Of a DNA stretch of 64,000 bases, positions 1-64,000 are shown piece by piece. The notes beneath the pieces are model-generated. The model had not been told where the DNA came from. It did no database searches and saw nothing but the letters and a program-made list of their open reading frames with translations. The position numbers were made by a program, and so were the translations under genes. Where the stretch lies: the IMG/VR virus record IMGVR_UViG_3300046167_000888; one strand, given 5' to 3'. Source of the stretch: a virus. How positions within the stretch are numbered: the first letter of the stretch is position 1; the number at the start of each line of letters is the position of its first letter.

Positions 1-242
1 ATAAGTGTACAATAGCAGAAAGCGAATTTAATTATACACTTAACCCTACAATAATAACATCAGGGTCTAATATAGGTGCAATGCAGTCTTTTGCAACAGA
101 ATCATATTTTGATCCATATGTTACTACAGTAGGTTTATATAACAACGATCAGGAGTTATTAGCTGTAGGAAAGTTAGCTAAACCTTTACCCACATCTAAA
201 ACAACTGATACAACAATTTTAGTAAACATTGACAGACAATAA
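1..242 (+). CDS. C-terminal fragment of a baseplate/tail-collar-like structural protein (5' truncated)
   Basis: Frame open from nt 3 to TAA at 240-242, ending FDPYVTTVGLYNNDQELLAVGKLAKPLPTSKTTDTTILVNIDRQ; resembles the baseplate/tail-collar 'T-x-V-G-L-Y...L-L-A-V' motif. Confidence 0.55.
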   Translation, partial: KCTIAESEFNYTLNPTIITSGSNIGAMQSFATESYFDPYVTTVGLYNNDQELLAVGKLAKPLPTSKTTDTTILVNIDRQ

Positions 243-250
243 AACATTAT

Positions 251-260
251 ATATTTATAA
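251..260 (+). promoter_or_regulatory. Putative late promoter ATATTTATAA (first of 13 exact intergenic copies)
   Basis: Same 10-mer at 251, 5274, 29058, 33792, 42688, 45559, 47488, 54531, 57256, 57556, 59374, 61009 and 63435, each just upstream of a start codon. Confidence 0.75.
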
Positions 261-279
261 TAAAATATAACCTTAGACC

Positions 280-2072
280 ATGGCAAATACATTATCAAAT
301 ACTGGTATAGTAACCGGACAAACAGTAGAAGCTTTACAAGTTTCTCAATCTGTAGACGCATTTACTGGTGCGAATGACTACGACATTACAATATCTGGTT
401 CATTAACACTTACAGGATCCCTCTTCCAAACTGGATCCGTTTATTTTAAACAAATAGCACAAGTTCCAGCTACCGCAAGTAATAACTTAGGAACTGTAAT
501 GATTGACGTAGATGGTCGATTATATTCTGGTTCATCTTCAGTTGGTACCCAAGGTGCTGCTGGAGTAAAAGGTGAAACTGGTTCACAAGGTGCTGATGGA
601 GTTGATGCAACAGGTACTCAAGGTGCTAATGGTGCTCAAGGTGCTGTAGGATCTACAGGTGCAGGTGGTGCTCAAGGTACAATAGGTGAAAAAGGAAACG
701 AAGGAACACAAGGTAGTGCAGGTACTGTAGGACCAGCTGGAGAAAAAGGTACATTTGGTGAAAAAGGTGAAGCTGGTGCTCAAGGTACTAGTGGTACAAA
801 TGGAGAAAAAGGACAACAAGGAGATGCTGGAACAGCAGGTGCTCAAGGTGAATCAGGTGAAAAAGGTGAAACTGGTTCTGCAGGTGGATTAGGTGCTCAA
901 GGTGCACAAGGTGGTGCTGGAGAAAAAGGAGATAATGGAGCTCAAGGTACTGTAGGTGCAGGAGATAAAGGTCAAAAAGGTGAACAAGGAGATGCTGGTA
1001 ACGCAGGTGCTCAAGGAGCAAATGGTGTAACAGGTTCTCAAGGTACTACTGGAGCAGGAGCTCAAGGTGAAACTGGATTAAAAGGTGAAAAAGGAGAAGC
1101 TGGTGCAGGTGGTGCACAAGGTGAAACTGGAGCAGGAGCTCAAGGAGAAACAGGACAAAAAGGTGAAGCTGGAAGTGGTGGAGCTCAAGGTGCTAATGGT
1201 GCCCAAGGAACAAATGGTGAAAAAGGAGCAATAGGAGAAAAAGGAGAAAATGGAGCAGGTGGTGCACAAGGTGAAACTGGAACAGGTGGTGCTCAAGGAG
1301 CAAATGGTGTAAAAGGTGAACAAGGAGATGCTGGTGGTACAGGTGCTCAAGGTGCTCAAGGTACTACAGGAGTAGGAGAAAAAGGTGGAACAGGAGCACA
1401 AGGAACTGCTGGTACAGGTGGTGGATCAGGTGATGTATATAATCCACAAACAAGATATTTAATTGCTAGTGATGGAGATAATTTCCAATTATATGGAACA
1501 TCTACAAGTAATATGTTCTCAGCAGATTGGACAAGATCAGGAGCAGAATTAACAGTATCACATTCAGCAAATGGTTTAGGTGCTGGTGATAAAGTAGTAG
1601 TTAGAAATTCCAATGTAGATTATCAAGTAACAGATGTTATATCTGCTTCACCAGATGGATTTGTAGTAAATTGTTGCCAACTCGGGTGCCTACATCAGGA
1701 ACAGGATGTCAGTATGGAGCTTTATTTACTGCAGCAGTTACTCAAAATTCAGGTGATGTTACAGCAATAGTAATATCAGCACCAGGAGGAACAAATGGTG
1801 CTTCTCAATTAAATACTTTAAATTTATATGCTAATAACCAAGAAAGTGGTTTAGCAATAACACTACCAGCTGGATTACAAGAAGGTGCCGGTGGGTATAA
1901 TGATAAACAAGATATTAATCTAGTATCATTAGACGCAAAAGTATTTGATGGTACAGGAGTATCAGGAGCATTAACTCCAACAGCAACATATAATTTAGGT
2001 GCTAACTTTAATAGAATAGATGTAAGTAATATTGATAACTTTTCACCAGTTAATTTATCAATGAGGTTTTAA
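280..2072 (+). CDS. Collagen-like fibre protein 1 (apparent frameshifts near 1670-1692)
   Basis: About 290 aa of Gly-X-Y repeats (GAQ/GEK/GET). Removing two single-base insertions joins ORF 280..1770 to ORF 1671..2072 (VVNVANSGATSGTGCQYG...). Confidence 0.8.
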
Positions 2073-2100
2073 TTAAAAAAATTAATTAAAAAAAATAAAA

Positions 2101-3142
2101 TAGGATGCATACCCAACGTTTACAATTTGGAAGGTTAACATATGGATCAGCAGATTTTTTCTCTGATTGAAAATAACCAAAATGGATTTATTCGTATAAA
2201 TGCCGAGATACAACAAGTGGATCTCCTATAATTACAAACGTAGGAGAACAAGCTGGTGGAGCATTTACTACATCGGAACTTATGGTTGGTATGACATTAG
2301 TCTCAAGTGGTGAATTTGCAAGTGAAGTAACAATTATATCTTTAGATTTGGGTAATAACCAACTTACGGTATCCGGCAAATGCAACAGCAACTGCCCAAA
2401 ATCAAGTAATGAGAGTAAGACCCTGCTAAAGGAATGTACTTTTTCGAAAGTGCTTCTTTTAATAAAGTAGGTTCAGGGTGAACCCATCTGATTTAAGAGA
2501 TATTACAGGATCAGAAGATGCTGATTATGATTCAAATGAATTAAAATGGGGTGTAGTTGCAGCCATTAGCTGATACAGGTAGTGTAACAACTACAGTAGC
2601 AGGTTTATATGGTCAATACGAAATTACAGAAATACAAAGTAGAATAAGTAATACAGAAATGAATTTCTTTGCTACAGCAAGTGATTCATTACCTTCATTT
2701 ATAGAAGAATCAGGAAGCCAAGTTAGTGCTGGTTCAAGTGTATTAATGGTATCACAGATATCAAATAACTTAATGACAATAGCAGGTGCTCTGATGTAGG
2801 AGGTGGTGGACAAGGTTTAGCTTTAGGCTGCTTACCAAACAGCAGTATCATCAATATTTTCTACTCTAACATCTGGTTCAGGAGGAGGAGATGCTTTTCC
2901 CATATACAGGTTCAGCTCAAATTACAGGTAGTTTAGGTGTAACAGGTAGTGTAGAAGCATTACTTGCTTCAAATGAAAATTTCTTAATTAAGAACGCTAC
3001 AGCACCAACTCAAAGTTTATTTAAAGTAGATGACGAAGGAGTAGCTGTATTTAGAGCAAGAGAAGGAGCAGATGGTGTACCAAGTGCTGTAGTAGGAGGT
3101 TTATATTTCACTACTTCATCAGCATTTTTAGGAGTAGACTAA
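2101..3142 (+). CDS. Virion structural protein fragmented by multiple indels (probably one gene of about 340 aa)
   Basis: Coding-like fragments in shifting frames (2282-2470, 2557-2799, 2891-3142), ending FPYTGSAQITGSLGVTGS...YFTTSSAFLGVD; start position uncertain. Confidence 0.5.
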
Positions 3143-3242
3143 AATTAGAAAAAATATTACAAATACTAAAATTTAGTATTAAGGTTGCATACGTATAAAT
3201 GATAAAACAGAATATTAAATTAACTTAAAAAACAATTAATCA

Positions 3243-4838
3243 ATGGCAACTTGGAAAAAAGTAATTGTATCCGGATCAGTCGCTGACTTATCAGCATTAT
3301 CCCTAGATACAGCATTGCCCGTAGCCTCGGGTGGTACGGGGGCATCAACCCTTACAGATGGTGGTGTTCTTTTAGGTAGTGGAACTGGAGCAATTACTGC
3401 ACTAGGTCAAGCTACAAACGGTCAATTAGTTATTGGTAGTACAGGAGCAGATCCAGTATTAGCAACTTTAACTGGTGGTTCAAACATTACAGTAACAAAT
3501 TCAGCAGGTGGAATTACTATCGCTGCAACAGGATTAGGTTCAGGTACAGTACAATCTGTAGCAGCATCTGGTAATGAAAATGGTATTACATTATCATCAG
3601 ATGGAGATAGTGTTAACCCAACTATTACATTAGGTGGTGCTTTAGCAAACGTTACAAACTCACAATTATCAAACAGTGCAGTAACATTAGGTAATACATC
3701 AGTATCATTAGGTGCAACAGCTGGAACAGTTGATGGCTTAGTATTAACAGATGTAATAGCAACTGGTTCATTCAGTGGTTCATTCAGTGGTAATGTAATT
3801 ACAAACCTAGAAGATTTAACAGCTGGAAACGGTTTATCAGGTGATGCTTATGATGGTAATGTAGCTAGAACTTTTGCAGTACAAGCAGATGGTTCTACAT
3901 TATCAGTAGGTGGATCAGGTGTTAAAGTAGCAGACGCAGGAATTACAGCAACTCAAATCGCAACTTCAGTAGCAGGTGCTGGTTTAGCAGGTGGTGGAGG
4001 AACAGCATTAAGTGTTAATGTTGATGATTCTTCAATCGAAATTGCTACAGATACTCTAAGAGTAAAATCTCAAGGTATTACAGCTGCAATGATTGCTTCT
4101 GGAAGTATTAACCAGAACCATTTAGCATCTGGAATTGGATTGTTCTCAGGATCAGCTCAAGTAAACTTAGGTGATGCTTCAGGAACAGTAACATTAGGAA
4201 CTCAAACAACAGGTAACTACGTAGCAACACTAGGTAGTGGTACTGGTGTAACAATTGGTTCAAATACTGGTGAAGGTTCAACTCCAACAATTGCAGTAGA
4301 CTATGGTTCAACTGCTAACACGGCGGTTCAAGGTAACGTAGGTTTAACAGTTCAAGGTACTACAAACGAAATTGAAGTATCAGGTGGTGGAATTACACTT
4401 GGTGCTGGTGGTACAGCAACAATTGGTTTACCAAGTAATGTTACTATAACTTCAGACTTAAGTGTAGGACAAGATTTAGTAGTAGCTAGAAACTTAACAG
4501 TTCAAGGTACAGCTTCATTTGCCTCAACAACGGATTTAGATGTAGCGGATAGATTCATCAGAATGGCTTCTGGTTCAACAGCAACTGGAGACGGTGGTAT
4601 TGTTGTACAACAAACAGGACCAGCAGATGGTGAAGCTTTTGCTTATGATTCAGCACAAACTAGATGGGGAGTTACAGGGTCTTACGATCCAGCAACAAAC
4701 TCAATTACTCCAGACGCTTTCATGTCTACAGTAGTAATTGGTTCAGGTGGTGATGCAGCAACAGGTGTTGTTTCTAAATACACAAAAGCAGGTAATATGT
4801 TTGTTTCAGCATCAGGAGATATTTACATTTACTCATAA
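3243..4838 (+). CDS. Tail fibre / fibre-associated structural protein (G/S/T-rich)
   Basis: 531 aa with the LPVASGGTGA fibre motif; N-terminus [12 protein letters not shown] is shared with the collagen fibres. Confidence 0.7.
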   Translation: MATWKKVIVSGSVADLSALSLDTALPVASGGTGASTLTDGGVLLGSGTGAITALGQATNGQLVIGSTGADPVLATLTGGSNITVTNSAGGITIAATGLGSGTVQSVAASGNENGITLSSDGDSVNPTITLGGALANVTNSQLSNSAVTLGNTSVSLGATAGTVDGLVLTDVIATGSFSGSFSGNVITNLEDLTAGNGLSGDAYDGNVARTFAVQADGSTLSVGGSGVKVADAGITATQIATSVAGAGLAGGGGTALSVNVDDSSIEIATDTLRVKSQGITAAMIASGSINQNHLASGIGLFSGSAQVNLGDASGTVTLGTQTTGNYVATLGSGTGVTIGSNTGEGSTPTIAVDYGSTANTAVQGNVGLTVQGTTNEIEVSGGGITLGAGGTATIGLPSNVTITSDLSVGQDLVVARNLTVQGTASFASTTDLDVADRFIRMASGSTATGDGGIVVQQTGPADGEAFAYDSAQTRWGVTGSYDPATNSITPDAFMSTVVIGSGGDAATGVVSKYTKAGNMFVSASGDIYIYS

Positions 4839-4851
4839 TAAATGAGTGTAA

Positions 4852-5079
4852 ATGAGTTTCAAAAGTGGTGAAATAATTATTAAAGGTAAAAAAACTACCT
4901 CTATAAATAAAGATGAAATGGCAGACTCTGAACAGGGTCTGCCATCTTTATCAAAAGAAGAAATAATGTTTCTTCTAAAAATAATTCAACAACATGATTT
5001 TAAAGGTAGAGATATAGAAATTCTTTACAATACAACGTTGAATCTTCAAAAACAGTACATACATTTAAGTAATCAATAA
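4852..5079 (+). CDS. Small hypothetical protein (possible fibre assembly chaperone)
   Basis: 75-aa ORF between fibre genes. Confidence 0.5.
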   Translation: MSFKSGEIIIKGKKTTSINKDEMADSEQGLPSLSKEEIMFLLKIIQQHDFKGRDIEILYNTTLNLQKQYIHLSNQ

Positions 5080-5088
5080 TATTTAAAT

Positions 5089-5262
5089 ATGGATGAGTTA
5101 TATACATTAGAACAATTAACATTAAGAGAAATTAAAGCCCTAAGAAAAGGTTTAGAGTTCATTCAAATAAGTGGGATAGATGCAATGTTTATGGGTATGT
5201 TACAAGCTAAAATTGATAAACAAATCGAACAATTAGAAAAACATATACAAGATAAACAATAA
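5089..5262 (+). CDS. Small helical protein, 57 aa (not in ORF track)
   Basis: MDELYTLEQLTLREIKALRKGLEFIQISGIDAMFMGMLQAKIDKQIEQLEKHIQDKQ; fills the intergenic gap. Confidence 0.6.
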   Translation: MDELYTLEQLTLREIKALRKGLEFIQISGIDAMFMGMLQAKIDKQIEQLEKHIQDKQ

Positions 5263-5297
5263 GCCTGTTTCTCATATTTATAACCATATAATTTATC

Positions 5298-8200
5298 ATG
5301 GCAAATTGGAGAGAAATCATTATCAGTGGATCAGACGCTGAATTAAATAAATTAAATGTAGATTCATCATTAACAGCAAGCGGACTTATATACCCTGCTG
5401 CTGATGGAAGTAATACTCAAGTTTTACAAACAGATGGATCTGGTAATCTTTCTTTTGCTGATAAAGACTCAGGACCTCAAGGTACTACAGGTGCACAAGG
5501 TGCTCAAGGTCTTGATGGTGATTTAGGTTCAAAAGGTGATATAGGGGAAAAAGGTATTAATGGTGAAAAAGGAGAACAAGGACCAACGGGTGCTCAAGGA
5601 ACAAATGGAGCACAAGGTGTACAAGGTGAAGAAGGACAAAAAGGAGAAGGTGGTGCACAAGGAACTATAGGTGAAAAAGGTGCTCAAGGTACAACAGGAG
5701 GACCAGGTGTAGTTGGACCTAAAGGAGAAAAAGGAGATATAGGATCACAAGGTGTAAATGGAGCACAAGGAGCAGATGGAGCACAAGGTGAAACAGGTGT
5801 TCAAGGAAATGATGGTTCATTTGGAGGTGCTACATTTGATTATACCTTTTCTACTGATACAGCAGGAGGAAATGATCCAGGTCAAGGTATAGTTGAATTA
5901 AATTCTACACAACAAAATACAGCAGATGAAATTTATATTGATGCTACCGATGATAACGGTGTAAGTATTAATTCTTTCTTAGCAACTATTAAAGCGTCAA
6001 GTTCAACAATAAAAGGACATATTCGTATATCTAATAGAATTGATGCAACACAATTTTTATTGTTTCAAATCACAGAATTAACCGTTCAAAACACAGATCA
6101 ATGGTGGGTAATTGACGTAACAAATCAAGCATCAAGCGCACAATCTCCATTTACAAATTCAGAAGATGTAGTATGTTCTTTCTTAGTAACTGGTGATCAA
6201 GGATCTCAAGGTGCTACAGGAGGTGGAGGAGCACAAGGAGCAAATGGTGCTCAAGGTGCTAATGGTAATACAGGTGATAAAGGAGATAAAGGACAAAAAG
6301 GTAGTCAAGGTGCTGTTGGACCTATAGGACCTAAAGGTGCTCAAGGTATTGATGGACCTCAAGGTAACAAAGGATCACAAGGTGAAACAGGTGTAAAAGG
6401 AGACGGAGGAGCACAAGGTGCTAATGGAGCACAAGGTACAATAGGTGAAAAAGGAATTAATGGTGAAAAAGGTGATATTGGAGCACAAGGTGAAACTGGA
6501 TTAAAAGGTGAAGAAGGTGCTCAAGGAACAGACGGTGTTCAAGGTACTGATGGTCAAAAAGGAGCACAAGGTGAAACTGGGTTAAAAGGAGATAATGGAG
6601 ATAAAGGTGCACAAGGTGAAACTGGTTTAAAAGGTGATATTGGACCTCAAGGAGAAACTGGTTTAAAAGGAGATGATGGTGCTCAAGGAGAAACTGGAGA
6701 AAAAGGAGACATTGGAGCTCAAGGAGAATCAGGCGCTAAAGGAGATGGTGGAGCTCAAGGTACTATAGGTGCTCAAGGAACAGATGGTCAAATAGGTGCT
6801 CAAGGTGAAACTGGTGAGAAAGGTGATAATGGTGCCCAAGGAGAAACAGGACAAAAAGGTGCCCAAGGAGAAACAGGATCTCAAGGTACTACAGGTACAA
6901 AAGGAGATGATGGAGCACAGGGCGAAACTGGAGAAAAAGGAGATACTGGAGAAAAAGGAGATATTGGAGCTCAAGGAGTACAAGGAGAAGATGGTCAAAA
7001 AGGTGTTCAAGGTGAAGATGGTCAAAAAGGTGCCCAAGGAGAAACAGGACAAAAAGGATCACAAGGTGAAACTGGAGAAAAAGGAGATACTGGAGAAAAA
7101 GGAGATATTGGAGCTCAAGGAGAAACTGGATTAAAAGGAGAACCTGGAGCACAAGGCGAAACAGGAGCACAAGGTGAAACAGGAACACAAGGAACAGACG
7201 GTGCACAAGGAACTGATGGTGCTCAGGGTACAGATGGAGCACAAGGAACAAATGGTGCCCAAGGTACTGATGGTCAAAAAGGAGCACAAGGCGAAACTGG
7301 TGAAAAAGGTGGTGATGGCGCTCAAGGAGAAACAGGACAAAAAGGTGCCCAAGGAGAAACAGGACAAAAAGGTGCCCAAGGAGAAACAGGACAGAAAGGA
7401 GCACAAGGTGAAACTGGATTAAAAGGTGAAGAAGGTGCTCAAGGTACAGATGGTAACTTTGGTGGTAATTCATTTGATTATACTTTTAGTACTAGCACTG
7501 GTACAGGTGATCCAGGAAGGGGTATATTTAATTTTACAGGATCAGCTAGCCAAAGAACAGCAGCTCAAGGTATTATAGATGATGAAGATGATGCTGGTAA
7601 TGATATATCAGCTACTTTACAAACAATATCTAGTGTATCCTCAGCAATTAAAGGACATATTAGAGTATCAAATAGAACTGATTCACTTCAATTTTTAACA
7701 TTTGCAATTACTGATTTAACTGATAATACAGGTTATTGGAGTTTAAATTTAACAAATGAAGCATATTCAGCTGATAATCCTTTTAGTGATGATGAAGATA
7801 TTTTAATATCATTTACAACTGTAGGTGATAAAGGAGATAAAGGTCAAAAAGGAGAAGTTGGTGTTCAAGGTGAAACTGGTGAGAAAGGTGCTCAAGGCGA
7901 GACTGGAAGTCAAGGTACAACTGGTGAAAAAGGTGCTAAAGGAGATACTTTAGAAAAAGGACAAAAAGGTGCACAAGGACAAACTGGTGCTAAAGGAGAT
8001 ACACTTGAAAAAGGTCAAAAAGGTGCTCAAGGTGAAACTGGAGAAAAAGGAGCACAAGGTGAAACTGGACAGAAAGGTGCCCAAGGAGAAACTGGTACAA
8101 AAGGTGCTCAAGGAGAAGATGGTGTAAAAGGAGCTCAAGGAGAAACTGGAGAAAAAGGTACTAAAGGTGATACCTTAGAAAAAGGTGCTCAAGGTGCAAC

Positions 8201-10371
8201 AGGACAAAAAGGTACTAAAGGTGATACTTTAGAAAAAGGACAAAAAGGTGCACAAGGTGAAACTGGAGAAAAAGGAGCACAAGGTGAAACAGGACAGAAA
8301 GGAGCACAAGGTGAAACTGGTACAAAAGGTGCCTCAAGGAGAAGATGGTGTAAAAGGAGCACAAGGAGAAGATGGTGTAAAAGGTGCTCAAGGAGAAACT
8401 GGAGAAAATGCTCCATTACAAGGTAATGTAGACAATAATCTAGTTACTATGACTGGTGGGACAGCATTATCAGGTTCAGCCAAATTTACCTATGATGGTA
8501 TAGATACTGTTTTAGATGGTACTAGTGGAGGAGGTCATTTTATAACTAAAACTCCATCACAATATAGTGCAGTTTCTGAATATGGATTAGGACATGAAGT
8601 ATTTTCTGCAAATTTAGATAGCGGTTTAATTGCTACATTTAGTAGTTCTTTTGCTACATCAGATAATGTACCAATAATTCAAATGGTAGATAAATCTACT
8701 GGTGGTACAGGAACTAATGTTGGTACATTTAGATTTAATAAAGACACTGGTCATTTTATATTAACACCTAGTGGTTCTGGTAAAACAACTTTCCTTTTAC
8801 TTACAGGTAGTTTATCTGTTTCACAATCTGTATTTTTCCCAGGAGTTGCTGAAAATACTAATAACCTTAAAACTTTAATGATAGACCCTACTTCGGGTAA
8901 ATTAGGATATACAGGTTCATATGGTGGAGGTGGAGGTGGTACTCCAATACAAGGAAACGTTAATAATAACGTATTAACAGCTACAGGAACAACATCTATA
9001 TCAGGTTCAGCTAAATTTACTTATGATGGAGCAGGTGATGTTCACTTAGAAGGTAAATTACAAATTGACCAACAAACTATAACTATAGCTGGAGGTAATG
9101 TTTCATGGAATGTAAATAATGGCTCAAATGCTACTGTTACATTAGGATCAGGTACTAATACATTAGCAATGTCAAATTGGGAAACAGGTGATACTGGTGT
9201 ATTAGTTGTTAAACAAGATGGAACTGGAGGAAGAACATTAGATATTGATTTAAGTGGTAATACTGTTTATTTAGGTAATACTTCATATACACCTTCAACA
9301 GCTGCTAATGCGGTTGATGTATTAGGTTGGTATTATGATGGTTCAAAATATTATGTAACAATAGGTTACGGTGATTCATCAACAGTAGGAGCTAAAGGTG
9401 CTCCAGGAGATTCAGGAGCTCAAGGTGCAGCAGGACCAAAAGGGGTTACAGGACCTCAAGGTGATGATGGTGCTCAAGGATTAGCAGGACCAATTGGTAA
9501 TCAAGGAAATACAGGTCCACAAGGTGCAACAGGACCTCAAGGCTTATTAGGACCAATAGGAAACATTGGACCAATTGGTAATACTGGACCTCAAGGTGCT
9601 GATGGAAATATAGGACCAATAGGAAATATAGGACCTATAGGAAACATTGGACCAATTGGTAATACTGGACCTCAAGGTGCAGACGGTAATATTGGACCAA
9701 TAGGTAATATAGGACCAATAGGAAATACAGGTCCTCAAGGTGCAGATGGAGATAAAGGACCAGCTGGTGATGCAGGACCTCAAGGTGCAGACGGTGGTAT
9801 TGGACCAATTGGTAATACAGGACCACAAGGTGCAACAGGAACACAAGGTGCAGTAGGTGGATCAGGAGCTGAATTTACAGTAACAGGAACAACCACAGAT
9901 GGTGTTGTTACTTTTGATTCAGCAAATGCTTTAACTACTGAAGCAAATATGACATTTGATGGTACTACAGCATATATTAATGGTGCTTTAGGTGTAGGAA
10001 CAGATAATCCAACAACTGTAGGTTTAATAGAAGCTACTAATGATGTTGTAGCATATTACTCATCAGATGAAAGATTAAAAGAAAATATTAAACCTATTCC
10101 ATGGGCATTAGATAAATTAATGAAAATAAATGGTGTAACATTTGATTGGAAACCATTAACTGAAGAACAAAAAATACATATTCATGGACATGAAGGGCAT
10201 GATGTAGGTGTAATAGCTCAAGAAATAGAAAAAGTATTACCTGAAGTTGTAACTACAAGAGATAATGGATATAAAGCTGTTAAATATGAAAAAATAGTTG
10301 CTCTATTAATTGAAGCTATTAAAGAACAACAATCAGAAATAGATCAATTAAAAGATAAAATTAATGGCTAA
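5298..10371 (+). CDS. Collagen-like fibre protein 2 with C-terminal peptidase S74 chaperone (about 1690 aa; apparent +1 insertion near 8332)
   Basis: Long Gly-X-Y runs with two copies of a ~125-aa globular insert; C-terminal YYSSDERLKENI...GVIAQE...VKYEKIVALLIEAIKE; ggt gcc tca agg is ggt gct caa gga plus an extra C. Confidence 0.85.
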
Positions 10372-11629
10372 TCTTAATTTTTTCAGAATAATGGCCGGTA
10401 ACGGTTCTAATGTTAGTTCTCAAGATATTCCTTGTAATGCTGGAAGTATTAATTTTGATGGAGGACCAGGTATATTTTATGCTACCGCTGTTGTATTAGG
10501 AACTGGTATAGGCCCTATAACTGCATCATTTGAAGCTCGAAATGTTCCAGATGGATTTAGATTAGTATGGAGCGGATCTACAGTAGCAAATTCTTTATTT
10601 GTAGGAGATCGATTAGACACAGCAAGTTTATATAATGGATATACAGGGTCAATAAGTAATGTAACTTCTTTAACTCGAAAAAATTGGAACCAACAAGCAG
10701 ATACTTTTGTAAATGCTTCAGCAGAAAGTGTAACTTATACTAGTGCTTCATTCCCTCCATTTCCTGGCAATCCTTTCACAAAAACAAGAGGAAATACATC
10801 TACAGTTGTAGGTGAAAGAGTTAATGGTCAAGGAAACCATGGGGCACAAAAAGGCGTACTTAATGCTTTTCCCCAATTTTCATCTTCATGTACAAATGGA
10901 CAAGTTAAATTATGTTTTTTTAAACATACAACTGAACCAACAGAATTTGAACTAATAATTGATGGTCCAGATGGTGGTACACTTTGGGATTTACTTAGTT
11001 TAACTTGCCCAGGTAATGATACTTCACTCCATTCTTCTTCAATTATGGATAAAGATGGTGATATAGTTGAAATATACCATACATCACCATCATTTGACTT
11101 AGATGTAGGAATGACATTATATGAAAATAGTGCATTAACTACTAAATTTATATCAAGTGGGACTTATAGTACTAGTTCATTTTGGGGTAGTGATAATTCT
11201 ATGTTAGTATCAGGTAGTACTATATTAGGAACAGCATATCCTTTTAATGGAGGTAGTGGTATATGCTTTAAATCCGCTTTAAATACAGGATATTCCTATA
11301 TTACATTAGCTGATGATGGAGTAATTACTGCTAGAAGTTGTACTACAACATCATTCCCATTAGCTGATGGTTTAACAGAATTCTATGTAACAGATCAGGC
11401 GAGTAAACTTCCTTTCGCATGTCAGCAACCAATTACAACAACACGTTTCCACGATGGTTCAGGATTAATACCTGTTGTAGGTGATATAGTGTATACTGAT
11501 AGTGGAGGAACTACAGTATTAGCCAATTCAAAAAGAGGAGCTTCTTCTTTTAATTCAGGTAATTCAATTTATGGTTTTGAAACTGATAGTAATGGAGATG
11601 TTACCGATACGCAAACCTGTATACCATAA
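10364..11629 (+). CDS. Putative fibre-tip/adhesin structural protein
   Basis: 421 aa, S/T/G-rich with cysteines; two related modules (DLDVGMTLYENSALTT and IPVVGDIVYTDSGGTT); overlaps the fibre 2 stop. Confidence 0.5.
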   Translation: MANLNFFRIMAGNGSNVSSQDIPCNAGSINFDGGPGIFYATAVVLGTGIGPITASFEARNVPDGFRLVWSGSTVANSLFVGDRLDTASLYNGYTGSISNVTSLTRKNWNQQADTFVNASAESVTYTSASFPPFPGNPFTKTRGNTSTVVGERVNGQGNHGAQKGVLNAFPQFSSSCTNGQVKLCFFKHTTEPTEFELIIDGPDGGTLWDLLSLTCPGNDTSLHSSSIMDKDGDIVEIYHTSPSFDLDVGMTLYENSALTTKFISSGTYSTSSFWGSDNSMLVSGSTILGTAYPFNGGSGICFKSALNTGYSYITLADDGVITARSCTTTSFPLADGLTEFYVTDQASKLPFACQQPITTTRFHDGSGLIPVVGDIVYTDSGGTTVLANSKRGASSFNSGNSIYGFETDSNGDVTDTQTCIP

Positions 11630-11631
11630 TT

Positions 11632-12150
11632 TTGGAGTTTTTAGATTATCAAGGTAAAGAATTTAATGTTTTTAAAAACAATGGGGTTACAATCATGCAA
11701 TTTAAAAATAATGTTTTTTTAAATGATGATAAAATATACACTAAATTATTTTTAGGGGAATGTGATAAATGTAATCCATTTTATAAAGATTTTTTTAATA
11801 ATATTAAATTTGATACAGTATTAGTAGTAGGATTAGGACTTGGTTTAATACCTCAAGAGTTAATTGAAATATACAAATGTAGTAAAGTTGATTGTCTAGA
11901 AATAAGTCAAGAAATGATTGATTATACTCATAACTCAGGTCATTTAAATAAAAATATAAATCTTATTCAGGGTGATGTTTATAAGTACTCTACTTCTGAT
12001 ATGTATGATTTGATTATAATTGATACTATTTGGCAAAAACATAATATGAGTGATGATCAATGGAACATATTAGTAAAAAAATATAAACCAAATTTAAATC
12101 CTAAAGGCGCAATCTTCGCTCCAGTAAAACAAAAGTATTTTTCAATATAA
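11632..12150 (+). CDS. Class I SAM-dependent methyltransferase (spermidine-synthase-like)
   Basis: VLVVGLGLG motif I, VDCLEIS, IQGDVY, YDLIIID; TTG start. Confidence 0.75.
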   Translation: MEFLDYQGKEFNVFKNNGVTIMQFKNNVFLNDDKIYTKLFLGECDKCNPFYKDFFNNIKFDTVLVVGLGLGLIPQELIEIYKCSKVDCLEISQEMIDYTHNSGHLNKNINLIQGDVYKYSTSDMYDLIIIDTIWQKHNMSDDQWNILVKKYKPNLNPKGAIFAPVKQKYFSI

Positions 12151-12198
12151 CTTGTTTTCTCCTTATTTTTTCCATACATTGTTCATATGTATGACTAT

Positions 12199-12245
12199 AT
12201 TATAGGCCATAACGGAAGTGGGCTCAAGGAGTAACCAACCATAAT
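12199..12245 (+). other. Candidate structured RNA in the 5' leader of fibre 3
   Basis: GC-richer island that can fold into a three-way junction: ttatagg/ccataa, cc-ataac-gg, ctc-aag-gag. Confidence 0.35.
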
Positions 12246-12260
12246 TAAAAAGATTTTAAA

Positions 12261-15200
12261 ATGCCAAATTGGAAAAAAGTAATAGTTTCAGGAAGTGATG
12301 CCTCCCTAAACAATATCTCAAGTGAAAATATAACAGTAGAATCTACTGTTACTTCTTTAAATGTTAATACCACAAACATTTCAGCATCAAAATATTTTGT
12401 AGAACCAACAGGTTCAGGTTCAGTACCTGCAAAATCTTACCAAATTCCATTTGTTGATACATCTTCAGCAGACAATTATGGCGGCTTATATAAAGATAAT
12501 CAATCCAAATTAGAGTGGACACCAGCAGGTGAATTAACTGTAATTGGAAATATTGTTGCTGGTGGAACAGGATTCATAACTGGTAGTAATGTTAATGCAT
12601 CAACAAATGTAACAGTAGGTGGTCAAACCAATACTGCTAATTTAAGAATTAACTCAATCCCAACAGGTTCAGATCAAAATAAAATTGTAGTTGTTGGAGA
12701 TGATGGTAGTACATTTTTTAGAACAAATTTATCATTAACAGGTGCTCAAGGAGCAACTGGACAACAAGGTTTAACAGGTGCAATAGGACCAAAAGGAGCA
12801 CAAGGTGATAAAGGTGCAATAGGACCACTTGGTCCTCAAGGTAACGCAGGTAATGATGGTGATGATGGAGCACAAGGTACAACAGGACAAAAAGGTGTAA
12901 CAGGACCATTAGGACCTCAAGGTAATAAAGGTGATGTAGGACCTCTTGGACCACAAGGTAATCAAGGTGTTCAAGGTACAACCGGACAAAAAGGTGTAAC
13001 TGGACCACTTGGACCTCAAGGAAATCAAGGTAATGCAGGTAATGATGGAGCTCAAGGTACAACTGGAGCAACAGGACCTTTAGGACCACAAGGAAATCAA
13101 GGAAATACAGGACCACAAGGTAATGTAGGACCAACTGGTGATGATGGTGAAAAAGGTGATACTGGTGCTCAAGGCACAACAGGACCACTTGGACCTCAAG
13201 GTAATCAAGGTAATCAAGGTAACGTTGGACCAACAGGAGCACAAGGTGCAGTAGGAGCACAAGGAGATACAGGACCAACAGGTGCAACCGGATTACAAGG
13301 AACAACAGGTGCATTAGGACCAATTGGACCTCAAGGTAACCAAGGTAACCAAGGTGTACAAGGTACAAATGGAGAAAAAGGAGCAACAGGACCATTAGGA
13401 CCTCAAGGTAATCAAGGTATTCAAGGACAAAAAGGTGAAACAGGACCACTTGGACCACAAGGTAATGCAGGTAATGATGGAGCTCAAGGTACAACCGGAG
13501 CAACAGGACCTTTAGGACCACTTGGACCACAAGGTAATCAAGGTAACCAAGGTGTACAAGGTGCAACAGGACCACAAGGAACTAAAGGACAAAAAGGTGA
13601 AGTAGGAGCTAAAGGTGATACAGGACCTCAAGGATCTAAAGGTTCAACAGGACCATTAGGACCTCAAGGTAACCAAGGTGCACAAGGTACAACAGGTACA
13701 ACAGGACCTCTTGGACCACAAGGTAACGTAGGACCAGCAGGTACAGATGGAGATAAAGGTGCAATAGGACCAACAGGTGCTCAAGGAAATCAAGGTAACC
13801 AAGGTATACAAGGTACAACTGGACAAAAAGGTGCAACTGGACCTTTAGGACCACAAGGTAATCAGGGTAACCAAGGTATACAAGGTATAACAGGTGCAAC
13901 AGGACCTCTTGGACCACAAGGTAATCAAGGAAATACAGGACCAACAGGTGCTCAAGGAACAACAGGTGCATTAGGACCAATTGGACCTCAAGGTAACGTT
14001 GGACCAACAGGAGCACAAGGTAATGCAGGTAATGATGGTGAAAAAGGTTTAAAAGGTGAAGTAGGGGCACAAGGTAATAAAGGTGCAACAGGACCATTAG
14101 GACCTCAAGGTAATATAGGTAATGTAGGACCTCAAGGTGAAAAAGGTGCAACAGGACCTCAAGGAAATACAGGTGCTCAAGGTAATCAAGGTAACCAAGG
14201 TAACGTTGGTGTACAAGGTACCACAGGTGCTCAAGGTAACGTAGGACCTGAAGGACAAAAAGGACCACAGGGTACAACAGGTACAACAGGACCACAAGGT
14301 AACCAAGGTAATAAAGGTGCTACGGGACCATTAGGACCATTAGGACCTCAAGGTAATCAAGGAAATACAGGACCACAAGGTAATAAAGGACAAAAAGGTG
14401 AAATAGGTGCTCAAGGTACAGATGGTAACTTCGGTGGTAACTCATTCGATTATACATTTGATACAAGTACAACAGCAGGAGATCCAGGCCAAGGTAAAAT
14501 AAGATTATCATCAACAAATCAAAATACTTCACTTGAAGGATATATTGATGCAACAGATGATGATGGGAAACGATATTCAATCAACACTTGAAACATTAGA
14601 TAGTGTTACTTCAGCTATTAAAGGTCACATTAGAATCTCAAATAGAACAGATGCAACACAATTCTTAACATTCGCAATTACAGATCTTCAAGATCAAGGT
14701 GATTGGTGGCAGTTAGATTTAACTAATGAAGCAAGTTCAGCAACATCACCATTCTCAAATAACGAAGATATTATTTGTTCATTTGTAGCAGTAGGTGATA
14801 AAGGAGATAAAGGACAAAAAGGACAAACTGGAGCAGTAGGACCAACAGGACCACAAGGTAACGTAGGACCAACAGGACCACAAGGAAATAAAGGACAAAA
14901 AGGTGAAGTAGGAGCTCAAGGTAACGTAGGACCTCAAGGTAACGTAGGTGCTCAAGGAGCTACTGGTTCAACTGGTGCTCAAGGAAATAAAGGTAGCTTA
15001 GGACCACAAGGTAATGTTGGTGCTCAAGGAGCTACTGGAGCAATTGGACCACAAGGTAATACAGGTGCACAGGGTAATGTTGGACCAACAGGACCTCAAG
15101 GAAATAAAGGTGCAACAGGACCTCAAGGTAATACAGGTGCTCAAGGTGCAACAGGACCTCAAGGTAACCAAGGTAATCAAGGTAATGTAGGACCAACAGG

Positions 15201-16711
15201 ACCACAGGGTGAAAAAGGTGCGATAGGACCACAAGGTAACTGTAGGACCTAAAGGACCACAAGGTGGACAAGGTAATACAGGTGCACAAGGTGCTACTGG
15301 AGCTGTAGGACCAATTGGACCACAAGGTAACGTTGGACCTCAAGGAAATAAAGGACAAAAAGGTGCTGCAGGTACAAATGGAAATAAAGGAGCTCAAGGA
15401 GCTACAGGATCAACAGGACCACAAGGTAATGTAGGACCAACAGGACCTCAAGGTAACGTAGGACCTAAAGGACCACAAGGTGGACAAGGTAATACAGGAC
15501 CTACAGGTGCACAGGGTGCAACTGGAGCAATTGGACCTCAGGGTAATACAGGACCACAAGGTGGAATTGGACCTCAAGGTAATAAGGGACAAAAAGGACA
15601 AACAGGTGCACAAGGTAATGTAGGACCACAAGGTAACGTTGGACCAACTGGTGCACAAGGTGCTACAGGATCAACAGGACCTCAAGGTAACGTAGGACCA
15701 ACAGGACCTAAAGGACCACAAGGTAATGTAGGACCAGCAGGTAATAATGGAAATAAAGGAGCTCAAGGAGCTACAGGATCAACAGGACCACAAGGTGGTA
15801 CAGGACCACAAGGTGGAATTGGACCTCAAGGTAATAAAGGACAGAAAGGTCAAACAGGAGCACAAGGTAACGTAGGACCTGTAGGACCAACTGGAGCACA
15901 AGGTGCGACAGGACCTCAAGGTAACGTTGGACCTCAAGGTAACGTTGGACCACAAGGTAACAAGGGTCAAAAAGGACAAACTGGTGCTCAAGGTAACGTA
16001 GGACCTGTAGGACCTCAGGGTAATACAGGACAAAAAGGTCAAAAAGGTCAAACAGGTGCTCAAGGTAACGTTGGACCAATTGGACCAATTGGAAATGTAG
16101 GACCAACTGGACCTAAAGGACCACAAGGTAACGTAGGACCTCAAGGTAATAAAGGACAAAAAGGTGCCACTGGTGGACAAGGTAACGTAGGACCTGTAGG
16201 ACCTGTAGGACCAACAGGACCTCAAGGTAATAAGGGACAAAAAGGTCAAAAAGGACAAACAGGTGGACAAGGTAACGTAGGACCTGTAGGACCAGTAGGA
16301 CCAGTAGGACCATCAGGAGGATTTACTACAAACTCAAATGCTCAAGTAAATAGTTTAGGTGTTGGAGTTTCAGCCTCAGGTACAGCAGGTACAATTAGAG
16401 CTACAAATGATATTATTTCATATTACTCATCAGATAATAGATTAAAAGATGTAAAAGGTTTAGTTGAAAATGCATTAGAAAAAGTAATACAATTAAATGG
16501 TGTACAATTCGATTGGATAGCTAAAGAAGGTATACATGAAAATACAGGACACGATATAGGAATTATAGCACAAGAAATTGAAGCATTCTTCCCAGAAATT
16601 GTAGTAACAAGACCAAATGGATATAAAGCGGTTAAATATGAAAAATTAGTAGCAGTACTTATTGAAGCAATAAAAGATTTGAACGAAAAAATAGAAAAAT
16701 TAAATAAATAA
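12261..16711 (+). CDS. Collagen-like fibre protein 3, Pro-rich, with C-terminal peptidase S74 chaperone (about 1480 aa; apparent +1 insertions near 14565 and 15241)
   Basis: GPQ/GPT/GPL/GNQ repeats; one globular insert at 14421-14795; frame 15242-16711 (no in-frame start, so missing from the track) ends [11 protein letters not shown]...GIIAQEI...[26 protein letters not shown]. Confidence 0.85.
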
Positions 16712-16714
16712 AAA

Positions 16715-17257
16715 ATGGGTTTACTAATAACAGGGTCTTTTAAAGACATGAACGAAGCAACATATGATAGCTTATATTGTAGAATTGACCATTATCAACT
16801 AATAAAATCATTAGGATATGTGGCTACTACAATTGGATATTATGTTTCTAAAGAAGCATCCGAACCGATGTTTCCTACATATCAAGAAGATTATCATGAC
16901 TCAGACGCTAGTGGTTTTGTAGCAGGTGTAATTAATACTTCAACTGAAACTGAATTTGCAGCTGATCATTATATTGAATTTCCGTTAACACAAAGTGAAC
17001 AAGTTGTAGTAACTACATATTCATCTTCTTTTGAAGATAGATTAGTTGATTATATTGATTATGATGATGACGGAAATGAAGTCACAAAACAAAGAAATCA
17101 AAAAATTGAAATTATTACAACGGGTAGTGAAGAAGTTACTAAATCTAGAATTAATATGGATTTAATAACAGGAAGCGCTTATGAATATGCCTATAATCAG
17201 TTAAAATCTCGTTTAATAGAAACATACGGTGACAATAATGTTAATGATTTAATATAA
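16715..17257 (+). CDS. Hypothetical fibre-associated protein
   Basis: 180 aa directly after fibre 3; three TGS motifs. Confidence 0.5.
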   Translation: MGLLITGSFKDMNEATYDSLYCRIDHYQLIKSLGYVATTIGYYVSKEASEPMFPTYQEDYHDSDASGFVAGVINTSTETEFAADHYIEFPLTQSEQVVVTTYSSSFEDRLVDYIDYDDDGNEVTKQRNQKIEIITTGSEEVTKSRINMDLITGSAYEYAYNQLKSRLIETYGDNNVNDLI

Positions 17258-17264
17258 ACAACAT

Positions 17265-18083
17265 ATGTATTTTGGATCTTTTGGAAATAATAATTTAAAA
17301 TTAAGAGGAAACAATTCAGGTACTTTAATGCCTTGTGATTGTCAAGGATTTTTTAACAATGCCTTTGTTGCTTGTTTTTCTTGGCCATATTGGAACAATA
17401 CTAACATTAATCAAGGATGTAGTAGTTGGACAGCTTATTTATTACCTTGTGTAGGTAATGCAATAGTAAATGTAGGAACAGCGCCATCATCAACTAATGC
17501 TCAATCTTCTCGTGTACGAAATCAAGATAGACCTTTTGGAATTAATTTACATGGTGTAACAAATGCTGAAAAAGTTTCATTTACAAATTGGAACCCTATA
17601 ACCACTGTTGGTACTCTTCAAGGATATCAAAATGTAGGATTATCTAATAGATCTAATTTTGTTGGTATTAATGTTATTATGACTTATGGGTATACTTTTG
17701 GAGGTTGGAGAGCAAATACCGCTTCGGGTGGTTTAATTACTTTGTCTCAAGCTACTAATTTATATACCACAGGTACTTATGGAAGTACTGATTTTAGAGA
17801 TTTAAATGATGTATTTTCATCAGTTTTCTCTGATAGAAGATTAAAAGAAAATATTAGATGTATAGGTAAATCAAAATCAGGAATTAACATTTATACTTGG
17901 AACTATAAAAATCCAGAAAAATTTGGATATGGTACATACCAAGGAGTAATGGCTCAAGAAGTACCTCATGCTACAGTACAACATCCTAATGGATATTTAG
18001 CAGTAAATTATTCTAAAACAGACGTTACATTTAAAAAGTTATATGAAAGCAATTTGGGTAATAGAAAACGTCAAGAAGGATAA
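17265..18083 (+). CDS. Structural protein with C-terminal S74-like chaperone domain
   Basis: FSDRRLKENI...GINIYTWNY...QGVMAQEV...GYLAVNY. Confidence 0.7.
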   Translation: MYFGSFGNNNLKLRGNNSGTLMPCDCQGFFNNAFVACFSWPYWNNTNINQGCSSWTAYLLPCVGNAIVNVGTAPSSTNAQSSRVRNQDRPFGINLHGVTNAEKVSFTNWNPITTVGTLQGYQNVGLSNRSNFVGINVIMTYGYTFGGWRANTASGGLITLSQATNLYTTGTYGSTDFRDLNDVFSSVFSDRRLKENIRCIGKSKSGINIYTWNYKNPEKFGYGTYQGVMAQEVPHATVQHPNGYLAVNYSKTDVTFKKLYESNLGNRKRQEG

Positions 18084-18921
18084 TTCCTTTTATGATGAAT
18101 TTAAATTAGTTATGTTATTTGCTTCCGTAAGTTTATGGAAGAAATATCATCCTGAACATACTACAATTCTATATTGTGATGAAATGACAGAAAAATATCT
18201 GTCTAATCTTAATGTATTTCCATTATGGGATCAAATTAAACATTTATCTTATCCTGAAAAAATTAATCGAGAAATATTTTGGTCAAGTTGTAAAACAAAA
18301 ATTATAAGTGAAGCAACGGAACCTATAGTAGTTATAGATCATGATTTTTTAATATTCACTAATATAGATGAACATTTAAAAGAAAAAGTATTATATACTC
18401 ATGAAGAACAAGCTTATCCTTGGTACCCAGCTAAAGAAGATAGGTATTGTGCTCGTTTATCTAAACCTTCCCCTTATGAATTAGATTTAGCAGCTAATGT
18501 ATCATTATTTTATTTACCTGATCCTAAATTTGCTAAAATGTATGGTGAATGGGTGTTACAAAATCACGAAGAATTTACTATAATGGATTTTGAAGGTATG
18601 GATCCTAATTATATGATTTATTCAGAACAACTAATGTTAAAACAACTATTAGTTAGGGATAATATCCCACATAATACGTTAACAATCAACGTATTTGACA
18701 ATAAAAAACAAATATTTACTGATGCAATTAATTTATATGGTATTTGGAATCGTGAAGAATCTCCATTACATTATAGACACTATGGGTTTGATAAACGTCT
18801 TTTACAAGATGATAAAGACGAATTATCTTATTTATATAGATGTATAAATGCAAGTAAAAAAATTAACGTTAAGTTATTAAAAGAAAAAATTCATGAAAGC
18901 AATTCACGTAAATTGGACTAA
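18043..18921 (+). CDS. Putative GT-A fold glycosyltransferase-like protein
   Basis: ILYCDE, FWSSCK and PIVVIDHD (DxD) motifs; paralogous to the next gene. Confidence 0.5.
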   Translation: MKAIWVIENVKKDNSFYDEFKLVMLFASVSLWKKYHPEHTTILYCDEMTEKYLSNLNVFPLWDQIKHLSYPEKINREIFWSSCKTKIISEATEPIVVIDHDFLIFTNIDEHLKEKVLYTHEEQAYPWYPAKEDRYCARLSKPSPYELDLAANVSLFYLPDPKFAKMYGEWVLQNHEEFTIMDFEGMDPNYMIYSEQLMLKQLLVRDNIPHNTLTINVFDNKKQIFTDAINLYGIWNREESPLHYRHYGFDKRLLQDDKDELSYLYRCINASKKINVKLLKEKIHESNSRKLD

Positions 18922-19882
18922 ACCTTTCTTTAATAGAGATAGGTTAAGAGGTCATGGATTTGAATCTACAAAACAATTAAAATCTAACACATACGATCAA
19001 CTTGACCATCAAATATTATACACAATGCTATCAGCAGTGTATTGGAAAAAATATAATGGCCCAATTAAATTGTATACTGATTCAGTTGGTGCTTCATTTT
19101 ATCAAAGATTTGGTTTATTAGATTTATATGATGAAATAGATATAAAATATTTAAATAATTACTCTAAATCAGACATAGATGCTGCTTATTTTTGGACTAG
19201 TGGTAAAATAAAATGTTTAGCCCATCAAACTGAACCTTTTGTTTTTTTAGATCAAGATATGATTGTTAAACAACCACTACCTGAATGGGTAAGAACAAAT
19301 GATTTAACAATTGCTCATTGGGAAATAGGTAGAGGTTATTATTATTTTGATAGAGAAAAATGGGAAAGAGAAATTACTCATATACCATGGATTGAAAATT
19401 ACAACTCAGATGATTGGTCACCTAATACATCATTTCTGTGTTTTAATAACATGGAATTACTTAAAGAATATCATAATTGGCATAAGTATTTAGTAAAAAC
19501 AGAACCATATTATAATATACCAGAATGGTATTGGTTATTAACAGACCAAGGTATTTTAGGTCATATTATTAGAGAAAACGATTATAATATAAATACGTTA
19601 ACTCAAAAAATATCATTATCACATCATAATACAATTGATACAGCAACTAGATATAAAGGTAAAGCTGAAAAATGGTATAATGTAGTTGACCCAGATTATG
19701 ATGAAATAAATGATGAACCAAAAGAAGTTAGATTTGAGCATGTTTGGTTAGATAAAATTAATATTCAAAATTTACAAACAGATAGATGGTTTAAAGAATT
19801 AGTTGAAGATTTTGATTGTAGTAAATATCTTACAGATATAAGATGGAATAAACATTGGAAAAATTACCATGAAAATAATTAG
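18893..19882 (+). CDS. Putative GT-A fold glycosyltransferase-like protein
   Basis: KLYTD, FWTSGKI, PFVFLDQD (DxD) and TDQGIL motifs; MKAI- start like its upstream paralog. Confidence 0.55.
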   Translation: MKAIHVNWTKPFFNRDRLRGHGFESTKQLKSNTYDQLDHQILYTMLSAVYWKKYNGPIKLYTDSVGASFYQRFGLLDLYDEIDIKYLNNYSKSDIDAAYFWTSGKIKCLAHQTEPFVFLDQDMIVKQPLPEWVRTNDLTIAHWEIGRGYYYFDREKWEREITHIPWIENYNSDDWSPNTSFLCFNNMELLKEYHNWHKYLVKTEPYYNIPEWYWLLTDQGILGHIIRENDYNINTLTQKISLSHHNTIDTATRYKGKAEKWYNVVDPDYDEINDEPKEVRFEHVWLDKINIQNLQTDRWFKELVEDFDCSKYLTDIRWNKHWKNYHENN

Positions 19883-20615
19883 AGTACTTTGGGGTAATAA
19901 TATAAACCATGAGATACCTCCATGTCCATTATTGGAAAATGAAGTTGTTTATGTATGGGGGGATGAAAACAATCAAATGATGATTGATAGAGGATGGGAA
20001 ACTAGACCTTATAATACTAATTTTATATTTGAAGGTAAATATAATGCATTTGGTAAAAAATTACTTGCATTAAAAGAAGCAATGGAAGAATTTGGTGAGG
20101 TATTATTACTAGATTGGGATTGTTATTTAATAAAACCTTTAGATGAAAAATTTTATAACACGTTAAAAACTAAACCGGTACAAATTCCTCTTTACATTCA
20201 ACATAAAGATACTAAAGATGCTATATTAGAAATTTTACCGCCAAACCAAAGTATTGAATTACAAAAAGAATTAGATATATTAGGAAAAGGATTTAAAAAA
20301 TATGGTTGGGAATGGGAAGATGGATATGTAGCTCCTAATTTTGGTTTTGTATATTGTAGAGATAAAGATTTTGCTCAAAAATTATATGATATAGCAATTA
20401 ATCATAATTTACAAACTGTAGTAGATGAGTTTGCTACATTAATACAGGTTGATTGTACATTAGAAGAATATATAGAAAAATATTTACCTACTGTATTAAG
20501 AGGTTCTAGCAATGATAAATTTATTTTTGATGCTAGATTACATAAATTAGGAAAAAAATTCAATGATTACATTGATACTATAACAAAAATAACACCTTAT
20601 TTTAATCATGTCTAA
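19869..20615 (+). CDS. Putative glycosyltransferase-like protein (paralog A)
   Basis: EVLLLDWDCYL (DxD), PNFGFVY, C-terminal YFNHV. Confidence 0.5.
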   Translation: MKIIRVLWGNNINHEIPPCPLLENEVVYVWGDENNQMMIDRGWETRPYNTNFIFEGKYNAFGKKLLALKEAMEEFGEVLLLDWDCYLIKPLDEKFYNTLKTKPVQIPLYIQHKDTKDAILEILPPNQSIELQKELDILGKGFKKYGWEWEDGYVAPNFGFVYCRDKDFAQKLYDIAINHNLQTVVDEFATLIQVDCTLEEYIEKYLPTVLRGSSNDKFIFDARLHKLGKKFNDYIDTITKITPYFNHV

Positions 20616-21396
20616 ATTAAAATTTATAAGAACTTGGTGGGGGGACCAACAAGATAAATGGTTAGAAGTCCCCAAAATACCTTTAATATCATCTGAAGAT
20701 GAAATTGTATATGTTTGGGGTAAGGAAAATTTAAATAAATTTAAAGAAAGAGGATACAATTGTGTCTTAATGAAAGAAGATGAATTTAGTGGAAAAAGTA
20801 TTTATGGAAAAAAATTAACCGTTTTAAATAAAGCATTAAAAGAATGGGGTGAAGTATTAATGTTAGATTGGGATTGTTATTTATCATCACCTCTAGATGA
20901 TAATTTTTATACAATGTTATCTAAAAAACCTATACAAATACCATTATATGCTCATCATAAAGAACCTGATGTAGCATTATTAGAAGCAATTCCAGATGAC
21001 CATCCAATTCTTCAATCAGAAAAAACATATATTGAGTTAATAACTAATTTAGAATCAATAGCATTAGAAATTCCTAAATATCATTGGGAATGGAATGAAA
21101 ATTTAATTATTCCTAATTTTGGTTGTGTTTATTCTAGAGATATAAATTTAGGAGAAGATTTAATTAAAATAGCTAAAGAAAATAATATAAAAGGATTAGT
21201 AGAAGAATTTGCAATGTGGAAATACGCTAATTGTACATTAGAAGAATACATTGAACATTACCATCCTGATTATGTATTAGGCGTATCAGATGATAGATTA
21301 AAAGACCAAGAATATAGTATTAGTATAATACAAAAAGAATTTAATAAAGAAATAAAAACTAAAATTAATTTAAAACAATATTTTAATCATGTATAA
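20608..21396 (+). CDS. Putative glycosyltransferase-like protein (paralog B)
   Basis: EVLMLDWDCYL, PNFGCVY, C-terminal YFNHV; tandem paralog of 19869..20615. Confidence 0.5.
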   Translation: MSKLKFIRTWWGDQQDKWLEVPKIPLISSEDEIVYVWGKENLNKFKERGYNCVLMKEDEFSGKSIYGKKLTVLNKALKEWGEVLMLDWDCYLSSPLDDNFYTMLSKKPIQIPLYAHHKEPDVALLEAIPDDHPILQSEKTYIELITNLESIALEIPKYHWEWNENLIIPNFGCVYSRDINLGEDLIKIAKENNIKGLVEEFAMWKYANCTLEEYIEHYHPDYVLGVSDDRLKDQEYSISIIQKEFNKEIKTKINLKQYFNHV

Positions 21397-21982
21397 AGTA
21401 AAAGTAATATCACTTAAAAGACGTGAAGATAGACGTGCTCATATGGCTCATATGTTTCAACATATAAATTTTGAATTTGTTGACGCTTTAGATGGGCAAA
21501 CATATAATTTAACAGAATTTGATAAAGAATTTATTGAAGGTAATGATTATGAAAAACATGGAATACACATCCCATCTTTAGTTTGTGCTAATTATACACA
21601 TTTAAATTTGTTAGATGAATGTTCAAAACAAGATCAACCTTATTTTATATTTGAAGATGATGTTGAAATGACTGGAGCTAAAGCTCCTGATTTATATTTT
21701 GAAGCATTAGCTTCAGTTGAAGATTTAGATGCTTTTTGGTTTATTCCTAATGAACCAAGTATTGCCGCTTATATAGTATGGCCAAAGGGTGCTAAAAAAA
21801 TGATTGATTATGTAAATAATGTTTCTAAATTAAAAAGAGGTTTAGATTGGGCATTTTGGGATTTAAGAAAATCTAAAGATTTCCGTGCGGATCAATCAAA
21901 AGAAGCGTATTTTAAACATGACCCTGGAAAAGACTCTGATATCACAACAATAGAAAACTATGATATTTCATCCGACAAATAA
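21389..21982 (+). CDS. Glycosyltransferase family 25
   Basis: VISLKRREDRR, FEFVDALDG, YFIFEDD and AAYIV..GAKK motifs typical of GT25. Confidence 0.8.
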   Translation: MYKVKVISLKRREDRRAHMAHMFQHINFEFVDALDGQTYNLTEFDKEFIEGNDYEKHGIHIPSLVCANYTHLNLLDECSKQDQPYFIFEDDVEMTGAKAPDLYFEALASVEDLDAFWFIPNEPSIAAYIVWPKGAKKMIDYVNNVSKLKRGLDWAFWDLRKSKDFRADQSKEAYFKHDPGKDSDITTIENYDISSDK

Positions 21983-22664
21983 GGAAAATATATTTCATTT
22001 AGCTCCTATACCAGTTTATAAAAGGAGATATGTAGATTGTCCTGTTACTAAAAAAATAAATAAACTTGGGTTTAAAATTTTAACTCAAGAACAAAAAAGA
22101 ATGGGTCAAGAATTACCTGGTCAATATGATAAACATAGACAAGATAATTATGAAATTAATTATGATTATCAAGAAGAATGGGTTGAAGATCATGAATTAC
22201 AACCTATAGGAAGTAGATTTTTTGTTGAACCTAATAACTTTTTAACTGAATGGGGATACAAACCAGAAAAAAACACAGGTAATAAAGATGTAGATGTTAT
22301 TACTCGAAGAATAAAAGCGGGTTTTAAAGAACTAACAGGTAAAGATGGAGAAGTAACTGAAAGTTGGGCTCAATATTATGAACCAACTGCAGGTAGAGGA
22401 CATAATGCTCATAATCATAATAGATGGCAACATAAAGAAGAAAAACCTTTAATGTACTCTGGTGGTTATTATTTAGATGATGGTGATCCTTTAAAAGATC
22501 ATCCTTACAGTGGTGCTTTTGCTTTTCATATAGGAGGAAAAAAACATTATATTAGACCTAGAGAAGGGATGTTATTAATTTGGCCACATGATATTATTCA
22601 CTCAGTAGAACCATTTTATGGTAATAGACATAGAGCAGTAATTAATTTTAATATACAAGCATGA
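21960..22664 (+). CDS. 2OG-Fe(II) oxygenase (HxH type)
   Basis: ESWAQ, HNAHNH, SGGYY, PREGMLLIWPHDIIHSVEP, RAVINFN. Confidence 0.75.
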   Translation: MIFHPTNKENIFHLAPIPVYKRRYVDCPVTKKINKLGFKILTQEQKRMGQELPGQYDKHRQDNYEINYDYQEEWVEDHELQPIGSRFFVEPNNFLTEWGYKPEKNTGNKDVDVITRRIKAGFKELTGKDGEVTESWAQYYEPTAGRGHNAHNHNRWQHKEEKPLMYSGGYYLDDGDPLKDHPYSGAFAFHIGGKKHYIRPREGMLLIWPHDIIHSVEPFYGNRHRAVINFNIQA

Positions 22665-23509
22665 ATATAATTTTTGATATACCTGGTGGAATAGGTAAAG
22701 TATTAATGGCAACTGCTATTGTAAAAGGACTTAAAGCCAAATACCCCACAGATAAAATAATTACAGTTTCAGGTCATCCTTTAGTATTTAAAAATAACCC
22801 TAATGTTCATGCTTCATTTCAATTAGCGGATAGAGATAGAGTTAGGGAACAATATATAAAAGACCAAGAATGTAAAATTATAGCTAGAGAACCTTATTAT
22901 GAGCAAAATCATATTTTTCAAAAGGAACATTTACTAGAAACATGGTTTAAATTATTAGATTTAGAATATTGGGGACAACAACCAGATATTTATTTAGATG
23001 ATCAAGAAATACAATCATATAAAAAATTATATAAATCAGATAAACCTATAATGGTTATCCAACCTCATGGGGGTGCTTCACCCGAAGTACCTTATAACTG
23101 GGTAAGAGATATTCCACCTAAAATAACTAAAAAATTAATAGAAAAGTATAAAGATACTCATACTATCTATTTAATAAAAAGCCCAAAACAACCTAAATAT
23201 AAAGATGTAAAAGAAGAAATAGGATCTATTAGAAGAGTAGCTATACTATTAAGTATGGCTGAAAAAAGATATCTTATTGATAGTTTTGCTCAACATTTAG
23301 CAATGGCTTTAAGAAAACCATCTACCGTATTTTGGATAGGAACTAATCCAAAGGTATTTGGGTATGATATACATAATAACATTAAAGCAAACCCATTCCA
23401 ATTAGAAACAAATAGTGGGTTGTATCATGGAAGAAATTTAACAGAAGTCATAGAAAGCTTGCCTTATGTAAATGAGGATTGTATATTCGATGTCGAAAAA
23501 ATTATATAA
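22661..23509 (+). CDS. GT-B fold glycosyltransferase (GT9/heptosyltransferase-like)
   Basis: GGIGKVLMATAIV, FKNNPNV, VIQPHGG, LIDSFAQHLAMAL..PSTVFW. Confidence 0.7.
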   Translation: MNIIFDIPGGIGKVLMATAIVKGLKAKYPTDKIITVSGHPLVFKNNPNVHASFQLADRDRVREQYIKDQECKIIAREPYYEQNHIFQKEHLLETWFKLLDLEYWGQQPDIYLDDQEIQSYKKLYKSDKPIMVIQPHGGASPEVPYNWVRDIPPKITKKLIEKYKDTHTIYLIKSPKQPKYKDVKEEIGSIRRVAILLSMAEKRYLIDSFAQHLAMALRKPSTVFWIGTNPKVFGYDIHNNIKANPFQLETNSGLYHGRNLTEVIESLPYVNEDCIFDVEKII

Positions 23510-23511
23510 CT

Positions 23512-24109
23512 ATGTTTCAAAGCTATGCATTTGATCAACAAGAAGTTGATTTACAAAATTACTACTATATTCTTAATGGATTTAGTAAAGAAGAATTAAA
23601 TAGAATAGAACAAGATGTTTCTACTTTACCTTTTCAACAAGCAAGTACTGTTGGAGGTGATAGTAAAAAAGTAAGATCATCTAAAGTAAAATGGGTACCT
23701 CATAATAATGATTGGTTTTGGTTATATGAAAAACTATCTGATTATGCTGTAGAAGCTAATTTTGCATTATGGAATTTTGACTTAACATTAATCCCAGAAC
23801 AAATACAATACACTGAATATTATGCTTCAGAACAAGGACATTATGATTGGCACGCTGATATAGGTCCAGGTTTATTATCTAAAAGAAAAGTATCTATTAC
23901 AGTTCAATTATCTGAACCCTGATGAATATGAAGGAGGAGATTTAGAATTATTCCAAGGTGGAAGTATGAGTGGTCCTTTTCCTAAAGCAGAAAGAAGAGC
24001 AGGTTGTGTGTTTATTTTCCCCTCGTTTATGATGCATAGAGTAGCCCCAGTTACAAAAGGTGTAAGAAAATCATTTGTAATATGGTTAGGTGGTCAACAT
24101 TATAAATAA
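23512..24109 (+). CDS. 2OG-Fe(II) oxygenase, prolyl-4-hydroxylase/PKHD type (apparent +1 insertion near 23918)
   Basis: HYDWHAD and RKVSITVQLSEP; after removing one C it continues DEYEGGDLELF...FIFPSFMMHRVAPVTKGVRKSFVIWLGG. Confidence 0.85.
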
Positions 24110-24112
24110 TGT

Positions 24113-25150
24113 ATGTTAAACAATTTATCTAAATTTGTAATTAATAATGGAGGAAGTATTACCCCATTATTATTATCCGAAGAGCAAGGTAGAGGTATGG
24201 GTCTTTGTAATGTTTCTATTTACTTAGATGATAACGGTGATATACTTGCTAATATTAGGAATGTACATTATATTCTATATCATGATGAATTTGGACAAAA
24301 TTTCCATTGTAGATGGGGTACATTATCTTATTTAAATCCTGAAGATGATATTAAATTAAGAACAAAAAACTATTTTTGTAAATTAGATCCTAATACTTTA
24401 GAAGTTATTTCATCTACAGAAATTGATACATCAAAACATGATATAAAACCAGTTTGGACTTTTATTGGATTAGAAGATGTTAGGTTAGTTAGATGGGAAG
24501 GTCAATTATACTATTGTGGTGTAAGACGAGATACTAAAACTAATGGAGAAGGTAGAATGGAATTATGTAAACTAGATGTTAGACCAGATGGAGTTTATGA
24601 AACAACTAGAGAAAGAGTTGAAGTAAACCCACATACACATTTAGAAAAAAATTGGATGCCTATTTTAGATATGCCTTTCCATTATGTTAGATGGTGTAAC
24701 CCGTTAGAAATAATTAAAGTTAATCCTGAAGATAAATCAAAACATAAGGCACAAGAAGGTATGTTAGATATAATATCAAGTGAGGTAGTATTTAAAAGTG
24801 ATCAAGAAATAAGTCTACCTTTAGGAGTAAGGGGTGGTTCACAAGTAATACCTTTTGGTAATGATGGAGATAGAATATGCATAACTCATGATACACATTT
24901 TTACCATCATCAAAATGAAAAAAAAGATGCTCAATATTATCACAGGTTTATAATATGGGATAAAGATTGGAAAGTTAAAAGAATATCAGAGCAATTTAAG
25001 TTTATGGATGCTATGATTGAGTTTGCTTGTGGTTTAATTATAAAAGATGGTAATTTAATTATGACTTATGGTTATCAGGATAATGCCGCTTATGCATTAA
25101 AAATGCCTTTAAATTTATTAGATGAATTAAAATGGGATATTGATGAGTAA
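24113..25150 (+). CDS. Five-bladed beta-propeller glycoside-hydrolase-like protein (GH130/GH43-like)
   Basis: GLEDVRL, EKNWMP, RGGSQ, IEFACGL, TYGYQD motifs. Confidence 0.6.
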   Translation: MLNNLSKFVINNGGSITPLLLSEEQGRGMGLCNVSIYLDDNGDILANIRNVHYILYHDEFGQNFHCRWGTLSYLNPEDDIKLRTKNYFCKLDPNTLEVISSTEIDTSKHDIKPVWTFIGLEDVRLVRWEGQLYYCGVRRDTKTNGEGRMELCKLDVRPDGVYETTRERVEVNPHTHLEKNWMPILDMPFHYVRWCNPLEIIKVNPEDKSKHKAQEGMLDIISSEVVFKSDQEISLPLGVRGGSQVIPFGNDGDRICITHDTHFYHHQNEKKDAQYYHRFIIWDKDWKVKRISEQFKFMDAMIEFACGLIIKDGNLIMTYGYQDNAAYALKMPLNLLDELKWDIDE

Positions 25151-25784
25151 TTTACAAACACATTTACATAATTATATTGATGATCCTCTTAATCCTCATT
25201 TTAATGCTGAATTAGGAGAGGCTTATGAACAATTAGGACAGGGAGCTGCTGCTTTATCTTATTTTTTAAGGGCTGCGGAGTTATTGGTTGGTGTAGATAT
25301 AGATTTATCTTATAATTGTCTTTTAAAAACATGGAAGCAAGTAAATAAAATAGGAAGAAGAAATGATTGGGAAAGAGCTCAATTACAATTAGCAACATCT
25401 TATCTACCTACTAGGCCAGAAGCATATTTATTTTTAAGTAAACATTTTGCTAAAAAACAAGATCATCACTCAGCTTATTTATATGCTTGTTTAGGATTAC
25501 AATATATAAATTCAACACCTTTAAAATATAATGTTGGGTATCCTGGTGATTATATGCTATATTTTCTAAAAGCTTATCATGGATGGTACCTAGCTAAAAG
25601 AGAAGAATCAAAATCTATATGGAAAAAATTAGGTGAAATGCCCAATATACCTGAAGAACATAAAAAAATAATCGAAAACAATAATAAAAATTTTAATAAT
25701 ACGCCAACTCCTCCGTCTTTTATAAATTTTGTTATGAAGAATGCAAATGATAGTAAACATGAAAAATATTATATTGGAAAATAA
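25140..25784 (+). CDS. TPR-like protein
   Basis: LGEAYEQLGQGAAALSYFLRAAE and PTRPEAYLFLS helical repeats. Confidence 0.65.
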   Translation: MMSNLQTHLHNYIDDPLNPHFNAELGEAYEQLGQGAAALSYFLRAAELLVGVDIDLSYNCLLKTWKQVNKIGRRNDWERAQLQLATSYLPTRPEAYLFLSKHFAKKQDHHSAYLYACLGLQYINSTPLKYNVGYPGDYMLYFLKAYHGWYLAKREESKSIWKKLGEMPNIPEEHKKIIENNNKNFNNTPTPPSFINFVMKNANDSKHEKYYIGK

Positions 25785-25834
25785 TTCAATATGTATTGCC
25801 ATGTTGCGATAATGTCTAATTAAAGCAAATAATT

Positions 25835-26323
25835 ATGAGTTGGACCTATAACGGTGAAACTATAAATGATATAACACAATTCCCTCCTAATACTTATGGG
25901 TTTGTCTATCAGGTAAAACACAAACCTTCAGACAAAACTTACATAGGTAAAAAAGTATTATTTTTTACTAGAAAAGTAAAACTAGGAAAAAAAGAACTAG
26001 AAGCTTTAGGTACAGTAATAGGACGTAAACCGTCTTATAAATTAGCTGTTAAAGAATCGGATTGGAAAACATATTATGGTTCACAAAAAGAAATTAAAAC
26101 TTTACTTAAAGAAAGTAAAGCTTCAGATTGGGAACGAAGTATTATTAAATGTGTCCCAAGCAAAAAATTACTAACCTATTTTGAAGTAAAATACCAGATG
26201 CTATACCAAGTGTTAGAGAAACCAGATGAGTTTTTTAATGATAATATATTAGGCAAATTTTATACTAAAGATTTTGCTGAAATTAAAGAATTTGAAGACC
26301 CAGTGGAAATTAAAAAACACTAA
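25835..26323 (+). CDS. GIY-YIG family nuclease-like protein
   Basis: YGFVY...TYIGKK, ESDWKTYYGS, FFNDNI. Confidence 0.7.
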   Translation: MSWTYNGETINDITQFPPNTYGFVYQVKHKPSDKTYIGKKVLFFTRKVKLGKKELEALGTVIGRKPSYKLAVKESDWKTYYGSQKEIKTLLKESKASDWERSIIKCVPSKKLLTYFEVKYQMLYQVLEKPDEFFNDNILGKFYTKDFAEIKEFEDPVEIKKH

Positions 26324-26331
26324 CGTATATT
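26303..26331 (+). promoter_or_regulatory. Putative early/middle promoter GG-N17-CGTATATT upstream of primase
   Basis: Same spacing at 26324, 29055, 40497 and 41881. Confidence 0.6.
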
Positions 26332-26338
26332 ATACATT

Positions 26339-27268
26339 ATGGTGAATCAGTTATTAGTTACATTAGTAAATTCAGTACTTGGCACGGGCAAACAAACTGC
26401 ACGTGGTAATATGGCTTACCAATGTCCTAGTTGTAAACACCATAAACCAAAATTAGAAGTTAATTTTACTGAAAGTAAAGACGGACATAATCCTTGGCAT
26501 TGTTGGGTTTGTGGTAAAAAAGGTAAATCTATTAGTTTATTATTAAGAATAGCAGGTGCTAGTCAAGATAAAATTAATGAAGCTAAGTCATTATCTAAAA
26601 ATGTAGATAGTACTTATGTGCCTAAGACACAAACCAGTGTATCATTACCAGATGAGTTTATTGGCCTAAATGACGTTGATAACAGCGATATCATGGCTAG
26701 ACACGCTATTGCGTACTTAAAAAAGAGGAATGTAAGTAAACACGATATACTTAAATATAATATAGGATATTGTAAAGAAGGTTTGTATAAAAATATGGTT
26801 ATATTACCAACATATGATAAAGATGGAAATATAAATTATTTTACCGCTCGTTCATTTGAAAAAGAACCATACGTAAAATACAGAAACCCTCAAGTAAGTA
26901 GAGATATTATTCCAAATGAACATTTAATTAATTGGAATGTGCCTATCATTTTATGTGAGGGGTTATTTGATGCTTTAGCTATAAAAAGAAATGCTATTCC
27001 ATTATTAGGAAAAAACATACAAAATAATCTAATGAAGAAAATAGTTACTTCATTAGTAGATAAAATTTACATTGCGTTAGATAGGGACGCAATTAAACAA
27101 GCTTTAAAATTCTGTGAAAAACTATTAGCGGAAGGTAAAGAAGTCTATCTTGTAGATTTACAAGATAAGGACCCGAGTGAGATGGGTTTCGAAAATTTCA
27201 CAAAACTTATACACAAAACAGTTCCACTTACCTACTACGACTTAATGGAGCAAAAACTATCATTATGA
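26339..27268 (+). CDS. DNA primase (Zn finger + TOPRIM)
   Basis: CPSC..H...WHCWVC zinc finger; ILCEGLFDA and IALDRDA TOPRIM motifs; KDPSE. Confidence 0.85.
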   Translation: MVNQLLVTLVNSVLGTGKQTARGNMAYQCPSCKHHKPKLEVNFTESKDGHNPWHCWVCGKKGKSISLLLRIAGASQDKINEAKSLSKNVDSTYVPKTQTSVSLPDEFIGLNDVDNSDIMARHAIAYLKKRNVSKHDILKYNIGYCKEGLYKNMVILPTYDKDGNINYFTARSFEKEPYVKYRNPQVSRDIIPNEHLINWNVPIILCEGLFDALAIKRNAIPLLGKNIQNNLMKKIVTSLVDKIYIALDRDAIKQALKFCEKLLAEGKEVYLVDLQDKDPSEMGFENFTKLIHKTVPLTYYDLMEQKLSL

Positions 27269-28044
27269 TAAAAAAATCTTATAAAAGATTACTCGAAATT
27301 TCGGATGATTACCAACAAGTTACAATGCCTGATTCAAGGTATTATAGACGAAATGGTAAATATTATCCATCAGTAACGCATGTTTTAAGTTCTTACCCAA
27401 AAGGTAAATATTTTGAAGACTGGCTTAAAAAAGTAGGTTATAGTGCTGAATGGATTGTTAAAAAAGCAGCTGAAGAAGGAACATTAGTTCATGAAATGAT
27501 TGAAGATTGGTTAAATGGGGAAGAAATTACATTTTTATATAAAGATGGTAACCCTAAAATGCCAGCTCATGTATGGCAAATGTTTTTACGTTTTGTAGAT
27601 TTTTGGGAAACTTATAACCCAACATTAATTGAAGCCGAAGTACATTTATTCTCAGATAAAATTGAGGTAGCAGGTACTTGTGATCTAGTATGTGAGATCG
27701 AAATTGATGGTAAAATGGAACGTTGGATTATAGATTTTAAAACATCTAATCATTTACAAACAACATACGATTTACAAGGGGCAATATATGCTCAATGTTA
27801 TGAAGAATGTTATGGTAAAGATATTGATCGAGTAGCAGTATTATGGCTAAAATCAAAATCACGTGGACCAGATAAAAGTGGGAAAAGAATAAAAGGTAAA
27901 AATTGGGAGATATACGAGTCACCTCGTACGCAAGAACAAAACATAGAGATATTTAATCATGTTAAAGCATTATTTGATATTGAGAACCCAAAACCAACAC
28001 CTTATACAAATACTTTTAATACAACATCTAAAAGAGATGTATAA
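27265..28044 (+). CDS. PD-(D/E)xK exonuclease (RecB/Cas4-like)
   Basis: YPSVTHVL, GTLVHE, AGTCDL, IIDFKTS, LQGAIYA. Confidence 0.8.
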   Translation: MIKKSYKRLLEISDDYQQVTMPDSRYYRRNGKYYPSVTHVLSSYPKGKYFEDWLKKVGYSAEWIVKKAAEEGTLVHEMIEDWLNGEEITFLYKDGNPKMPAHVWQMFLRFVDFWETYNPTLIEAEVHLFSDKIEVAGTCDLVCEIEIDGKMERWIIDFKTSNHLQTTYDLQGAIYAQCYEECYGKDIDRVAVLWLKSKSRGPDKSGKRIKGKNWEIYESPRTQEQNIEIFNHVKALFDIENPKPTPYTNTFNTTSKRDV

Positions 28045-28091
28045 TAACATCCTTTTTAATATGTATAATAAAACAACTAATAAACAATATT

Positions 28092-29000
28092 ATGGCTTTA
28101 TATCCAAATGCGGCTGATCCAGGAAATTGGCAATCTTTTGTACTAAGAGAAGATGTTAAAACTCTTCCTGTTTCAGAACAAAGAAAAAAATATCTAACGG
28201 AGCAATTACAATTTGAAGATTTTATGGCTCAACAAAGATACTTACAATCAATGTCAATTAATTCCTTAACTAACCAATTACATCAAGGTGGAGGATTTGC
28301 AACTAACCCAGTCTTATCAGCTAATTTTAATGGTACAATTCAGGCTATAACAGGAAACACTACTCAAATTGACTTTTTATTTAAAGAACCCCTCACAGTA
28401 GATTCATCAGGTGGTGCTCCATATATTGATGCAATAAATGACCAATTAGGTGGTGGTACAGCATCTACAGTAAGATTTACTTACTATGAATCAAGTGGAA
28501 ATACAAATATGAGATTTCAGCATGTACACCCAGCAAATGCAGGAGGTATAGCAGCAGCTACAATTGCAGCAGGTGTTGATCTAGTAGCTTCAGCAACTTC
28601 AACATTAAGTGGAGCTTCAGGAGGCCCACAAACAGATGTACCATTTGCTTACCAAGTAGGAACAGGTGTTTCAGATGAAGGACAAAATATAACAGCTGAT
28701 GTTATTGTAGCTGGTGGTGGAACTGCATTATCAAGTATAACATTTAAAACATCCGAATCAGCAGCCCTTTATTACCCTGGAAATCAATTAGTAGTAGATG
28801 CAGCAGATATTGGAGCTGGAGGAACAGGAACAGTAACTGTTACTTTAACAGCTAATGATTTACAAGGAGATACTTTAACATTAGTAGGAACTAATATAGA
28901 ACTAAATGGAGCTGTAGTTTATAGTCAAGCAAACGGACCTGATTACCCACTAGATCCAACATATGAATCTACAAGTACATTAGCTTCATCCGCTATATAA
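28092..29000 (+). CDS. Stand-alone late-type gene, probable virion (decoration-like) protein
   Basis: Own ATATGTATAA motif at 28059 and own terminator; G/A/T/S-rich C-terminal part. Confidence 0.45.
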   Translation: MALYPNAADPGNWQSFVLREDVKTLPVSEQRKKYLTEQLQFEDFMAQQRYLQSMSINSLTNQLHQGGGFATNPVLSANFNGTIQAITGNTTQIDFLFKEPLTVDSSGGAPYIDAINDQLGGGTASTVRFTYYESSGNTNMRFQHVHPANAGGIAAATIAAGVDLVASATSTLSGASGGPQTDVPFAYQVGTGVSDEGQNITADVIVAGGGTALSSITFKTSESAALYYPGNQLVVDAADIGAGGTGTVTVTLTANDLQGDTLTLVGTNIELNGAVVYSQANGPDYPLDPTYESTSTLASSAI

Positions 29001-29023
29001 AAATAATTTTTTATAAATTAAAT

Positions 29024-29052
29024 GTGGGGAGGCTAGGCTTCCCCACTTTTTC
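29024..29052 (+). terminator. Intrinsic terminator
   Basis: gtggggaggc-tag-gcttccccac followed by ttttt. Confidence 0.8.
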
Positions 29053-29078
29053 TTCGTATATTTATAACAAAATATATC

Positions 29079-29876
29079 ATGATAAAACTGTACGACCTTA
29101 TCAAAGAACAAATTGAAAGACCAAAAGCAATAATTCTAGCTGGTGCTCCTGGTGCTGGTAAAGGTTATGTTTTAAGCGGTTTAAATCTTGATGGTATCAA
29201 AGTACTAAATGTAGATAATGCCTATATTGAACTACTAAAGAAAGCCAATGTATCATTAGATTTAAAAAATGCTGGTCCTGAAGATAGAAGCGAAGCAGCT
29301 AAAGCAATGGCTGCAGCTAATAAAGAATTTAAAGGTAAAGTAGCAGCTACAATAGAAGGTAAAGAATCATTTATTTTAGATGGTACAGCGGCGTCAATCA
29401 AACAAACAGCTAATTTAAAAAAGGAATTAGAAGAAGCAGGGTATGAAGTATTTATGCTTTATGTTTATACTGATTTAGAACGTTCACTTAGACAAAACCA
29501 AGATAGATTTGATAAATCAGGTGGTGAAGATAGAAGTTTAGCACCTGCTATAGTAATGAGAACATGGGCTTCAGTTACTGATAACTATAAAGCATATGAA
29601 GCAATGTTTGACAATAATTTTGTATCTGTTGCTAACACATTAGAAGACGAAAAATTAACTGATATAGCTGATATAGTAAAAAAATATTTAGATCCTTTTA
29701 AACCACAAGGTACAAAACCTAAAGATGCTAAAGCACAAGCAAGATCAGATAAATCAAAAGCAGCATTAAATGATAAATTAAAAGAATTACTATCAGATGA
29801 ACAAGTTCAATTGATAATTAATAATTCAGTATCTAAAGAAGAAGCACAAGCAAAAATAAAACAATTTTTAAGTTAA
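29079..29876 (+). CDS. P-loop kinase (zeta-toxin/AAA_33-like)
   Basis: ILAGAPGAGKG Walker A, LNVDN, FILDGT; leader MIKLYDLIKE. Confidence 0.7.
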   Translation: MIKLYDLIKEQIERPKAIILAGAPGAGKGYVLSGLNLDGIKVLNVDNAYIELLKKANVSLDLKNAGPEDRSEAAKAMAAANKEFKGKVAATIEGKESFILDGTAASIKQTANLKKELEEAGYEVFMLYVYTDLERSLRQNQDRFDKSGGEDRSLAPAIVMRTWASVTDNYKAYEAMFDNNFVSVANTLEDEKLTDIADIVKKYLDPFKPQGTKPKDAKAQARSDKSKAALNDKLKELLSDEQVQLIINNSVSKEEAQAKIKQFLS

Positions 29877-31468
29877 TGGGTTTAGTTAAAGAATTAATAC
29901 GTCCTTTATTAGAGGAAGAAAAAAAAGTAGTAGCTGTTTACGGTGGTGGTTTTAAACCTCCAACTGCGGGGCACTTTGAGGTTGTAGATCAAGCACTAAA
30001 AGAAAACCCTAATATAGACGAGTTTATTATTTTAATTGGTGGTAAAGAAAGAGATGGTATTTCACCTGAAGAATCTTTAATTATATGGGACATTTATAAA
30101 CAATACTTACCTATTAAAGTAGAAGTAAAGTTAAGTTCTAAACCACCGATTCAAGCAGTATACAATTATGCTAAAGAACACCCAAATGAAGAAGTATTAT
30201 TTGTAATTGGCGCTAGAGAAGGTAATGAAGATGATTTTTCTGATATAGCTAAAAGAACAAAATCATTAGATAAATATGATAATTTAGAATTACGTACTAT
30301 TATTACACAAGGTGGAGCATCAGGTACAGCAGCTAGAAATGCAGCTAAAATATCATCTGAAAAATTAAGACCACTATTACCTAAACAATTAAAAGATGAA
30401 GAGGTAGAAGAAATATTTACTATTATGAGTAATGTAGTAAAAGAAAATGATCCTGAAGATGGTAAAGCAGCTCCATATGGTTCAGGGTATAAAAAATTAA
30501 ATGAAGTATTAAATCCATCTACTTTTGATTATAAACCTATAATTAAATCATTAACTAAAAGTATGGAAGATGATGGTTTACAATTAAAACCGTATCCAAA
30601 AATTACTTTTATACATGATGAAGAATCAAATGCTGAAGACTTTTTTGGAAAAACAGCTTATTATGATCCTAATAATAACGAAGTAGTATTATATACATTA
30701 GGTAGACACCCTAAAGATATTATGAGATCGTATGCTCATGAATTGATTCATGTTCACCAAAACCATGAAGATAGATTAGATGGTATTAATACAACTAATG
30801 TTAATCAAGATGATTATTTAGAACAAATTGAACGTGAAGCATATGAAAATGGAAACATTATGTTCAGAAGCTGGACTAATAAAACATTAAATGAAGGTAA
30901 GAAAAAAGATCCATTTGGTATAAATGCCTATGCTAGAGAATTAGCTATGGGTTTAGAAGAACAAGAAGAAGGAGAACATTACATTTATTTAGATATGGAT
31001 GGTGTAGTAGCAGATTTTGATAAACGATTTAAAGATCTATCAGGTATGTTACCTCAAGAATATGTTGATAAAAATGGTTTAAATGCTTTTTGGGATTTAA
31101 TTGATGAAAAACATAAGGTAGCATTTTGGAGAGGTATTGAATTGATGCCTGGTGCTCAAAAATTAGTTAAATTTGTAGAGCAATATCCATTTGAAATGTT
31201 AACTGCTCCATCAGTAAAAAAACAAAGTATTATCGGAAAAGGCTTGTGGGTTAAAGATAAAGTTGGTACCTTGTATTCAACGAAGCCCAAAGTAACATAT
31301 AGAAAAGCTAAATTAAAACATACAGTTAAACCACAATTAACTAAATATGATATTTTAATAGATGATAAAGCAAGTACTATTGATACATGGAATAATTCAG
31401 GAGGTACAGCTATATTATATCAATCAGCTGATCAAGTAATTAATGATTTAAAACAATTAGGTTTATGA
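29876..31468 (+). CDS. Three-domain protein: HIGH-family nucleotidyltransferase + HExxH metallopeptidase-like + HAD 5'(3')-nucleotidase
   Basis: YGGGFKPPTAGH...SGTAAR; AHELIHVHQ...EREAYE; YLDMDGVVADF...ILIDD. Confidence 0.75.
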   Translation: MGLVKELIRPLLEEEKKVVAVYGGGFKPPTAGHFEVVDQALKENPNIDEFIILIGGKERDGISPEESLIIWDIYKQYLPIKVEVKLSSKPPIQAVYNYAKEHPNEEVLFVIGAREGNEDDFSDIAKRTKSLDKYDNLELRTIITQGGASGTAARNAAKISSEKLRPLLPKQLKDEEVEEIFTIMSNVVKENDPEDGKAAPYGSGYKKLNEVLNPSTFDYKPIIKSLTKSMEDDGLQLKPYPKITFIHDEESNAEDFFGKTAYYDPNNNEVVLYTLGRHPKDIMRSYAHELIHVHQNHEDRLDGINTTNVNQDDYLEQIEREAYENGNIMFRSWTNKTLNEGKKKDPFGINAYARELAMGLEEQEEGEHYIYLDMDGVVADFDKRFKDLSGMLPQEYVDKNGLNAFWDLIDEKHKVAFWRGIELMPGAQKLVKFVEQYPFEMLTAPSVKKQSIIGKGLWVKDKVGTLYSTKPKVTYRKAKLKHTVKPQLTKYDILIDDKASTIDTWNNSGGTAILYQSADQVINDLKQLGL

Positions 31469-32043
31469 GTGGGAAAGTCCAAGGATTAAATAGAGAATTT
31501 GAAAAGAAGGATGTTGAAAGAATGAGAAACCTCATTCAAGGAAAGTATGGAGAAAAAAATGGTACAAGTGTAGGATTCTCTACACCACATAAAGATTATG
31601 AAGAAGGAGATATTTGGGAATCTGATGGTCGTACTTGGACTATTAAAAATGGAATTAAACAAAATATTACAAAATTAGATAAAGCAAAAAAAGCACATAC
31701 AATGCCTTTATTTTGCCCTAAGTGTGGGTCACTTATGAATAATCGTAATGATAAATCATTTTATAATATCCACAGAACTTGTTTTAAATGTGTTATTAAG
31801 AAAGAAGATGAAATGAAGAGAAATGGTACATTTGAAGCATATCGTCAAGCAATTAAAAACGATGAAATCGATCATAGAATAGAAGATTTTAAAGTTTGGA
31901 TGAAAGAAAAAGTTAGTGAGTCAAATAACCAATATGTATCAGAGGCGGGTGATGTTGAAACTTGGAGAGGTAAAGTTAACAAGGAACAATTAGATGCCAA
32001 TATGAAAGAAGTTATTGAGTATTTAAAATCACTAAAAAAATAA
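31465..32043 (+). CDS. Hypothetical protein with Zn-ribbon
   Basis: CPKC...CFKC. Confidence 0.6.
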   Translation: MSGKVQGLNREFEKKDVERMRNLIQGKYGEKNGTSVGFSTPHKDYEEGDIWESDGRTWTIKNGIKQNITKLDKAKKAHTMPLFCPKCGSLMNNRNDKSFYNIHRTCFKCVIKKEDEMKRNGTFEAYRQAIKNDEIDHRIEDFKVWMKEKVSESNNQYVSEAGDVETWRGKVNKEQLDANMKEVIEYLKSLKK

Positions 32044-32047
32044 GATT

Positions 32048-32377
32048 ATGAAAGACAATTTTGATCATTATGCATGGAACCAAAAAAGACATTTGGCTGA
32101 AGGGTTAAATGATCGCATTGGTAAAATAGAAATAATATACACAGAACCAGGACAAGGACGAAGACTATATGCTGTAAAAATAGATGATTCTGTTGGAAAA
32201 AGAATTGATAAAGTTTATCAAGACGATGCAAATGCTATACTTAGATACTTAGGTATTGAAGGTGAATTACCTCGAAGCTTAGGTTTTGATGATGATAAAC
32301 TATTAGATAGTATTGTAAAACAATTACAAGATATGGGTATTGAAGCTGATTGGTGTGATTGTATGGATATAAGTTAA
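32048..32377 (+). CDS. Hypothetical protein with degenerate DNFD...LAEG leader
   Basis: MKDNFDHYAWNQKRHLAEG. Confidence 0.6.
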   Translation: MKDNFDHYAWNQKRHLAEGLNDRIGKIEIIYTEPGQGRRLYAVKIDDSVGKRIDKVYQDDANAILRYLGIEGELPRSLGFDDDKLLDSIVKQLQDMGIEADWCDCMDIS

Positions 32378-32404
32378 AAAAATAAATAATTAAAAACCAA
32401 AAAA

Positions 32405-32915
32405 ATGAAAAAAACAATTTTATTATTCTTAGTATCAATGTTCCTATTTGTAGGGATGTAAAAATGAAGTTAAAAAAGTAGAAAAAGTAGAAACAGATCC
32501 AGTAACTGTACAATTAACCGTTGTAAATAATACTGGAAAACCATTACCAACACATGCTACTTGGGGTGACAATGTTAAAGATCAAAAATATACAATTCCA
32601 GTAAATGAAACTTATGTAATGAAGTCTAATACCCATTCACCACAAGGTACTATTTTTATTATTCAACCTCAAGCTCCTGAAAATAAAGAAGGAACTGGTG
32701 TTTGTGATCCAGCAAATGGAAATGCTCAACAATCGTATGGTTATTGGAGTGGAGCTGCTCATATAACAGCTGACTGGGTAAAAAATGCTAGTAATCCTAC
32801 TCCAGAAACTCATTTTCCTGGGTCATATTGGAAATTTAAAATTGATGTTGAAAATGCAGGTGACCCAATGAGAGAAAAGGTTACTTTTTCAATTGCTGAA
32901 CAATGTGAAAACTAA
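32405..32915 (+). CDS. Lipoprotein (apparent +1 G in signal peptide near 32453)
   Basis: Removing one G gives MKKTILLFLVSMFLFVG-CKNEVKKVE..., in frame with ORF 32619..32915. Confidence 0.65.
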
Positions 32916-32918
32916 AAT

Positions 32919-33792
32919 ATGAAAAAAGTATTATTATTATTGGGGATTATTATTAACGGGATGCTCAACAACGTGGCATGTAAGTACCGTTGGTCATGAT
33001 CCCATTTATGATACAGTTTTAGAAGTACCTGCTGATGTACAAATAGATACATTAAATTACAGGCAACTACAATGGAAATTAAGAACTGATTTTCAATTTA
33101 GATATGATTTTGCTCAGTATGCTTTAAGTCAACCTAGATCATTTGATTGGAATAATCGTATTTTAGGTTACAATTATAATTGGAGTAATAGATATTGGAA
33201 TTACAATTACTATTGGAATCGAGATATGATGTGGCATGATTGGGTTTGGGGTTATCCATACTCAAATTGGAGATGGAACAGTTGGAATCATTGGAATAGA
33301 CCTTATTGGGGTTGGAATAACCATTATTATGGATGGAACAGTTGGGGTTGGAATAATTGGGGTTGGAGACAAGAAATGAACGATTATGCTTGGCATAATA
33401 GAAATAGATCCAATACAGCCTACATTAATGGTAGAAGAGGTTCTAATAATATAGAAAATAGAGTTATTGTTAATAGAAACAAACCAAGAGTTAATGTTGA
33501 TCAAAACAATGTTGACATAATTGCCAATGAAATACGTAGAAGAGTAAATAACAAACCACGAGTTTATAATAATCCAAATAATCCTAACATAAACAATAAT
33601 AGCAGACCTCGAGTTAATAATAACTCTAAACCTGTTAGAGGATATGGTAGACCAGAAATAAACAATTCATCTTCTCCTCGTATTTATAACAGACCACCAA
33701 CGAGTACTAATAACTCTACTGTGAGGCCTTCAAGCAATATAAGTAGAGGTAGCAGTAGTTCAAGAGGAGGTGACCTTAACAAAAGAAATTAA
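32919..33792 (+). CDS. Lipoprotein with W/N/Y-rich and R/N/S-rich low-complexity regions (apparent +1 G near 32943)
   Basis: Removing one G gives MKKVLLLLGLLLTG-CSTTWH..., in frame with ORF 33226..33792. Confidence 0.65.
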
Positions 33793-33816
33793 TATTTATA
33801 AATAAAAATATACATA

Positions 33817-34728
33817 ATGGACAACTTTGACTTAAAAAAATACCTAGCTGAAGGAAGAATCAACCAAGATTCTCAAGAGCTTAACGAGAAAAAACAAGAC
33901 TCTAAAAAAGGTAATAAGGAAGAACAAAAAAGAATGGAAGGCGCTATTAGAGATAATAGAGATCACGTTAAATCTTTAGAAAAAGATATTAAAGCCGACC
34001 AGAAAAAACTTAAAAAACTAAAAGCCGACGAACCTAAAGATGTTAACGAATCTGAAGTAACAGAAGATCGTGCAGCATCAGCAGCAAGAGGATTAGAAAA
34101 CATCATTGACTTTATAACAAAAAATGCTGATAAAGGTAAAGATTGGTGGAAGAAAAATATTTCAAAAAATATTGAAATAGGATCTATGTTACAACAAATG
34201 AAAGAAATAGAAGTAGAAGAAGGATATGGCAAGCCAATGTATGATGAAGATGATACTAAGCCTATGAAAGAAGATGAAAGAACTGATGCTGAAGAAGAAG
34301 GATATGAAGATGGATTCAAAGATGCTAAAAAAGATATGAAAGATGCTATGAGCAAAATGAAAATTTCTGAGCTTAAAGCAAAAATTAGAGAAGATATCTT
34401 AGCTACACTAGCTGAAGCTGATGAAGTAACTGAAGCAGAAGAAGATGTTGATGTTGATATTGACGATGAAGTAGAAGCAGACGTTAATGTAGATGTTAAA
34501 GATACAGTAGATGTAGATGCTGAAGGAGACGAAATTGATATTGTAAAACCAGCTGTTAAAGCAAAAGTAGAAGTTGGTTTATCTCCAGAAGAAGAAATAG
34601 TACAAGATTCTTTAAAAGCTGCAATGGATGCCGCTGATGCCATAGGAAACGATAAATTAGCTGATCAGATTGGAAATACAATTACATTTTTCACTAGAGA
34701 ATATGTAGTTGGAAGAAACACTGATTAA
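33817..34728 (+). CDS. Putative internal head protein with MDNFDLKKYLAEG leader
   Basis: Late motif at 33792; acidic; shares EDxRTDAEEEGYEDG with the scaffold protein. Confidence 0.6.
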   Translation: MDNFDLKKYLAEGRINQDSQELNEKKQDSKKGNKEEQKRMEGAIRDNRDHVKSLEKDIKADQKKLKKLKADEPKDVNESEVTEDRAASAARGLENIIDFITKNADKGKDWWKKNISKNIEIGSMLQQMKEIEVEEGYGKPMYDEDDTKPMKEDERTDAEEEGYEDGFKDAKKDMKDAMSKMKISELKAKIREDILATLAEADEVTEAEEDVDVDIDDEVEADVNVDVKDTVDVDAEGDEIDIVKPAVKAKVEVGLSPEEEIVQDSLKAAMDAADAIGNDKLADQIGNTITFFTREYVVGRNTD

Positions 34729-34731
34729 CAC

Positions 34732-36235
34732 ATGCTTAACGAGCGCAAACTTACGGAGAGAGAACTAGACCATCGCGAAGTTGTCCTTCAAAATTTGTTG
34801 AAAAACAAAAGGAACCTAGTCAAACGATATGGTAAGGATGCGGAAAAGGTTATGTATGGAATAGCAACTAAAAAGGCTAAAAGTAAAATCGAAGGCATGA
34901 ATAAAGAGAAAATCAAAGAACTTATTAGAACACAACTAGAAGGGATAGACTCTTCTCCTAGGTCTAACACAGATGATATCGATGCTAACAAATCATATTC
35001 AGGTGGTGCTGATTATGGTTCTGAAGTTTCAGCTACCTCAGCTGAAGATAGCGTTGAACAAGGAGAAACTCAACCATTACACTATAGTTTAGAAGAAGGC
35101 CATGGTTTAGACCAAGGTGATATTGATGTATTAAAATATATGATATCACAACTTAAATCAGGAGGTGATTTATCTATGGATGTAGGTGCTAGAAAAAAAA
35201 TGGATTAAAGTTTTAACTTTCCTTATTAAATCTAACATAATACAAGACAAAACAAAAGATTTATCTAAAGATAAAATTGAAGAAGAAAACATTAGTTTAG
35301 ATGAAGTAGGATATAATGATGGAGAACAAGCAGTTGCTATGCACTTCAATCAAGATGTAGTTGGTATTAATAATGAATCTGATTTTAAACAATATAAAAA
35401 AGGATTTATTCAAGCTGTTGTTGACGAAACACAATCATATGCCTTAGAAGAAATGGATGTAAATGATCCAGTTCTAATGAAATTAAGAGCTGCAGCAGCA
35501 AAAAAAGATAGACAAGAAAAAGCTAAAAGTAGAATTAGCTATGAAGATGCTATGGATTTAAGATTAACGTTATCTCAATTAGAAGATTCTAGAGATAGGT
35601 TAGTTAGAGATATGGAACAAGAAGCTGAACCAGAAGGAGGGCCGATTGCAGATAGATATGGTGATGAATTAAATAAATTAGAAGATCGTATAGATTCAAT
35701 TAGAAAAAAGATTAACGATTACGATATGAATGAATCAGCAGTTACTGAATCTAAAGGTGCTAAAAATTATTTTGACGATTTAAAATTTAATTACCAAAAA
35801 GCATTTAGATACTTAGATGCAGATGAAAAAGAAGAATATAAGCAATTAGCTAAAAATTACTTTTCTCAATTAAAAGAGGGTTTAGATGAAAAAATATCTT
35901 CTCTAGTTAAAGAAAAACTAACAAAATCATCATCAGTAGAAGATCACATTGAAGATTTTAAAGATTCAGACGCACCTCAATTTAAAGGTAAATCATTAAA
36001 GAAAATTAAGCAAATGGCTTTAGCATCATTTTTATCAAAACAAGGTAAAAAAAAGGTAGCTGAAGGGTTTAAAGTAGGCCAAGAAGTAGAATATCTAGGA
36101 CATCCAGGTGTAATTACTTTAGTTGATAAAGATGTAATGGATAGAGTTTTCTATAATGTATCTTATGATAAAGGTAATGGTAAAACTAAAGTATCAAATA
36201 TCTATAACAAAGGTGGTGAAATAAAAGCGGTATAA
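34732..36235 (+). CDS. Modular putative internal head protein (apparent +1 A in A8 run near 35195)
   Basis: ORFs 34732..35208 and 35186..36235 join after removing one A; many [LIVM]-x-E junctions; DFKDSDAPQFKGKS module. Confidence 0.55.
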
Positions 36236-36237
36236 CA

Positions 36238-36699
36238 ATGACTAAAGCAGAATTAAGAGAAAAAATTAGAGCTCTAGCATTACAAGTTGTTGGGGAAAAA
36301 AGCAAAGCAGAAGATGCTGCTTTAGCTTATGACGAATTAACTAAATTCCCTGAATTAAAAGATATTATTGTTAATTTATTAACACATGAGTTTGATTCAT
36401 TTTTAGAGGATATTGAATGGGTAGCTCCTAAACCTACAACATTCAGAATCGTTCTACTAAACGGACAATATTTTTTATTAACGTTTAGTCCTAGAAGTTG
36501 GATTGCAACAATAGAAGGTAAAAAATATTATTTACTAAATCTTGATGAAGAAGAGTATGCTTGTCAAGCAATTGCTCGTATATTACAGTATGGACCTAAA
36601 TCAGGAGCTGATGCAAGTGCAGACGCAGATGCTGATGCCGGTGCTGATGATGTAGAAGTTGAAGATGAAGTAGATGTTAACGTTGATGTAGACGCATAA
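36238..36699 (+). CDS. Hypothetical protein with acidic tail
   Basis: 153 aa; PKPTTFRI core; C-terminal DDVEVEDEVDVNVDVDA. Confidence 0.6.
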   Translation: MTKAELREKIRALALQVVGEKSKAEDAALAYDELTKFPELKDIIVNLLTHEFDSFLEDIEWVAPKPTTFRIVLLNGQYFLLTFSPRSWIATIEGKKYYLLNLDEEEYACQAIARILQYGPKSGADASADADADAGADDVEVEDEVDVNVDVDA

Positions 36700-36700
36700 A

Positions 36701-37915
36701 ATGGATATAGTAGAAAAAATCATAAGAGACAACTGTTGGAAATTTGATAAGGGGTATCCTGATAGTCAAGAGGATATTAATTATCTTAAATCTTTAATTG
36801 AACAACAATACAGTTTATTTTCAGATGAAGAACTTGCTGCTATGGTTACAAAGGATGTTGGTATTGAAGATGAGGACTTTGATACAGAAAAAGAATTAAG
36901 GTCGATATTAGATAAAGCAGATAGAAGAGTTAAAGAAAAATATAAATTTAATGATCCTGAAATGTTTAACAAAATAGTTAATGGGATTATGAATGCTAGA
37001 CTACAACCAGAACTATTAGACCTTTTAAGAAGAAAAGGATATAACAAAATTATTTTAGATAGATATGCAACTGAATTAGCTTCAGTTTTTAATTCAGTAG
37101 CAGATAAAGATAGAGATAAATTTATTAACTACATAACTTCAGATAATCAAAAATCTTTTGCTAAACAACCAGTGGGAAATATAAAAGATGAAATCAAAGC
37201 TACTGGTATGAATTTTGAAGATGATACTGTTCTTGATAACTTAGTAAAATTTACTACTCAAGATGAAAAAAAATTAGGAGTAGGTGCAGGGGAATTAGCA
37301 TTAGCTATGTTATTTGATAATGTGGGGGCAGCTAAAAATAAAGGTGATTTAACTTTAGATAATGGAGAATTTGAAATTAAGGGATATAATGCTAAATTAG
37401 GGAGAGATCCATCTGCTTATAAAGTTAATGTTGATGATGTTGCCAAACTAGGTATTAAAAGAGTAGATGGAAAACGTGGTACTAAAAACTTTACCAAAAT
37501 GTTTGTAGGGGATAGGGAATATAGCTTAAATAGATTTCCCGACTTGCTTGAAGCATTATATGAAAAAGCTGAAGATAAAGATCAATTTAAACAAGATGTA
37601 TTTGATTTACTTACTGCTGACCCAGGTCCTGCACTCCCTGCCGAAGCTGTAAAATACAGATTAGATAAAACAGATTTTACAAATGCTAATAATATACAAA
37701 AAAATATAGGCTTAATGAATTTTATTCGTTATGCTCAAGAAGAAAAATTCCCTCATTTTTTAGTACATGATATGGGACAAAAAGGTGCTTCAAATACTGG
37801 TGAATATGTATACGTGTCGGGAGATGCTAAATCTATGTCTGATCAATTATTTAAGTCTCCGGCTTATTTTCAAGATATTGGTTTAAATAATGTTAACCCT
37901 AGAATAAGATTATAA
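36701..37915 (+). CDS. Hypothetical protein with possible PD-(D/E)xK nuclease-like core
   Basis: GVGAGELAL...KGDLTLDNGEFEIKG. Confidence 0.45.
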   Translation: MDIVEKIIRDNCWKFDKGYPDSQEDINYLKSLIEQQYSLFSDEELAAMVTKDVGIEDEDFDTEKELRSILDKADRRVKEKYKFNDPEMFNKIVNGIMNARLQPELLDLLRRKGYNKIILDRYATELASVFNSVADKDRDKFINYITSDNQKSFAKQPVGNIKDEIKATGMNFEDDTVLDNLVKFTTQDEKKLGVGAGELALAMLFDNVGAAKNKGDLTLDNGEFEIKGYNAKLGRDPSAYKVNVDDVAKLGIKRVDGKRGTKNFTKMFVGDREYSLNRFPDLLEALYEKAEDKDQFKQDVFDLLTADPGPALPAEAVKYRLDKTDFTNANNIQKNIGLMNFIRYAQEEKFPHFLVHDMGQKGASNTGEYVYVSGDAKSMSDQLFKSPAYFQDIGLNNVNPRIRL

Positions 37916-37916
37916 T

Positions 37917-38549
37917 ATGTGTAAAAAATGTGGATGTAATACTTGTGAAGTAAAAATAAGAGGACCACTCTTAACAGAAAATAAAGTTAAATCTTTATTA
38001 TCTGAAAACTTATCTTATCATATTGATAATAACATTTCATTAATGGAAAATGTATTCAGAATTGGTTCTGATGCTCATTTATCTATGATTAAAGAAGCAA
38101 GAAAATTATATTCACGTGGCGTACTTGATTTATGTGAAGAAGATGAAGGGTTAATGGAAACACATTTAGGTGAATTTGATTTATTTGAAAATGAAATTGT
38201 ACCTTTAGATTTACCTATGATCGATCTAAATGAAGATGAGCAATTAGACGAAAAGAAAAAGGCTAAGAAAAAGAAAAAAGATCCACCAATTGGAAAACCA
38301 AAACGTGGTGGTTCAAAAGCATATTACGTTTATGTAAGAGATCCTAAAACTAAAAGAATTAAAAAAGTATCATTTGGATCAGGTGGTTTAAGAGCTAAAA
38401 TTAGAAATCCTAAAGCACGTAAAGCATTTGCTGCTAGACATAAATGCTCTCAAAAAACAGATAGAACAAAACCATCATATTGGTCTTGTAGATTACCTAG
38501 GTACGCAAGTCAATTAGGTTTAGGTGCTAATATGAATACATTTTGGTAA
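37917..38549 (+). CDS. Hypothetical protein with Cys-rich N-terminus and highly basic C-terminal module
   Basis: MCKKCGCNTC...; after QLDE: KKKAKKKKKDPPIGKPKRGGSKAYYVYV...FAARHKC...YWSC. Confidence 0.6.
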   Translation: MCKKCGCNTCEVKIRGPLLTENKVKSLLSENLSYHIDNNISLMENVFRIGSDAHLSMIKEARKLYSRGVLDLCEEDEGLMETHLGEFDLFENEIVPLDLPMIDLNEDEQLDEKKKAKKKKKDPPIGKPKRGGSKAYYVYVRDPKTKRIKKVSFGSGGLRAKIRNPKARKAFAARHKCSQKTDRTKPSYWSCRLPRYASQLGLGANMNTFW

Positions 38550-38550
38550 A

Positions 38551-39105
38551 ATGAACGAATTAAAAGTAAAAAAAACAATGGATGACGTTCTTGAACCTAA
38601 ACAGTTCAATGATCGTCAATCTTATCCTCAAAAGGAAACAGCAGCTATGCGAGCTCCAGGTACTGGAGAAGATGCAGAAGCAAGAGCACCTTACTATATT
38701 CGTTACATGAAAACCTTAGATGAGGTACTTACTGAAAAAAAGAAAAGAGACAGATGTCTTAGAATAGCAGATAGAAAATTTGATAAACCTTCAGCATACA
38801 AATCAGGTGCTGTAGTAAGATGTCGTAAAGGCGATATTTGGAAAGGTGTAAAAGAAGCGGTTGTTAATCAATTAACTGAAGATGAATCATTACGTAAATG
38901 GTTTAAACGTTCAGGTCCCTCAGGTAAAGAAGGTGGATGGGTTGACTGTAATACAGGAAGAAAAGACCCTAAAACAGGAAAAATGAAGTACAAAGCTTGT
39001 GGGAGAAAAAAAGGAGAAAAAAGAGCAAAATACCCGTCTTGTAGACCTACACCTGGAAAATGTAAAGATAAAGGAAAAGGAAAAAAATGGGGAAAAACGA
39101 AATAA
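38551..39105 (+). CDS. Hypothetical protein with two basic Cys-containing modules
   Basis: VLTE|KKKRDRC...SAYKSGAVVRCRKG and QLTE|DESLRKWF...WVDCN...YPSCRP. Confidence 0.6.
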   Translation: MNELKVKKTMDDVLEPKQFNDRQSYPQKETAAMRAPGTGEDAEARAPYYIRYMKTLDEVLTEKKKRDRCLRIADRKFDKPSAYKSGAVVRCRKGDIWKGVKEAVVNQLTEDESLRKWFKRSGPSGKEGGWVDCNTGRKDPKTGKMKYKACGRKKGEKRAKYPSCRPTPGKCKDKGKGKKWGKTK

Positions 39106-39350
39106 ATCCTTATCTTGATAAGGGTAATATAAGAACATTTTCTAAAGATGTTGATCCGATGGAATTGGTTTGGCATCAAGATGATGAAGATAGAAAAATA
39201 GAAATCCTTGAAGGCGAAGGATGGTGTATTCAACGAGATAATATGCTACCAAGATCGATGAAGAAAGGAGAAACCATATTTATAACCAAAGGTGAAGTAC
39301 ACCGAATATTAAAAGGCACAACTGATTTAAAAATAAAAATAAATGGATAA
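39087..39350 (+). CDS. Small cupin-like protein
   Basis: ELVWHQD..DR, IFITKGEVHRILKG. Confidence 0.55.
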   Translation: MGKNEINPYLDKGNIRTFSKDVDPMELVWHQDDEDRKIEILEGEGWCIQRDNMLPRSMKKGETIFITKGEVHRILKGTTDLKIKING

Positions 39351-39759
39351 CTTCGATTTAAGAAAATATTTAGCTGAAGGTAAGCTCTTTGAACAAGATA
39401 GATATAAAAAAGTAGAGGACGATGCACAAGATGGTACCTTTTATGTTTCCGGATATGATATGGAAAATGAAAGAGATATCGATGATTATTTTGTTGATCT
39501 AAATTATGGTAAATATAAATCTGCTACTCAAGAATTATTAGACCTTGCTATGGAACAAGGACACGCGTATGAAAGTATAGAAGATTATTACGAATATGTT
39601 GAAGGATTTGAAAATGATCTAAAAGATTATGCTGAAGGTGAAGAAGTACCTGATTGGAAGATGAATGATCTAGCTATGCGTTTTGGAGATGATTATAGTC
39701 AATTTTATGGTGAAGAAGAAGATGAAGACTATGAAGAAGAAGAATATGAAGATTATTAA
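39343..39759 (+). CDS. Leader-tagged acidic protein 1 (putative internal/ejected protein)
   Basis: MDNFDLRKYLAEG leader; about one third Asp/Glu, Tyr-rich. Confidence 0.7.
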   Translation: MDNFDLRKYLAEGKLFEQDRYKKVEDDAQDGTFYVSGYDMENERDIDDYFVDLNYGKYKSATQELLDLAMEQGHAYESIEDYYEYVEGFENDLKDYAEGEEVPDWKMNDLAMRFGDDYSQFYGEEEDEDYEEEEYEDY

Positions 39760-39771
39760 AAATAAAAAACA

Positions 39772-40068
39772 ATGGATAACTTTGATTTAAGAAAATATTT
39801 AGCTGAAGGTCGCTTATTAAAAGAAGAAGTAGACTATGAAATCGAACTTTTAGTTCCAAAAGTAGCCTTTGATGTAGAATCAGGTGAACTAGCAGATTCT
39901 CCTTATGCATTTGCTACTGCAGATGAAATTGAAAGCGGTGAAGCTGATGTTACTACTTATACTGATGGAGATGAATTAGATGAGTGGGTTTTTGACCGTA
40001 GCTACGAGAACGCTAAACGCTTTGAAAAAGAACACCCAGGTTTATTTAAAATAAAAACAAATGGATAA
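39772..40068 (+). CDS. Leader-tagged acidic protein 2
   Basis: MDNFDLRKYLAEGRLLKEE plus an unrelated acidic payload. Confidence 0.7.
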   Translation: MDNFDLRKYLAEGRLLKEEVDYEIELLVPKVAFDVESGELADSPYAFATADEIESGEADVTTYTDGDELDEWVFDRSYENAKRFEKEHPGLFKIKTNG

Positions 40069-40327
40069 TTTTGATTTAAGAAAATATTTAGCTGAAGGTA
40101 AGCTATTAAAAGAAGATTATGATAAAGAATCACTTATTAAAGCTTTAGGAGATAATGATGATGCTTTTATTCAATTAGGAGATGGAAGAGAGTTTATAGT
40201 ATACAACCCAAACTCTAATAATGATGATAATGCAGATATGTGGGATGATTATTCTGTATTTGCATTAGACCAAGATGGAGAAGAACACGAAATATTATAC
40301 TCAGATATAGCAGGAATTAATATATAA
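40061..40327 (+). CDS. Leader-tagged acidic protein 3
   Basis: MDNFDLRKYLAEGKLLKED plus an unrelated acidic payload. Confidence 0.7.
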   Translation: MDNFDLRKYLAEGKLLKEDYDKESLIKALGDNDDAFIQLGDGREFIVYNPNSNNDDNADMWDDYSVFALDQDGEEHEILYSDIAGINI

Positions 40328-40337
40328 ATAAAAATAA

Positions 40338-40403
40338 ATGAAATGTAATTGTAAAGTATGTAATTGTGGAGCATCATGTGATTGTACATGCTGTAATTGC
40401 TAA
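40338..40403 (+). CDS. 21-aa metallothionein-like Cys-rich micropeptide (not in ORF track)
   Basis: MKCNCKVCNCGASCDCTCCNC: 9 Cys in CxC/CC pattern; same AAATAAAAATAAATG start context as neighbouring genes. Confidence 0.65.
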   Translation: MKCNCKVCNCGASCDCTCCNC

Positions 40404-40464
40404 AATAAACAACATATAGACTGATTCATAGCCAGTCGAGATTAAAAAGAAAAATAGACATCTG

Positions 40465-40492
40465 TGGCGTCTCCCTAGGAGACGCCATTTCT
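40465..40492 (+). terminator. Perfect 10-bp hairpin (terminator-like) overlapping a promoter
   Basis: tggcgtctcc-cta-ggagacgcca then tttct. Confidence 0.6.
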
Positions 40493-40529
40493 AGTTCGTA
40501 TATTCACGTGTTAAAATGATAATAAAAAT

Positions 40530-41876
40530 ATGAGTAAAAGTGTAGTAATGATTGGAGCAGGTGTAGCAAATGTAAATGCTGCTACTAAGCTAATTGACAA
40601 TGGTTTTAAGGGTAAAATTACCATTATTGATATGGGTAAAGATCCATATTTAAGACCTTATGAAGAAGTAATGACAGGTTTCCTAGGAGCAGGAGGTTGG
40701 TCTGATGGTAAATTAACTTATCATACTTCCATTGGAGGACAATTATCTAAATATTGTGGTGAAGAAAAAGCAATGGAATTATTTGATCAAGTAATTAATA
40801 ATTTTAAACGATTCCATCCTAAACCAGAAGAAGTACAATGCTCTAACCCTGTAGCTGAGCCCGATTTTATTAAACCATATTTTGGATTAAGACTATTCCC
40901 AGTATGGCACGTTGGTACAGATTATCTACATGAAATAGGTAAAAATTGGTATGACTTTTTAGTTCAAGGTGGTGTTGAATTTCTATGGGAAACTAAAGTT
41001 ACAGATATTGATTTTGATAATAGTAAAGTATACTACCCTAAAGTAGCAGAAACAGATAGTGCTGGGTTACCTGATGATTTACAATGGGTAAATATGGAAA
41101 CATTAGAATATGATGAACTTATTTTTGGTGTAGGTAAATCAGGAATTGATTTTGGTAAACAATTAGCTGAAAAGTATGATTTACCAACTGAACCAAAACC
41201 AGTACAAATTGGTGTTCGGTTTGAAGCGCCACAAAAACACTTTCAAAAATTAATTGATGTAAGCTATGATTTCAAATTGTATCGTAAATTCGAAGACAAA
41301 GGAGTATCATTACGTTCATTCTGTACAAACAACAACGCAGCTTATGTTGCCGTTGAGGAAACGTATGGAGATCATTCGTACAATGGACACGCTAAAAAAG
41401 ACGAAGCATTTAGGAACGATATGACCAATTTTGGTATTCTAATGGAAGTTAGAGGTATTGATAAACCATTTGAATGGTCTAGAGATGTAGTAAATAAATT
41501 ACAAAAAGATGGTACTGGATTATATTATAGTCCAAGTAGAAAACCATCTCAAACATCAGAAGGAATAGATGTATCAGCTATCCAAGTAGATACATTACAT
41601 AAAATATCAAAAGCAATGCAACCATACTTTATGTATGTATATGATTTTATTGAAGACATGAAAAAAGTATTCCCAACACTTAAAGATGATTGGGGTATTT
41701 ATGTGCCTGAAGTAAAATACTTATCACCTGAACCACTTGTCGATTATTCCGATTTAGCTCTTACTAAGTATCCTAACGTCCACTTTGTTGGTGATGCTCT
41801 TTCCGCTAGAGGTATAACGGTAAGTGGTGCACAAGGTACTTATGTTGCTGAAAGTTTACTAGGAAAACTAAAATAA
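40530..41876 (+). CDS. FAD-dependent oxidoreductase (uncharacterised FAD-dependent dehydrogenase type)
   Basis: VMIGAGVA Rossmann motif, GFLGAGGWSDGKL, IGVRFE, RSFCTN, VHFVGDA. Confidence 0.8.
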   Translation: MSKSVVMIGAGVANVNAATKLIDNGFKGKITIIDMGKDPYLRPYEEVMTGFLGAGGWSDGKLTYHTSIGGQLSKYCGEEKAMELFDQVINNFKRFHPKPEEVQCSNPVAEPDFIKPYFGLRLFPVWHVGTDYLHEIGKNWYDFLVQGGVEFLWETKVTDIDFDNSKVYYPKVAETDSAGLPDDLQWVNMETLEYDELIFGVGKSGIDFGKQLAEKYDLPTEPKPVQIGVRFEAPQKHFQKLIDVSYDFKLYRKFEDKGVSLRSFCTNNNAAYVAVEETYGDHSYNGHAKKDEAFRNDMTNFGILMEVRGIDKPFEWSRDVVNKLQKDGTGLYYSPSRKPSQTSEGIDVSAIQVDTLHKISKAMQPYFMYVYDFIEDMKKVFPTLKDDWGIYVPEVKYLSPEPLVDYSDLALTKYPNVHFVGDALSARGITVSGAQGTYVAESLLGKLK

Positions 41877-41888
41877 ATTTCGTATATT

Positions 41889-42152
41889 ATGGGCATGAAA
41901 AATAAAGAAAACGAGTGGCCAAAGAGCCAAAGATTGAAAAAAGCAGATGGTACTGTAGCATATATTTGGGATAATAAACTTCACAATTGGGAAGGTCCAG
42001 CACTAATACCAGAAGGAAATGAAAAGAAAGCTGAGTATTATCTTTATGGTATTCCATATACAAAAGAAGATCATAAAGAAGCGATTAGAAATCAAACGGG
42101 GTTGCCTTGGTATAAACAACCAGCACCTAAAGGACAAAATCATAGAAATTAA
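41889..42152 (+). CDS. Hypothetical protein
   Basis: KLHNWEGPALI...EYYLYG motif. Confidence 0.6.
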   Translation: MGMKNKENEWPKSQRLKKADGTVAYIWDNKLHNWEGPALIPEGNEKKAEYYLYGIPYTKEDHKEAIRNQTGLPWYKQPAPKGQNHRN

Positions 42153-42155
42153 AAT

Positions 42156-42686
42156 ATGAAAATAGGTTTATGCGGTACAATGAGTGTGGGGAAAACTACA
42201 CTAGTTAATGCTTTAAAACAAACAAAGCAATTTAAAGATTATATGTTTAGAACAGAACGTTCTAAGTATTTGATGGAACAAGGTATTCCACTTAATACAG
42301 ATTCAACATTAAAAGGTCAAACTATATTTTTAGCTGAACGTTGTGCTGAATTAATTCAAACAGATATTATTACAGATAGAACTGTTATTGATGTTATGGC
42401 ATTTACTATGAATGCTAAATCAATACCTTATCAGGATAAGGAAGCATTTGAAGCTTATGCTAAAGATTTTATAGGGGAATATGATTATATATTTTATATT
42501 TCTCCATATGGGATAGATGTTGAAGATAATGGAGTACGTGAAACAGATGAACATTATAGAGATTTAATTGATTTTACTATTACTACATTAATTAAAAGAT
42601 ATGGACATAAAGCAGGTAAATTAGAAAAAATATCTGGATCTACAGAGGAACGAATTGAACAAATATTGAATATTACAGGCCTTTAA
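42156..42686 (+). CDS. NadR/Ttd14-type AAA (P-loop) nucleotide-kinase-like protein
   Basis: MKIGLCGTMSVGKTTL, ITDRTVID, YDYIFY, EDNGVR. Confidence 0.75.
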   Translation: MKIGLCGTMSVGKTTLVNALKQTKQFKDYMFRTERSKYLMEQGIPLNTDSTLKGQTIFLAERCAELIQTDIITDRTVIDVMAFTMNAKSIPYQDKEAFEAYAKDFIGEYDYIFYISPYGIDVEDNGVRETDEHYRDLIDFTITTLIKRYGHKAGKLEKISGSTEERIEQILNITGL

Positions 42687-42713
42687 CATATTTATAATAA
42701 AAACTCTAATATA

Positions 42714-43319
42714 ATGAAAAGATCCGAATTAAATCAGTTTATAAAAGAAAACATTATAGAAACTTTAACTGAAAGCCCTTCATCTGAAGAAGTAAAAATG
42801 GCAAGACAAGCTGTGGCTAGGTTTATGAAGTATAGAAATGTATCACAAGAGGAAGCTGTTCGTGATTTAATTAACGCTTTAAAGGAAATCCAACCTAAAG
42901 AAGATGATCAACGATATATAGACTATCTAAGAAGAAGTGGTAGAGATAAAGAAGCAGATAAATTATCAAAAAACAACCCTGCTTTAAAAGAAGAACTTCC
43001 ATCTAAAGAAGAAGTAGAAGATACTACTGCTGCTGTTCAAGCACTTAAAAAAGAATTAGAGGATCTAAAGGAAGATGATGATATTGATGATAAAGATGCT
43101 ATAGCACAAGCTAAAGCAGCTAGAGGTAAACATAAAAAATTAGATATTGCAGTTGAAGCATTAAAGGATATTAAAACTAAAATGCAATCATTAGCAAGAA
43201 AATATAGTTCAGCTGATGAAGTAGAAAAAGAAAAAATTAAAGATGATTTAAAAGCTAAAACTGCTAAGAAAAAAGAATTAGAGTCTTTAGTTGCTAAATT
43301 AGAAAAAGATGTTGTCTAG
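42714..43319 (+). CDS. Putative internal head protein
   Basis: Late motif at 42688; MKRSELNQFIKENIIETLTE leader; repeated LKE junctions. Confidence 0.55.
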   Translation: MKRSELNQFIKENIIETLTESPSSEEVKMARQAVARFMKYRNVSQEEAVRDLINALKEIQPKEDDQRYIDYLRRSGRDKEADKLSKNNPALKEELPSKEEVEDTTAAVQALKKELEDLKEDDDIDDKDAIAQAKAARGKHKKLDIAVEALKDIKTKMQSLARKYSSADEVEKEKIKDDLKAKTAKKKELESLVAKLEKDVV

Positions 43320-43692
43320 AGAAAGGTTTATAAATTATGGAATCATCCTCCTTTTAGGTAGTGCATTAATTTATTTTGTACTTATTGGAGATGAAAGTTA
43401 TGTTGAAGATTATAATGTTAAAATTGAAGCATTAGAAGCTAAAGTTGATTCATTACATGGGATAAATGACCATTTAGTATATAAAATAGATACTTTAAAT
43501 CAGCAAATTGTTAAATTAGACAAAGAAATAGACAAACAAGATAAAAAGATTGTCACATTAAAATATAAAGTAAATGAAAAAGTTAATTCCGTTGATTCTT
43601 TTAGTGATGATGAGCTTACAAGGTTTTTCACAGAGCGTTATAGACACTACGAAGATTCAATTAAAAAAGCCGATAGCTCGTCTAGTAATTAA
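43309..43692 (+). CDS. Membrane-anchored coiled-coil protein (i-spanin-like)
   Basis: N-terminal hydrophobic segment GIILLLGSALIYFVLI followed by a coiled coil. Confidence 0.45.
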   Translation: MLSRERFINYGIILLLGSALIYFVLIGDESYVEDYNVKIEALEAKVDSLHGINDHLVYKIDTLNQQIVKLDKEIDKQDKKIVTLKYKVNEKVNSVDSFSDDELTRFFTERYRHYEDSIKKADSSSSN

Positions 43693-43978
43693 AGATTTAA
43701 TTGTAGGTGACGGTGCGAAGGAAGAAATCAAATTATTATCTAATAAATTAGGTTTATTAGAAACAAAAATAGTTGTTAAAGATAGTGTTATATTTAATTT
43801 AAATGAAAGAGTTATGAATTTTGAGAGTATGTTAAATACCCAATCAAGTCAAATAGCTTTATCTAAAGAACTAAATGATAAACTTCAATTAGATTTAAAA
43901 AAACAAAAAGTAAAAACTAAACTAACTACAGGTGCTGGAATACTAGTTGCTGCGGGTATATTACTATTAGCAAAATAA
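43574..43978 (+). CDS. Signal-peptide coiled-coil protein with C-terminal hydrophobic segment (possible spanin partner)
   Basis: MKKLIPLILLVMMSLQGFSQ; ends GAGILVAAGILLLAK; overlaps the previous gene by 119 nt. Confidence 0.4.
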   Translation: MKKLIPLILLVMMSLQGFSQSVIDTTKIQLKKPIARLVIKDLIVGDGAKEEIKLLSNKLGLLETKIVVKDSVIFNLNERVMNFESMLNTQSSQIALSKELNDKLQLDLKKQKVKTKLTTGAGILVAAGILLLAK

Positions 43979-43981
43979 TAT

Positions 43982-45556
43982 ATGTCAAATTTAAAACAAG
44001 TAATACGTTCAGAATACCTTAAATGTGCTAAAGATCCGGTGCATTTTATGCGTAAATATTGTTATATACAGCATCCACAAAGAGGACGTATACAATTCAA
44101 CCTATACCCTTTTCAAGAAAAAGTATTAACGCTAATGCGCGATAATCCTTATTCGATTATCTTAAAGTCTAGACAGTTAGGTATTTCAACATTATCAGCA
44201 GGTTATTCTTTATGGTTGATGACATTTCATAAAGATAAAAATATACTTTGTATAGCAACAAAACAAGAAACAGCTAAAAACATGGTTACAAAGGTAAAAT
44301 TTATGTATGAAAATTTACCTTCATGGCTTAAAGTAGATGCAGCTGAAAATAATAAATTAAATCTACGATTAAAAAATGGATCCCAAATTAAAGCTACATC
44401 AGCCTCAAGTGATGCAGGTAGATCAGAAGCAGTATCCTTGCTACTAATTGATGAGGCAGCTTTTATTGATAATATTGGAGAAATTTGGGCTTCAGCACAA
44501 CAAACATTAGCAACGGGTGGTGGTTGTATTGCTTTAAGTACACCATATGGTACTGGTAATTGGTTTCACCAAACATGGACTAGAGCAGAAGCAGCTGAAA
44601 ATGATTTTTTACCTATCAAATTACCTTGGTATGTTCATCCTGAAAGAGATGATGCTTGGAGAAAAAAACAAGATGAATTACTAGGTGATCCTAGAATGGC
44701 GGCACAAGAATGTGATTGTGATTTTAGTACTTCTGGTGATATTGTATTTTATCCTGAATATATAGATTATTACGAAAAAACTTATGTAAAAGACCCTATG
44801 GAAAGAAGAGGTGCTGATCAAAACTTATGGGTTTGGGAGTCACCTGATTATAGTAGGTCTTATATGGTAGTAGCTGATGTATCTAGAGGTGATGGAAAAG
44901 ATTATTCTGCATGTCATGTTATTGATGTAGAAACAAATGTACAAGTTGCTGAATATAAAGGACAATTAGGTACAAAAGAATATGGACATTTATTAGTTGG
45001 ACTAGCTACAGAATATAATGAAGCATTATTAGTAATTGAAAATGCAAATATAGGTTGGGCTACAATACAGGTAGTAATAGATAGAGCATATACTAATCTC
45101 TATTATTCACAAAAGAGTGACCAAGCAAATGTTAATTCGTATTTTGATAAATATCAAGATCATTCAAAAATGGTTCCTGGATTTACTATGTCATCAAGAA
45201 CAAGACCTATGGTAATTGGTAAATTCCAAGAATATATAAGTGATAAAGGAGTAACAATACAATCTAAAAGATTAGTAGAAGAAATGAAGACATTTATTTG
45301 GCGTAATGGTAGACCAGAAGCACAATCTGGGTATAATGACGATTTAGTAATGTCTTTTAGTATTGCAATGTATATTAGAGATACAGCATTAAAATTTAGA
45401 CAAAGAGGAATTGATTTGACAAAACAATCATTAAATAATATGACAGTCAACAGAACACCTTATCAGGGAAGTTATGGTGGAGGATATGGAAAAGTAAAAA
45501 ATCCTTACCAAATAGACACACCTGATGGAAAAGAGGATATCAGTTGGTTATTATAG
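43982..45556 (+). CDS. terL: Terminase large subunit (T4 gp17-like)
   Basis: LKSRQLGIST Walker A, LLIDEAAF Walker B, LSTPYG, ADVSRGDGKDYS, DDLVMS. Confidence 0.95.
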   Translation: MSNLKQVIRSEYLKCAKDPVHFMRKYCYIQHPQRGRIQFNLYPFQEKVLTLMRDNPYSIILKSRQLGISTLSAGYSLWLMTFHKDKNILCIATKQETAKNMVTKVKFMYENLPSWLKVDAAENNKLNLRLKNGSQIKATSASSDAGRSEAVSLLLIDEAAFIDNIGEIWASAQQTLATGGGCIALSTPYGTGNWFHQTWTRAEAAENDFLPIKLPWYVHPERDDAWRKKQDELLGDPRMAAQECDCDFSTSGDIVFYPEYIDYYEKTYVKDPMERRGADQNLWVWESPDYSRSYMVVADVSRGDGKDYSACHVIDVETNVQVAEYKGQLGTKEYGHLLVGLATEYNEALLVIENANIGWATIQVVIDRAYTNLYYSQKSDQANVNSYFDKYQDHSKMVPGFTMSSRTRPMVIGKFQEYISDKGVTIQSKRLVEEMKTFIWRNGRPEAQSGYNDDLVMSFSIAMYIRDTALKFRQRGIDLTKQSLNNMTVNRTPYQGSYGGGYGKVKNPYQIDTPDGKEDISWLL

Positions 45557-45586
45557 TAATATTTATAACAATAATTATATATTAAT

Positions 45587-47488
45587 ATGGCAGATAAAGG
45601 CGTATTTTCGAGGTTAAGGAGATTATTTTCCACCGACGTAGTAATAAGAAATGTAGGAGGTAATCAAGTAAAAACCATAGATTCAGGACATATTCAATCT
45701 ACAGGTGAATATGAAACTAACTCATTAATAGATAGATTTAACAGAGTTTATTCTACTATGCCTACGTCTTTATACGGGGCACAATTTAATTTAAATTACC
45801 AATATTTAAGAACTCAACTATACTCAGAATATGATGTAATGGATCAGGATGCAATTATTGCTTCTGCTTTAGATATCGTTGCTGATGAATGTACACTTAA
45901 AAATGATATGGGTGAAGTACTTCAAATTAGAAGTTCAAATGAAGACATACAAAAAATATTATATAACCTATTTTATGATGTATTAAATGTAGAGTTTAAT
46001 CTTTGGATGTGGGTTAGACAAATGTGTAAATATGGAGATTTCTTCCTAAAACTAGATATAGCAGAAAAATTTGGTGTTTATAATGTAATTCCTTATACTG
46101 CTTACCATATTGAAAGAATTGAAGGATCAAATCCTGAAAACCCAGCTGAAATAAAATATAAATGGAATCCAGATGGATTTGCAGGTAGTTCTTATGGTTA
46201 CTATAATGTACCAGGACAACAATTAGATGCAGGTCCAGATGATAAAGGTTCTATTATATATGACAATTATGAAATGGCTCATTTTAGAATGGTAGGTGAT
46301 GTTAATTATCTTCCTTATGGTAGAGCTTATATTGAACCAGCTAGAAAATTATTTAAACAATATACATTAATGGAGGACGCGATGTTAATTCATAGAATTG
46401 CTCGTGCACCAGAAAAAAGAGTATTTTATGTAAATGTTGGAGCTATTCCACCTAATGAAGTAGAAGCATTCATGCAGAAAACTATTTCAAACATGAAACG
46501 TACTCCTATGATGGATGAAAAAACAGGTGAATATAACTTAAAGTACAACATGCAAAACATGATGGAAGATTTTTATATTCCTGTTAGAGGAAACGATTCA
46601 TCTACTAAAATAGATACTACACCAGGTTTACAGTATGATGGTATTGCTGATGTAGAATATTTAAGAGAAAAATTATTTGCTGCACTTAAAATACCTAAAG
46701 CATTTTTAGGATATGATGAGAATATAGAAGGTAAAGCTACATTAGCAGCAGAAGATATTAGATTTGCTCGTACAATTGATAGAATTCAAAGAATATTACT
46801 TTCAGAATTAAATAAAATTGCATTAGTACATTTATATACTCAAGGTTATACAGATGAAACATTGACTAATTTTGAATTATCAATGACAACCCCATCAATT
46901 ATATATGATCAAGAAAGAATTGAATTATTAAAATCTAAAACTGAATTAGCACAACAAATGTTAGATCAAGGTTTAGTACCTTCAGATTGGATTTATCATA
47001 ACATTTTCCACTTTAGTGAAGATCAATATGATGAATACAGAGATTTAACTAGAGAAGATGCTAAACGTAAATTTAGATTAGCTCAAATTGAGGCTGAAGG
47101 TAATGATCCTGTTGAAACAGGTAAATCTTATGGTACACCTCATGATTTAGCTTCATTATATGGTAAAGGTAGAATGTACTCAGAACCAGGAAATGTTCCA
47201 GAACCAGATAAATATGCACAAGATGGTCCTGGAAGACCAGTTGATAGTACAACTACAAGAGGTAAACAAGATAATAACTTTGGTAAAGACCCATTAGGTG
47301 TAAAACGTATGAAAGATACGGATAGAAATGATGGTGATGGTAGACCTTCATTAAGTGAATTTGAAAGTCCTAAAGTTACTTTTTTGAAAAATAAGGAAAT
47401 GTTTAGTAAGATGAATAAAAAGCGCTTAGTCTTTGAACAAGAAAAAGATGATAGTAAGCTACTTGATGAATCTCAACTAAAAGGTTAA
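45587..47488 (+). CDS. Portal protein (T4 gp20-like)
   Basis: LMEDAMLIHRIARAPEKRVFYVNVG, EDFYIPVRG, DVEYLREKLFAALKIPK. Confidence 0.92.
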   Translation: MADKGVFSRLRRLFSTDVVIRNVGGNQVKTIDSGHIQSTGEYETNSLIDRFNRVYSTMPTSLYGAQFNLNYQYLRTQLYSEYDVMDQDAIIASALDIVADECTLKNDMGEVLQIRSSNEDIQKILYNLFYDVLNVEFNLWMWVRQMCKYGDFFLKLDIAEKFGVYNVIPYTAYHIERIEGSNPENPAEIKYKWNPDGFAGSSYGYYNVPGQQLDAGPDDKGSIIYDNYEMAHFRMVGDVNYLPYGRAYIEPARKLFKQYTLMEDAMLIHRIARAPEKRVFYVNVGAIPPNEVEAFMQKTISNMKRTPMMDEKTGEYNLKYNMQNMMEDFYIPVRGNDSSTKIDTTPGLQYDGIADVEYLREKLFAALKIPKAFLGYDENIEGKATLAAEDIRFARTIDRIQRILLSELNKIALVHLYTQGYTDETLTNFELSMTTPSIIYDQERIELLKSKTELAQQMLDQGLVPSDWIYHNIFHFSEDQYDEYRDLTREDAKRKFRLAQIEAEGNDPVETGKSYGTPHDLASLYGKGRMYSEPGNVPEPDKYAQDGPGRPVDSTTTRGKQDNNFGKDPLGVKRMKDTDRNDGDGRPSLSEFESPKVTFLKNKEMFSKMNKKRLVFEQEKDDSKLLDESQLKG

Positions 47489-47509
47489 TATTTATAAATA
47501 AATATATTT

Positions 47510-48385
47510 TTGATGAAAATAAAACATTCAAAGTATAAGAATACAGGTATTCTTTTCGAGTTACTGGTTAGACAAATAACAGCAGATACATTAAAAGGTG
47601 ATGATTCACCCGCTATTGATCTGTTAAAAAAATATTTTGTTAAGTCCGAATTAGGACGTGAATACAAACTGTATGAATCAATACTAAAATCTAAAGTAAT
47701 TAATGAATCTAGGGCAACTTTATTTATTAATACTGCTCTTGATAACTCTAAAAGATTTAACAAAACAAGCTTAAAAAAGCAAAAATATAATCTAATTAAT
47801 GAAATTAAAAACCATTATGATTTAGATACGTTTTTTGGGGCTAAAATCAAGAATTATAAAGAATTAGCAGCTTTATATACTTTAATAGAAGGAGTAAATG
47901 CTGAAAAATCTACAGATACTAAACAATTAGTTAATAATAAAATTACTTTATTAGAATTTTTAACTAAAAAAGAAGTATCAACTAAACAAAAAGATATAGT
48001 ACTAAATGAGTTTAAAACTTATGATAAAGATACTAGAATCTTAACATATAAAGTATTATTAGAAAACTTTAACGATAAATATGATAATTTATCATCTGAT
48101 CAAAAACAAGTATTAAAAGAATTTATTAATTCTGTTGATTCAACTCCAGGTTTAAGAAATTTCTATAATACTAAAATTGGAGAATTAAAATCTTCTTTAA
48201 ATGAAGAAGCTAAAAATGTTAAAGATAAAGCGACACAAGTAAAAATTACTGAAGTAGCTAAGTTTTTAACTGAATTAAATAAATCAGATAAAGTAAATAC
48301 TGATAATTTAGTTGATTTGTTACAATATTATGAATTAGTAAACGAAATCAAAATAGCAAATGGCAAATTACAAGTACAAAATTAG
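47510..48385 (+). CDS. Head-assembly/core-associated protein
   Basis: Late motif at 47488; lies between portal and protease; helical; KHSKYKNTGILFELL. Confidence 0.5.
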   Translation: MMKIKHSKYKNTGILFELLVRQITADTLKGDDSPAIDLLKKYFVKSELGREYKLYESILKSKVINESRATLFINTALDNSKRFNKTSLKKQKYNLINEIKNHYDLDTFFGAKIKNYKELAALYTLIEGVNAEKSTDTKQLVNNKITLLEFLTKKEVSTKQKDIVLNEFKTYDKDTRILTYKVLLENFNDKYDNLSSDQKQVLKEFINSVDSTPGLRNFYNTKIGELKSSLNEEAKNVKDKATQVKITEVAKFLTELNKSDKVNTDNLVDLLQYYELVNEIKIANGKLQVQN

Positions 48386-49151
48386 TGAGGCACCGTCTCC
48401 CAATTTAGCAAAACAAATAGGAGCTAAAATTGGAGATGTTACTTATTCTAAAGATGGAGATACTAGATTTACTGTAGATGCAGTAGACCCAGAAAGTGGT
48501 CAGGTATCTTGGAAAGTTGCAAATTTACCTAACTTTGACAAATTATTTGATGGGGTAACTGATGCAACTGTTACTGCTAAAGGTGTTTATACTAAAGTAA
48601 AAGATGATGAAAAATTTAGAGAGTTTTATGAAGAATTAAAATCCATTCGAAATAAAATCAGAACTCATTTACGTAAAGAATACCCAGAAGATTATAAAAG
48701 AATGACTATAGACGAAGAAACAGATATACAAGCACCAATTTCAAAAATAAATTTAGCTAAAGCTAATAATCAAATTAATAATTCTTCAGGTCTTGCGGAT
48801 TATACATTAGATGTTCTTGATCAAATTAAAGATAAAGAACAAGACGCTTTATTTAATAACAACAATATTAAACAAGCTATTAACTTTTTAAAAAAAGCTA
48901 AAGGTGTAGAAGAATTATCTACTTCCGGTGCAGCTGGACCAATTCAAACACCATATGCTTTTAAATTAAAGAAAAAGAAAAAAGTAGATGAAGGAGTAGG
49001 TGCTACATTAGGACCTGGACCAGCAGCAGGAGAAGATGGAGTAAAAGATAATGCATATGTAAAGCAATTTAAATATAAATTAGTTCCAAAGAATAAAGAT
49101 GGTACCTATGTACAGAAAGGTTCAGGACTCGAAGTAAAAAAACTTTATTAA
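48360..49151 (+). CDS. Modular putative internal head protein
   Basis: KISE, TIDEE, GVEE and KVDE junctions separating short modules. Confidence 0.5.
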   Translation: MANYKYKISEAPSPNLAKQIGAKIGDVTYSKDGDTRFTVDAVDPESGQVSWKVANLPNFDKLFDGVTDATVTAKGVYTKVKDDEKFREFYEELKSIRNKIRTHLRKEYPEDYKRMTIDEETDIQAPISKINLAKANNQINNSSGLADYTLDVLDQIKDKEQDALFNNNNIKQAINFLKKAKGVEELSTSGAAGPIQTPYAFKLKKKKKVDEGVGATLGPGPAAGEDGVKDNAYVKQFKYKLVPKNKDGTYVQKGSGLEVKKLY

Positions 49152-49152
49152 T

Positions 49153-49389
49153 ATGTATAAGTATAGATTAGTTGAGCAAGACGACAAAGCATCACAATAC
49201 CAACAAGAACGTATTGATGCTTTTGACGAGCTTGAAACTAGATTAGATAATATTAAAAAATTATTGCGTCAAGCAAAAATAGAAACTATAAAAGTATATA
49301 GAGAACAGCCAACTACTTTTGCTGTAGTAAAACCTACAGATTTAATAGGCGAATTTATAAAAGACATAGAAACATTATTAGAAAAATAA
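49153..49389 (+). CDS. Small hypothetical protein in the head module
   Basis: MYKYRLVEQ leader resembles MANYKYKISE of the upstream gene. Confidence 0.55.
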   Translation: MYKYRLVEQDDKASQYQQERIDAFDELETRLDNIKKLLRQAKIETIKVYREQPTTFAVVKPTDLIGEFIKDIETLLEK

Positions 49390-49390
49390 T

Positions 49391-50860
49391 ATGAAAACAC
49401 TACAAGAACAATACAACCAAATCCAAAAAGGTGAAGGTCGTAAAGATTTATTTTTAAAAGAAGCTAAATCAAAATATCCAAATTTGATTTCAAATATTAC
49501 TTCATTTAGCGATGCTGAAAAAATCCTAAAAAGTAAAAGTGTCATCAATGAAGAACTAGGTGGTGTAGTTACATTACAACCAGTAAACAAATTAACTTCT
49601 GAAGACTTTAACCCAAATAAACAAGCTTGGGAAAACAAGTTCGAACAGTTTTTAGCTGAAGCAGGTAAAAAAGAATTAAATCCTATTGTTGATACTAAAG
49701 TAGAAGAAGAAATCAATGATAAAGCAGGTGATGAAAAAATTAAAGCTGAAGAAAAAGAAACAGCTAAAGAAGTAATCAATACTCAAGATAGAAATTATGA
49801 TTACTCTCCTAAAGTAGATAACATTAATAATGTTAATGCTCAGGAAATGATGAATGGTGTATACTGTGAAATTAAAGAAAACCCAAGCTTATCACTAGAA
49901 GAAGCACAAGCTAAAGTAATTAAAAATTTAGCTAAAGACCAAATGTATTATGTAAAAGAAGGTCAATTTGGAGTTGCGGGGTTAGGATACTCAGAACAAA
50001 AAGTTGAAGAAAATAGTGGTAAAACATATGGTGGTAGTGGATACAGTGATAAAGTAAAAGAAGGTAAAGCTGATATGGTACCAGTTAAAGAATCAGTAGA
50101 CACAAAAATTAAATCTTTAATTAAAGAACATTTAGGTGGAGTTGTTACTACAGGTAACCCAAATTCATTAGCAGCACAATCAGGAAATGCTATTAGACAA
50201 ATGATGCAAGAAGAATGGCAAGAAGAAGTAGGTTCTCAATACCATGATTCATTATATGCTGAAGGTGAAAAAAGACCTGATTATCCAGATGTAGATGGAG
50301 ATGGTGATACTAAAGAACCAATGGAAAAAGCACTTAAGGATAAAAAAGAAAAAAAGAAAAAAGTAAAAAAAGAATCAATTGACTCTAAATTAGCTGAAAT
50401 AGGTAAAGAAGCAGAAGCTGTAAAATTAGAAGCTCAATTAGATTATATCCATGAGTATATTCAAGAAAAAGTAGATAGAGTTGCTTCAATTAATGAAGAT
50501 GAAAATCTTAAAGAATTAATTGATAAAAAGAAAATGAAAGACATGCAAAGAGAAATCAAGCTTTTAGAAAAGAAAAAAGCAGCGATGGAAAAAATCTATG
50601 AAAAGTCTTGTGGTAAAAAATATTCTAAAAAGGAAATGGTAGATGAAGTTAATGACGAAGCTGAACTACCTATGGATGAAAGTACAGTAAATGAGGGTAC
50701 TTCTACTCCAGAAATGTCTGCTGCAATAGCTGAAATTAAAGCTAAACTAGAAGAAGGTGGTTACCCATTTGATCAATGTTTAGATGATAATGAACCTAAA
50801 TACGGAAAAGAAGGAGCAGCTAAAATATGTGGTAGTATTAAAGCAAAACACGGAGAATAA
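49391..50860 (+). CDS. Modular putative internal head/core protein
   Basis: MKTLQEQ start (compare T4 internal-protein MKTYQEF); many [LIV]xE sites; DVDGDGD loop. Confidence 0.55.
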   Translation: MKTLQEQYNQIQKGEGRKDLFLKEAKSKYPNLISNITSFSDAEKILKSKSVINEELGGVVTLQPVNKLTSEDFNPNKQAWENKFEQFLAEAGKKELNPIVDTKVEEEINDKAGDEKIKAEEKETAKEVINTQDRNYDYSPKVDNINNVNAQEMMNGVYCEIKENPSLSLEEAQAKVIKNLAKDQMYYVKEGQFGVAGLGYSEQKVEENSGKTYGGSGYSDKVKEGKADMVPVKESVDTKIKSLIKEHLGGVVTTGNPNSLAAQSGNAIRQMMQEEWQEEVGSQYHDSLYAEGEKRPDYPDVDGDGDTKEPMEKALKDKKEKKKKVKKESIDSKLAEIGKEAEAVKLEAQLDYIHEYIQEKVDRVASINEDENLKELIDKKKMKDMQREIKLLEKKKAAMEKIYEKSCGKKYSKKEMVDEVNDEAELPMDESTVNEGTSTPEMSAAIAEIKAKLEEGGYPFDQCLDDNEPKYGKEGAAKICGSIKAKHGE

Positions 50861-50861
50861 A

Positions 50862-51467
50862 ATGAGTAGAAAACTACTAATAGAAACTCAACCTCTTAAA
50901 TTTTCCCCAAAAGTACTAACAGAAAATGTTAGCAAGGAAAATGGTAACCTTATTGTTGAAGGCGTCTTAGCTACAGCAGAGGTTAAAAATGGTAACGGTC
51001 GTTACTATGCTAAAGAGTTGTGGGAAAGAGAAATGGATAAATACCAAACTCTTATTGATGAAAGAAGATCAATGGGAGAATTAGATCATCCAGAATCACA
51101 AGTTATAAATTTACAAAATGTATCCCATGTTATTACTGAATGGGGTTGGGATGGAGACCATGTAATGGGTAAAATAGAAATATTACCAACACCATCAGGA
51201 AAAATACTTTTAGAACTTATTAAAAATGGTGTTACAGTAGGTGTATCATCTAGAGGAATGGGTTCATTAGAACAAAGAGGTAATGTAATGGAAGTACAAG
51301 ATGACTTCGAATTATTATGTTGGGATTTTGTTTCTACACCATCCAATCCAGGATCATTTATGGGTGTTTTACAAGAAGGTAAACAACACGTAGAATATGA
51401 TTATAATAAAGTTAATAGTGTAATACATGAAATCCTTTGTTCTAAAGGTTCTTGTCCAATTCTGTAA
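50862..51467 (+). CDS. Prohead core protease (T4 gp21-like)
   Basis: KNGNGRYY, MGELDHP, NVSH, ILPTPSG, GVSSRGMGS, WDFVSTPS; likely start MSRKLLIE at 50862. Confidence 0.92.
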   Translation: MSRKLLIETQPLKFSPKVLTENVSKENGNLIVEGVLATAEVKNGNGRYYAKELWEREMDKYQTLIDERRSMGELDHPESQVINLQNVSHVITEWGWDGDHVMGKIEILPTPSGKILLELIKNGVTVGVSSRGMGSLEQRGNVMEVQDDFELLCWDFVSTPSNPGSFMGVLQEGKQHVEYDYNKVNSVIHEILCSKGSCPIL

Positions 51468-51484
51468 CTTTAATAAATACTCAT

Positions 51485-51563
51485 ATACGTATAACCGCAA
51501 TACACCATCTCTTATATGGTGTGAATTAATAAATATTTTCTATTACGATTCTTAATAATCGTA
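51485..51563 (+). promoter_or_regulatory. Late-motif variant plus two leader hairpins upstream of scaffold/capsid genes
   Basis: ATACGTATAA at 51485; acaccat/atggtgt stem at 51502-51522; tacgatt/aatcgta stem at 51544-51563. Confidence 0.5.
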
Positions 51564-51588
51564 TTTCACAAACTTAAATTTTGGGATT

Positions 51589-52776
51589 ATGGCAACAAAC
51601 AGAGATTTGCTAAAGGAAGCTATTGCTGATGCTAAAACCGTTAAGGAAACAGCTATCGCAAACGCTAAACTTGCTCTAGAAGAAGCTTTTACTCCATTCT
51701 TAAAAGATCAATTATCTGCTAAATTGCAGGAAATGGATAAAGATGAGGATGATGTAAAAGAAGAAGTAGAAGCAGTTGAAGAAATGGATGCTCCTAGTTT
51801 TGAAAGAAAAAATTCTCCGGCTGGTGATTCTTTAAAAGATCTTGCGCCAAAAAAAGTAGGTCAATCTACAGTGCAAGAAGATAAAAAAGAAGAATTAGAT
51901 GAGGAAGAAATTAATCTTGATGAACTATTAGCAGAGCTTGAAGATTCTAAAGAAATTGACGAAGCAAAAAAGGACGACGACAAGGAAGACGTTAAAGAAG
52001 ACGCTAGAACTGACGCCGAAGAAGAAGGCTACGAAGATGGAATGAAGGACGAAAAAGAAGACATGGAAGACGAGGAAATTGACCTTGAAGATATGTCAGA
52101 AGACGACCTTAAAGGATTTATCGAGGATGTCATTAAAGACATGGTCGCAGCTGGAGAAATCGAGCCTGGCGATGAATTCGTAGAAGACGAAGTTGAAGTT
52201 GAAGACGTTGAAGACGTAGAAGTTGAAGACGACGTAGACGTAGACATTGAAATCGACGAAGCTAAGAAAAAAGAAGGTGAAGAAGTAAAAGAAGCAAAAG
52301 AAGAAGAAAAAGTAGACGAAGGCTACAGTAACAAAGACGGAGATAAAGATGATTCCCCAACTGAGAAAAAATCTCAAAAAGGAAGATTTGCTAAAAACGG
52401 AGATGTTTCTGAAGAATTAGAAACTGCTTTAGCTGAAATTAACTCATTGAAAGATGAATTAAATGAAGTTAACTTACTAAATGCTAAATTACTTTACACT
52501 AATAAAATTTTCAAAGCGAAAAACTTAAACGAAAGTAAAAAAATCAAAGTGTTAAAAGCATTTGACAAAGCGAAAAACGTTGAACAAGCAAAAACTATTT
52601 TCGAAACATTGAATGAAGGAATTACATCAAGTGTAACTACTCCAACAATCAATGAATCAGTTAAAAAAGGTGCTGCTTCAAAAGCTAGTGGTTTAGAACC
52701 AAAAGCAACAAAACAACCAATTATCGAGTCTAATGATGTTTATAACAGAATGAGAAAACTTGCTGGGTTATTGTAA
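51589..52776 (+). CDS. Prohead scaffold protein
   Basis: Very acidic coiled-coil protein between protease and capsid gene; LNEVNLLNAKLLYTNK; C-terminal RMRKLAGL. Confidence 0.8.
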   Translation: MATNRDLLKEAIADAKTVKETAIANAKLALEEAFTPFLKDQLSAKLQEMDKDEDDVKEEVEAVEEMDAPSFERKNSPAGDSLKDLAPKKVGQSTVQEDKKEELDEEEINLDELLAELEDSKEIDEAKKDDDKEDVKEDARTDAEEEGYEDGMKDEKEDMEDEEIDLEDMSEDDLKGFIEDVIKDMVAAGEIEPGDEFVEDEVEVEDVEDVEVEDDVDVDIEIDEAKKKEGEEVKEAKEEEKVDEGYSNKDGDKDDSPTEKKSQKGRFAKNGDVSEELETALAEINSLKDELNEVNLLNAKLLYTNKIFKAKNLNESKKIKVLKAFDKAKNVEQAKTIFETLNEGITSSVTTPTINESVKKGAASKASGLEPKATKQPIIESNDVYNRMRKLAGLL

Positions 52777-52811
52777 AATTAAATTAAATTAAACTTTTAA
52801 AAATTATTAAA

Positions 52812-54470
52812 ATGAGCTTAAATTCACTATTAGAAAGTGCTAACACTTACCAAAACATGCAGTCAGATGCAGCAAGGTTAGCAGGAAAATGGGAAAAAAC
52901 AGGTCTTTTAGAAGGTTTAGATGGTGCACACAAATCAAACATGGGTATTATCTTAGAAAACCAAGCTAAACAACTTGTAGTTGAGTCTTCACAAACTGGT
53001 GGAGGTGCTGCTTCAAGTGGTACTTTTAGTTCACAAACACAGGTTAACATCGGTGGTCAGTGGGCAGGAGTTGCTTTACCTTTGGTAAGAAAAGTATTTG
53101 GTCAAATCGCAGCAAAAGAATTTGTTAGCGTTCAACCAATGAACTTACCTTCAGGTCTAGTATTTTTCTTAGACTTCCAATACGGAAGCGACAAATCACC
53201 ATTCTCAAGTGGTTCTTCTTTATACGGTAACAGTATAGGTGGAAACAACTTCGGGAACGACAGCGAAGGTGGTTTATACGGATCAGGTAGATTCGGATAT
53301 TCAATTAACAACACACAGTCTATTTATTCTACATCATCTGCTGTAGCTACTGCTACTTTAGCTGATATGGATTATGACTCTGCTTATTCTTCAAGTTCAG
53401 GATTCCCTACATTTGATAAAGTAAGTGTACCAGTAGCATCACTAGACTTCTTAGATAAAGAAGGTGTTAATGCTTTCCAATTCGGTACAGGATCTTTAGA
53501 TTTTATCGCGAATTCACTTGTTGGTAACCAATTGTCTCAATTCACTAAGTGGGATGAAGATGCACAAGTTGTTAACTTTATCGTAAGTAAATCATTTGGT
53601 GTAGCAGTTGATGATACAAACACTGTTTGTTACCAACTACAACCAACTGATAGATACAGAGGTGATTTTGAAGATGGAAACCCAGAGCCAAACAGCTTGA
53701 ACTCTCCATCAATCTCAATCCCAGAAATCAACGTACAGATGAAATCATCTGCTATCGTTGCTAAAACTAGAAAATTGAAAGCTGTATGGACGCCAGAATT
53801 CGCACAGGATTTAAATGCATACCATGCATTAGATGCTGAAGCGGAATTGACTTCTATCTTAAGTGAGTACATTTCACTAGAAATTGATTTAGAGATCTTA
53901 GATATGTTGATCAGTGGCGCTGCTGCTGGAAACGAAGTATGGTCAGCTGAAAACAACGTTAGTGTTACTAGCGCTGCAGGTGCTCAGAAAAACTTAGGAT
54001 TCTACAACTCTCAAGGACAGTGGTTCCAAACATTAGGAACTAAAATCCAAAAATTAAGTAACATCATTCACCAGAAGACTTTAAGAGGTGGAGCAAACTT
54101 CCTAGTATGTTCTCCTTCTGTAGGTACTATCCTAGAATCTATTCCAGGATTTGCTGCTGATACTGATGGCGATGCTGCAAAAGCAACTTATGCATTTGGT
54201 GTTCAGAAAGTTGGTTCATTAAACGGAAGATATAAAGTTTACAAGAACCCTTACATGAAATCTAACGTAATGTTGTTAGGATTCAGAGGATCTCAATTCT
54301 TGGAAACTGGTGCTGTATTTGCTCCATATATTCCATTAATCATGACTCCACTAGTATACGATCCAAATACCTTTACACCAAGAAAAGGTCTATTGACTCG
54401 TTACGCTAAGAAGATGGTTAGACCAGAATTCTACGGAACAATTGATATCGCAGGTTTAAACACTCTATAA
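52812..54470 (+). CDS. Major capsid protein (T4 gp23-like)
   Basis: KWEKTGLLEG, ENQAK, VSVQPMNLPSGLVF, AKTRKLKAVWTPEFAQDLNAYH, APYIPL, TRYA. Confidence 0.95.
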   Translation: MSLNSLLESANTYQNMQSDAARLAGKWEKTGLLEGLDGAHKSNMGIILENQAKQLVVESSQTGGGAASSGTFSSQTQVNIGGQWAGVALPLVRKVFGQIAAKEFVSVQPMNLPSGLVFFLDFQYGSDKSPFSSGSSLYGNSIGGNNFGNDSEGGLYGSGRFGYSINNTQSIYSTSSAVATATLADMDYDSAYSSSSGFPTFDKVSVPVASLDFLDKEGVNAFQFGTGSLDFIANSLVGNQLSQFTKWDEDAQVVNFIVSKSFGVAVDDTNTVCYQLQPTDRYRGDFEDGNPEPNSLNSPSISIPEINVQMKSSAIVAKTRKLKAVWTPEFAQDLNAYHALDAEAELTSILSEYISLEIDLEILDMLISGAAAGNEVWSAENNVSVTSAAGAQKNLGFYNSQGQWFQTLGTKIQKLSNIIHQKTLRGGANFLVCSPSVGTILESIPGFAADTDGDAAKATYAFGVQKVGSLNGRYKVYKNPYMKSNVMLLGFRGSQFLETGAVFAPYIPLIMTPLVYDPNTFTPRKGLLTRYAKKMVRPEFYGTIDIAGLNTL

Positions 54471-54499
54471 TGAGTAATTAACCAAGATAAATAGAAATT

Positions 54500-54529
54500 A
54501 GGCCGAACGTTAGTTCGGCCTTTTTTTTT
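54500..54529 (+). terminator. Intrinsic terminator after the capsid gene
   Basis: aggccgaac-gtta-gttcggcct followed by a T run. Confidence 0.9.
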
Positions 54530-54555
54530 CATATTTATAATAAAATAGTTTAGAT

Positions 54556-55737
54556 ATGAACATACCAATTTATGATGGTTGCCCTAAATGGGTAGATAGT
54601 GCGGTACCATTCGGTTTTTATAATTCGGATAATGAGTTTACAACCGACGCAGTAAAAGTAGCTAAATTTTGTGCTGCTAGATTAGGTTATCCTTTAGTAG
54701 ATATCGAATTACAATCTGGATCATTTTTTACTGCTTTTGAAGAGGCTGTGACAACGTATGGTAACGAATTATACGCGTATAAAATACGAGATAATCAATT
54801 GTCACTCGAGGGATTAACCACTGGGTCAAGCTTAAATCAAGCGCTTATAACACCGAGTTTTGAACCAATAGTTAGATTAACTGAACAATATGGTGAAGAA
54901 GCAGGCAGTGGAGGTAATGTGCCTTATTATTCAGGATCATTCCATTTAACATCAAGCCAACAAGATTATTCATTTCAAACTTTTATGACCCAAAGTGGTT
55001 ATACTGGTTCTGAATATCAACATGGAATTGAAGTTAAAAGAGTATTTTATCAAGAACCTTACCCAGCATCCTCACGTTATTTAGATCCTTATAATGGATT
55101 TGGATTTGGTGGTGTATTAGCTGCTGGAGTAGCAGGTATAGGTGGATTTGGAGATGGTTTAGGATATTTAATGGCCCCTTTAAATTATGATTTACAGGTA
55201 ATACAACAAATAGAAATGAATCAAATGATTAGAATGAATAACTATTCATTTGAAATCAGAGCAGATAAATTAAGAATATTCCCTATTCCAAACTTTAATA
55301 ATATTCCTTCTGGGTCAACAGGACCTCAAATATGGTTTGAATATATTTTAAGAGAAGAAAGAATAAATACATCTGTTAGTCAAGAACGAGATAAAGTTAC
55401 AAATGTATCAAATGCTCCATATGAAAACCCAACATACGAATTTATTAATTCAGTAGGTAGACAATGGATATTTGAGTATACACTAGCATTAGCAAAAGAA
55501 ATGTTAGGTTACGTAAGAGGTAAATATAGTACTATACCTATTCCTAACGCAGATGTAACACTTAATCAATCAGATTTAATAGCAGCAGCTACAGCTGAAA
55601 AAACTGCTTTAATAGAAAGATTAAGAACATATTTTGATGAAACATCTAGAATGGCTTCTTTAGAAAGAAGAGCAAATGAAGCAGATTCTAAAATGAAGGA
55701 ATTACAACAAGTCCCTTGGACTATTTTTATAGGATAA
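54556..55737 (+). CDS. Neck/head-tail adaptor protein (T4 gp13-like)
   Basis: RLGYPLVDIEL, WIFEYTLALAKEMLGYVRGKY, VTLN; position after the capsid gene. Confidence 0.7.
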   Translation: MNIPIYDGCPKWVDSAVPFGFYNSDNEFTTDAVKVAKFCAARLGYPLVDIELQSGSFFTAFEEAVTTYGNELYAYKIRDNQLSLEGLTTGSSLNQALITPSFEPIVRLTEQYGEEAGSGGNVPYYSGSFHLTSSQQDYSFQTFMTQSGYTGSEYQHGIEVKRVFYQEPYPASSRYLDPYNGFGFGGVLAAGVAGIGGFGDGLGYLMAPLNYDLQVIQQIEMNQMIRMNNYSFEIRADKLRIFPIPNFNNIPSGSTGPQIWFEYILREERINTSVSQERDKVTNVSNAPYENPTYEFINSVGRQWIFEYTLALAKEMLGYVRGKYSTIPIPNADVTLNQSDLIAAATAEKTALIERLRTYFDETSRMASLERRANEADSKMKELQQVPWTIFIG

Positions 55738-55738
55738 T

Positions 55739-56269
55739 ATGGCAATGTATACTGGAATCAGAGATTGGTCTCTGATGCGACATTTAAATAGAGAGGTTAT
55801 GGGTAATATTATTACTCAGCAATGTGCTATTTACCAATTTAGATTAGAAGAAACTAAAGTTAATATCTATGGCGAAGCCGCTGAAGAAAAATATTATGAT
55901 GGTCCTTTTCTATTTAATGTTTTAATGGATAGAGGTGATCAAGACTTTTCTTTAAATAATGAGGGTGTACAATTTGATCAAAGTATTAATTTTTACTTCC
56001 TAAGAGATGATTTAGTTGAAAAAGACGTGGTGCCTCGAGTAGGAGATATTATATTATTCGAAGAAGGGTACTATGGAGTTCAAAGTACAATTGCTAACCA
56101 ATATTGGGGAGGTAAAAATCCTGAATATCCTAATAATGATTCTGATGGAACACCAAACCCATTGAATCCAGGATTAGAAAAATTTGGTAATAATGTTTCA
56201 ATATTAGTATCGACATATTATATACCAGCAGATAAAGTAGCAATTTCTCCTAATATAGAAAGAATGTAA
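55739..56269 (+). CDS. Neck/head-closure protein (T4 gp14-like)
   Basis: NIYGEA, PRVGDIILF; synteny. Confidence 0.6.
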   Translation: MAMYTGIRDWSLMRHLNREVMGNIITQQCAIYQFRLEETKVNIYGEAAEEKYYDGPFLFNVLMDRGDQDFSLNNEGVQFDQSINFYFLRDDLVEKDVVPRVGDIILFEEGYYGVQSTIANQYWGGKNPEYPNNDSDGTPNPLNPGLEKFGNNVSILVSTYYIPADKVAISPNIERM

Positions 56270-57216
56270 TGGCAAAACCAAGAAAACCAATACCAAAATA
56301 TCAATTAACCTTAAGTGAAGGCAAACATCGTGCTTTTGAAGGTTTTGAAGATAGAGGGATTCAAACTAATCCTAATGATGCTAATATACCAGTTAATCCA
56401 AATTATCAAGATACAGGTATAGCTATTAATAGATCTGCTCAAATGAGTATGAAAGGTGATTCTAGTAAACAATATTCTATTGGTATTAAAGATATTGATG
56501 AAGCTATATTTTATTATTTTATAAATCAAATAAAACCTTTTGTATACCAAAATGGTCAACGTAGAGAAGTACCTGTAATTTATGGTGCTCCTGAAAGATG
56601 GAAATCATTTCAACGTGATGGGTATTATAGAGATAAAAAAGGTGCAATTATGTTACCTATTATTGTAATTAAAAGGGACTCAATAGCTAAAGATAGAACA
56701 GTAGCAAATAAATTAGATGCTAACCAACCTAACTTATATGGTAAATGGTCTAAACAATATAGCCCAAAGAATTTTTATAGTAATTTTGCTACATTAAATA
56801 ATAGAAAACCTGTAGAAAAATTTCATGTAGTAGCTCAACCTGATTATGTAACTATGGAATATAGCTGTATAATTCAGACATATTATATGGAGCAATTAAA
56901 TAAAGTAATAGAAGCATGTGAATACGCTTCAGATGCTTATTGGGGAATGCCTGAAAGATTTCAATTTAGAGCATTTATAGATACATTTACTACAGCAACT
57001 GAATTAACTCAAGGTAAAGATAGATTAGTTACTGGTACTTTTAATATTAGATTAAGAGGATACATACTACCAGATACAATACAAAAAGAATTAAATGCTA
57101 CTAAAGTATATAATTCAAAAGCTAAAATTACTATTAACGCAGAAGCAGTTAGTGATATAGAGGATGCAGGTCAACCATTAAAAAACCCAACTGACGATCA
57201 TAGAAAAAGAAGTTAG
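56269..57216 (+). CDS. Tail terminator/sheath stabiliser (T4 gp15-like)
   Basis: VPVIYGAPERW, LPIIVI, QLNKVIE; synteny. Confidence 0.6.
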   Translation: MAKPRKPIPKYQLTLSEGKHRAFEGFEDRGIQTNPNDANIPVNPNYQDTGIAINRSAQMSMKGDSSKQYSIGIKDIDEAIFYYFINQIKPFVYQNGQRREVPVIYGAPERWKSFQRDGYYRDKKGAIMLPIIVIKRDSIAKDRTVANKLDANQPNLYGKWSKQYSPKNFYSNFATLNNRKPVEKFHVVAQPDYVTMEYSCIIQTYYMEQLNKVIEACEYASDAYWGMPERFQFRAFIDTFTTATELTQGKDRLVTGTFNIRLRGYILPDTIQKELNATKVYNSKAKITINAEAVSDIEDAGQPLKNPTDDHRKRS

Positions 57217-57281
57217 AAATATTTACAATAAATGTATTTTTCTAATTACTTATATATATTTATAATAAACATTTACAAATT

Positions 57282-57536
57282 ATGAAATTAGTGAAAAAGT
57301 TATCAAAAGAAGAAGTTGCAACTTTAACAGAATATCAATTAGAAACCAATAAATTAGTTGGTTCAATAGGACAAATTGAATTACAACTAGATTTATTAAA
57401 AGAGAATAAAGCAAAAATATTAAGCGATTTCAAAATACTATCAGAAAAACAACAAAAAACTGCTAAAGAAATGCAGGAAAAGTATGGTGATGGTAATCTT
57501 GATTTAGAAAAAGAGGAATTTATACCACTAAAATAG
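57282..57536 (+). CDS. Small coiled-coil protein
   Basis: GQIELQ...EKYGDGNLDLE; own late motif at 57256. Confidence 0.6.
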   Translation: MKLVKKLSKEEVATLTEYQLETNKLVGSIGQIELQLDLLKENKAKILSDFKILSEKQQKTAKEMQEKYGDGNLDLEKEEFIPLK

Positions 57537-57594
57537 TTTTTTGAGGTAATTCTTAATATTTATAATAAAATAAACAATTATAATAACATAAGCA

Positions 57595-59358
57595 ATGGCA
57601 GAAACATTAATATCTCCAGGTGTATTAGCAAGAGAAAATGATCAGTCGTTTATTGGTGCAAGACCAGTTACGTTTGGCGCTGCAATAATTGGAGCAGCAG
57701 TTAAAGGACCAGTCAATATCCCAACAGCGGTATCTACATTTTCACAATATGAAGCTATTTTTGGTGGAGCAGTAGAAAGCGGTTCCCAATACTACACTTA
57801 TTTAAACTCAATAGCAGCAAGAAATTACTTTGCAAATGGTGGTGAATCATTATTAGTAACAAGAGTCGTTACAGGTTCATTTACTTCAGCATTTACTTCA
57901 GGTAGTGCCGCAGGACCAAATCAAAGTGGTATTATGGCTAATGCTTGGCAAGACAACGCAGCTACTCAGTATCAAAAACAATCTTTTGTATTAAAAACTA
58001 TTTCTGAAGGGGAACTTATGAACAGTTTCAGCCCAGTAACAGCTAATGGTTCTCTACCAAGTGGATCAGCTGATAACTTAAGATGGGAAATAGCTACAAC
58101 AAATACATCATCTGGACAATTTTCATTACTAATTAGAAGAGGTAATGATATTAACAACCAAAAAGCAATATTAGAGACTTACAATAATCTTTCAATGGAT
58201 CCAACAGCACCTAACTATATAGGTAAAGTAATTGGAGACACATACTTTACAGTAGAAAGTGATGGACCAGATTATTATGTAAAAACAAATGGTAATTACC
58301 CACGTAGAAGTGCTTATGTTTATGTAGAAAGCGTTGGTACACCAACACCTCAATATTTCAATAATGATGGTTCAGTAAAACCACAATTTACAGGAAGTTT
58401 ACCATTAGTAGGATCAGGTTCATTTGCAGCCGCTACAGGTAAAAATATTGAAAACAATGATGCTAAATTTAATGAAAATATCACTGCAGCAAACATTCAA
58501 GGAATTGCACCAGCAGGATATACTCAAACAATTGCATTATTAAATAATAAAGATGATTATCAATTTAATGTAATATCTGCTCCTGGATTAAATGGAGTTG
58601 ATCATGGTATTCAAGTTAATTCTTTAGTAGCATTAGCTCAAAACAGAACAGATTGCCTTGCAGTAATTGATTTAATAGGATATAATTCATCAGTTAACCA
58701 AGTAACAACACAAGCTTCTTCATATGACACTTCATATGCCGCTGCTTACTGGCCATGGTTACAAACGATCGACGCGGTTACTGGACAAACAGTTTGGGCG
58801 CCAGCTTCAACGTATATCCCCGCAGTATATGCATTTACAGACGCATCAGCTGACCCATGGTTCGCACCAGCAGGTTTAGTTAGAGGTGCTTTAGGAAGTG
58901 TAGTAAGAGCAGAAAGAAAATTAACATCAGGAAACAGAGATACTTTATATGAAGCAAATGTTAACCCAATAGCTACATTCCCAGGAAGTGGAGTTGTAGT
59001 ATTTGGACAGAAAACATTACAGAAAAGAGCAAGTGCTTTAGATAGAGTAAATGTACGTAGATTATTAATAGCACTAAAATCTTATATTGTACAAGTATCA
59101 GATGGTTTAGTATTTGAACAAAATACAAACTCAACAAGAAATAACTTCTTGGCACAAGTTAACCCATACTTAGAATCAGTACAACAAAGACAAGGATTAT
59201 ACGCGTTTAAAGTAGTAATGGATGCTTCCAATAATACACCAGACGTAATCGATAGAAATGAGCTAGTAGGCCAAATTTACTTACAACCAACTAAAACAGC
59301 GGAATTTGTAATTCTAGATTTCAACGTTTTACCAACTGGAGCAACATTTCCTGAATAA
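57595..59358 (+). CDS. Contractile tail sheath protein (T4 gp18-like)
   Basis: ISPGVLAREND, YWPW, WFAPAG, GQKTL, DRVNVRRLL, FEQN, PTKTAEFV. Confidence 0.95.
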   Translation: MAETLISPGVLARENDQSFIGARPVTFGAAIIGAAVKGPVNIPTAVSTFSQYEAIFGGAVESGSQYYTYLNSIAARNYFANGGESLLVTRVVTGSFTSAFTSGSAAGPNQSGIMANAWQDNAATQYQKQSFVLKTISEGELMNSFSPVTANGSLPSGSADNLRWEIATTNTSSGQFSLLIRRGNDINNQKAILETYNNLSMDPTAPNYIGKVIGDTYFTVESDGPDYYVKTNGNYPRRSAYVYVESVGTPTPQYFNNDGSVKPQFTGSLPLVGSGSFAAATGKNIENNDAKFNENITAANIQGIAPAGYTQTIALLNNKDDYQFNVISAPGLNGVDHGIQVNSLVALAQNRTDCLAVIDLIGYNSSVNQVTTQASSYDTSYAAAYWPWLQTIDAVTGQTVWAPASTYIPAVYAFTDASADPWFAPAGLVRGALGSVVRAERKLTSGNRDTLYEANVNPIATFPGSGVVVFGQKTLQKRASALDRVNVRRLLIALKSYIVQVSDGLVFEQNTNSTRNNFLAQVNPYLESVQQRQGLYAFKVVMDASNNTPDVIDRNELVGQIYLQPTKTAEFVILDFNVLPTGATFPE

Positions 59359-59397
59359 AAACAAAAGAATAGAATATTTATAATAAAATAAACAACA

Positions 59398-59886
59398 ATG
59401 GCAGTATTAGACCCGAACGAAATATTTTATACAGCATTTGAACCAAAGCAACAAAATAGGTTTATCCTATACGTTGACGGGATTCCTTCATACCAAATTA
59501 AAGGTATGGGAGCTGTTTCATTAACTCAAGGTACAGTTCAATTAAACCACATTAACGTTGCAAGATATGTTAAAGGTAAAACACTTTGGAATACGATTCA
59601 AATGACACTATTTGATCCAATTACTCCAAGTGGTGCACAAGCTGTAATGGAATGGGTTAGATTACACCACGAATCAGTAACAGGTAGAGACGGATATAGT
59701 GATTTCTATAAAAAAGATTTAACTATGAACGTATTAGGACCTGTAGGTGATATCGTTTCAGAATGGATCATTAAAGGAGCTTTAATTACAGAAGCTAACT
59801 TTGGAGATTACAACTGGGATAATGAAAACGCTGCTCAGGAATTACAAGTAACAGTTCAACCAGATTACTGTATACTAAATTTCTAA
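59398..59886 (+). CDS. Tail tube protein
   Basis: FEPKQQNRF, YKKD, GPVGDIVSEWIIKGA; follows the sheath. Confidence 0.85.
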   Translation: MAVLDPNEIFYTAFEPKQQNRFILYVDGIPSYQIKGMGAVSLTQGTVQLNHINVARYVKGKTLWNTIQMTLFDPITPSGAQAVMEWVRLHHESVTGRDGYSDFYKKDLTMNVLGPVGDIVSEWIIKGALITEANFGDYNWDNENAAQELQVTVQPDYCILNF

Positions 59887-59916
59887 AAATATTTACCCCT
59901 CCTTTTTATAAAAATT

Positions 59917-59942
59917 GCTTGGCTTACGCCAAGCTTTTTTTT
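59917..59942 (+). terminator. Intrinsic terminator after the tail tube gene
   Basis: gcttggc-ttac-gccaagc plus T8. Confidence 0.85.
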
Positions 59943-59985
59943 ATATTGTATATGTATAATAAACGTTATTAATTAAATAAAGTAT

Positions 59986-60717
59986 ATGAGCGAATATAAA
60001 TTCCCGACCGAAGAGGTAGAATTGCCATCAAAAGGTCTAATCTATGCAAAAGACAATCCATTATCTAGTGGTAAAGTAGAAATTAAATATATGACTGCTA
60101 AGGAAGAAGATATTCTTTCTAATCAATCTTATATTCAAAAAGGTACAGTACTTGATAAATTATTAAGATCTGTAATTGTAAATAAGGATATTAACACTGA
60201 TGATTTAATTGTAGGTGATAAAAATGCTTTATTAATTGCTACTCGTATTTTAGGATATGGTAAGGATTATGATATTATAGTAAAAGGACAAAATTATACT
60301 CTTGACATGACTACTCTAGAAAATAGAGAAATTGATGAAAGTATATTTGAAGCAGGTAAAAATGAATTTACTTTTACAACTCCTTCTACAGGCACAGTAT
60401 TAACATATCAAATTTCTACAGGTAGAATTGAAAAACAAGTTGAAAGAGAAATAGCCGGACTTAAAAAATTAAAAAAAGAAGATACAGCTGATTTAACTAC
60501 AAGATTAAAACATTTAATTACATCGGTTGATGGTAGCTCAGAAAAAAAAGACATTAGAGAATTTGTAGATAATAGATTTTTAGCTAGAGATTCTAGAGCA
60601 TTCAGAGATCATATCCAAACAACTCAACCAGATGTAAATTTATCCTATATTTTGGATAATGGAGAGGAGGTAGTAGTCCCTATAGGACTTAACTTTTTTT
60701 GGCCTGACTACAGCTAA
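59986..60717 (+). CDS. Baseplate hub/tail assembly chaperone (T4 gp26-like)
   Basis: VELPSKG, MTAKEEDIL, RILGYG, C-terminal NFFWP. Confidence 0.7.
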   Translation: MSEYKFPTEEVELPSKGLIYAKDNPLSSGKVEIKYMTAKEEDILSNQSYIQKGTVLDKLLRSVIVNKDINTDDLIVGDKNALLIATRILGYGKDYDIIVKGQNYTLDMTTLENREIDESIFEAGKNEFTFTTPSTGTVLTYQISTGRIEKQVEREIAGLKKLKKEDTADLTTRLKHLITSVDGSSEKKDIREFVDNRFLARDSRAFRDHIQTTQPDVNLSYILDNGEEVVVPIGLNFFWPDYS

Positions 60718-60748
60718 TGCCCCTCAATTTAGGTTAAATTTATTTCAA

Positions 60749-61006
60749 ATGATCCATCAAATTGTCTTTCATGGCAAAGGTGGATATGATTTTAAAGCAG
60801 TATATGACTTACCTATTTGGTTAAGAAAATACATTTACAAAGAAATTACCGACTTTTATTCTGAAGAAAAAAAGGCATATGAAAATGCAAAAAGTGGAGG
60901 AAAAGGTAAAGGCAACAAAACCCTTGTCTCGGCAGATGGTAAAGTAAACACACCTGCCTTTGCTCAAGCATCTAAAGCATACAAAGGTAAAACAAGTTAT
61001 AAGTAA
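60749..61006 (+). CDS. Second tail assembly chaperone ORF (possibly expressed by frameshift from the upstream gene)
   Basis: Frame open from 60686; VYDLPIWLRK motif; directly before the tape measure gene. Confidence 0.6.
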   Translation: MIHQIVFHGKGGYDFKAVYDLPIWLRKYIYKEITDFYSEEKKAYENAKSGGKGKGNKTLVSADGKVNTPAFAQASKAYKGKTSYK

Positions 61007-61030
61007 TAATATTTATAATAAAATATCTAC

Positions 61031-63430
61031 ATGGCTTTTAATAAGGAAAATGCTAAATCTATTAAGCAATTAATAGATGATCAAAATAAGCTGTTAAGGG
61101 AGCAAATTAAGATTCAAAGAGAATCCGCTGGTCAAACTTCAGAAGCTTTATCTGACCAGCAGGATATTTCTAATGTTATTAAGGATCAAATTCAATTCCT
61201 GAAATTCCAACGTACTGAAAAAACTCTCCTCAGAAAACTTACTAATGATATAAATAAAATATCACAGGAAACTTTTGCTATAGGTAAAAGACAATTAGGT
61301 GTAGATAAAGTTGATTTAGATTTTGCTAAAAAAAGAGTTGGTTTAGAACAAACAATTAGACTTCTAAAACAACAGCAAGAAAAATTTAAAAAAGGAGGTA
61401 GTGAGTTAGATAAAGATATTGCCAGATCTATTGGCATGCAAGTCACTGAAGCTACTAAATTATTAGTAGAAGTAGATAGAATAGCTGATTCCTCATCAAA
61501 AATTAAAGATAACTTTGGTGTTAAAACATTCAAAACAGCTGCAGAAGCTATAGGTTCTGTACCTGGTTTAAAAGCATTTGATGCACCATTTAAAGCTGCT
61601 TCCGAAGCCGCGTTATCAACTTCACAAGACATAGAACATGCTCTTAAAACCGGTGAAGGTTTAAATAAAAGTATGCTTAAAAATCTTGGTATAGAAAAGA
61701 AATTACAAGTAGATAGAAAAAAGAGTAAAGGAAAAGGTAAATTTCAATTAACTGGAGCTGCTGCAGCTGAGAAATTCCAAAAAGGTGGTATGGAAACCGG
61801 AAAAATCCTTGGTATGGATAGAAAAGGTATAATGGCATTTACATCTGGTTTAAAAGCAATGGCTAAAACTATGATGAAAGCATTTGCTCCAGTTGCCCAA
61901 GTAATAGAATTTTTTAAAGCCATAGTAGCAGGAGATAAAGCCGCAGGAGATTTAGCCAAAAGTATGAATATGACTTATACGGAAGCTCTTGCAACTCGAA
62001 TGGAATTAACTGATATGGCTGAAAGAACAGTATTCCAAGGTAATATGCAAAAAGCTAATGCCGTAACTACAAAAGGTTTACAAGAAACCCTTATGGCAGT
62101 AAATGCTTCTTTAGGTACAGGTGTAATGTTAAGTGATGAAATGCTTGTTCAGTTTACTCAAATGAGAAAAATGGCAGGCTTTACCAATGAAGAATTAGTA
62201 GGAATAGCTAAAATATCCTTAGCTACAGGTCAAGAAATGGAATCTATTACAGGTGAATTTATGGCTCAAGCTCAAATGTCAGCTGTTCAAAATGGTGTTT
62301 TATTAAATGAAAAAGAATTATTAAAAGGTATTAAAGATGTTTCAGCAGCTACAACATTATCATTTGGTAAAAATCCTAAATTAATAGCAGAAGCCGTAGC
62401 AACAGCTAAGTCATTAGGTATGGAACTATCTAAAGTAGAAGGTATAGCTGATAGTATGTTAGATTTTGAATCATCTATTACAAATGAATTAGAGGCAGAA
62501 TTATTACTTAATAAAGATATTAATTTAGAAAAAGCCAGACAAGCCGCATTAAATAATGACCTAGCAACTGTAGCTAAAGAAATTTCAGAACAAATAGGTT
62601 CATCAGCTGAATTTTCTGAAATGAACAGAATCCAACAAGAAGCATTAGCTAAATCTGTTGGAATGAATAGAGAAGATTTAGCACAAACTTTATTTGTACA
62701 AGAACAATTAGCAGGTGCTACAGCAGAAGAAGCAAAAGAAAGAGAAGCTTTATTAAATTCTAGAATAGCAGCTGTAGGATTAGAACAAGCCCAAAAAGAA
62801 TTAGCTGAAGGAGGACTTGATACTCTTGCAAGTCAGCAAAGTCAAGCTGAAAGATTAGCTAATACAATAGATCAATTAAAAGAAGTATTTGTAACTTTAG
62901 CAGAACCTATTTTAGCCATAGGATTAGCTTTAACCCCAGTACTTGAAGCGGTAGGATTTTTAGTAAAAGGTATTATGGGGATAAGTAGTGCTATTGGTGG
63001 GGTGTTAGGATCTATGAAGGAAATGGGAGCAATTGGTGTTGTATTAGGAGGTATATTTGCAGCATTGGCGGCAGCAATAGCATTTGCAACATTATCATTA
63101 ATTCCTGTTGTAGGACCTGCTTTAGGACTTGCAGCAGGGGCTGCTATAATAGGAGCATATTTTAAAGCTGTTACTGATACTAAAAAAGTAGGTGATATGT
63201 TTTCTTCTAGGGGTAAAACTATAGTCTCACCAGCTGAAGGTGGGTTATTTGAATTATCGGCTAATGATGAATTTGCTGCTGCCCCGGGATTAGGACAAAT
63301 GTTAGGTGGTGGAAATAATACAACAGTAGCAGCTCAATCAACAGATATGAGTGCAACAAATGCGTTACTAGAAAAACTAGTTAAGAAAACACCTGAAATG
63401 GCTCCTTTAGGTTTATACGAAGTACAATAA
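61031..63430 (+). CDS. Tape measure protein
   Basis: 799 aa, Ala-rich and helical, hydrophobic segments near the C-terminus; position after tube and chaperones. Confidence 0.8.
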   Translation: MAFNKENAKSIKQLIDDQNKLLREQIKIQRESAGQTSEALSDQQDISNVIKDQIQFLKFQRTEKTLLRKLTNDINKISQETFAIGKRQLGVDKVDLDFAKKRVGLEQTIRLLKQQQEKFKKGGSELDKDIARSIGMQVTEATKLLVEVDRIADSSSKIKDNFGVKTFKTAAEAIGSVPGLKAFDAPFKAASEAALSTSQDIEHALKTGEGLNKSMLKNLGIEKKLQVDRKKSKGKGKFQLTGAAAAEKFQKGGMETGKILGMDRKGIMAFTSGLKAMAKTMMKAFAPVAQVIEFFKAIVAGDKAAGDLAKSMNMTYTEALATRMELTDMAERTVFQGNMQKANAVTTKGLQETLMAVNASLGTGVMLSDEMLVQFTQMRKMAGFTNEELVGIAKISLATGQEMESITGEFMAQAQMSAVQNGVLLNEKELLKGIKDVSAATTLSFGKNPKLIAEAVATAKSLGMELSKVEGIADSMLDFESSITNELEAELLLNKDINLEKARQAALNNDLATVAKEISEQIGSSAEFSEMNRIQQEALAKSVGMNREDLAQTLFVQEQLAGATAEEAKEREALLNSRIAAVGLEQAQKELAEGGLDTLASQQSQAERLANTIDQLKEVFVTLAEPILAIGLALTPVLEAVGFLVKGIMGISSAIGGVLGSMKEMGAIGVVLGGIFAALAAAIAFATLSLIPVVGPALGLAAGAAIIGAYFKAVTDTKKVGDMFSSRGKTIVSPAEGGLFELSANDEFAAAPGLGQMLGGGNNTTVAAQSTDMSATNALLEKLVKKTPEMAPLGLYEVQ

Positions 63431-63457
63431 TATAATATTTATAATAAAACAACAATT

Positions 63458-63688
63458 ATGAGTTTACTAAACAAATTAATTTCTGGACAAGCGAGTAATA
63501 CAAGTTTAAATGGACAAACACCGAATGTTCCTAATTTTCAAACATCAACTTTACATAAGGAATATTCTACTATTGGTGATCCTAATGCATCTCAGGTAAC
63601 ACCTGCAAATGGAGTTTTACCAATGCCATCTACACTTGAAGCTACAGTTCAAGAAGGAGACAAGTATTTGAACAACTTACCACAGTAA
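63458..63688 (+). CDS. Small tail/baseplate-associated protein
   Basis: 76 aa; late motif at 63435; C-terminal KYLNNLP. Confidence 0.55.
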   Translation: MSLLNKLISGQASNTSLNGQTPNVPNFQTSTLHKEYSTIGDPNASQVTPANGVLPMPSTLEATVQEGDKYLNNLPQ

Positions 63689-63691
63689 CAT

Positions 63692-64000
63692 ATGGGCTTA
63701 GTTGATTTAAGAACTAACCTTAAATCTTTAAGGTATGGTAAGGATACAGTTGGCGGTGGAAACAGCGCTCAACCCTTTGTAAAAAGAAAAATACCCGATG
63801 ATTTATCAGATGTAGGTAGAACAGGAGGACCCGATTTTCTTTTACGAGGTGGAACTTTACTGCCTAGAATTGTTCTTAATGATGCAACAAGAATATCTAA
63901 ATTATTTTACCCAGGTAGAGGAGGAAAAATAAATACTACAAACGCAGATGACCCACTAGGTGTAGATGCAAGTAATAATGGTAGAAGACCTGTTAATTTA
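63692..64000 (+). CDS. Baseplate/hub-region protein (3' truncated)
   Basis: MGLVDLRTNLKSLRYGKD...GPDFLLRGG, open to the window end. Confidence 0.6.
   Translation, partial: MGLVDLRTNLKSLRYGKDTVGGGNSAQPFVKRKIPDDLSDVGRTGGPDFLLRGGTLLPRIVLNDATRISKLFYPGRGGKINTTNADDPLGVDASNNGRRPVNL

Follow-up and report, generated by a model that had tools for sequence, protein, structure and literature searches.

A candidate fibre-modification island behind giant collagen-like fibres of an uncultured marine myophage

The presence of enzyme-like genes directly behind three giant collagen-like fibres raises the question of whether a phage modifies its own collagen, and through which of these genes. The window, a stretch of 64,000 nucleotides (IMG/VR record IMGVR_UViG_3300046167_000888) whose source is read as an uncultured marine T4-like myophage, has a distal-fibre module followed by an island of ten closely packed enzyme-like genes, all on the + strand, with overlaps of 4–41 nt at most junctions between adjacent genes from 18043 to 25784. 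A homing endonuclease and a primase are found directly downstream. The arrangement described in an earlier note, with three collagen fibres, an enzyme cluster and a methyltransferase between the fibres, was recovered in full, in position and on the + strand.

About 250 related loci were compared, and the order and strand of the island are kept across many uncultured marine phage contigs. The cassette is modular, and collagen is tracked only by its last three genes, here called OG2, prop and TPR; the pair retained most widely is that of prop and TPR, commonly with OG2 beside them, and the remaining genes vary among relatives. Apparent single-base indels (near 1670, 8330, 14563, 15241 and 23917) interrupt all three fibres and OG2; an inserted base is the reading at three of the fibre sites, and the 1-nt insertions in several fibre genes and OG2 are probably assembly errors.

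Collagen-like fibres and their neighbours

The three fibres contain 714 Gly-X-Y triplets, counted in runs of at least five and including 130 GxK and 143 GxT, with Pfam Collagen matches at E-values of 1e-29 and 1e-20. Fibre 1 (280..2072, +; 81 triplets in runs, Pfam Collagen 1.4e-29) spans two frames because of the apparent frameshift near 1670. Fibre 2 (5298..10371, +; 286 triplets) contains two knot domains that are not collagen and ends in a Peptidase_S74 chaperone, its frame being broken by an extra C near 8330. Fibre 3 (12261..16712, +; 347 triplets) starts with the MPNWKK anchor, ends with an S74 chaperone, has proline at 31% of X positions and is broken near 14563 and near 15241, each time by one extra base. 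As claimed earlier, residue Y is mostly Gln (23–34% across the fibres), Lys (14–23%) or Thr (11–23%), and proline is nearly confined to X (136 GPx against 2 GxP). No Gly-X-Y run of at least five was found in the + frames across the 47 kb beyond 16720.

The fibre module also includes a non-collagen protein with a MATWKK N-terminus (3243..4838, +), an ORF without a matching Pfam family, whose homologues are found by tblastn upstream of collagen fibres in relatives (L024, L048, L071, L081, L082). The fibre-associated protein at 10364..11629 (+) has the MxNxNFFR start that recurs after the fibres of relatives, and it is followed by a class I SAM methyltransferase (11632..12150, +; Methyltransf_25, 9.6e-8), a homologue of which sits within the enzyme cassette in other lineages, methyltransferase matches adjoining GT9-like or propeller genes in L030, L031, L050, L057 and L062. 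A conserved 180-aa protein (16715..17257, +), for which no Pfam or PHROG family was found, invariably comes after the distal fibre, whether or not this is collagen-like, and does so on a 641-kb megaphage contig as well. The last gene before the island encodes a short protein that resembles a fibre and has a Peptidase_S74 chaperone domain (17265..18083, +; PF13884, 2e-6; phrog_6121, virion structural protein).

Genes that track collagen

The island gene with the strictest link to collagen is prop (24113..25150, +), seen only downstream of collagen-like fibres. Upstream sequence of at least 6 kb was available for 57 prop loci; 45 of them have at least 60 collagen triplets there and 52 have at least 10. 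Of the 12 low-count loci, six have their fibres outside the range retrieved, owing to a large cassette or a cut contig, and the other six have 6–35 triplets. In the IMG/VR loci, the coding strand showed no collagen-type run downstream of prop. A second sample, anchored on the MPNWKK fibre N-terminus and thus unbiased with respect to prop, contains a majority of non-collagen fibres. In it, none of the 39 contigs without collagen, four complete genomes included, has prop, and four of the six informative contigs with collagen have it (Fisher's exact test, ~1e-4, calculated by hand and ignoring relatedness). Both prop and OG2 are absent from two collagen-fibre contigs of 95 and 42 kb, so prop is dispensable for collagen fibres.

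The GH-like propeller reported earlier proved to have a GH130 fold. The prop model (pLDDT 83) is a five-bladed propeller that matches GH130 mannoside phosphorylases/synthases and Leishmania GT108 mannosyltransferases with Z-scores of 18–23 over 253–282 aligned residues, and other propeller glycosidases with 17–18. In contrast to this likeness of fold, the prop sequence matched neither Pfam GH130 nor solved GH130 chains. It has an invariant G-x-E-D-x-R motif, which we take to resemble the GH130 catalytic motif, and is frequently fused to an FkbM methyltransferase. The known GH130-fold enzymes act on glycans, and none is known to act on protein.

Translationally coupled to prop is the TPR gene (25140..25784, +), whose earlier assignment holds through Pfam TPR matches that are weak, and which in other lineages forms fusions with WavE or FkbM domains. 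Binding of the two products is predicted with a score of 0.93, the best control reaching 0.50; 58 out of 80 solved complexes, as against 2 out of 110 mismatched pairs, came up to that mark. At least 87% of contacts are common across runs and the partner pLDDT is at least 85. We know of no GH130 or GT108 member with an obligate TPR partner.

OG2 (23512..24106, +) is a P4H/PKHD(PiuC)-type 2OG oxygenase with the HxD...H...R arrangement, retaining H113-x-D115, H174 and R184/K185, and its profile matches PKHD/PiuC hydroxylases at 8e-9. Here it is broken by an extra C at about 23917; the insertion is missing and the gene intact in the near-identical contig L027. The presence of OG2 next to prop agrees with a fibre proline fraction at X of at least 0.065 in 43 of 43 distinct loci, a threshold set after inspecting the data and with counts covering the visible part of each phage's fibres; the fraction is 0.07–0.56 in OG2-positive loci and 0–0.06 in OG2-negative loci. 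These loci are related, with strong synteny. On the prop tree, OG2 and the proline trait each change five times and the places coincide; with only about five independent OG2 changes, two of them on well-supported branches, a sign test is unable to reach 0.05. OG2 is not limited to proline-bearing collagen, as one contig has a homologue distant from a proline-free fibre and a second has one behind a non-collagen fibre.

General enzyme genes and the lysine route

The other seven island genes are variable among relatives and also occur behind non-collagen Ser/Thr-rich fibres. The four genes described earlier as DxD GT-like do have conserved motifs of this kind, their identity as glycosyltransferases staying putative. 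These are GTa (18043..18921, +), a distant DUF6734 paralogue and putative GT-A-like enzyme with a conserved DxD; the DUF6734 protein itself (18893..19882, +; PF20508, 3.6e-12), with a DxD invariant in the alignment and found after non-collagen fibres too; GTc (19869..20615, +), which belongs to no named family and has an invariant D-W-D; and its paralogue GTd (20608..21396, +), 44% identical to it. The GT25 claimed at 21389 was confirmed as a short protein of 197 aa (21389..21982, +) that matches PF01755 through only its N-terminal half, at 61.5 bits where the cut-off is 24, and has an E-D-D motif invariant in the alignment; its profile matches in the PDB are weak and include mimivirus R655, bacterial GT25 and COLGALT1. 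Both 2OG-Fe(II) oxygenases were also recovered, OG1 (21960..22664, +) being of the Oxy_5/TIGR02466 type with a prolyl-hydroxylase-like 2OG oxygenase fold. The GT9 likeness of the protein at 22661..23509 (+), possibly GT-B, exists in below-threshold matches.

The earlier note had proposed that Y-position lysine is hydroxylated by the ORFs at 21960 and 23512 (OG1 and OG2) and then galactosylated by the GT25. This mapping is not supported, as Y-Lys tracks neither GT25 nor OG1: L003 has both genes and 1% Lys at Y, L057, L085, L045 and L043 have 14–29% Lys without either, and Lys at Y is entirely missing in half of the propeller-bearing loci. No lysyl hydroxylase was matched at E ≤ 1 by either oxygenase profile; the resemblance of both is to enzymes of the prolyl-hydroxylase type. 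A separate GT25–lysyl-hydroxylase fusion is found at another place on the contig of a relative (LH3, 3.6e-26; COLGALT1, 7e-16), and hydroxylation and galactosylation of Y-Lys, if they occur, are more likely due to such a fusion at another site of the genome than to the cassette. The general idea that the phage modifies its own collagen survives without the animal lysine scheme, through the restriction of prop to positions downstream of collagen and the co-variation of OG2 with proline.

Known systems, alternatives and proposed role

A virus that combines genes for collagen-like proteins with a hydroxylase and glycosyltransferases of its own is known in mimivirus, which has the lysyl hydroxylase/glucosyltransferase L230, the glucosyltransferase R699 and the putative GT25 R655, and which modifies the collagen it encodes (PMC9546862). 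Among PDB entries, R655 is the best match of the phage GT25, yet at only 2.6e-4. Unlike the mimivirus set, the cassette enzymes are not PLOD-type, the likely lysine enzyme being the separate fusion, and what is linked to collagen is a P4H/PiuC-like oxygenase plus a propeller of GH130 fold and its TPR partner. In animal collagen maturation (C-P4H, P3H, PLOD/LH3, COLGALT1), 2OG oxygenases and a GT25-family enzyme likewise accompany Gly-X-Y proteins, the C-P4H and P3H hydroxylases are partnered by TPR-like domains, and the phage Lys at Y could serve as a PLOD-type site. However, with proline at X instead of Y, the canonical 4-hydroxylation site is missing, the phage GT25 is equally distant from COLGALT1 and bacterial GT25 or nearer the latter, and a GH130-type enzyme has no counterpart there. 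SgtA, encoded next to bclA3, O-glycosylates Thr of GPT collagen repeats (PMC7157674), which resembles the many GxT triplets of the phage; however, BclA/BclA3 are spore appendages and not virion fibres, the enzyme families differ and no hydroxylase is present. Mycobacteriophage enzymes glycosylate virion proteins (Freeman et al. 2023, as cited in PMC12801897 and PMC12619734), the glycans in those accounts being on capsid and tail-tube C-termini and not on collagen.

That the enzymes instead act during infection to remodel the envelope glycans of the host (LPS, capsule, cell wall), for example for a superinfection block or as an aid to release, with the fibre adjacency reflecting shared late timing, is rather unlikely. 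GT25, WavE and GT9 are typical LPS-core families, and the marine cyanomyoviruses S-SCSM2R and P-SSM2 have similar glycosyltransferase clusters including GT25 and an MGP (GH130) gene, which are annotated as host cell-wall or DNA modification and not tied to collagen fibres (PMC12801897). This annotation, in which 13 glycosyltransferases and an MGP gene of a cyanomyovirus are read as envelope remodelling, counts against a fibre reading. Additionally, DUF6734-type and other GT-like genes as well as 2OG oxygenases are found behind non-collagen fibres, among them those of four complete genomes without collagen, so that presence in collagen-free relatives holds for these genes but not for prop. Envelope remodelling leaves unexplained why prop and TPR are restricted to collagenous fibres within an otherwise conserved module and why OG2 tracks fibre proline; we also know of no role of P4H-like oxygenases in LPS synthesis.

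It is quite improbable that the post-fibre slot is an accessory-gene hot spot with unrelated targets (DNA bases, small molecules, metabolites), one version being DNA hypermodification by an oxygenase and a glycosyltransferase. The gene content of the slot does differ greatly among relatives, a homing endonuclease and a primase lie next to it, and GTc, paired with OG1 in other phages, occurs in such pairs far from any fibre, with GTc-type pairs among nucleotide-metabolism genes in L104. However, both oxygenases look like protein prolyl hydroxylases, TET/JBP or AlkB are not among the best 50 structural matches of OG1, the island shares strand and tight coupling with structural genes, and random cargo is disfavoured by the prop–collagen and OG2–proline links. 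Little probability is likewise given to prop and TPR being non-enzymatic, as an assembly chaperone or a lectin-like structural tip needed by collagen-type fibres only. Chaperones or adhesins are often encoded behind T4-type fibre genes, a chaperone role is common for TPR proteins, complex formation by the pair is predicted, and prop has no sequence match to GH130; against this, the FkbM and WavE fusions indicate sugar chemistry, the G-x-E-D-x-R motif is retained and the fibres bring their own S74 chaperones.

Here it is proposed, with about an even chance of being right, that the locus is a fibre-modification island in which prolyl hydroxylation and GH130-type glycosylation are specific to collagen fibres. 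We infer the substrates and reactions from gene content, folds, predicted prop–TPR binding, synteny and co-variation. The collagen-specific module would comprise OG2, prop and TPR, where OG2 would hydroxylate the X-position proline of Gly-Pro-Y in newly made fibre chains and the predicted prop–TPR heterodimer would transfer a mannose-type sugar, with a sugar-1-phosphate or a nucleotide sugar as donor, its TPR subunit possibly holding the unfolded collagen chain; the sugar may also be methylated in lineages with FkbM fused to prop or TPR. The general module (GTa, DUF6734, GTc, GTd, GT25, OG1, the GT9-like protein and the methyltransferase at 11632) probably initiates or lengthens glycans on fibre proteins generally. 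As OG2, prop and TPR alone track collagen, the phage probably modifies its own fibres.

Collagen-like fibres and the genes downstream

All genes of the window are encoded on the + strand, with a GC content of ~30% in the window and 40-45% in the collagen genes. Three collagen-like fibres were found, fibre 1 (280-2072, +, 81 Gly-X-Y triplets), fibre 2 (5298-10371, +, 286 triplets) and fibre 3 (12261-16712, +, 347 triplets), with uninterrupted Gly-X-Y runs reaching 188 triplets and matches to the Pfam collagen family (PF01391; cut-off 27.2 bits) that score 102 and 73.5 bits; the remaining 47 kb of the window has no Gly-X-Y run of the fibre type. Fibres 2 and 3 also have a C-terminal Peptidase_S74 intramolecular chaperone domain (67 and 54.7 bits, respectively; Pfam cut-off 22), which was found as well in ORF 17265 (28.4 bits). 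The triplet composition described in the earlier note, with mostly Gln, Lys or Thr at Y and Pro in X, was borne out by the totals of 130 GxK, 143 GxT, 136 GPx and 2 GxP. The collagen segments of fibres 2 and 3 are separated at three places (5823-6230, 7461-7823 and 14433-14793) by a repeated non-collagen domain of ~125 aa, which matches no Pfam family and is present in relatives too. This domain may serve as a knot for registration or trimerisation.

Apparent single-base indels near 1670, 8330, 14563 and 15241, three of which read as inserted bases, shift the reading frame and affect every fibre. Similarly, one surplus C at ~23917, in a C run, interrupts the frame of the oxygenase gene OG2 (23512-24106); it is missing from L027, an independent contig 95% identical overall and 99% identical around the site. 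We attribute these indels to errors of assembly or to mutations of the strain, and read the genes as intact. Additionally, the gene at 2100-3142 is split into three frame pieces. Two contigs from marine metagenomes, L188 (CAACVC010000145.1) and L027, are independent of the window and share 95-97% identity with it.

The tight packing previously noticed in the enzyme cassette holds: the genes between 16715 and 25784 lie close together, and from 18043 on most neighbours overlap by 4-41 nt. Downstream of the cassette are the genes for a T4-like myophage terminase, portal, major capsid and tail sheath, the capsid protein being 54.6% identical to its counterpart in Flavobacterium phage immuto. Searches of GenBank phages with the cassette (nucleotide) and with GT25 and the oxygenase OG1 (tblastn) gave no match. 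A SegE-type GIY-YIG homing endonuclease (25835-26323) lies between the cassette and the primase, a position kept in most relatives.

The OG2-prop-TPR end

Many uncultured marine contigs show the same gene order, which runs from g16715 (16715-17257), encoding a conserved 180-aa protein after the distal fibre, through the TPR protein gene (25140-25784) and the SegE-like endonuclease to the primase. Among the loci fetched via the propeller gene prop (24113-25150), 80 from IMG/VR and 80 from metagenomes, the constant core is prop and TPR, usually with OG2, and the remaining enzymes vary. Collagen triplets upstream of prop numbered at least 60 in 45 and at least 10 in 52 of the 57 loci with at least 6 kb upstream; six of the 12 low-count loci have their fibres outside the fetched range (large cassette or cut contig) and the other six have 6-35 triplets. 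No collagen was found downstream of prop in the IMG/VR loci.

A further sample, unbiased as to prop, was anchored on the N-terminal MPNWKK motif of the fibres, the majority of which were non-collagen. Contig-level searches replaced the within-locus 2x2 test on these fibre-anchored loci, which was underpowered because the 10 kb flank is shorter than fibre plus cassette. The prop gene was found in none of the 39 collagen-free contigs, which include four complete genomes, and on four of the six informative collagen-bearing contigs (Fisher's exact ~1e-4, by our own hand calculation and with relatedness ignored); two contigs, G006 and G007, have collagen fibres without prop. The association of the cluster with collagen suggested in the earlier note thus stands for its OG2-prop-TPR end and falls for the rest, since DUF6734-type and other GT-like genes, as well as 2OG oxygenases, are likewise found behind Ser/Thr-rich fibres that lack collagen (L124, L156, L173, L183 and L138), and sub-cassettes of DUF6734, GTc and OG1 are present in jumbo and 641-kb phage contigs. 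Collagen specificity is therefore confined to the OG2-prop-TPR end of the island.

In L138 (11877-18455), two short ORFs and then a row of three short genes come after a non-collagen fibre of 1238 aa that is 42% Ser+Thr. An HMM identifies the central gene of the three as an OG2-type 2OG oxygenase, whereas its two neighbours are oxygenase-like by eye only. In the jumbo and 641-kb contigs, a Cys-rich protein of ~345 aa follows DUF6734-GTc-OG1 (L018:11280-12332 and L103:11019-12047), and by eye looks like a putative radical-SAM/SPASM enzyme. It is no homologue of prop, and nor is the 350-aa gene found after the oxygenases of the jumbo lineage.

In all 43 distinct loci, an OG2 gene adjoining prop goes together with Pro at X in those fibres that are visible, using a Pro-at-X threshold chosen after the data had been seen. 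Pro at X was 0.07-0.56 in OG2-positive loci and 0-0.06 in OG2-negative loci (Mann-Whitney p 1e-8, unweighted). On the prop tree, OG2 and X-Pro each change five times, in the same places, giving five concordant independent pairs (two on starred branches of the tree), a number too small for the sign test to reach significance. Two contigs are exceptions: in one, an OG2 homologue is present at a distance from a fibre that has no Pro, and in the other, a homologue comes after a non-collagen fibre.

The OG2 protein has the iron-binding HxD...H triad (H113, D115 and H174) together with a basic residue for 2OG binding (R184/K185), all invariant in the alignment, and its profile matches the PKHD/PiuC hydroxylases (PiuC and Sbal_3634 at 8e-9 to 3e-8). 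Its NCBIfam equivalog score is 66 bits, below the cut-off of 143, and OG2 is by these scores a PiuC relative, not a PiuC equivalog. Our literature search found nothing on the structure of PiuC.

For prop, no match was found in Pfam at E <= 0.1, the GH130 family PF04041 included, nor in a PDB sequence search at E <= 10. Its model (pLDDT 83) is a five-bladed propeller, closest to GH130 mannoside phosphorylases/synthases (Z 20-23) and to the Leishmania GT108 mannosyltransferases (Z 18-19), with the best propeller outside GH130/GT108 at Z 18.2. The motif G119-x-E121-D122-x-R124 is invariant in the alignment and appears to resemble the GH130 motif. The predicted complex of prop with TPR scored 0.93, the best control scoring 0.50; among reference pairs, 58 of 80 solved complexes attained that mark, as did two of 110 mismatched pairs. 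At least 87% of contacts were common to the runs, with a partner pLDDT of at least 85. This prediction supports the binding of prop to TPR.

The proposed lysine route and the other cassette enzymes

It had been proposed that the phage may hydroxylate and glycosylate its own collagen fibres, after the animal model of Lys hydroxylation at Y and galactosylation by a GT25-family enzyme (here GT25, 21389-21982). Neither GT25 nor OG1 (21960-22664) tracks Lys at Y in the co-variation, and this route was rejected for the cassette. Lys at Y is absent in half of the prop loci, and GT25 was missing altogether from five contigs whose fibres have no lysine. Searches with the profiles of OG1 and OG2 returned neither LH3 nor L230 at E <= 1, and the GT25 profile matched R655 (2.6e-4), bacterial GT25 (7.8e-4) and COLGALT1 (3.8e-3) weakly and about equally. 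The relative L068 has, on its contig and ~53 kb away from its own cassette, a gene for a 476-aa protein with GT25 and oxygenase domains (L187:652-2079, -). Its matches to LH3 (3.6e-26), mimivirus L230 (1.3e-23) and COLGALT1 (7e-16) mark this protein as a true GT25-lysyl-hydroxylase fusion. It exemplifies a true collagen-lysine enzyme in these phages, and the cassette enzymes are of another kind.

OG1 probably belongs to the Oxy_5/TIGR02466 group, scoring 26.8 bits against the Pfam cut-off of 27 for 2OG-FeII_Oxy_5, with most of its homologues annotated as PF13759 in precomputed data. The best structural matches of its model (pLDDT 87) are the protein prolyl hydroxylases PPHD and PHD2 and an uncharacterised Roseovarius protein, 3bvc, at Z ~14, the match to 3bvc (Z 14.2) being level with the prolyl hydroxylases. 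Its Atlas neighbours include bacterial proteins with fused TPR repeats.

GT25 matches PF01755 with 61.5 bits (cut-off 24), over profile positions 3-99 of 199, which covers only the N-terminal half, and its E89-D90-D91, an acidic metal/nucleotide-sugar motif of the DxD type, is invariant in six orthologues. Some relatives have a second, full-length GT25 (300 aa, 70 bits) between GTa and DUF6734 (L006 ~5030-5584; G003:C1:9523-10077). The four genes read earlier as DxD glycosyltransferase-like comprise two paralogue pairs, GTa (18043-18921) with DUF6734 (18893-19882) and GTc (19869-20615) with GTd (20608-21396). Their motifs, D120-x-D122 in DUF6734/GTa and D82-W-D84 in GTc/GTd, each after a hydrophobic strand, proved invariant and align with each other in profile-profile comparison (probability 64%), and no named GT family could be assigned: the four genes had no Pfam GT family and no usable PDB profile match, none of the GTc/GTd orthologues reached the Pfam threshold for any GT family, and the GTc/GTd and GT25 profiles showed no match to one another. 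A single weak Atlas lead pointed to GT8, and no literature on DUF6734 was found. The GT9-like gene (22661-23509) scored 13.1 bits against a Pfam cut-off of 22; GT9 matches appeared in three of 10 orthologues, all at E >= 0.018, with PDB 3tov at E 0.33, and Pfam scans of the orthologues gave no GT family above threshold.

Readings of the island and their meaning

The island can be read as one of fibre modification, in which OG2 would hydroxylate proline at X, prop-TPR would attach a mannose-type sugar to the collagen fibres, and the variable enzymes would make glycans on fibres in general; we give this about an even chance. All the chemistry in it is inferred. A more specific version, a non-animal route of fibre maturation, seems rather unlikely as a whole. 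Here, a PiuC/P4H-type oxygenase would act on X-position prolines in Gly-Pro-Y, a two-subunit enzyme, with a GH130-fold propeller and a TPR protein holding the substrate, would glycosylate the fibre protein directly, as the first GH130/GT108-type enzyme with a protein substrate, and a second set of unnamed, interchangeable DxD enzymes would then add lineage-specific glycans to the fibres.

The enzymes could instead remodel the host envelope, which is the usual reading of such cyanophage genes (PMC12801897) and has to be set beside the tie of the OG2-prop-TPR end to collagen. They could also be unrelated cargo in a hyperplastic slot, DNA modification included; no TET/JBP or AlkB protein was seen among the best 50 structural matches of OG1. 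For prop-TPR, the rival role is that of a non-enzymatic chaperone. In relatives, however, an FkbM methyltransferase is often fused to prop, and WavE or FkbM to TPR, fusions which tie the pair to sugar chemistry and to one another.

Collagen-like fibres are common in abundant marine phages. Viral collagen modification and phage virion glycosylation are already known, with close precedents in the collagen modification of mimivirus (PMC9546862), in the O-glycosylation of Thr in the GPT repeats of BclA3 by the adjacent SgtA (PMC7157674) and, as cited in PMC12801897, in mycobacteriophage virion glycosylation. Our literature search found no description of a prop-TPR-OG2 module or of its tie to fibre composition, and nothing linking phage collagen fibres with hydroxylases.

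If fibre modification is correct, prop-TPR would open a new class of protein glycosyltransferases. Marine phages have many orphan genes labelled '2OG-Fe(II) oxygenase', and for one of them the link between OG2 and proline would predict a concrete substrate. It also touches the wider question of how a triple helix is stable without hydroxyproline at Y. For the phages themselves, host recognition, fibre stability and escape from host proteases and grazers would hinge on post-translational chemistry, and the genes behind it would be among those now annotated as 'LPS genes'.

Follow-up and report, generated by a model that had tools for sequence, protein, structure and literature searches.

In the present study, we found that the tripeptide [ST]GS, that is Ser or Thr followed by Gly and Ser, occurs in proteins that face outward on a marine phage and its relatives (capsid, neck, sheath and fibres) at about 3-4 times the rate expected by chance. 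The phage was analysed as one stretch of DNA of 64,000 nucleotides, called the window here. The enrichment is specific to this word, restricted to peripheral virion proteins and distributed over one clade, and a glycosyltransferase (GT) island lying outside the window is present in the same phage population. The preferred explanation is that [ST]GS is a glycosylation sequon, which we consider a serious possibility while stopping short of calling it probable. The fuller form of the motif, hydrophobic-[Ser/Thr]-Gly-Ser-hydrophobic, would then be a short linear motif that selection maintains where the virion proteins of this clade are exposed. It would act as the acceptor for O-glycosylation, taking place in the host cytoplasm on virion proteins already folded or under assembly, with the clade-conserved GT4/GT-B/ORF/GT2 island as the writer and with further phage-specific transferases and nucleotide-sugar enzymes varying the glycan. 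That this abundant clade bears an O-linked glycan, attached at a defined sequon, over its entire exterior (capsid, neck, sheath, baseplate periphery and fibres) is proposed just as tentatively. If true, it would be the first case in phages of virion glycosylation defined by a sequon.

Enrichment of [ST]GS in peripheral virion proteins

Composition-matched shuffles of each protein were used as controls, with Bonferroni correction over 73 proteins. With the collagen repeats masked, the proteins of the virion region carry 46 [ST]GS against 11.9 after shuffling, a count reached by 0 of 2000 shuffles, as the proposal of the preliminary description requires. Under the same masking, SGS (25 vs 7.5) and TGS (22 vs 7.1) rank first and second among 8000 tripeptides. 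The excess of [ST]GS is about twice the level predicted from the SG and GS dipeptide biases, and AGS, NGS, VGS, SGT and TGT stand at expectation in the shuffle counts; the enrichment is limited to the word [ST]GS and leaves the neighbouring words unaffected. Five of the 73 proteins pass the correction, namely the sheath, the neck protein and ORFs 280, 2891 and 16715. In addition, both Ser codon classes are found at the same aligned motif sites, and [ST]GS is a feature at the protein level, not at the DNA level.

An origin in chance, composition, a DNA-level word or the common ancestry of repeats is hardly credible. Some fibre sites are homologous copies (three common N-termini) and Gly-X-Y repeats inflate x-G-x counts, but the enrichment withstands collagen masking, per-protein shuffling and correction over 8000 tripeptides. 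The non-fibre trio of capsid, neck and sheath alone holds 13 [ST]GS against 1.92 shuffled (reached by 0 of 20000), the DNA 9-mers encoding the motif are diverse and codon use is ordinary. This explanation was rejected on the masking, the shuffles, the 8000-tripeptide ranking and the codon diversity.

All features with coordinates given here lie on the plus strand. The tail sheath (gp18-like, 587 aa; 57595-59358; phrog_23, E 1e-74; Pfam Phage_sheath_1) matches solved sheath structures in Foldseek and carries six [ST]GS, at residues 62, 93, 102, 156, 266 and 274, against 0.64 expected (p ~5e-5, shuffles). None is in the conserved inner C-terminal domain; all six fall within the first 290 residues, which are variable, and this supports an outward orientation of the sites only indirectly. 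Four of the six are at positions common to Flavobacterium phage immuto, and relatives have 4-8 sheath sites. The neck protein (T4 gp13-like, 393 aa; 54556-55737; phrog_211; PF26809 Phage_T4_gp13) has five, at residues 54, 89, 126, 150 and 252, against 0.34 expected (p ~5e-5, shuffles), with 1-8 in 80 relatives and 0 in the immuto homologue. The major capsid protein (gp23-like, 552 aa; 52812-54470; phrog_138, E 5e-68; PF07068 Gp23) has two in its variable middle region, at residues 133 and 226, and is not significant alone (0.96 expected from shuffles); its relatives have 1-3 sites, and site 226 reads [ST]GS in 36 of 43.

The fibre proteins include a collagen-like fibre of 496 aa (280-1770; Pfam Collagen, E 1e-29), in which seven [ST]GS stand against 1.29 expected (p 3e-4) and four are left after collagen masking. 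Three of its sites form a six-residue N-terminal repeat (SGSLTL TGSLFQ TGSVYF) and three are within Gly-X-Y repeats. Two small ORFs follow, of 80 aa with two sites (2557-2799) and of 83 aa with three (2891-3142), neither of which has a match in Pfam or PHROG. ORF 2891 (0.17 expected, p 5e-4) opens with a six-residue TGS repeat also found in fibre 280. ORF 3243 (3243-4838, 531 aa; phrog_16122 virion structural protein), a non-collagen fibre or virion structural protein, has seven sites against 2.55 expected and 48% identity to an immuto 'virion structural protein'. Further sites are carried by collagen-like fibres at 5298-8426 (four) and 12261-14591 (five; both Pfam Collagen), by a fibre with an S74 chaperone domain at 8248-10371 (five; Pfam Peptidase_S74) and by fibre genes at 10364-11629 (three) and 14533-15252 (one). 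Three of the fibres have in common the N-terminus ..(K/R)x(I/V)I(V/I)SGS, so the fibre sites are not all independent. Between fibre genes, an ORF of 180 aa (16715-17257; no family match in Pfam or PHROG) has three TGS against 0.16 expected (p 5e-4), and its homologue in relative L092 has two sites. In the fibres the motif is in phase with repeats of 4-6 residues.

The strings and counts quoted earlier were all correct, with seven [ST]GS in ORF 280, three in 2891, seven in 3243, three in 16715, five in 54556, six in 57595 and two in 52812. The terminase, portal, primase, tube, tape measure and GT cluster, described then as nearly devoid of the motif, contain 0 in this window, as does every ORF from 17265 to 41876. 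Furthermore, the portal, scaffold, protease, tube, tape measure and inner hub are without the motif here and in 80 relatives, and for the tube the count is 0 here as well as in 48 relatives. The presence of the motif in unrelated folds, confined to peripheral virion proteins, was likewise upheld and extends from the gp18-like sheath and gp13-like neck to the gp23-like capsid and the fibres. Depletion in non-virion proteins is weak, at 13 against 28.4 expected over three related genomes and only 5 against 7.3 over 50 kb of this phage's own population; T4 overall is similarly low.

Clade distribution and structural context

Enrichment was found in seven relatives, including immuto, Mel-JY01, G006, G007, G008 and G009, the last four of which were retrieved through their GT4 homologue. 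The clade consists of T4-like aquatic myoviruses, among them Flavobacterium phage immuto, Microcystis phage Mel-JY01 and numerous relatives from metagenomes. There was no enrichment in the structural regions of six unrelated phages (T4, P-RSM4, SP-15, XG4, LR756508 and AG-345-O18), and in T4 TGS was counted 0 times against 5.7 expected. The enrichment of [ST]GS is clade-specific. Within the clade, sites turn over while counts persist; the neck has 0 in immuto against 5-6 here, and new [ST]GS sites come with insertions that are lineage-specific, in the neck as well as in the sheath.

A purely structural motif without modification is, in our view, only slightly less likely than the sequon reading. 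In such a case, [ST]GS with its hydrophobic neighbours would form a tight turn or the edge of a strand in beta-rich outer domains and fibre repeats, with the small residue inward and the hydroxyls outward, inherited with its domains and spread by domain accretion. Hydrophobic residues occupy about 50-58% of positions at -1 and 41-59% after the motif Ser, against a background of 31%, and such flanks on both sides fit a strand-turn-strand or strand-edge arrangement. The six-residue in-phase repeats at the fibre N-termini also speak for a structural role. At some sheath sites (columns 332 and 410) the Gly never varies and is preceded by either S or N, a pattern known from ordinary turns. In the low-confidence structure models (pLDDT 59 and 56, too poor for exposure measurement), sheath site 62 appears as a two-residue hairpin, and sheath site 274 and neck site 126 are within strands. 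The motif residues are also no better conserved than their neighbours; conservation of the motif Ser/Thr is 0.74 against 0.67 for other Ser/Thr of the same proteins (p 0.25, no excess), and that of the motif Gly is not above other Gly of the same proteins.

Turn preferences are, however, universal, and a universal preference would behave otherwise than the clade-specific pattern found here, in which the T4, cyanophage and Bacillus phage homologues are unenriched. The SG, GS and NG dipeptide biases are alike in this phage and in the control phages. About half of the aligned sites have Ser, Ala or Gln in place of the Gly but keep the hydroxyls, unlike a Gly-dependent turn. Moreover, the contexts in the same low-confidence models are mixed (hairpin turn, strand, helix N-terminus and loops), and the enrichment runs across unrelated folds.

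Candidate writers of the motif

In the preliminary description, [ST]GS was proposed as a sequon for phage-encoded glycosyltransferases. The enrichment, the peripheral restriction and the clade specificity agree with that proposal; the window cluster is doubtful as the writer. This cluster (18043-25784; Pfam) comprises DUF6734 (18893-19882; Pfam), a GT25 (21389-21982; Pfam E 1e-16, 61.5 bits against a cut-off of 24), a 2OG-Fe(II) oxygenase-like ORF (21960-22664; Pfam 26.8 bits against a cut-off of 27, E 7e-6), a weak GT-B-like ORF just under the Pfam cut-off (22661-23509) and a weak TPR match (25140-25784; Pfam), its other ORFs being without assignment. Recognition of [ST]GS by its products seems improbable to us. 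The cluster adjoins motif-rich fibre genes, and the neck has 5-6 sites in three carriers (the window, G002 and G005) against 0-1 in immuto, G001, G003 and G004, where the cluster was not found, but this correlation tracks phylogeny and covers seven genomes, and the GT25 is the sole Pfam-supported glycosyltransferase of the cluster. The test set in the preliminary description was whether relatives lacking the cluster lack the enrichment. In immuto, which has neither collagen fibres nor any homologue of the cluster, SGS is still first and TGS fourth in rank among the tripeptides, and the sheath keeps 4-7 sites in every relative, so the expectation fails for the window cluster.

Collagen-like fibres immediately precede the cassette both in the window and in G002; in the window there are five such genes upstream, with GEKGE-type repeats (Lys in the Y position). 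It is syntenic in L092/G005 and in G002, although collagen in G005 is seen only as a trace at the contig start; G003 and G004 have collagen and no GT25 in their incomplete fragments. A GT25 with a hydroxylase is the pairing of collagen hydroxylysine glycosylation, known in animals and in mimivirus L230 (PMC9614988). As with GLT25D1/COLGALT1 and L230, the GT25 stands beside a 2OG-Fe(II) oxygenase-like ORF near Gly-X-Y proteins; unlike there, the cassette genes are separate rather than fused, and the oxygenase match is just below the cut-off. Of the known systems, this one comes nearest to the cassette, but not to the motif. The cassette probably hydroxylates and glycosylates the adjacent collagen-like fibres and is not the writer of [ST]GS.

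The GT island outside the window is a better candidate writer. Its core consists of a GT4, a second GT-B (GT4), an ORF of 145-155 aa and a GT2, followed by variable sugar genes. Among the motif-bearing genomes searched for it, the core is syntenic at 37-57% identity in immuto, Mel-JY01, G003 and G004, and none of the five complete control genomes has the GT4-GT4-ORF-GT2 arrangement. In the same phage population, a contig of 168 kb, tied to the window by overlaps of 99.8% and 99.5% identity, carries the core at 52-63% identity to immuto gp182-178 and, past it, three GT2, an NDP-sugar epimerase/dehydratase and a sugar dehydrogenase. The association of island and motif is confounded by common descent; it rests on one clade and in effect amounts to one event in evolution. 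In phages, islands of glycosyltransferases can also act elsewhere, for example on DNA or on the envelope of the host (PMC7029224). We infer that the Ser/Thr of the motif would be modified, that the modification would be a glycan and that the island would write it.

A function other than glycosylation is unlikely in our opinion, be it another modification such as phosphorylation or acylation, or a patch for weak binding or assembly. The statistics are the same as for the sequon reading, and tandem TGS repeats stand at the fibre N-termini; in a docking variant, these repeats would bind neck, sheath and capsid. In T4, collar fibres attach at the neck. Nevertheless, no result here points specifically to docking, and Pfam shows no protein kinase or acyltransferase among the window ORFs scanned, the sole kinase-like match being a zeta-toxin/AAA_33 P-loop protein.

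Comparison with known glycosylation systems

On virion proteins the N-glycosylation sequon N-x-S/T is not enriched (86 vs 92.0 shuffled), nor is the Bacteroidota general O-glycosylation sequon D-[S/T]-[A/I/L/V/M/T] (30 vs 34.3 shuffled); the residue before [ST]GS is mostly hydrophobic, unlike the Asp of the latter. Bacteroidota general O-glycosylation acts after export, and virions assemble in the cytoplasm. As proposed for the phage, Ser/Thr of beta-rich or surface-exposed regions are the targets of cytoplasmic enzymes in the bacterial autotransporter heptosyltransferase systems Aah/AIDA-I and TibC/TibA and in flagellin O-glycosylation; there, hydrophobic residues lie close to the acceptor in place of a strict sequon. 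Their enzyme families (GT9-like heptosyltransferases, Maf/GT-A) differ from those of the phage. GtfA/GtfB, which glycosylates serine-rich-repeat (SRR) adhesins, is an adjacent GT-B pair, one a clear GT4 and one degenerate, which acts in the cytoplasm on acceptors of the S-x-S type. The phage core likewise has an adjacent GT-B pair; neither phage GT4 matched GtfA or GtfB in PDB searches (E up to 1), and S[AVET]S, a word of the SRR type, shows no enrichment (16 vs 17.5 shuffled).

Freeman et al. 2023 (Cell Host Microbe), a study cited in PMC12801897 and PMC11256854, reportedly found that cytoplasmic glycosyltransferases encoded by mycobacteriophages O-glycosylate outward-facing virion proteins. 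The sites are said to cluster in Ser/Thr-rich C-terminal extensions of the capsid and tail-tube proteins, and the transferases reportedly lie beside structural genes. The proposed system would be similar in using phage-encoded cytoplasmic GTs on outward-facing virion proteins. At the level of Pfam, the island matches this type in having phage-encoded GTs (GT4, GT-B and four GT2) without export families; no flippase, polymerase, transporter or ABC family was among the precomputed Pfam hits of the island on the 168-kb contig. In contrast to the mycobacteriophage system, the candidate acceptor in the phage is a three-residue word dispersed over many proteins and does not lie in Ser/Thr-rich C-terminal tails of capsid and tube, the capsid sites being internal (133, 226) and the tube having none; the candidate island is surrounded by non-structural genes and distant from the structural module.

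In chloroviruses, the capsid is glycosylated by enzymes that the virus itself encodes; on the major capsid protein Vp54, soluble transferases use the short non-canonical sequons NTGT, NTET and NTAT (PMC9614988). The Vp54 glycans are N-linked to Asn, unlike the O-linkage proposed for the phage. Among solved structures, the chlorovirus glycosyltransferase B736L is the best relative of both phage GT4s (E 2.5e-8 and 4.7e-5), a modest similarity that covers the GT-B fold region only.

Enrichment of the SGS and TGS tripeptides in the window

Every long ORF of the window lies on the + strand, with a G+C content of about 30-42%. Genes for the terminase, portal, gp23-like capsid protein, gp13-like neck protein, sheath and tube were recognised by PHROGs and Pfam, and the sheath fold was confirmed by Foldseek. 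The left third encodes five collagen-like fibre proteins and two non-collagen fibre-like proteins, together with small ORFs. The closest isolate is the 160-kb Flavobacterium phage vB_FspM_immuto (immuto), which shares 52-61% protein identity with the window in terminase, portal, capsid and sheath.

In the preliminary description, the [ST]GS tripeptide (SGS or TGS) of outward-facing virion proteins was proposed as a glycosylation sequon, and the strings and counts quoted there were all found in the window sequence. Each protein was compared with 20000 composition-matched shuffles, with Bonferroni correction for 73 proteins. The sheath (57595-59358; 6 observed vs 0.64 in shuffles), the neck protein (54556-55737; 5 vs 0.34), the collagen-like fibre 280-1770 (7 vs 1.29) and the ORFs starting at 2891 (3 vs 0.17) and 16715 (3 vs 0.16) all passed this threshold, which the excess in the capsid protein (52812-54470) alone did not. 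The excess expected in the preliminary description was thus seen in five single proteins and also on pooling: the virion-region proteins contained 46 motifs vs 11.9 (equalled in 0 of 2000 shuffles), and capsid, neck and sheath only contained 13 vs 1.92 (0 of 20000 shuffles).

Since the motif had been picked by the earlier reader after it was seen, all 8000 tripeptides were ranked against per-protein composition with the collagen runs masked. SGS ranked first (25 vs 7.5 expected) and TGS second (22 vs 7.1), and the [ST]GS excess was about twice that predicted from the SG and GS dipeptide biases. In the window, [ST]xS with a middle residue other than glycine was at or near expectation. The same was true of AGS, NGS, VGS, SGT and TGT, and therefore an explanation by local S/G/T-rich composition was rejected. 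The DNA under the motif consists of diverse 9-mers with ordinary codons, so the enrichment is a protein-level feature; a DNA-level word was ruled out by these observations and by the use of both TCN and AGY serine codons. An artefact of the collagen repeats was likewise ruled out, because the excess remains after masking of the Gly-X-Y runs, and we regard an artefact of any kind as extremely improbable. Avoidance of deamidation-prone Asn-Gly was also discarded, as the control phages likewise have slightly too few NG and do not differ in their dipeptide biases. Depletion of [ST]GS in non-virion proteins was suggestive in three related genomes; it is weak and not robust, which counts against a sequon.

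Distribution of the bias and anatomy of the sites

The [ST]GS bias is not general; relatives of the window have it, and six unrelated phages do not. No enrichment was found in the structural regions of these six controls (T4, Prochlorococcus phage P-RSM4, Bacillus phage SP-15, Pseudoalteromonas phage XG4, an uncultured 484-kb phage and a marine single-cell virus), and in that of T4 there were 0 TGS vs 5.7 and 5 SGS vs 6.4. Among the relatives, SGS, GSF and TGS rank 1, 2 and 4 in immuto, Microcystis phage Mel-JY01 has 19 TGS vs 5.7, and the complete 174-kb IMG/VR genome 3300028025_000091 (G006) has 90 SGS vs 27.7 (rank 2), with TGS at rank 6. In fragments of three other relatives (90-115 kb), SGS ranks 15, 4 and 2. 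Comparison of the neck-gene region in 80 IMG/VR loci (48-95% identity) gave 1-8 motifs per neck protein, 4-8 per sheath and 1-3 per capsid protein; the tape measure had 0-1, and none was found in the portal, scaffold, protease, tube or the two proteins after the neck. The inner hub proteins just beyond the window end were at expectation. A host-linked (Bacteroidota) explanation was weakened, since the Microcystis phage has the bias and the Bacteroidota sequon D[ST][AILVMT] was not enriched; neither were the N-x-S/T sequon and the SRR-like S-x-S.

Some other features were observed in these relatives. G006 carries two tandem sheath paralogues (63552-65315 and 65371-67080; loci L176 and L177), which are 56% and 51% identical to the window sheath and have 5-6 [ST]GS each. 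ASY/TASY and SHAEG repeats predominate in the fibre/spike proteins of immuto (97658-100819) and in the fibre genes of G006 and of another metagenomic relative, G008, and these phages have ASY, HAE and SHA near the top of their tripeptide rankings.

The residue directly before the motif is hydrophobic in about 50-58% of cases and the one directly after it in 41-59%, vs a background of 31%, and the fibre motifs keep the phase of short repeats such as SGSLTL-TGSLFQ-TGSVYF. Raw column counts suggested special conservation of the motif hydroxyls, which was lost on comparison with the other Ser/Thr of the proteins concerned (0.74 vs 0.67, p 0.25); the motif Gly was no more conserved than other Gly. 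These flanks, the in-phase repeats and the lack of special conservation argue for a purely structural motif and against a sequon. A structural motif is hard to reconcile with a bias which is limited to one clade yet spans unrelated folds, and for which a universal turn preference cannot account. We consider it a real possibility, though one with appreciably less than even chances; the motif would then be of modest interest, a habit of sequence particular to this clade.

All six sheath sites fall within the variable N-terminal 290 residues, and four of these positions are common to immuto. The five neck sites all lack a counterpart in immuto, whose neck protein is without any [ST]GS, and new sites in both proteins arrive with lineage-specific insertions. 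In about half of the aligned sites the flanking hydroxyls are kept and Gly is exchanged for Ser, Ala or Gln; in the remainder Gly is invariant and S-G and N-G replace each other, the pattern of an ordinary turn. Codons of both Ser classes are used at one and the same aligned position. From two poor AlphaFold models (pLDDT 59 and 56) the secondary-structure context only was read, and the readable sites are predicted to lie in a two-residue hairpin, in loops, inside strands or at the start of a helix. Neck proteins of two lengths were also seen, 393 aa and 498 aa (L048 10001-11497 and similar loci); the longer has an insertion of about 100 aa, which contributes two further SGS and several TSS/SSS variants.

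The GT25/oxygenase cassette and the collagen-like fibres

The writing of the motif had been ascribed to a glycosyltransferase cluster in the window (18043-25784). Only one glycosyltransferase in it, a GT25 (21389-21982), was supported by Pfam, as was a DUF6734 protein (18893-19882); the 2OG-Fe(II) oxygenase (21960-22664) is just below the Pfam cut-off and the GT-B hints at 22661-23509 are sub-threshold. No family was assigned to the remaining ORFs. The order of this cassette recurs in the metagenomic relative G005 (L092 1720-10056), where only a collagen trace is present at the contig start, and a GT25 is also found in the relative G002 (about 1-16.5 kb) downstream of large collagen-like genes, the position that the cassette has in the window too. 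GT25 and a hydroxylase form the collagen hydroxylysine-glycosylation pairing in animals and mimivirus L230 (PMC9614988), and in a similar manner the GT25 and oxygenase of the window adjoin Gly-X-Lys repeats. Since this pairing is a known one, the cassette is better read, by analogy, as a fibre-maturation module that goes with collagen-like fibres, and it is a candidate for a phage collagen hydroxylation and glycosylation module.

That the cassette writes [ST]GS is improbable. One observation speaks for it, as the number of neck sites is 5-6 in the three cassette-bearing genomes vs 0-1 elsewhere, but this correlation comes from seven genomes and follows their phylogeny. It had been supposed that relatives without the cluster would lack the enrichment; immuto has no cassette homologue and no collagen fibres, yet it is enriched. 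Whether the motif is a sequon or structural, the cassette is assigned to the collagen-like fibres, which corrects the earlier attribution.

In the window stretch 1560-2072, the 3' end of the fibre gene 280-1770 reads as junk-like (..CCQLGCLHQEQ..) and ORF 1671-2072, in a different frame, gives a sensible C-terminal domain, which indicates a frameshift near 1670, whether genuine, programmed or due to an error of sequencing. Read from its first GTG, ORF 8248-10371 shares 179 bases (8248-8426) with ORF 5298-8426; it probably starts further downstream.

A conserved glycan island as candidate writer

A syntenic core (37-57% identity) is common to immuto, Mel-JY01 and two fragments, G003 and G004, and comprises a GT4 (476-484 aa), a second GT-B (424-455 aa), an ORF of 145-155 aa and a GT2 (207-226 aa). 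The set of transferases and nucleotide-sugar enzymes 3' of it differs from phage to phage. The core GT4 (second GT-B) is encoded on more than 413 IMG/VR contigs and is absent from five control phages. An FkbM methyltransferase (PF05050), considered as a common clade marker, had 0 matches in five relatives.

The window was linked to this island stepwise outward via exact-protein look-ups. Its last 4.7 kb are 99.8% identical to an ENA contig, which in turn shares a 3.1-kb stretch at 99.5% identity with a contig of 168,095 bp (ENA ERZ23492830 scaffold_4). The exact sheath sequence of the window has no record on this 168-kb contig, which is therefore a close strain of the same phage population and not the window's own genome. 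At 40.8-49.1 kb it carries the core (loci L214 11495-19967 and L220 2885-11357), 52-63% identical to immuto gp182-178 with the order kept, followed by three GT2, an NDP-sugar epimerase/dehydratase and a sugar dehydrogenase; families of flippases, polymerases or transporters are missing from this island. The best solved relative of both GT4s is chlorovirus B736L.

Judging from these sequences, we tentatively favour, with a little less than even confidence, the reading of [ST]GS as a putative glycosylation site written by the conserved island. The export-less island would glycosylate the motif and its variable tail of sugar genes would vary the surface glycan. Such an island with such a tail is what is expected of a diversifying surface glycan; however, the link between island and motif amounts to one phylogenetic event. 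Another function for the motif seems unlikely.

To our knowledge, virion glycosylation of tailed phages is so far established only in some mycobacteriophages. If the sequon reading is true, glycosylation sites would be predictable from sequence alone in a clade that abounds in marine and freshwater metagenomes, and these phages would have a target for their large, export-less glycan islands. A further implication would be that the glycans on phage surfaces differ between strains, much as bacterial O-antigens do, which would bear on adsorption, decay, grazing and host defence. The question is open to direct test in the cultured clade member, immuto, on its host Flavobacterium sp. LMO8.

The 168-kb contig also encodes a cohesin/T9SS protein, a split family B DNA polymerase (PolB) followed by DUF6165 and a GT32-FkbM fusion, a second small GT25, and two 2OG-Fe(II) oxygenases within a QueC/PTPS/radical-SAM/GTP-cyclohydrolase (7-deazaguanine) cluster; the extra GT25, oxygenase, 7-deazaguanine and PolB genes lie at L210 15871-16473 and L212 12501-15399 and 17347-20804.

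Follow-up and report, generated by a model that had tools for sequence, protein, structure and literature searches.

Introduction

In phage T4, the head cargo proteins IPI-III and Alt are each made as one protein with a terminal propeptide. In the T4 capsid-targeting sequence (CTS), which is printed in PMC8442874, positions 4 and 7 serve in targeting, and positions 8 (Ile or Leu) and 10 (Glu) serve in processing (PMC9026906). Alt is trimmed at both ends by gp21 (PMC9026906; PMC8442874), and gp21-type proteases are known to be specific for [LIV]xE (PMC9026906). Head and ejection proteins are likewise processed in the giant phages phiKZ, 201phi2-1, and SPN3US (PMC5694885). Many of their head proteins are cleaved C-terminal to Glu by relatives of gp21, which recognize short motifs and often cut one protein several times, and the N-terminal propeptides of paralogous ejection proteins are identical.

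Polyvalent proteins of phages and conjugative elements were described by Iyer, Burroughs, Anand, de Souza, and Aravind in 2017 (PMC5512222). In passages of that paper, unrelated effector-type domains are combined in one chain with a zincin-like metallopeptidase (MPTase) domain as the hub, the chains vary in a cassette-like manner, delivery with the DNA is predicted, and autoproteolysis by MPTase-type domains is argued for. The phage NAD+ salvage enzymes NadR and NadM (PMC9503650) are a further comparison system. Here, we describe a polyprotein gene in a viral DNA stretch of 64,000 nucleotides (IMG/VR record IMGVR_UViG_3300046167_000888), hereafter the window.

Domain architecture of the polyprotein

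The ORF at 29876..31468 (+ strand) encodes 530 amino acids and agrees with the sequence quoted in a previous sequence-only reading of this DNA, which had proposed a three-enzyme polyprotein with protease sites at the domain boundaries. Sequence analysis, AlphaFold2, and Foldseek confirmed the ORF and the domain types. The AlphaFold2 model (mean pLDDT 82, pTM 0.39) contains three folded domains (residues ~1–187, 212–340, and 366–530), and the two linkers between them (188–211 and ~341–365) are disordered, with pLDDT values below 50. As modeled, the polyprotein consists of three independently folded enzyme domains on flexible linkers.

Residues 1–187 (29876..30436, +) comprise a leader helix, with sites ending at E6 and E13/E14, and a nucleotidyltransferase of the HIGH superfamily. 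The fold of this domain resembles those of PPAT and NadD (Foldseek matches 1h1t, with a TMt of 0.77, and 8aih), and the TMt is 0.77 for PPAT versus 0.60 for NadD. Gly32, His33, Ser149, Gly150, and Arg154 are near-invariant, and both the HIGH-type motif and the downstream S-x-T-x-x-R motif are present. At the sequence level, these motifs mark the nucleotidyltransferase superfamily only, not the substrate. Linker 1 (residues 188–211; 30437..30508, +) is bordered by V-K-E190 and L-N-E210.

The middle domain (residues 212–340; 30509..30895, +), which ends with L-N-E340, is a zincin-like MPTase. His288, Glu289, and His292 of the HExxH motif, together with Glu319 and Glu321, are invariant among the homologues. 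The model of this domain (pLDDT 88) consists of a helix, a three-stranded sheet, the HExxH helix, and a following helix that bears the Glu residues. When the domain was searched alone with Foldseek, no match reached E <= 0.001. The zincin assignment is therefore based on the weak matches, of which the top ones are zincins without exception, on VIA-align Z scores of up to 7.6, and on the invariant catalytic residues. Its structural neighbors include the MPTase domain of ArdC and self-cleaving minimal zincins. Linker 2 (residues 341–365; 30896..30970, +) contains a short conserved helix and L-E-E362.

Residues 366–530 and the stop codon (30971..31468, +) encode an NT5C-like 5'(3')-nucleotidase of the HAD superfamily. 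This domain matches PHROG 2643 (E = 3e-18) and the structures 3bwv and 2i7d (Foldseek), and HAD motif I is present as DMDG at residues 373–376. The likeness to NT5C holds at the superfamily or subfamily level only because the Pfam NT5C score (14.4) is below the cut-off of 24.8.

The polyprotein family and its cargo slots

Homologues are abundant in marine metagenomes, with 3947 matches in a word-index search and 4328 in an exhaustive HMMER search. The domain order of nucleotidyltransferase, cargo, zincin, cargo, and HAD is fixed across the family, whereas the inserts are variable. Cargo slot 1, at the position of linker 1, accommodates inserts of 6 to ~350 residues, and cargo slot 2, at the position of linker 2, those of 17 to ~370 residues; homologues of 1421–1547 residues contain up to ~12 modules. 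Conservation is highest in the zincin domain, which nearly all members possess. A Pfam scan of 130 cargo segments of the homologues detected ART-PolyVal, ParB_N, GNAT, REGB_T4, NTP_transf_2, PolyA_pol, Zeta_toxin, GmrSD_N, and SOD domains, none of which occurs in the polyprotein of the window (P0001) itself. As judged by these comparisons, the 530-residue polyprotein is the smallest, cargo-less member of a very large polyvalent family of marine T4-like phages, which probably infect Flavobacteriia. The new point here is its identity, at the sequence level, as the minimal form of a family with swappable modules, a fixed order, and [LIV]xE junctions.

Because the cargo includes ART-PolyVal, ParB, GNAT, RegB, Pol-beta NTase, Zeta kinase, and SOD domains, we regard the family as polyvalent proteins as defined by Iyer et al. 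(2017). Such proteins unite at least two effector or catalytic domains of unrelated types in a single polypeptide encoded by a phage or a conjugative element, and P0001 has three catalytic domains. The topology of its modeled MPTase fits the description of the hub domain in passages of PMC5512222, and the domain network treated there (ART-PolyVal, ParB, GNAT, Pol-beta NTase, and zeta-like kinase) recurs in the cargo of the homologues. In contrast to the polyvalent proteins described in that paper, the present family has a fixed frame of HIGH nucleotidyltransferase, MPTase, and HAD nucleotidase with two defined cargo slots, lacks a fusion to MuF or portal proteins, and bears the cleavage motif of gp21-type head proteases at its junctions. 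A term search of PMC5512222 retrieved no discussion of the nucleotidyltransferase and HAD domains. The giant phages likewise differ in that their propeptides are long, the P3 preference of their proteases is S/A/G-x-E (PMC5694885), and a constant enzyme frame with cargo slots has not been reported for them.

One relative is found in the Flavobacterium phage immuto, a cultured phage that grows on Flavobacterium sp. LMO8. The immuto protein is 33% identical to the polyprotein and has a hydrophobic-x-E sequence at each junction. The gene is split at the position of linker 2, and the nucleotidase is annotated as a separate gene.

Putative cleavage motifs at the domain junctions

The [LIV]xE sites ending at E190, E210, E340, and E362 are each no more than 3 residues from a linker edge, so that all four predicted edges (4/4) coincide with a site (P = 2.6e-4 for random placement). 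The motif is not enriched in the polyprotein as a whole: its density (20.8 per 1000 residues versus a window mean of 16.5) is ordinary, and only the placement of the sites, not their number, is unusual. The sequence-only reading had suggested comparing domain edges in predicted structures with the sites, and examining homologues for domains gained or lost there. Both comparisons agree with its proposal, as the edges of the AlphaFold2 model coincide with the sites and whole domains are gained or lost in homologues precisely at both junctions.

The motif was further examined in 149 diverse representatives of the family. At breakpoints of similarity, [LIV]xE is 3.9-fold enriched, and 4.6-fold for cargo-internal breakpoints alone, whereas the values of eight control motifs range from 0.7 to 1.4. 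[LIV]xD, [LIV]xQ, and [LIV]xN showed no enrichment, indicating that the signal is specific to Glu at P1 combined with a hydrophobic residue at P3. The observed/expected ratio of [LIV]xE is 0.37–0.79 in folded cores and 2.96 in short linkers. E210, which is located in a disordered flank, is retained in 87 of 91 diverse sequences. Of 111 internal zincin domains, 82 have a site behind them, compared with only 2 of the 14 terminal domains (p = 2.4e-5); this contrast may be confounded by phylogeny.

Module borders taken from BLAST HSP ends by automatic segmentation were too fuzzy and were set aside. Only ~42% of the automatically called junction zones contain [LIV]xE, and in a strict indel-edge test the motif fell exactly on 14% of the left and 3% of the right edges. 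Therefore, a site at every junction is not supported, and the enrichment seen in these sequences is real but partial. In one related locus (L003), the junctions contain repeats of 64 nucleotides that are 92–95% identical, and in the window an 18-nucleotide repeat is present on both sides of the zincin domain. Because the junction sequences are partly copies of each other, the junction counts are not independent, and recombination repeats account for part of the junction signal.

Upstream kinase, operon context, and prohead protease

The polyprotein gene is preceded by a gene for a P-loop kinase of the Zeta_toxin/AAA_33 type (29079..29876, +; 265 residues; Pfam PF06414, 63.7 bits versus a gathering threshold of 22.3, E = 2e-17), which the earlier reading had recognized with the correct N-terminus. 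Its first 10 codons (29079-29108, +) encode a leader that ends with I-K-E and is conserved and swapped in orthologues. The leader has hydrophobic residues at positions 4 and 7, Ile at position 8, and Glu at position 10, and it fits the targeting and processing residues of the T4-type CTS at each position. Among 43 distinct versions, Glu10 is present in 42 and Leu or Ile at position 8 in 41, while position 9 is freely variable; orthologues in the same operon have other leader types in an unchanged register. By these alignments, the leader is a 10-residue module of the T4 CTS format that is portable and can be swapped. A Zeta_toxin kinase is also embedded in a polyvalent protein (P0198), downstream of an I-K-E site. 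The leader of the polyprotein, in contrast, may be structural because it is retained also where the nucleotidyltransferase domain is internal.

A hairpin with a T-run, read in the sequence at 29024..29051 (+) and resembling an intrinsic terminator, ends the upstream ORF of 302 residues, and an identical hairpin is found 5' of the kinase gene in the related locus L002. It is followed by a promoter-like motif, ATATTTATAACA (29058..29069, +), 10 nucleotides 5' of the kinase start codon and common to virion genes. The claim that a motif of structural genes is located at 29058 proved correct. ATATTTATAAYA has 10 matches in the window versus 0.26 expected, all intergenic and on the + strand, and the 10-mer core of the promoter-like motif precedes portal, sheath, tube, fibre, head-core, and leader-tagged genes. 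The motif is kept 5' of the kinase gene in four related loci (L002, L003, L005, and L006); in the immuto locus, a search for the exact 12-mer gave no match. A further element, CGTATATT, overlaps the promoter-like motif at 29055 and also occurs 5' of the primase gene. As a separate promoter class, it was rejected as marginal, with 5 matches versus 1.55 expected and 3 of 100 shuffles reaching 5. The operon adjoins genes for the primase and a PD-(D/E)XK exonuclease in conserved synteny. Downstream, it is overlapped by a gene for a 192-residue Zn-ribbon protein (31465..32043, +), which is syntenic in all relatives.

The window encodes a gp21-type prohead protease (Peptidase_S77) at 50784..51467 (+), with a likely true start at 50862, the position at which a gp21-like protease had been predicted. 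It matches PF03420 (E = 2.7e-24, 86 bits versus a cut-off of 27) and PHROG 207 (E = 9e-57). Immuto also encodes an S77 protease, and thus both family-carrying phages examined (2/2) have this enzyme. The head genes of the window include a T4-type portal and a gp23-type capsid protein whose first 59 residues contain four [LIV]xE sites, and scaffold-like head-core ORFs near the protease have 44–58 such sites per 1000 residues.

Possible delivery with the virion and alternative explanations

The reading that we favor, with slightly more belief than doubt, is that the polyprotein and the kinase are made with the virion proteins, packed into the head, cut by the S77 protease at [LIV]xE sites, and injected. 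Its sequence features suggest that the polyprotein is probably loaded into the capsid, cut, and injected. Packaging is suggested indirectly by the promoter-like motif shared with virion genes and by the leaders, and cleavage by the placement of the sites and the comparative statistics. [quoted passage not shown] The S77 protease would then cut after Glu at exposed [LIV]-x-E sites to give separate kinase, nucleotidyltransferase, zincin, and nucleotidase proteins, which would be co-injected with the DNA and would target nucleotides or host factors as infection starts. The junction sequences would double as short DNA repeats for cassette exchange. The comparison with IPI-III and Alt rests on the S77 protease, the CTS format of the kinase leader, and, by analogy, the predicted packaging and injection of the enzymes. 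Whereas each T4 protein is a single one with a terminal propeptide, the present precursor would release several enzymes at internal sites. The proposal of packaged and released nucleotide enzymes made in the sequence-only reading is thus partly supported, by the two sequence-level comparisons at the junctions, the S77 protease, the shared motif, and the kinase leader, but it overlooked the polyvalent family with its variable cargo.

It is unlikely, though worth weighing, that the polyprotein is an ordinary cytoplasmic multi-domain enzyme of nucleotide metabolism, arisen by fusion of auxiliary genes (NadR-like or nucleotide salvage) and never packaged or cleaved, with the [LIV]xE sequences being linker residues and scars of cassette shuffling. 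The syntenic position immediately after the primase and exonuclease genes, CGTATATT shared by the operon and the primase gene, the annotation in immuto of NadR/NMNAT with the nucleotidase as its own gene, and the AAA_28 kinase-like gene at 42156 are consistent with such an enzyme, as are the near-identical DNA repeats at the junctions and the ordinary overall density of the motif. However, the promoter-like motif is elsewhere confined to virion and leader-tagged genes, the cargo set (ART-PolyVal, ParB, RegB, and GNAT) is that of injected polyvalent effectors, and the kinase leader is swapped among orthologues. The breakpoint enrichment also requires Glu at P1 and a hydrophobic residue at P3, and the motif is depleted within folded domains and lost where the zincin domain ends the protein. 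A quite improbable alternative is that the polyprotein is cut by its own zincin domain, in the capsid or after injection, and that S77 is uninvolved. The conservation of this module with its invariant catalytic residues, its structural neighbors, and the autoproteolysis argued for such domains in a passage of PMC5512222 point in this direction. On the other hand, [LIV]xE equals the specificity of gp21-type proteases (PMC9026906), S77 is encoded by both phages examined, and the motif occurs also in the propeptide of the capsid protein, in the scaffold-like proteins, and in the leaders of zincin-less proteins, among them the kinase and leader-tagged ORFs.

If the packaging and injection that we favor occur, one late operon would supply the cell, along with the DNA, with finished enzymes ahead of phage gene expression, and T4-like phages would diversify their cargo by placing cassettes between standard junctions open to cleavage by the head protease. 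Polyvalent proteins and T4 CTS plus gp21 cleavage, so far handled apart, would be joined, and the family would offer a large natural set of candidate domains that act early in host takeover or counter-defence, many of which have no known family (e.g. DUF6934 and DUF5661). More tentatively, and with more doubt than belief, thousands of marine T4-like phages might share one delivery chassis, in which the linkers are both recombination sites and cut sites of the head protease and any slotted cassette is packaged, freed, and injected. This would amount to a natural plug-in system for counter-defence cargo.

Comparison with NAD+ salvage enzymes

An NMNAT or NadR label for the N-terminal domain was rejected. 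The best NCBIfam scores for NMNAT and NadD are 13–21 bits, far under the cut-offs of 112–409, PPAT models score similarly, the Pfam CTP_transf_like score is 14.5 versus a cut-off of 21, and the fold match to PPAT is at least equal. Sequence and model do not favor NMNAT over PPAT. With the NadR and NadM systems (PMC9503650), the locus shares an adenylyltransferase fold of the HIGH superfamily, a P-loop kinase encoded alongside, and, through immuto, a NadR/NMNAT annotation. It differs from them in the low NMNAT and NadD scores and in that the neighboring kinase is of the Zeta_toxin type, not an AAA_28 ribosylnicotinamide kinase. Within the window, no NadV was seen; a kinase-like gene of the AAA_28 type lies at 42156.

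Domain structure of the 530-aa protein

The ORF at 29876..31468 (+ strand) encodes a 530-aa protein, P0001, and its sequence as read from the window exactly matches the one quoted in the sequence-only reading. Library searches gave weak matches to CTP_transf_like (residues 21-54), Peptidase_M76 (residues 216-306) and NT5C (residues 370-517), which, with the match to PHROG 2643 (deoxyribonucleotidase; E = 3e-18), concur with the HIGH-type nucleotidyltransferase (NT), HExxH metallopeptidase-like (below, zincin) and HAD nucleotidase domains proposed in that reading. An AlphaFold2 model, for which 42 homologues were used as input (mean pLDDT 82, pTM 0.39), contains three folded domains at residues ~1-187, 212-340 and 366-530. 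The linkers between them (residues 188-211 and ~341-365) have pLDDT values below 50, and the low pTM points to an arrangement like beads on a string. In Foldseek comparisons, the first domain resembles the PPAT and NadD adenylyltransferases (1h1t, TMt 0.77; 8aih), and the last domain resembles the 5'(3')-deoxyribonucleotidases 3bwv and 2i7d. The NMNAT label, used for the relative in the cultured Flavobacterium phage immuto, is not established for the NT domain of P0001; its fold is placed with PPAT as well as with NadD.

The zincin domain was also modelled alone with 91 homologues (pLDDT 88, pTM 0.84). It consists of a helix, a three-stranded sheet, the HExxH helix and a Glu-bearing helix, and H288, E289, H292, E319 and E321 are invariant among the homologues compared. 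All leading structural matches are zincins (PprI/IrrE, selecase, ArdC, SPRTN/Wss1, lugdulysin and anthrax LF) with modest scores (Z up to 7.6), and a Foldseek search with this domain alone gave no match at E <= 0.001. The topology equals that of the zincin-like MPTase hub of polyvalent proteins (PMC5512222). The invariant domain may act on host proteins or, as discussed in the same paper for the zincin-like MPTase domain, on cargo after injection.

A polyvalent family with two variable linkers

The P0001 family comprises 3947 matches in a word-index search and 4328 in an exhaustive HMMER search, nearly all of which are marine metagenome proteins, some on contigs of 155-166 kb. The three cores show 65-97% identity among close relatives. 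As had been anticipated from the sequence, homologues gain or lose modules (cargo) at the junctions: inserts vary at both linkers, and from N- to C-terminus the cores keep the fixed order NT, zincin and, in members that have it, HAD. Linker 1, at the NT/zincin border, ranges from 6 to ~350 aa and linker 2, at the zincin/HAD border, from 17 to ~370 aa, and lengths of up to 1547 aa occur among the representatives.

Searching 130 cargo segments from homologues against Pfam revealed DUF6934 (15 members), DUF5661, NTP_transf_2, Zeta_toxin, GNAT families, ART-PolyVal, Tox-ART-HYD1, REGB_T4, PolyA_pol, Fe/Mn SOD, ParB_N and GmrSD_N. Based on this cargo repertoire and the MPTase hub, the P0001 family is polyvalent in the sense of PMC5512222, and P0001 represents its version without cargo in either slot. 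One of the most frequent cassettes of the family is a lysine-rich module of ~115 aa.

[LIV]xE sites at the module junctions

P0001 contains eleven sites of the type [LIV]xE, the presumed cutting motif of the prohead protease, a density that is not unusual (20.8 per 1000 aa versus a window mean of 16.5). Four of them, ending at E190, E210, E340 and E362, lie at most three residues from the edge of a disordered linker. Their coincidence with the structure-based domain edges, which the sequence-only reading had predicted, has a probability of 2.6e-4 for 11 randomly placed sites and 4.5e-4 in residue shuffles of P0001 with a tolerance of 4 residues. Three more sites, ending at E6, E13 and E14, are located in the N-terminal helix.

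Junction motifs in the family were tested on 149 diverse representatives; because these are related to each other, the cases counted are not independent. Where local similarity between two members stops, a [LIV]xE is found at that position or shortly after it 3.9 times more often than in the background, and restricting the test to breakpoints 20 aa or more within cargo raises the figure to 4.6; the eight control motifs ([LIV]xD, [LIV]xK, [LIV]xQ, [LIV]xN, [AGS]xE, [KR]xE, [FYW]xE and E-x-[LIV]) gave 0.7-1.4. The motif occurs in 42% of junction zones versus 16% of random windows of equal width. It is 2.96-fold enriched in short linkers and depleted inside the three cores (observed/expected 0.79, 0.37 and 0.72). 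In a strict alignment-gap test, the motif coincided exactly with only 14% of the left and 3% of the right edges (random, ~1.7%).

The site preceding the zincin domain reads [LIVM]-x-E in 86/91 sequences (Glu in 87/91) and sits in a disordered flank with variable neighbouring residues. The site following the domain is present in 82/111 cases when another module follows versus 2/14 when the protein ends there (p = 2.4e-5). The homologues P0161 and P0198 have [LIV]-x-E at nearly every visible module border, and immuto, which also encodes an S77 protease, has hydrophobic-x-E at each equivalent border.

Head module and prohead protease

The T4-type head module of the window includes the large terminase (43982), a gp20-type portal (45587), the protease (50784/50862..51467), a gp23-type capsid protein (52812) and the tail sheath (57595). 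The protease, recognized earlier as gp21-like at 50862, is a Peptidase_S77 member (E = 2.7e-24). The ORFs flanking it contain 44-58 [LIV]xE sites per 1000 aa (3-4 times denser), and the first 59 residues of the capsid protein hold four sites, after which ~300 residues are free of them, the same pattern as in T4. From this placement of sites, a gp21-like specificity is plausible for the window protease.

When translated from Met27 (50862, right after the stop of the preceding ORF), the protease has L-I-E at residues 6-8; T4 gp21 has an LIE-9 site near its N-terminus (PMC9026906). The head-core ORF between portal and protease (49391-50860) contains 23 sites (47 per 1000 aa) and a short Y-G-G-S-G-Y...V-K-E peptide closely resembling the small linker-1 module of P0001 and P0198. 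In ORF 37917-38549, a very basic module at the C-terminus comes after 10 sites (48 per 1000 aa), and ORF 38551-39105 has a DUF5872 match just under the cut-off.

N-terminal leaders

A Zeta_toxin/AAA_33 P-loop kinase of 265 aa (29079..29876, + strand; Pfam E = 2e-17) is encoded upstream of P0001. Its first ten residues fit the T4 leader rule, in which residues 4 and 7 serve targeting and residues 8 and 10 serve processing (PMC9026906; the T4 sequence is given in PMC8442874), with hydrophobic residues at positions 4 and 7, Ile at 8 and Glu at 10. Among 43 distinct orthologous leaders, Glu10 is found in 42 and Leu or Ile at position 8 in 41, and position 9 is free. Five kinase orthologues (P0362, P0283, P0345, P0356 and P0375) bear another leader, aligned in the same register. 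One of these replacements is of the MDNFD type, which in the window heads several unrelated proteins, and the two leader-swapped orthologues examined occupy the same operon position. In P0198, a polyvalent protein that contains the kinase as a module, an I-K-E site has the same spacing to the P-loop strand. The NT leader carries [LIV]xE in 142 of 163 versions and is also kept when NT is internal, and may therefore be part of the NT module.

The otherwise unrelated, very acidic ORFs 33817-34728, 39343-39759 and 32048-32377 have a common N-terminal leader of the MDNFDL...LAE-G type (a variant in 32048). Leaders of these types stand in for the usual one in the five kinase orthologues named above. 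A near-identical acidic block is common to 33817-34728 and the scaffold-like ORF 51589-52776, tying this leader-tagged protein to the prohead core.

Promoter-like motifs

The motif ATATTTATAAYA has 10 matches in the window versus 0.26 expected, all on the + strand and intergenic. The motif at 29058 is indeed shared with structural genes (portal, sheath, tube and fibre), as the sequence-only reading had held. The 10-mer core of ATATTTATAAYA occurs 14 times in the window, 5' of fibre genes, the portal, a head-core ORF, the sheath and the tube, and also 5' of the kinase gene (29058) and of two loci encoding proteins with the MDNFDL-type leader; none of the 14 precedes a recognisable replication gene. 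In the related loci L002, L003, L005 and L006, the motif lies 10-13 nt 5' of the kinase start codon, and the upstream genes differ. A hairpin with a T-run is located just upstream of the motif at 29058.

CGTATATT may be a second promoter element marginally above chance, having five + strand matches (26324, 29055, 36577, 40497 and 41881) with 1.55 expected (3 of 100 shuffles reach five). The copy at 29055 overlaps the 29058 motif and another lies just 5' of the primase gene; given this shared element, earlier transcription of the kinase/P0001 operon may be possible.

The large ORFs 3243-4838, 5298-8426 and 12261-14591, with the common N-terminus M-A/P-x-W-+-+-[VI]-I-[VI]-S-G-S, probably encode paralogous fibre proteins, and that at 5298 has the promoter-like motif at its 5' side.

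Possible processing of P0001 and the kinase

Polyvalent proteins are known, as are the T4 capsid-targeting sequence and cleavage by gp21. Head proteins of giant phages are cut at several Glu sites (PMC5694885). With T4 Alt and the internal proteins as a model, we lean toward a reading in which P0001, as polyvalent cargo, and the kinase would be made late and directed to the prohead, where the S77 protease would cut both at exposed [LIV]xE sites, and the separate enzymes so released would be injected. In a small sample of the literature, we found no description of three enzymes in a fixed frame that offers two slots for cargo, of the very large marine diversity of this family, of gp21-type sites as module borders or of leader swapping.

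Recombination has also shaped the junctions. Three 64-nt direct repeats in L003 (10923-10986, 11364-11427 and 12225-12288; 92-95% identical) code for the end part of the zincin domain and enclose two cassettes of cargo in a 1421-aa homologue, which is evidence for cassette gain at junctions via recombination or duplication. In the window, a 17-of-18-identical repeat is present on both flanks of the zincin domain. Because the junctions are partly DNA-level copies of each other, recombination through junction repeats is real and accounts for part of the junction-motif signal. Three results are not easily explained by recombination: the Glu specificity, the scarcity of the motif within domains and the missing Glu where a zincin domain is terminal. 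That P0001 is an uncleaved cytoplasmic multi-enzyme with junctions that are recombination scars only appears unlikely to us. We consider it quite improbable that P0001 is processed by its own zincin domain.

Neighbouring genes

The kinase and P0001 ORFs overlap by one base, and the end of the P0001 gene overlaps by 4 nt with a gene for a 192-aa Zn-ribbon protein (31465-32043), which follows the polyvalent gene in all relatives examined, including immuto. The order GIY-YIG, primase, PD-(D/E)XK exonuclease, kinase, polyvalent gene and 192-aa gene is kept in L002, L003 and L005, and immuto (~33% identity) has the same order minus the kinase gene. In immuto, the nucleotidase has a gene of its own, and a 907-aa protein has the NT and zincin domains and then another HExxH domain. 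At the N-terminus of this protein, a Pol-beta-like nucleotidyltransferase domain, predicted from a G-S...D-x-D motif, takes the place of the separately encoded kinase.

Between the exonuclease and kinase genes, a 302-aa Gly/Ala/Thr-rich ORF (28092-29000) without a family match resembles an inserted gene, because its counterpart is missing in the close relative L002 (a 124-bp gap) and it has a variant of the promoter-like motif at its 5' side and a hairpin terminator at its 3' side. A small AAA_28 P-loop protein is encoded at 42156-42686 (Pfam E = 4e-10). The family includes the NadR kinase domain, giving only a weak hint of NAD, and the PHROGs label is thymidylate kinase. This gene lies just 5' of the leader-bearing ORF 42714, which has the promoter-like motif.

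Follow-up and report, generated by a model that had tools for sequence, protein, structure and literature searches.

A candidate head-targeting, protease-clipped leader on exchangeable, mostly acidic cargo genes in T4-like phages of marine Flavobacteriia

Many proteins inside the heads of the giant phages phiKZ, 201phi2-1, and SPN3US are made with propeptides, which a protease of the T4 type cuts off after Glu. These proteins form paralogous families with the cleavage motif S/A/G-x-E and are not known to have one constant leader on unrelated small cassettes at a single variable locus. The T4 internal proteins IPII and IPIII have the N-terminus MKTYQEFIAE in common. Within this capsid-targeting sequence (CTS), targeting maps to residues 4 and 7 and processing to residues 8 and 10; the tag is no longer processed when position 10 is Asp (PMC9026906). 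The CTS is the sole conserved part of the diverse internal proteins of T-even phages (PMC3012670), and PeSL-mediated shuffling of cassettes has been documented in the hyperplastic regions of T4-type genomes (PMC2839356).

We analyzed a 64,000-nucleotide stretch of viral DNA (IMG/VR record IMGVR_UViG_3300046167_000888, referred to here as the window) from a "far-T4" myovirus whose closest cultured relative is Flavobacterium phage immuto; all features described below lie on its + strand. An initial annotation of these letters had proposed that tandem genes carry one constant leader in front of unrelated acidic payloads. Searching the whole window by degenerate back-translation of MDNFDL[RK]KYLAEG gave exactly four matches (33817, 39343, 39772, and 40061), each at the start of an open reading frame (ORF), and the same pattern had no match in 100 dinucleotide-preserving shuffles. 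Three of the copies form an array. Gene 1 (39343..39759, 138 amino acids [aa]; profile score, 49 bits) has its leader in codons 1 to 19, and its compact payload is followed by an acidic tail. Gene 2 (39772..40068, 98 aa) and gene 3 (40061..40327, 88 aa) were each recognized as an ORF with a leader-profile match, the former with a payload that is a singleton cluster (pI 4.08) and the latter with a small alpha/beta payload. The array is tightly packed: the stop codon of gene 2 falls within the gene 3 leader (overlap ATGGATAA), and that of a conserved upstream anchor gene (39087..39350; homologs in 61 loci) falls inside the first array leader. A terminator-like hairpin (40464..40488; 11-bp stem with 7 GC pairs, T-rich tail), the sole + strand site of this kind between 33000 and 41000, would close the transcription unit containing the array. 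The downstream anchor gene, which is FAD-oxidoreductase-like (40530..41876; phrog_12409), has relatives on at least 595 IMG/VR contigs.

The three tandem genes had been said to start with the same unit of about 55 nucleotides; across 38 coding bases, they do differ at only two synonymous sites (AAC/AAT and TTC/TTT), but the unit length is approximate, because the upstream A-rich stretch is similar rather than identical and contains indels. The 13-aa leader is part of a longer conserved tag of about 19 residues (MDNFDL[RK]KYLAEG[RK]L[LFY][KE]E). The fourth copy, recognized by the leader profile, opens a conserved acidic protein of 303 aa (33817..34728; homologs in 23 loci) and differs from the copy at 39772 in 6 of 39 bases, 5 of the 6 differences being synonymous, exactly as originally described. 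A degenerate fifth copy (MKDNFD...HLAEG) had also been suggested, at the start of a 109-aa protein (32048..32377). Its leader-profile score is below zero and nonsignificant, and we therefore left this gene out of the count of tagged genes, but a diverged leader is plausible there because the L037 ortholog begins MGNFNIHSFYKKQYLAEA.

The tag is widespread well beyond this window. A profile built from 148 leader N termini recovered 1392 cluster representatives at an E value of ≤1e-3 from 1.84 billion searched, and among the best 150 of the 1392, the best-scoring profile match begins at residue 1 to 3 in 144. Phage immuto (vB_FspM_immuto) has four diverged tagged genes, with starts at positions 1803, 103762, 117587, and 118588 of its record, which were found by N-terminal clustering and a profile search; the strict leader DNA pattern has no match in its genome. 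A tblastn search of 50,697 records of cultured and deposited phages with the 88-aa protein encoded at 40061 gave no match even at an E value of ≤10, and a full-text literature search for the string MDNFDL returned no paper. The tag carrier is an abundant, uncultured T4-like phage lineage whose hosts are marine Flavobacteriia. All tagged contigs with comparable flanks come from this one lineage, and the co-occurrence of an S77 protease with the tag is therefore nonindependent evidence.

The leader has been conserved as a peptide. Codons at position 4 are split evenly between TTC and TTT (69/69), and two positions left unconstrained by the search pattern keep their residue type: position 14 is always basic (K or R, through 6 codons), and Leu occupies position 15 in all but 8 of the 138 copies (130; TTA in 70, CTA in 53). 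Across leader classes A and B, which differ in DNA but have the same residue pattern, E12 is the only invariant residue besides M1, with conservation of ≥90% at Y9 and L10. Variants of the [L/I]-x-E element in the leaders include LAE, LTE, ISE, LVE, IKE, and IRE. The A-rich start context of the leader is conserved as well.

We next compared the array between relatives, where it lies between two conserved genes. The initial annotation had proposed to check in relatives whether payload number and identity vary behind a fixed leader; they do vary (0 to 6 tagged genes), while the leader and the flanking genes stay constant. The tag is also portable, with the same payloads following leader A, following leader B, or sitting second in a fusion; the gene 3 payload, for instance, has 29 homologs, which stand behind either leader or form an internal module. 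The homology of close relatives stops at the leader/payload junction, which is the expectation if the repeat mediates payload exchange as had been suggested, and both a precise empty site and the homology breakpoints coincide with the repeat. Leader copies differ on average at 4.8 of 45 nucleotides within arrays and at 5.5 between arrays (P = 0.03). Since copies within an array are thus barely closer than copies from different arrays, a cassette seems to bring its own leader along when it moves, and we rejected concerted evolution or in situ leader duplication within the array.

Such breakpoints and the empty site, together with the conserved A-rich start context and the precedent of PeSL shuffling in T4-type phages (PMC2839356), could mean that the unit acts chiefly as nucleic acid, as a translation-initiation region, a regulatory cassette, or a PeSL-like recombination linker in DNA or RNA, and that the peptide is a by-product. 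We consider this highly improbable: the peptide is maintained despite free variation at synonymous sites, which agrees with the original suggestion that the peptide itself is under selection; classes A and B reach one residue pattern with different DNA; the motif also occurs in frame in the middle of ORFs; and the near equality of within-array and between-array distances does not fit such an element either. A recombination role of the leader DNA is compatible with a tag that acts as a head-targeting peptide and is included in that explanation.

The payloads of the three tandem genes fall into separate BLASTP clusters at an E value of ≤1e-3, and the payloads encoded at 39772 and 40061 have pIs of about 4.1, so that their description as unrelated and acidic holds. 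Overall, the median payload pI is 4.2, with 86% of values below 5; this counts against storage in the head, since acidity is an odd property for proteins kept beside densely packed DNA. Clustering of 133 payloads by single linkage gave 45 clusters, essentially without Pfam or PHROG assignment. The tagged proteins of the window had no match in Pfam, PHROGs, or NCBIfam, and 89 diverse tagged proteins gave nothing useful against Pfam and PHROGs; single Pfam matches to Tad5 (E = 0.0076), Phage_capsid_2, and Peptidase_S41 are at chance level for 89 queries. We also set aside a "high potential iron-sulfur protein" annotation carried by leaderless homologs of one payload family, which is without Pfam backing. 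Apart from the chance-level Tad5 match, the Pfam search of the 89 proteins showed no family relation to a characterized inhibitor such as Ocr, ArdA, IPI*, or a Tad protein, and neither did fold searches with the two modeled payloads. These searches lend no support to the idea in the initial annotation that payloads could be DNA mimics or anti-defense proteins. In AlphaFold2 models, the leader of gene 1 has a pLDDT of about 50 and its payload about 90, while the gene 3 product has a pLDDT of 78 overall and below 56 in the leader; the leader is predicted as a short helix that runs into a flexible linker, and it is flexible and detached from the compact payload in the models. Fold searches found no match in PDB or Atlas for the 138-aa protein payload and, for the 88-aa protein payload, a weak Sm/Hfq-like resemblance only (E = 0.01), with no significant PDB or Atlas match; we do not take these results as an indication of function.

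The window encodes a T4-type head module comprising an S77 protease, scaffold, gp23-like capsid protein, portal, and terminase. The gp21-like protease that had been placed at 50862 was confirmed, with 50862 being an inner start of a longer ORF (50784..51467) that matches Peptidase_S77 (PF03420, E = 2.7e-24) and phrog_207 (9e-57), has 32% identity to T4 gp21, and keeps its GELxHP and GVSSRG motifs. The acidic scaffold (prohead core) protein (51589..52776) has a leader-like N terminus (DLLKE|A) and belongs to a family of at least 8000 clusters. The gp23-like major capsid protein (52812..54470; phrog_138; 54.6% identity to that of phage immuto) has an N-terminal propeptide, and in alignment, the T4 cleavage site LTE|A corresponds to LVVE|S in the window. 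The tagged 303-aa protein at 33817 has a module in common with the scaffold protein, the peptide RTDAEEEGYEDG being identical at 12 of 12 residues with 4 synonymous DNA differences; this motif is invariant across the scaffold family, and we count the module as a link of the tagged proteins to the prohead core. Complex prediction for the leader N terminus with the scaffold returned "no answer" (score, 0.00) and is neutral as evidence. When aligned at the cut site, T4 YQEFIAE corresponds to LRKYLAE in the window, FRQFLTE in class B, and LKKLIKE in class C. The tag core, hydrophobic-x-x-aromatic-[LI]-x-E, fits this T4 CTS heptad at its targeting and cleavage positions, a likeness of seven residues that is too short for a statistical test or a claim of homology; outside these seven residues, no sequence homology to the T4 tag was detected.

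Payloads avoid the presumptive cleavage motif. Against a composition-shuffle null, in which the different secondary-structure contexts of Asp and Glu could add to the signal, 72 nonredundant payloads contain 78 [LI]-x-E motifs versus 131.9 ± 9.7 expected (z = −5.5), and 102 modules from the representative search contain 118 versus 164.9 expected (z = −3.95), while [LI]-x-D is favored in both sets (z = +3.8 and +4.1, respectively). In the 66 untagged window proteins, [LI]-x-E is enriched 1.35-fold over expectation (z = +4.95), in the acidic ones among them 1.26-fold, and the scaffold is likewise enriched (15 observed versus 8.7 expected; z = +2.5). Depletion in payloads together with enrichment in the scaffold suggests that payloads are meant to survive the protease. 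The same contrast weighs against a reading that accepts prohead-core targeting and clipping of the leader but takes the payloads for transient core or filler components, which would assist head assembly, be expelled or lost at maturation, and never be delivered to a host. The payloads are acidic like the scaffold, and the protein at 33817 carries a scaffold module, both of which fit such a role. Nevertheless, we regard it as improbable, since the hypervariable content of the locus (0 to 6 genes, empty sites) fits accessory functions and not assembly parts. Moreover, T4 scaffold exits the head as peptides, and intact folded proteins of 7 to 30 kDa are unlikely to exit a closed capsid.

Some tagged proteins consist of several payloads joined through the cleavage half of the tag alone (LAEG[KR]L..E). 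Of 134 locus-derived tagged proteins, 5 contain an internal [LIV][ATS]EG[KR][LIV] junction (0.07 expected), as do 68 of the best 150 of the 1392 representatives. The full leader is kept in just 13 of these 68, and thus only the processing half has been retained between modules. Retention of this half, along with avoidance of [LI]-x-E where [LI]-x-D is favored, the register match to the T4 CTS, and the location in the head-gene region, would be left unexplained if the leader had no relation to the capsid and instead served in partner binding, regulation, or degradation, for instance by docking onto a hub protein of the phage or host or as a timing degron, with LAEG-RLLKE a mere helix-linker. 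The predicted short helix and flexible linker are what such a tag might look like, and we think this alternative unlikely.

We consider it probable, from these sequence patterns, that the leader is a head-targeting, protease-clipped tag on swappable cargo in a system of the T4 internal-protein type. The first half of the tag (F4, L6, and Y9) would dock each new protein onto the scaffold core while the prohead assembles, and the second half (Y-L-A-E plus G-[KR]-L-x-x-E) would be the S77 protease site, cut after Glu, so that clipping would set the mature payload free within the head. Small, folded, and mostly acidic, the payloads appear to have evolved a lack of internal [LI]-x-E and so would survive the protease; they would then remain in the capsid and probably exit with the DNA at infection. 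At the DNA level, the leader and its A-rich start would supply the homology for gain, loss, and exchange of cassettes at one fixed site, which lies upstream of the terminase gene. The anatomy of the tag, its spread among relatives, the selection on the peptide, the avoidance of the cleavage motif, the polyprotein junctions, and the recombination breakpoints are direct observations, from which we infer prohead-core docking, protease cleavage, presence in the virion, and injection.

A broader scenario is more tentative, and we offer it as a possibility less likely to hold than to fail. An abundant lineage of marine Flavobacteriia phages might pack and inject a very large, fast-turning-over set of unrelated acidic proteins through one recombination-portable tag, with more than 1000 families at 50% identity, some of them polyproteins cut at half-tags, and the payloads might form a reservoir of counter-defense or takeover functions, possibly including DNA mimics. 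If the tag works as we propose, it would mark by sequence more than 1000 families of head-carried proteins that enter abundant algal-bloom-degrading bacteria and would thereby provide a catalog of currently unannotated candidate counter-defense and takeover effectors. It would also widen the T4 internal-protein principle, which rests on three basic coliphage proteins, to include a large system of acidic cargo far away in the T4 superfamily, add polyprotein cargo with half-tag separators, and offer a short portable tag by which foreign proteins could be loaded into the heads of Bacteroidota phages. The idea is directly testable, because a cultured pair, phage immuto and Flavobacterium sp. LMO8, has the tag.

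The T4 internal proteins resemble this system in several respects. In both, a short N-terminal tag ending in aromatic-[IL]-A-E is attached to otherwise unrelated small proteins, neighboring genes have the tag in common at the DNA level (30 identical bases in T4 ipII and ipIII), and an S77 protease is encoded by the phage; in the T4 tag, too, one half serves targeting and the other processing (PMC9026906). Mature IPII and IPIII contain no [LI]-x-E, and payloads of the window lineage are depleted in it. The two systems differ in that the window tag is about 19 residues long with a second L-x-E, whereas the T4 tag has 10; mature IPII and IPIII are basic (pI 9.6), whereas window-type payloads are acidic (about 4.2); and the window tag occurs in 1392 clusters compared with a handful of T4 proteins. 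The window lineage additionally has multipayload polyproteins joined by the processing half-tag, infects marine Flavobacteriia, and is a system known here from sequence alone. The ejection and inner-body proteins of giant phages are similar in being propeptide-bearing head proteins that a gp21-like protease processes. Polymorphic toxin and effector systems, with a constant N-terminal trafficking part and a variable C-terminal payload, also combine one delivery module with many exchangeable payloads, but this is an analogy only: their machinery is another, the window tag is far shorter, and Pfam and PHROGs searches detected no toxin domains. Finally, as in PeSL shuffling, short flanking repeats at variable loci bound ORFan cassettes that come, go, and replace one another (PMC2839356); the PeSL, however, is a promoter with a stem-loop, whereas the repeat in the window is coding and selected as a peptide.

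Degenerate back-translation of the leader peptide MDNFDL[RK]KYLAEG matches the window exactly four times, always at an ORF start (33817, 39343, 39772, and 40061), and gave no match in 100 shuffles. The initial annotation had described the same leader on tandem genes with unrelated acidic payloads (the protein parts behind the leader), and this holds: the payloads of the three tandem genes that form the array (39343, 138 aa; 39772, 98 aa; 40061, 88 aa) are all acidic and fall into separate BLASTP clusters. Variation among the tandem leader copies is confined to two synonymous sites, and our recount agrees with the earlier comparison of the 33817 and 39772 copies: of the 6 differences in 39 bases, 5 are synonymous. 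Adjacent array genes overlap by ATGGATAA, so that translation of one gene stops within the leader of the next. A proposed degenerate fifth copy at 32048 fell below significance against the leader profile; the orthologue of this protein in another locus has a more canonical leader start, MGNFNIHSFYKKQYLAEA. After the last cassette, a 21-codon Cys-rich ORF (40338-40403; CxC and CC runs) with an A-rich start context like that of the cassettes precedes a terminator (40464-40488), and contigs L164 and L165 carry a longer Cys-rich ORF (MDFCYCDICGCNGG...) in the same interval.

The leader pattern is present in at least 120 IMG/VR loci at 1 to 4 copies per locus, with 143 distinct proteins of 30 to 336 residues among the matches listed. 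Conservation runs beyond the search pattern to about 19 residues (G13-[KR]-L-[LFY]-[KE]-E). A profile built from 148 N-termini matched 1392 clusters at E<=1e-3 among 1.84 billion cluster representatives, and the best-scoring match begins at residue 1 to 3 in 144 of the best 150 of these 1392. Pfam, PHROG, and NCBIfam gave no family for any tagged protein of the window and essentially none for a diverse set of 89 tagged proteins drawn from the loci, and a full-text literature search for the string MDNFDL returned no paper. Outside the search constraint, residue 14 is invariably K or R, with six codons in use, and 130 of the 138 copies carry Leu at position 15 (TTA, 70; CTA, 53); inside it, synonymous codons are mixed (e.g., TTC/TTT, 69/69). 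Codon usage thus indicates that selection is acting on the leader peptide, not on its DNA.

Synteny with the window extends to most tagged loci: the array lies upstream of the terminase gene, flanked by two anchors, an 87-aa gene at 39087, which has homologues in 61 loci, and an FAD-oxidoreductase-like gene at 40530, which has them in 69. To avoid ascertainment through the leader, 80 loci were retrieved via the downstream anchor gene alone. Phages of this lineage are very common: a relative of this gene is encoded on at least 595 IMG/VR contigs, and relatives of the scaffold (the acidic prohead core protein, 51589-52776) number at least 8000 candidates. In the 44 loci with both anchor genes, the interval spans 130 to 4579 bp and holds 0 to 6 tagged genes, as counted by a classifier of class A and class B leaders; 25 of the 44 scored zero, some of which hold uncounted leader-like starts (class C, A/B hybrids). 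About 15 intervals are empty (130 to 173 bp, without any ORF of at least 45 residues). Payload number and identity vary between fixed flanking genes while the leader stays constant, as the initial annotation had anticipated. Leaders at this locus comprise class A (MDNFDL.KYLAEG), class B (MKELYRFRQFLTEG), A/B hybrids such as MKELNIFKKYLAEG, and, in more distant relatives, class C (M.K.ELKKLIKEE); E12 is the sole invariant residue after the start Met. The same payload family can follow either leader A or leader B or form a downstream module of a longer protein, and leaderless homologues of one payload family are found in unrelated phages. Recombination breakpoints coincide with the leader repeat in comparisons with contigs L099 and L127: L099 is 97.4% identical to the window from 39213 across the first cassette and the second leader, with homology ending at 39833 (∼20 codons into gene 2) and restarting at 40456, and L127 precisely lacks the array between 39344 and 40319. 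Cassettes appear to move together with their own leaders, since leader copies from one array are hardly more similar than copies from different contigs.

The window comes from a T4-like ("far-T4") myovirus encoding a large terminase, portal, head maturation protease, gp23-like major capsid protein, and tail sheath (PHROGs). Its capsid protein is closest to that of the cultured Flavobacterium phage vB_FspM_immuto (54.6% identity), followed by a Microcystis phage and Rhodothermus phage RM378; because of this proximity, and because one scaffold homologue is assigned to a bin named Robiginitalea sp., the host is probably a marine member of Flavobacteriia. One array protein has an identical copy on a 166-kb contig. 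Four immuto ORFs carry a diverged tag, MENFDLKKFLVENKL (profile E, 9e-7 to 3e-4 against the immuto ORF set), two of them immediately preceding the terminase gene, an arrangement shared with the window, and class-C-like starts resembling the scaffold N-terminus (MKKSELVKLIKEE and similar) are also present. One of the tagged immuto genes, immuto35A_193 (10736-11737 of L001), bears the annotation cob(I)alamin adenosyltransferase (PduO); should this be right, the tag sits on an enzyme. Two further N-terminal motifs were observed. MATWKK(V/L)(I/V)VSGS, on three large window proteins (3243-4838, 5298-8426, and 12261-14591) and in immuto (record position 136185), resembles an attachment module shared by fibre-like proteins, and ...F(K/R)RMQ.LAGIITE(S), which ends in I-T-E and recurs on unrelated proteins (immuto record positions 25470 and 111631; intervals of L061, L180, and L121), may be another leader class. 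Relatives also keep both a Zeta-toxin/AAA_33-type kinase (29079-29876; PF06414, E 2e-17) and the adjoining 530-aa protein without a Pfam match (29876-31468).

The S77 protease (50784-51467; Pfam E 2.7e-24) is 32% identical to gp21, the T4 prohead protease, and retains the GELxHP and GVSSRG motifs. In an alignment of the capsid proteins, LTE/A, where T4 gp23 is cut, falls opposite LVVE/S of the window's protein, and the scaffold N-terminus reads ...DLLKE/A. The conserved 303-aa tagged protein at 33817 and the scaffold have a module of ∼30 residues in common; RTDAEEEGYEDG is identical between them at 12 of 12 residues, with 4 synonymous DNA differences, and is invariant in the scaffold family. 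Some scaffold proteins have a duplicated ARTDAEEEGY.DG motif. Under the mechanism that we propose, the leader would target payload proteins to the prohead core and the S77 protease would clip it off after Glu; we consider such a capsid targeting-plus-clipping tag reasonably likely.

[LI]-x-E occurs 78 times in 72 non-redundant payloads versus 131.9 ± 9.7 expected (z −5.5), whereas [LI]-x-D occurs 185 times versus 143 (z +3.8). A second set of 102 modules gave 118 versus 164.9 (z −3.95) and 233 versus 184.1 (z +4.1), respectively, with other Leu-Glu spacings close to expectation. The same [LI]-x-E count was 238 versus 176.5 (1.35×, z +4.95) in 66 untagged window proteins, 60 versus 47.5 (1.26×) in the acidic untagged ones, and 15 versus 8.7 (z +2.5) in the scaffold; the motif is absent from mature T4 IPII and IPIII. 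These counts indicate that payloads avoid the protease motif, the Glu-versus-Asp contrast being that expected under selection by a Glu-specific protease, with the caveat that a composition shuffle served as the null model. An internal junction, [LIV][ATS]EG[KR][LIV], occurs in 5 of 134 locus-derived tagged proteins versus 0.07 expected, and in 68 of the best 150 of the 1392 profile matches, a set skewed to multi-unit proteins, whose match scores accumulate; P0038 and P0049 are examples of such polyproteins. Only 13 of those 68 keep the full leader, so the processing half, not the targeting half, is what is kept between modules. Directly upstream of the array, two conserved basic, Cys-containing proteins (37917-38549 and 38551-39105, the latter borderline for DUF5872, slightly below gathering score) contain 9 [LI]-x-E motifs versus 2.0 expected (z 5.5) and 3 versus 0.5 (z 3.6), and may be precursors for small basic peptides cut by the head protease. 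The 489-aa product of the gene that separates portal from protease (49391-50860), which has no assigned family, is likewise enriched in the motif (15 versus 7.4, z 3.1) and may be a further processed prohead core component.

AlphaFold models have a flexible leader (pLDDT about 50) followed by a compact payload (pLDDT 86 to 95), the 138-aa protein being confident in only one of five models. The 88-aa payload model bears a weak Sm/Hfq-like resemblance, and a fold search with the 138-aa payload model found no match. That the payloads are injected effectors seems rather doubtful to us, and anti-defence or DNA-mimic roles are speculation.

The nearest known system is that of the T4 internal proteins IPI, IPII, and IPIII, whose capsid targeting sequence (CTS) is the only conserved part of otherwise diverse T-even internal proteins (PMC3012670, review). 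T4 IPII and IPIII both begin with MKTYQEFIAE, encoded by 30 identical DNA bases, and when anchored on Glu, T4 YQEFIAE aligns with LRKYLAE (class A), FRQFLTE (class B), and LKKLIKE (class C). A review on the assembly of the T4 head assigns targeting to CTS residues 4 and 7 and processing to residues 8 and 10, and states that Asp at position 10 prevents processing while leaving targeting intact (PMC9026906). The window system differs from that of T4 in tag sequence and length, in scale, in host group, in its half-tag polyproteins, and in payload charge, which is acidic (median pI 4.2) rather than basic as in the T4 internal proteins, but it matches the T4 system in its logic and in most features that can be tested by sequence.
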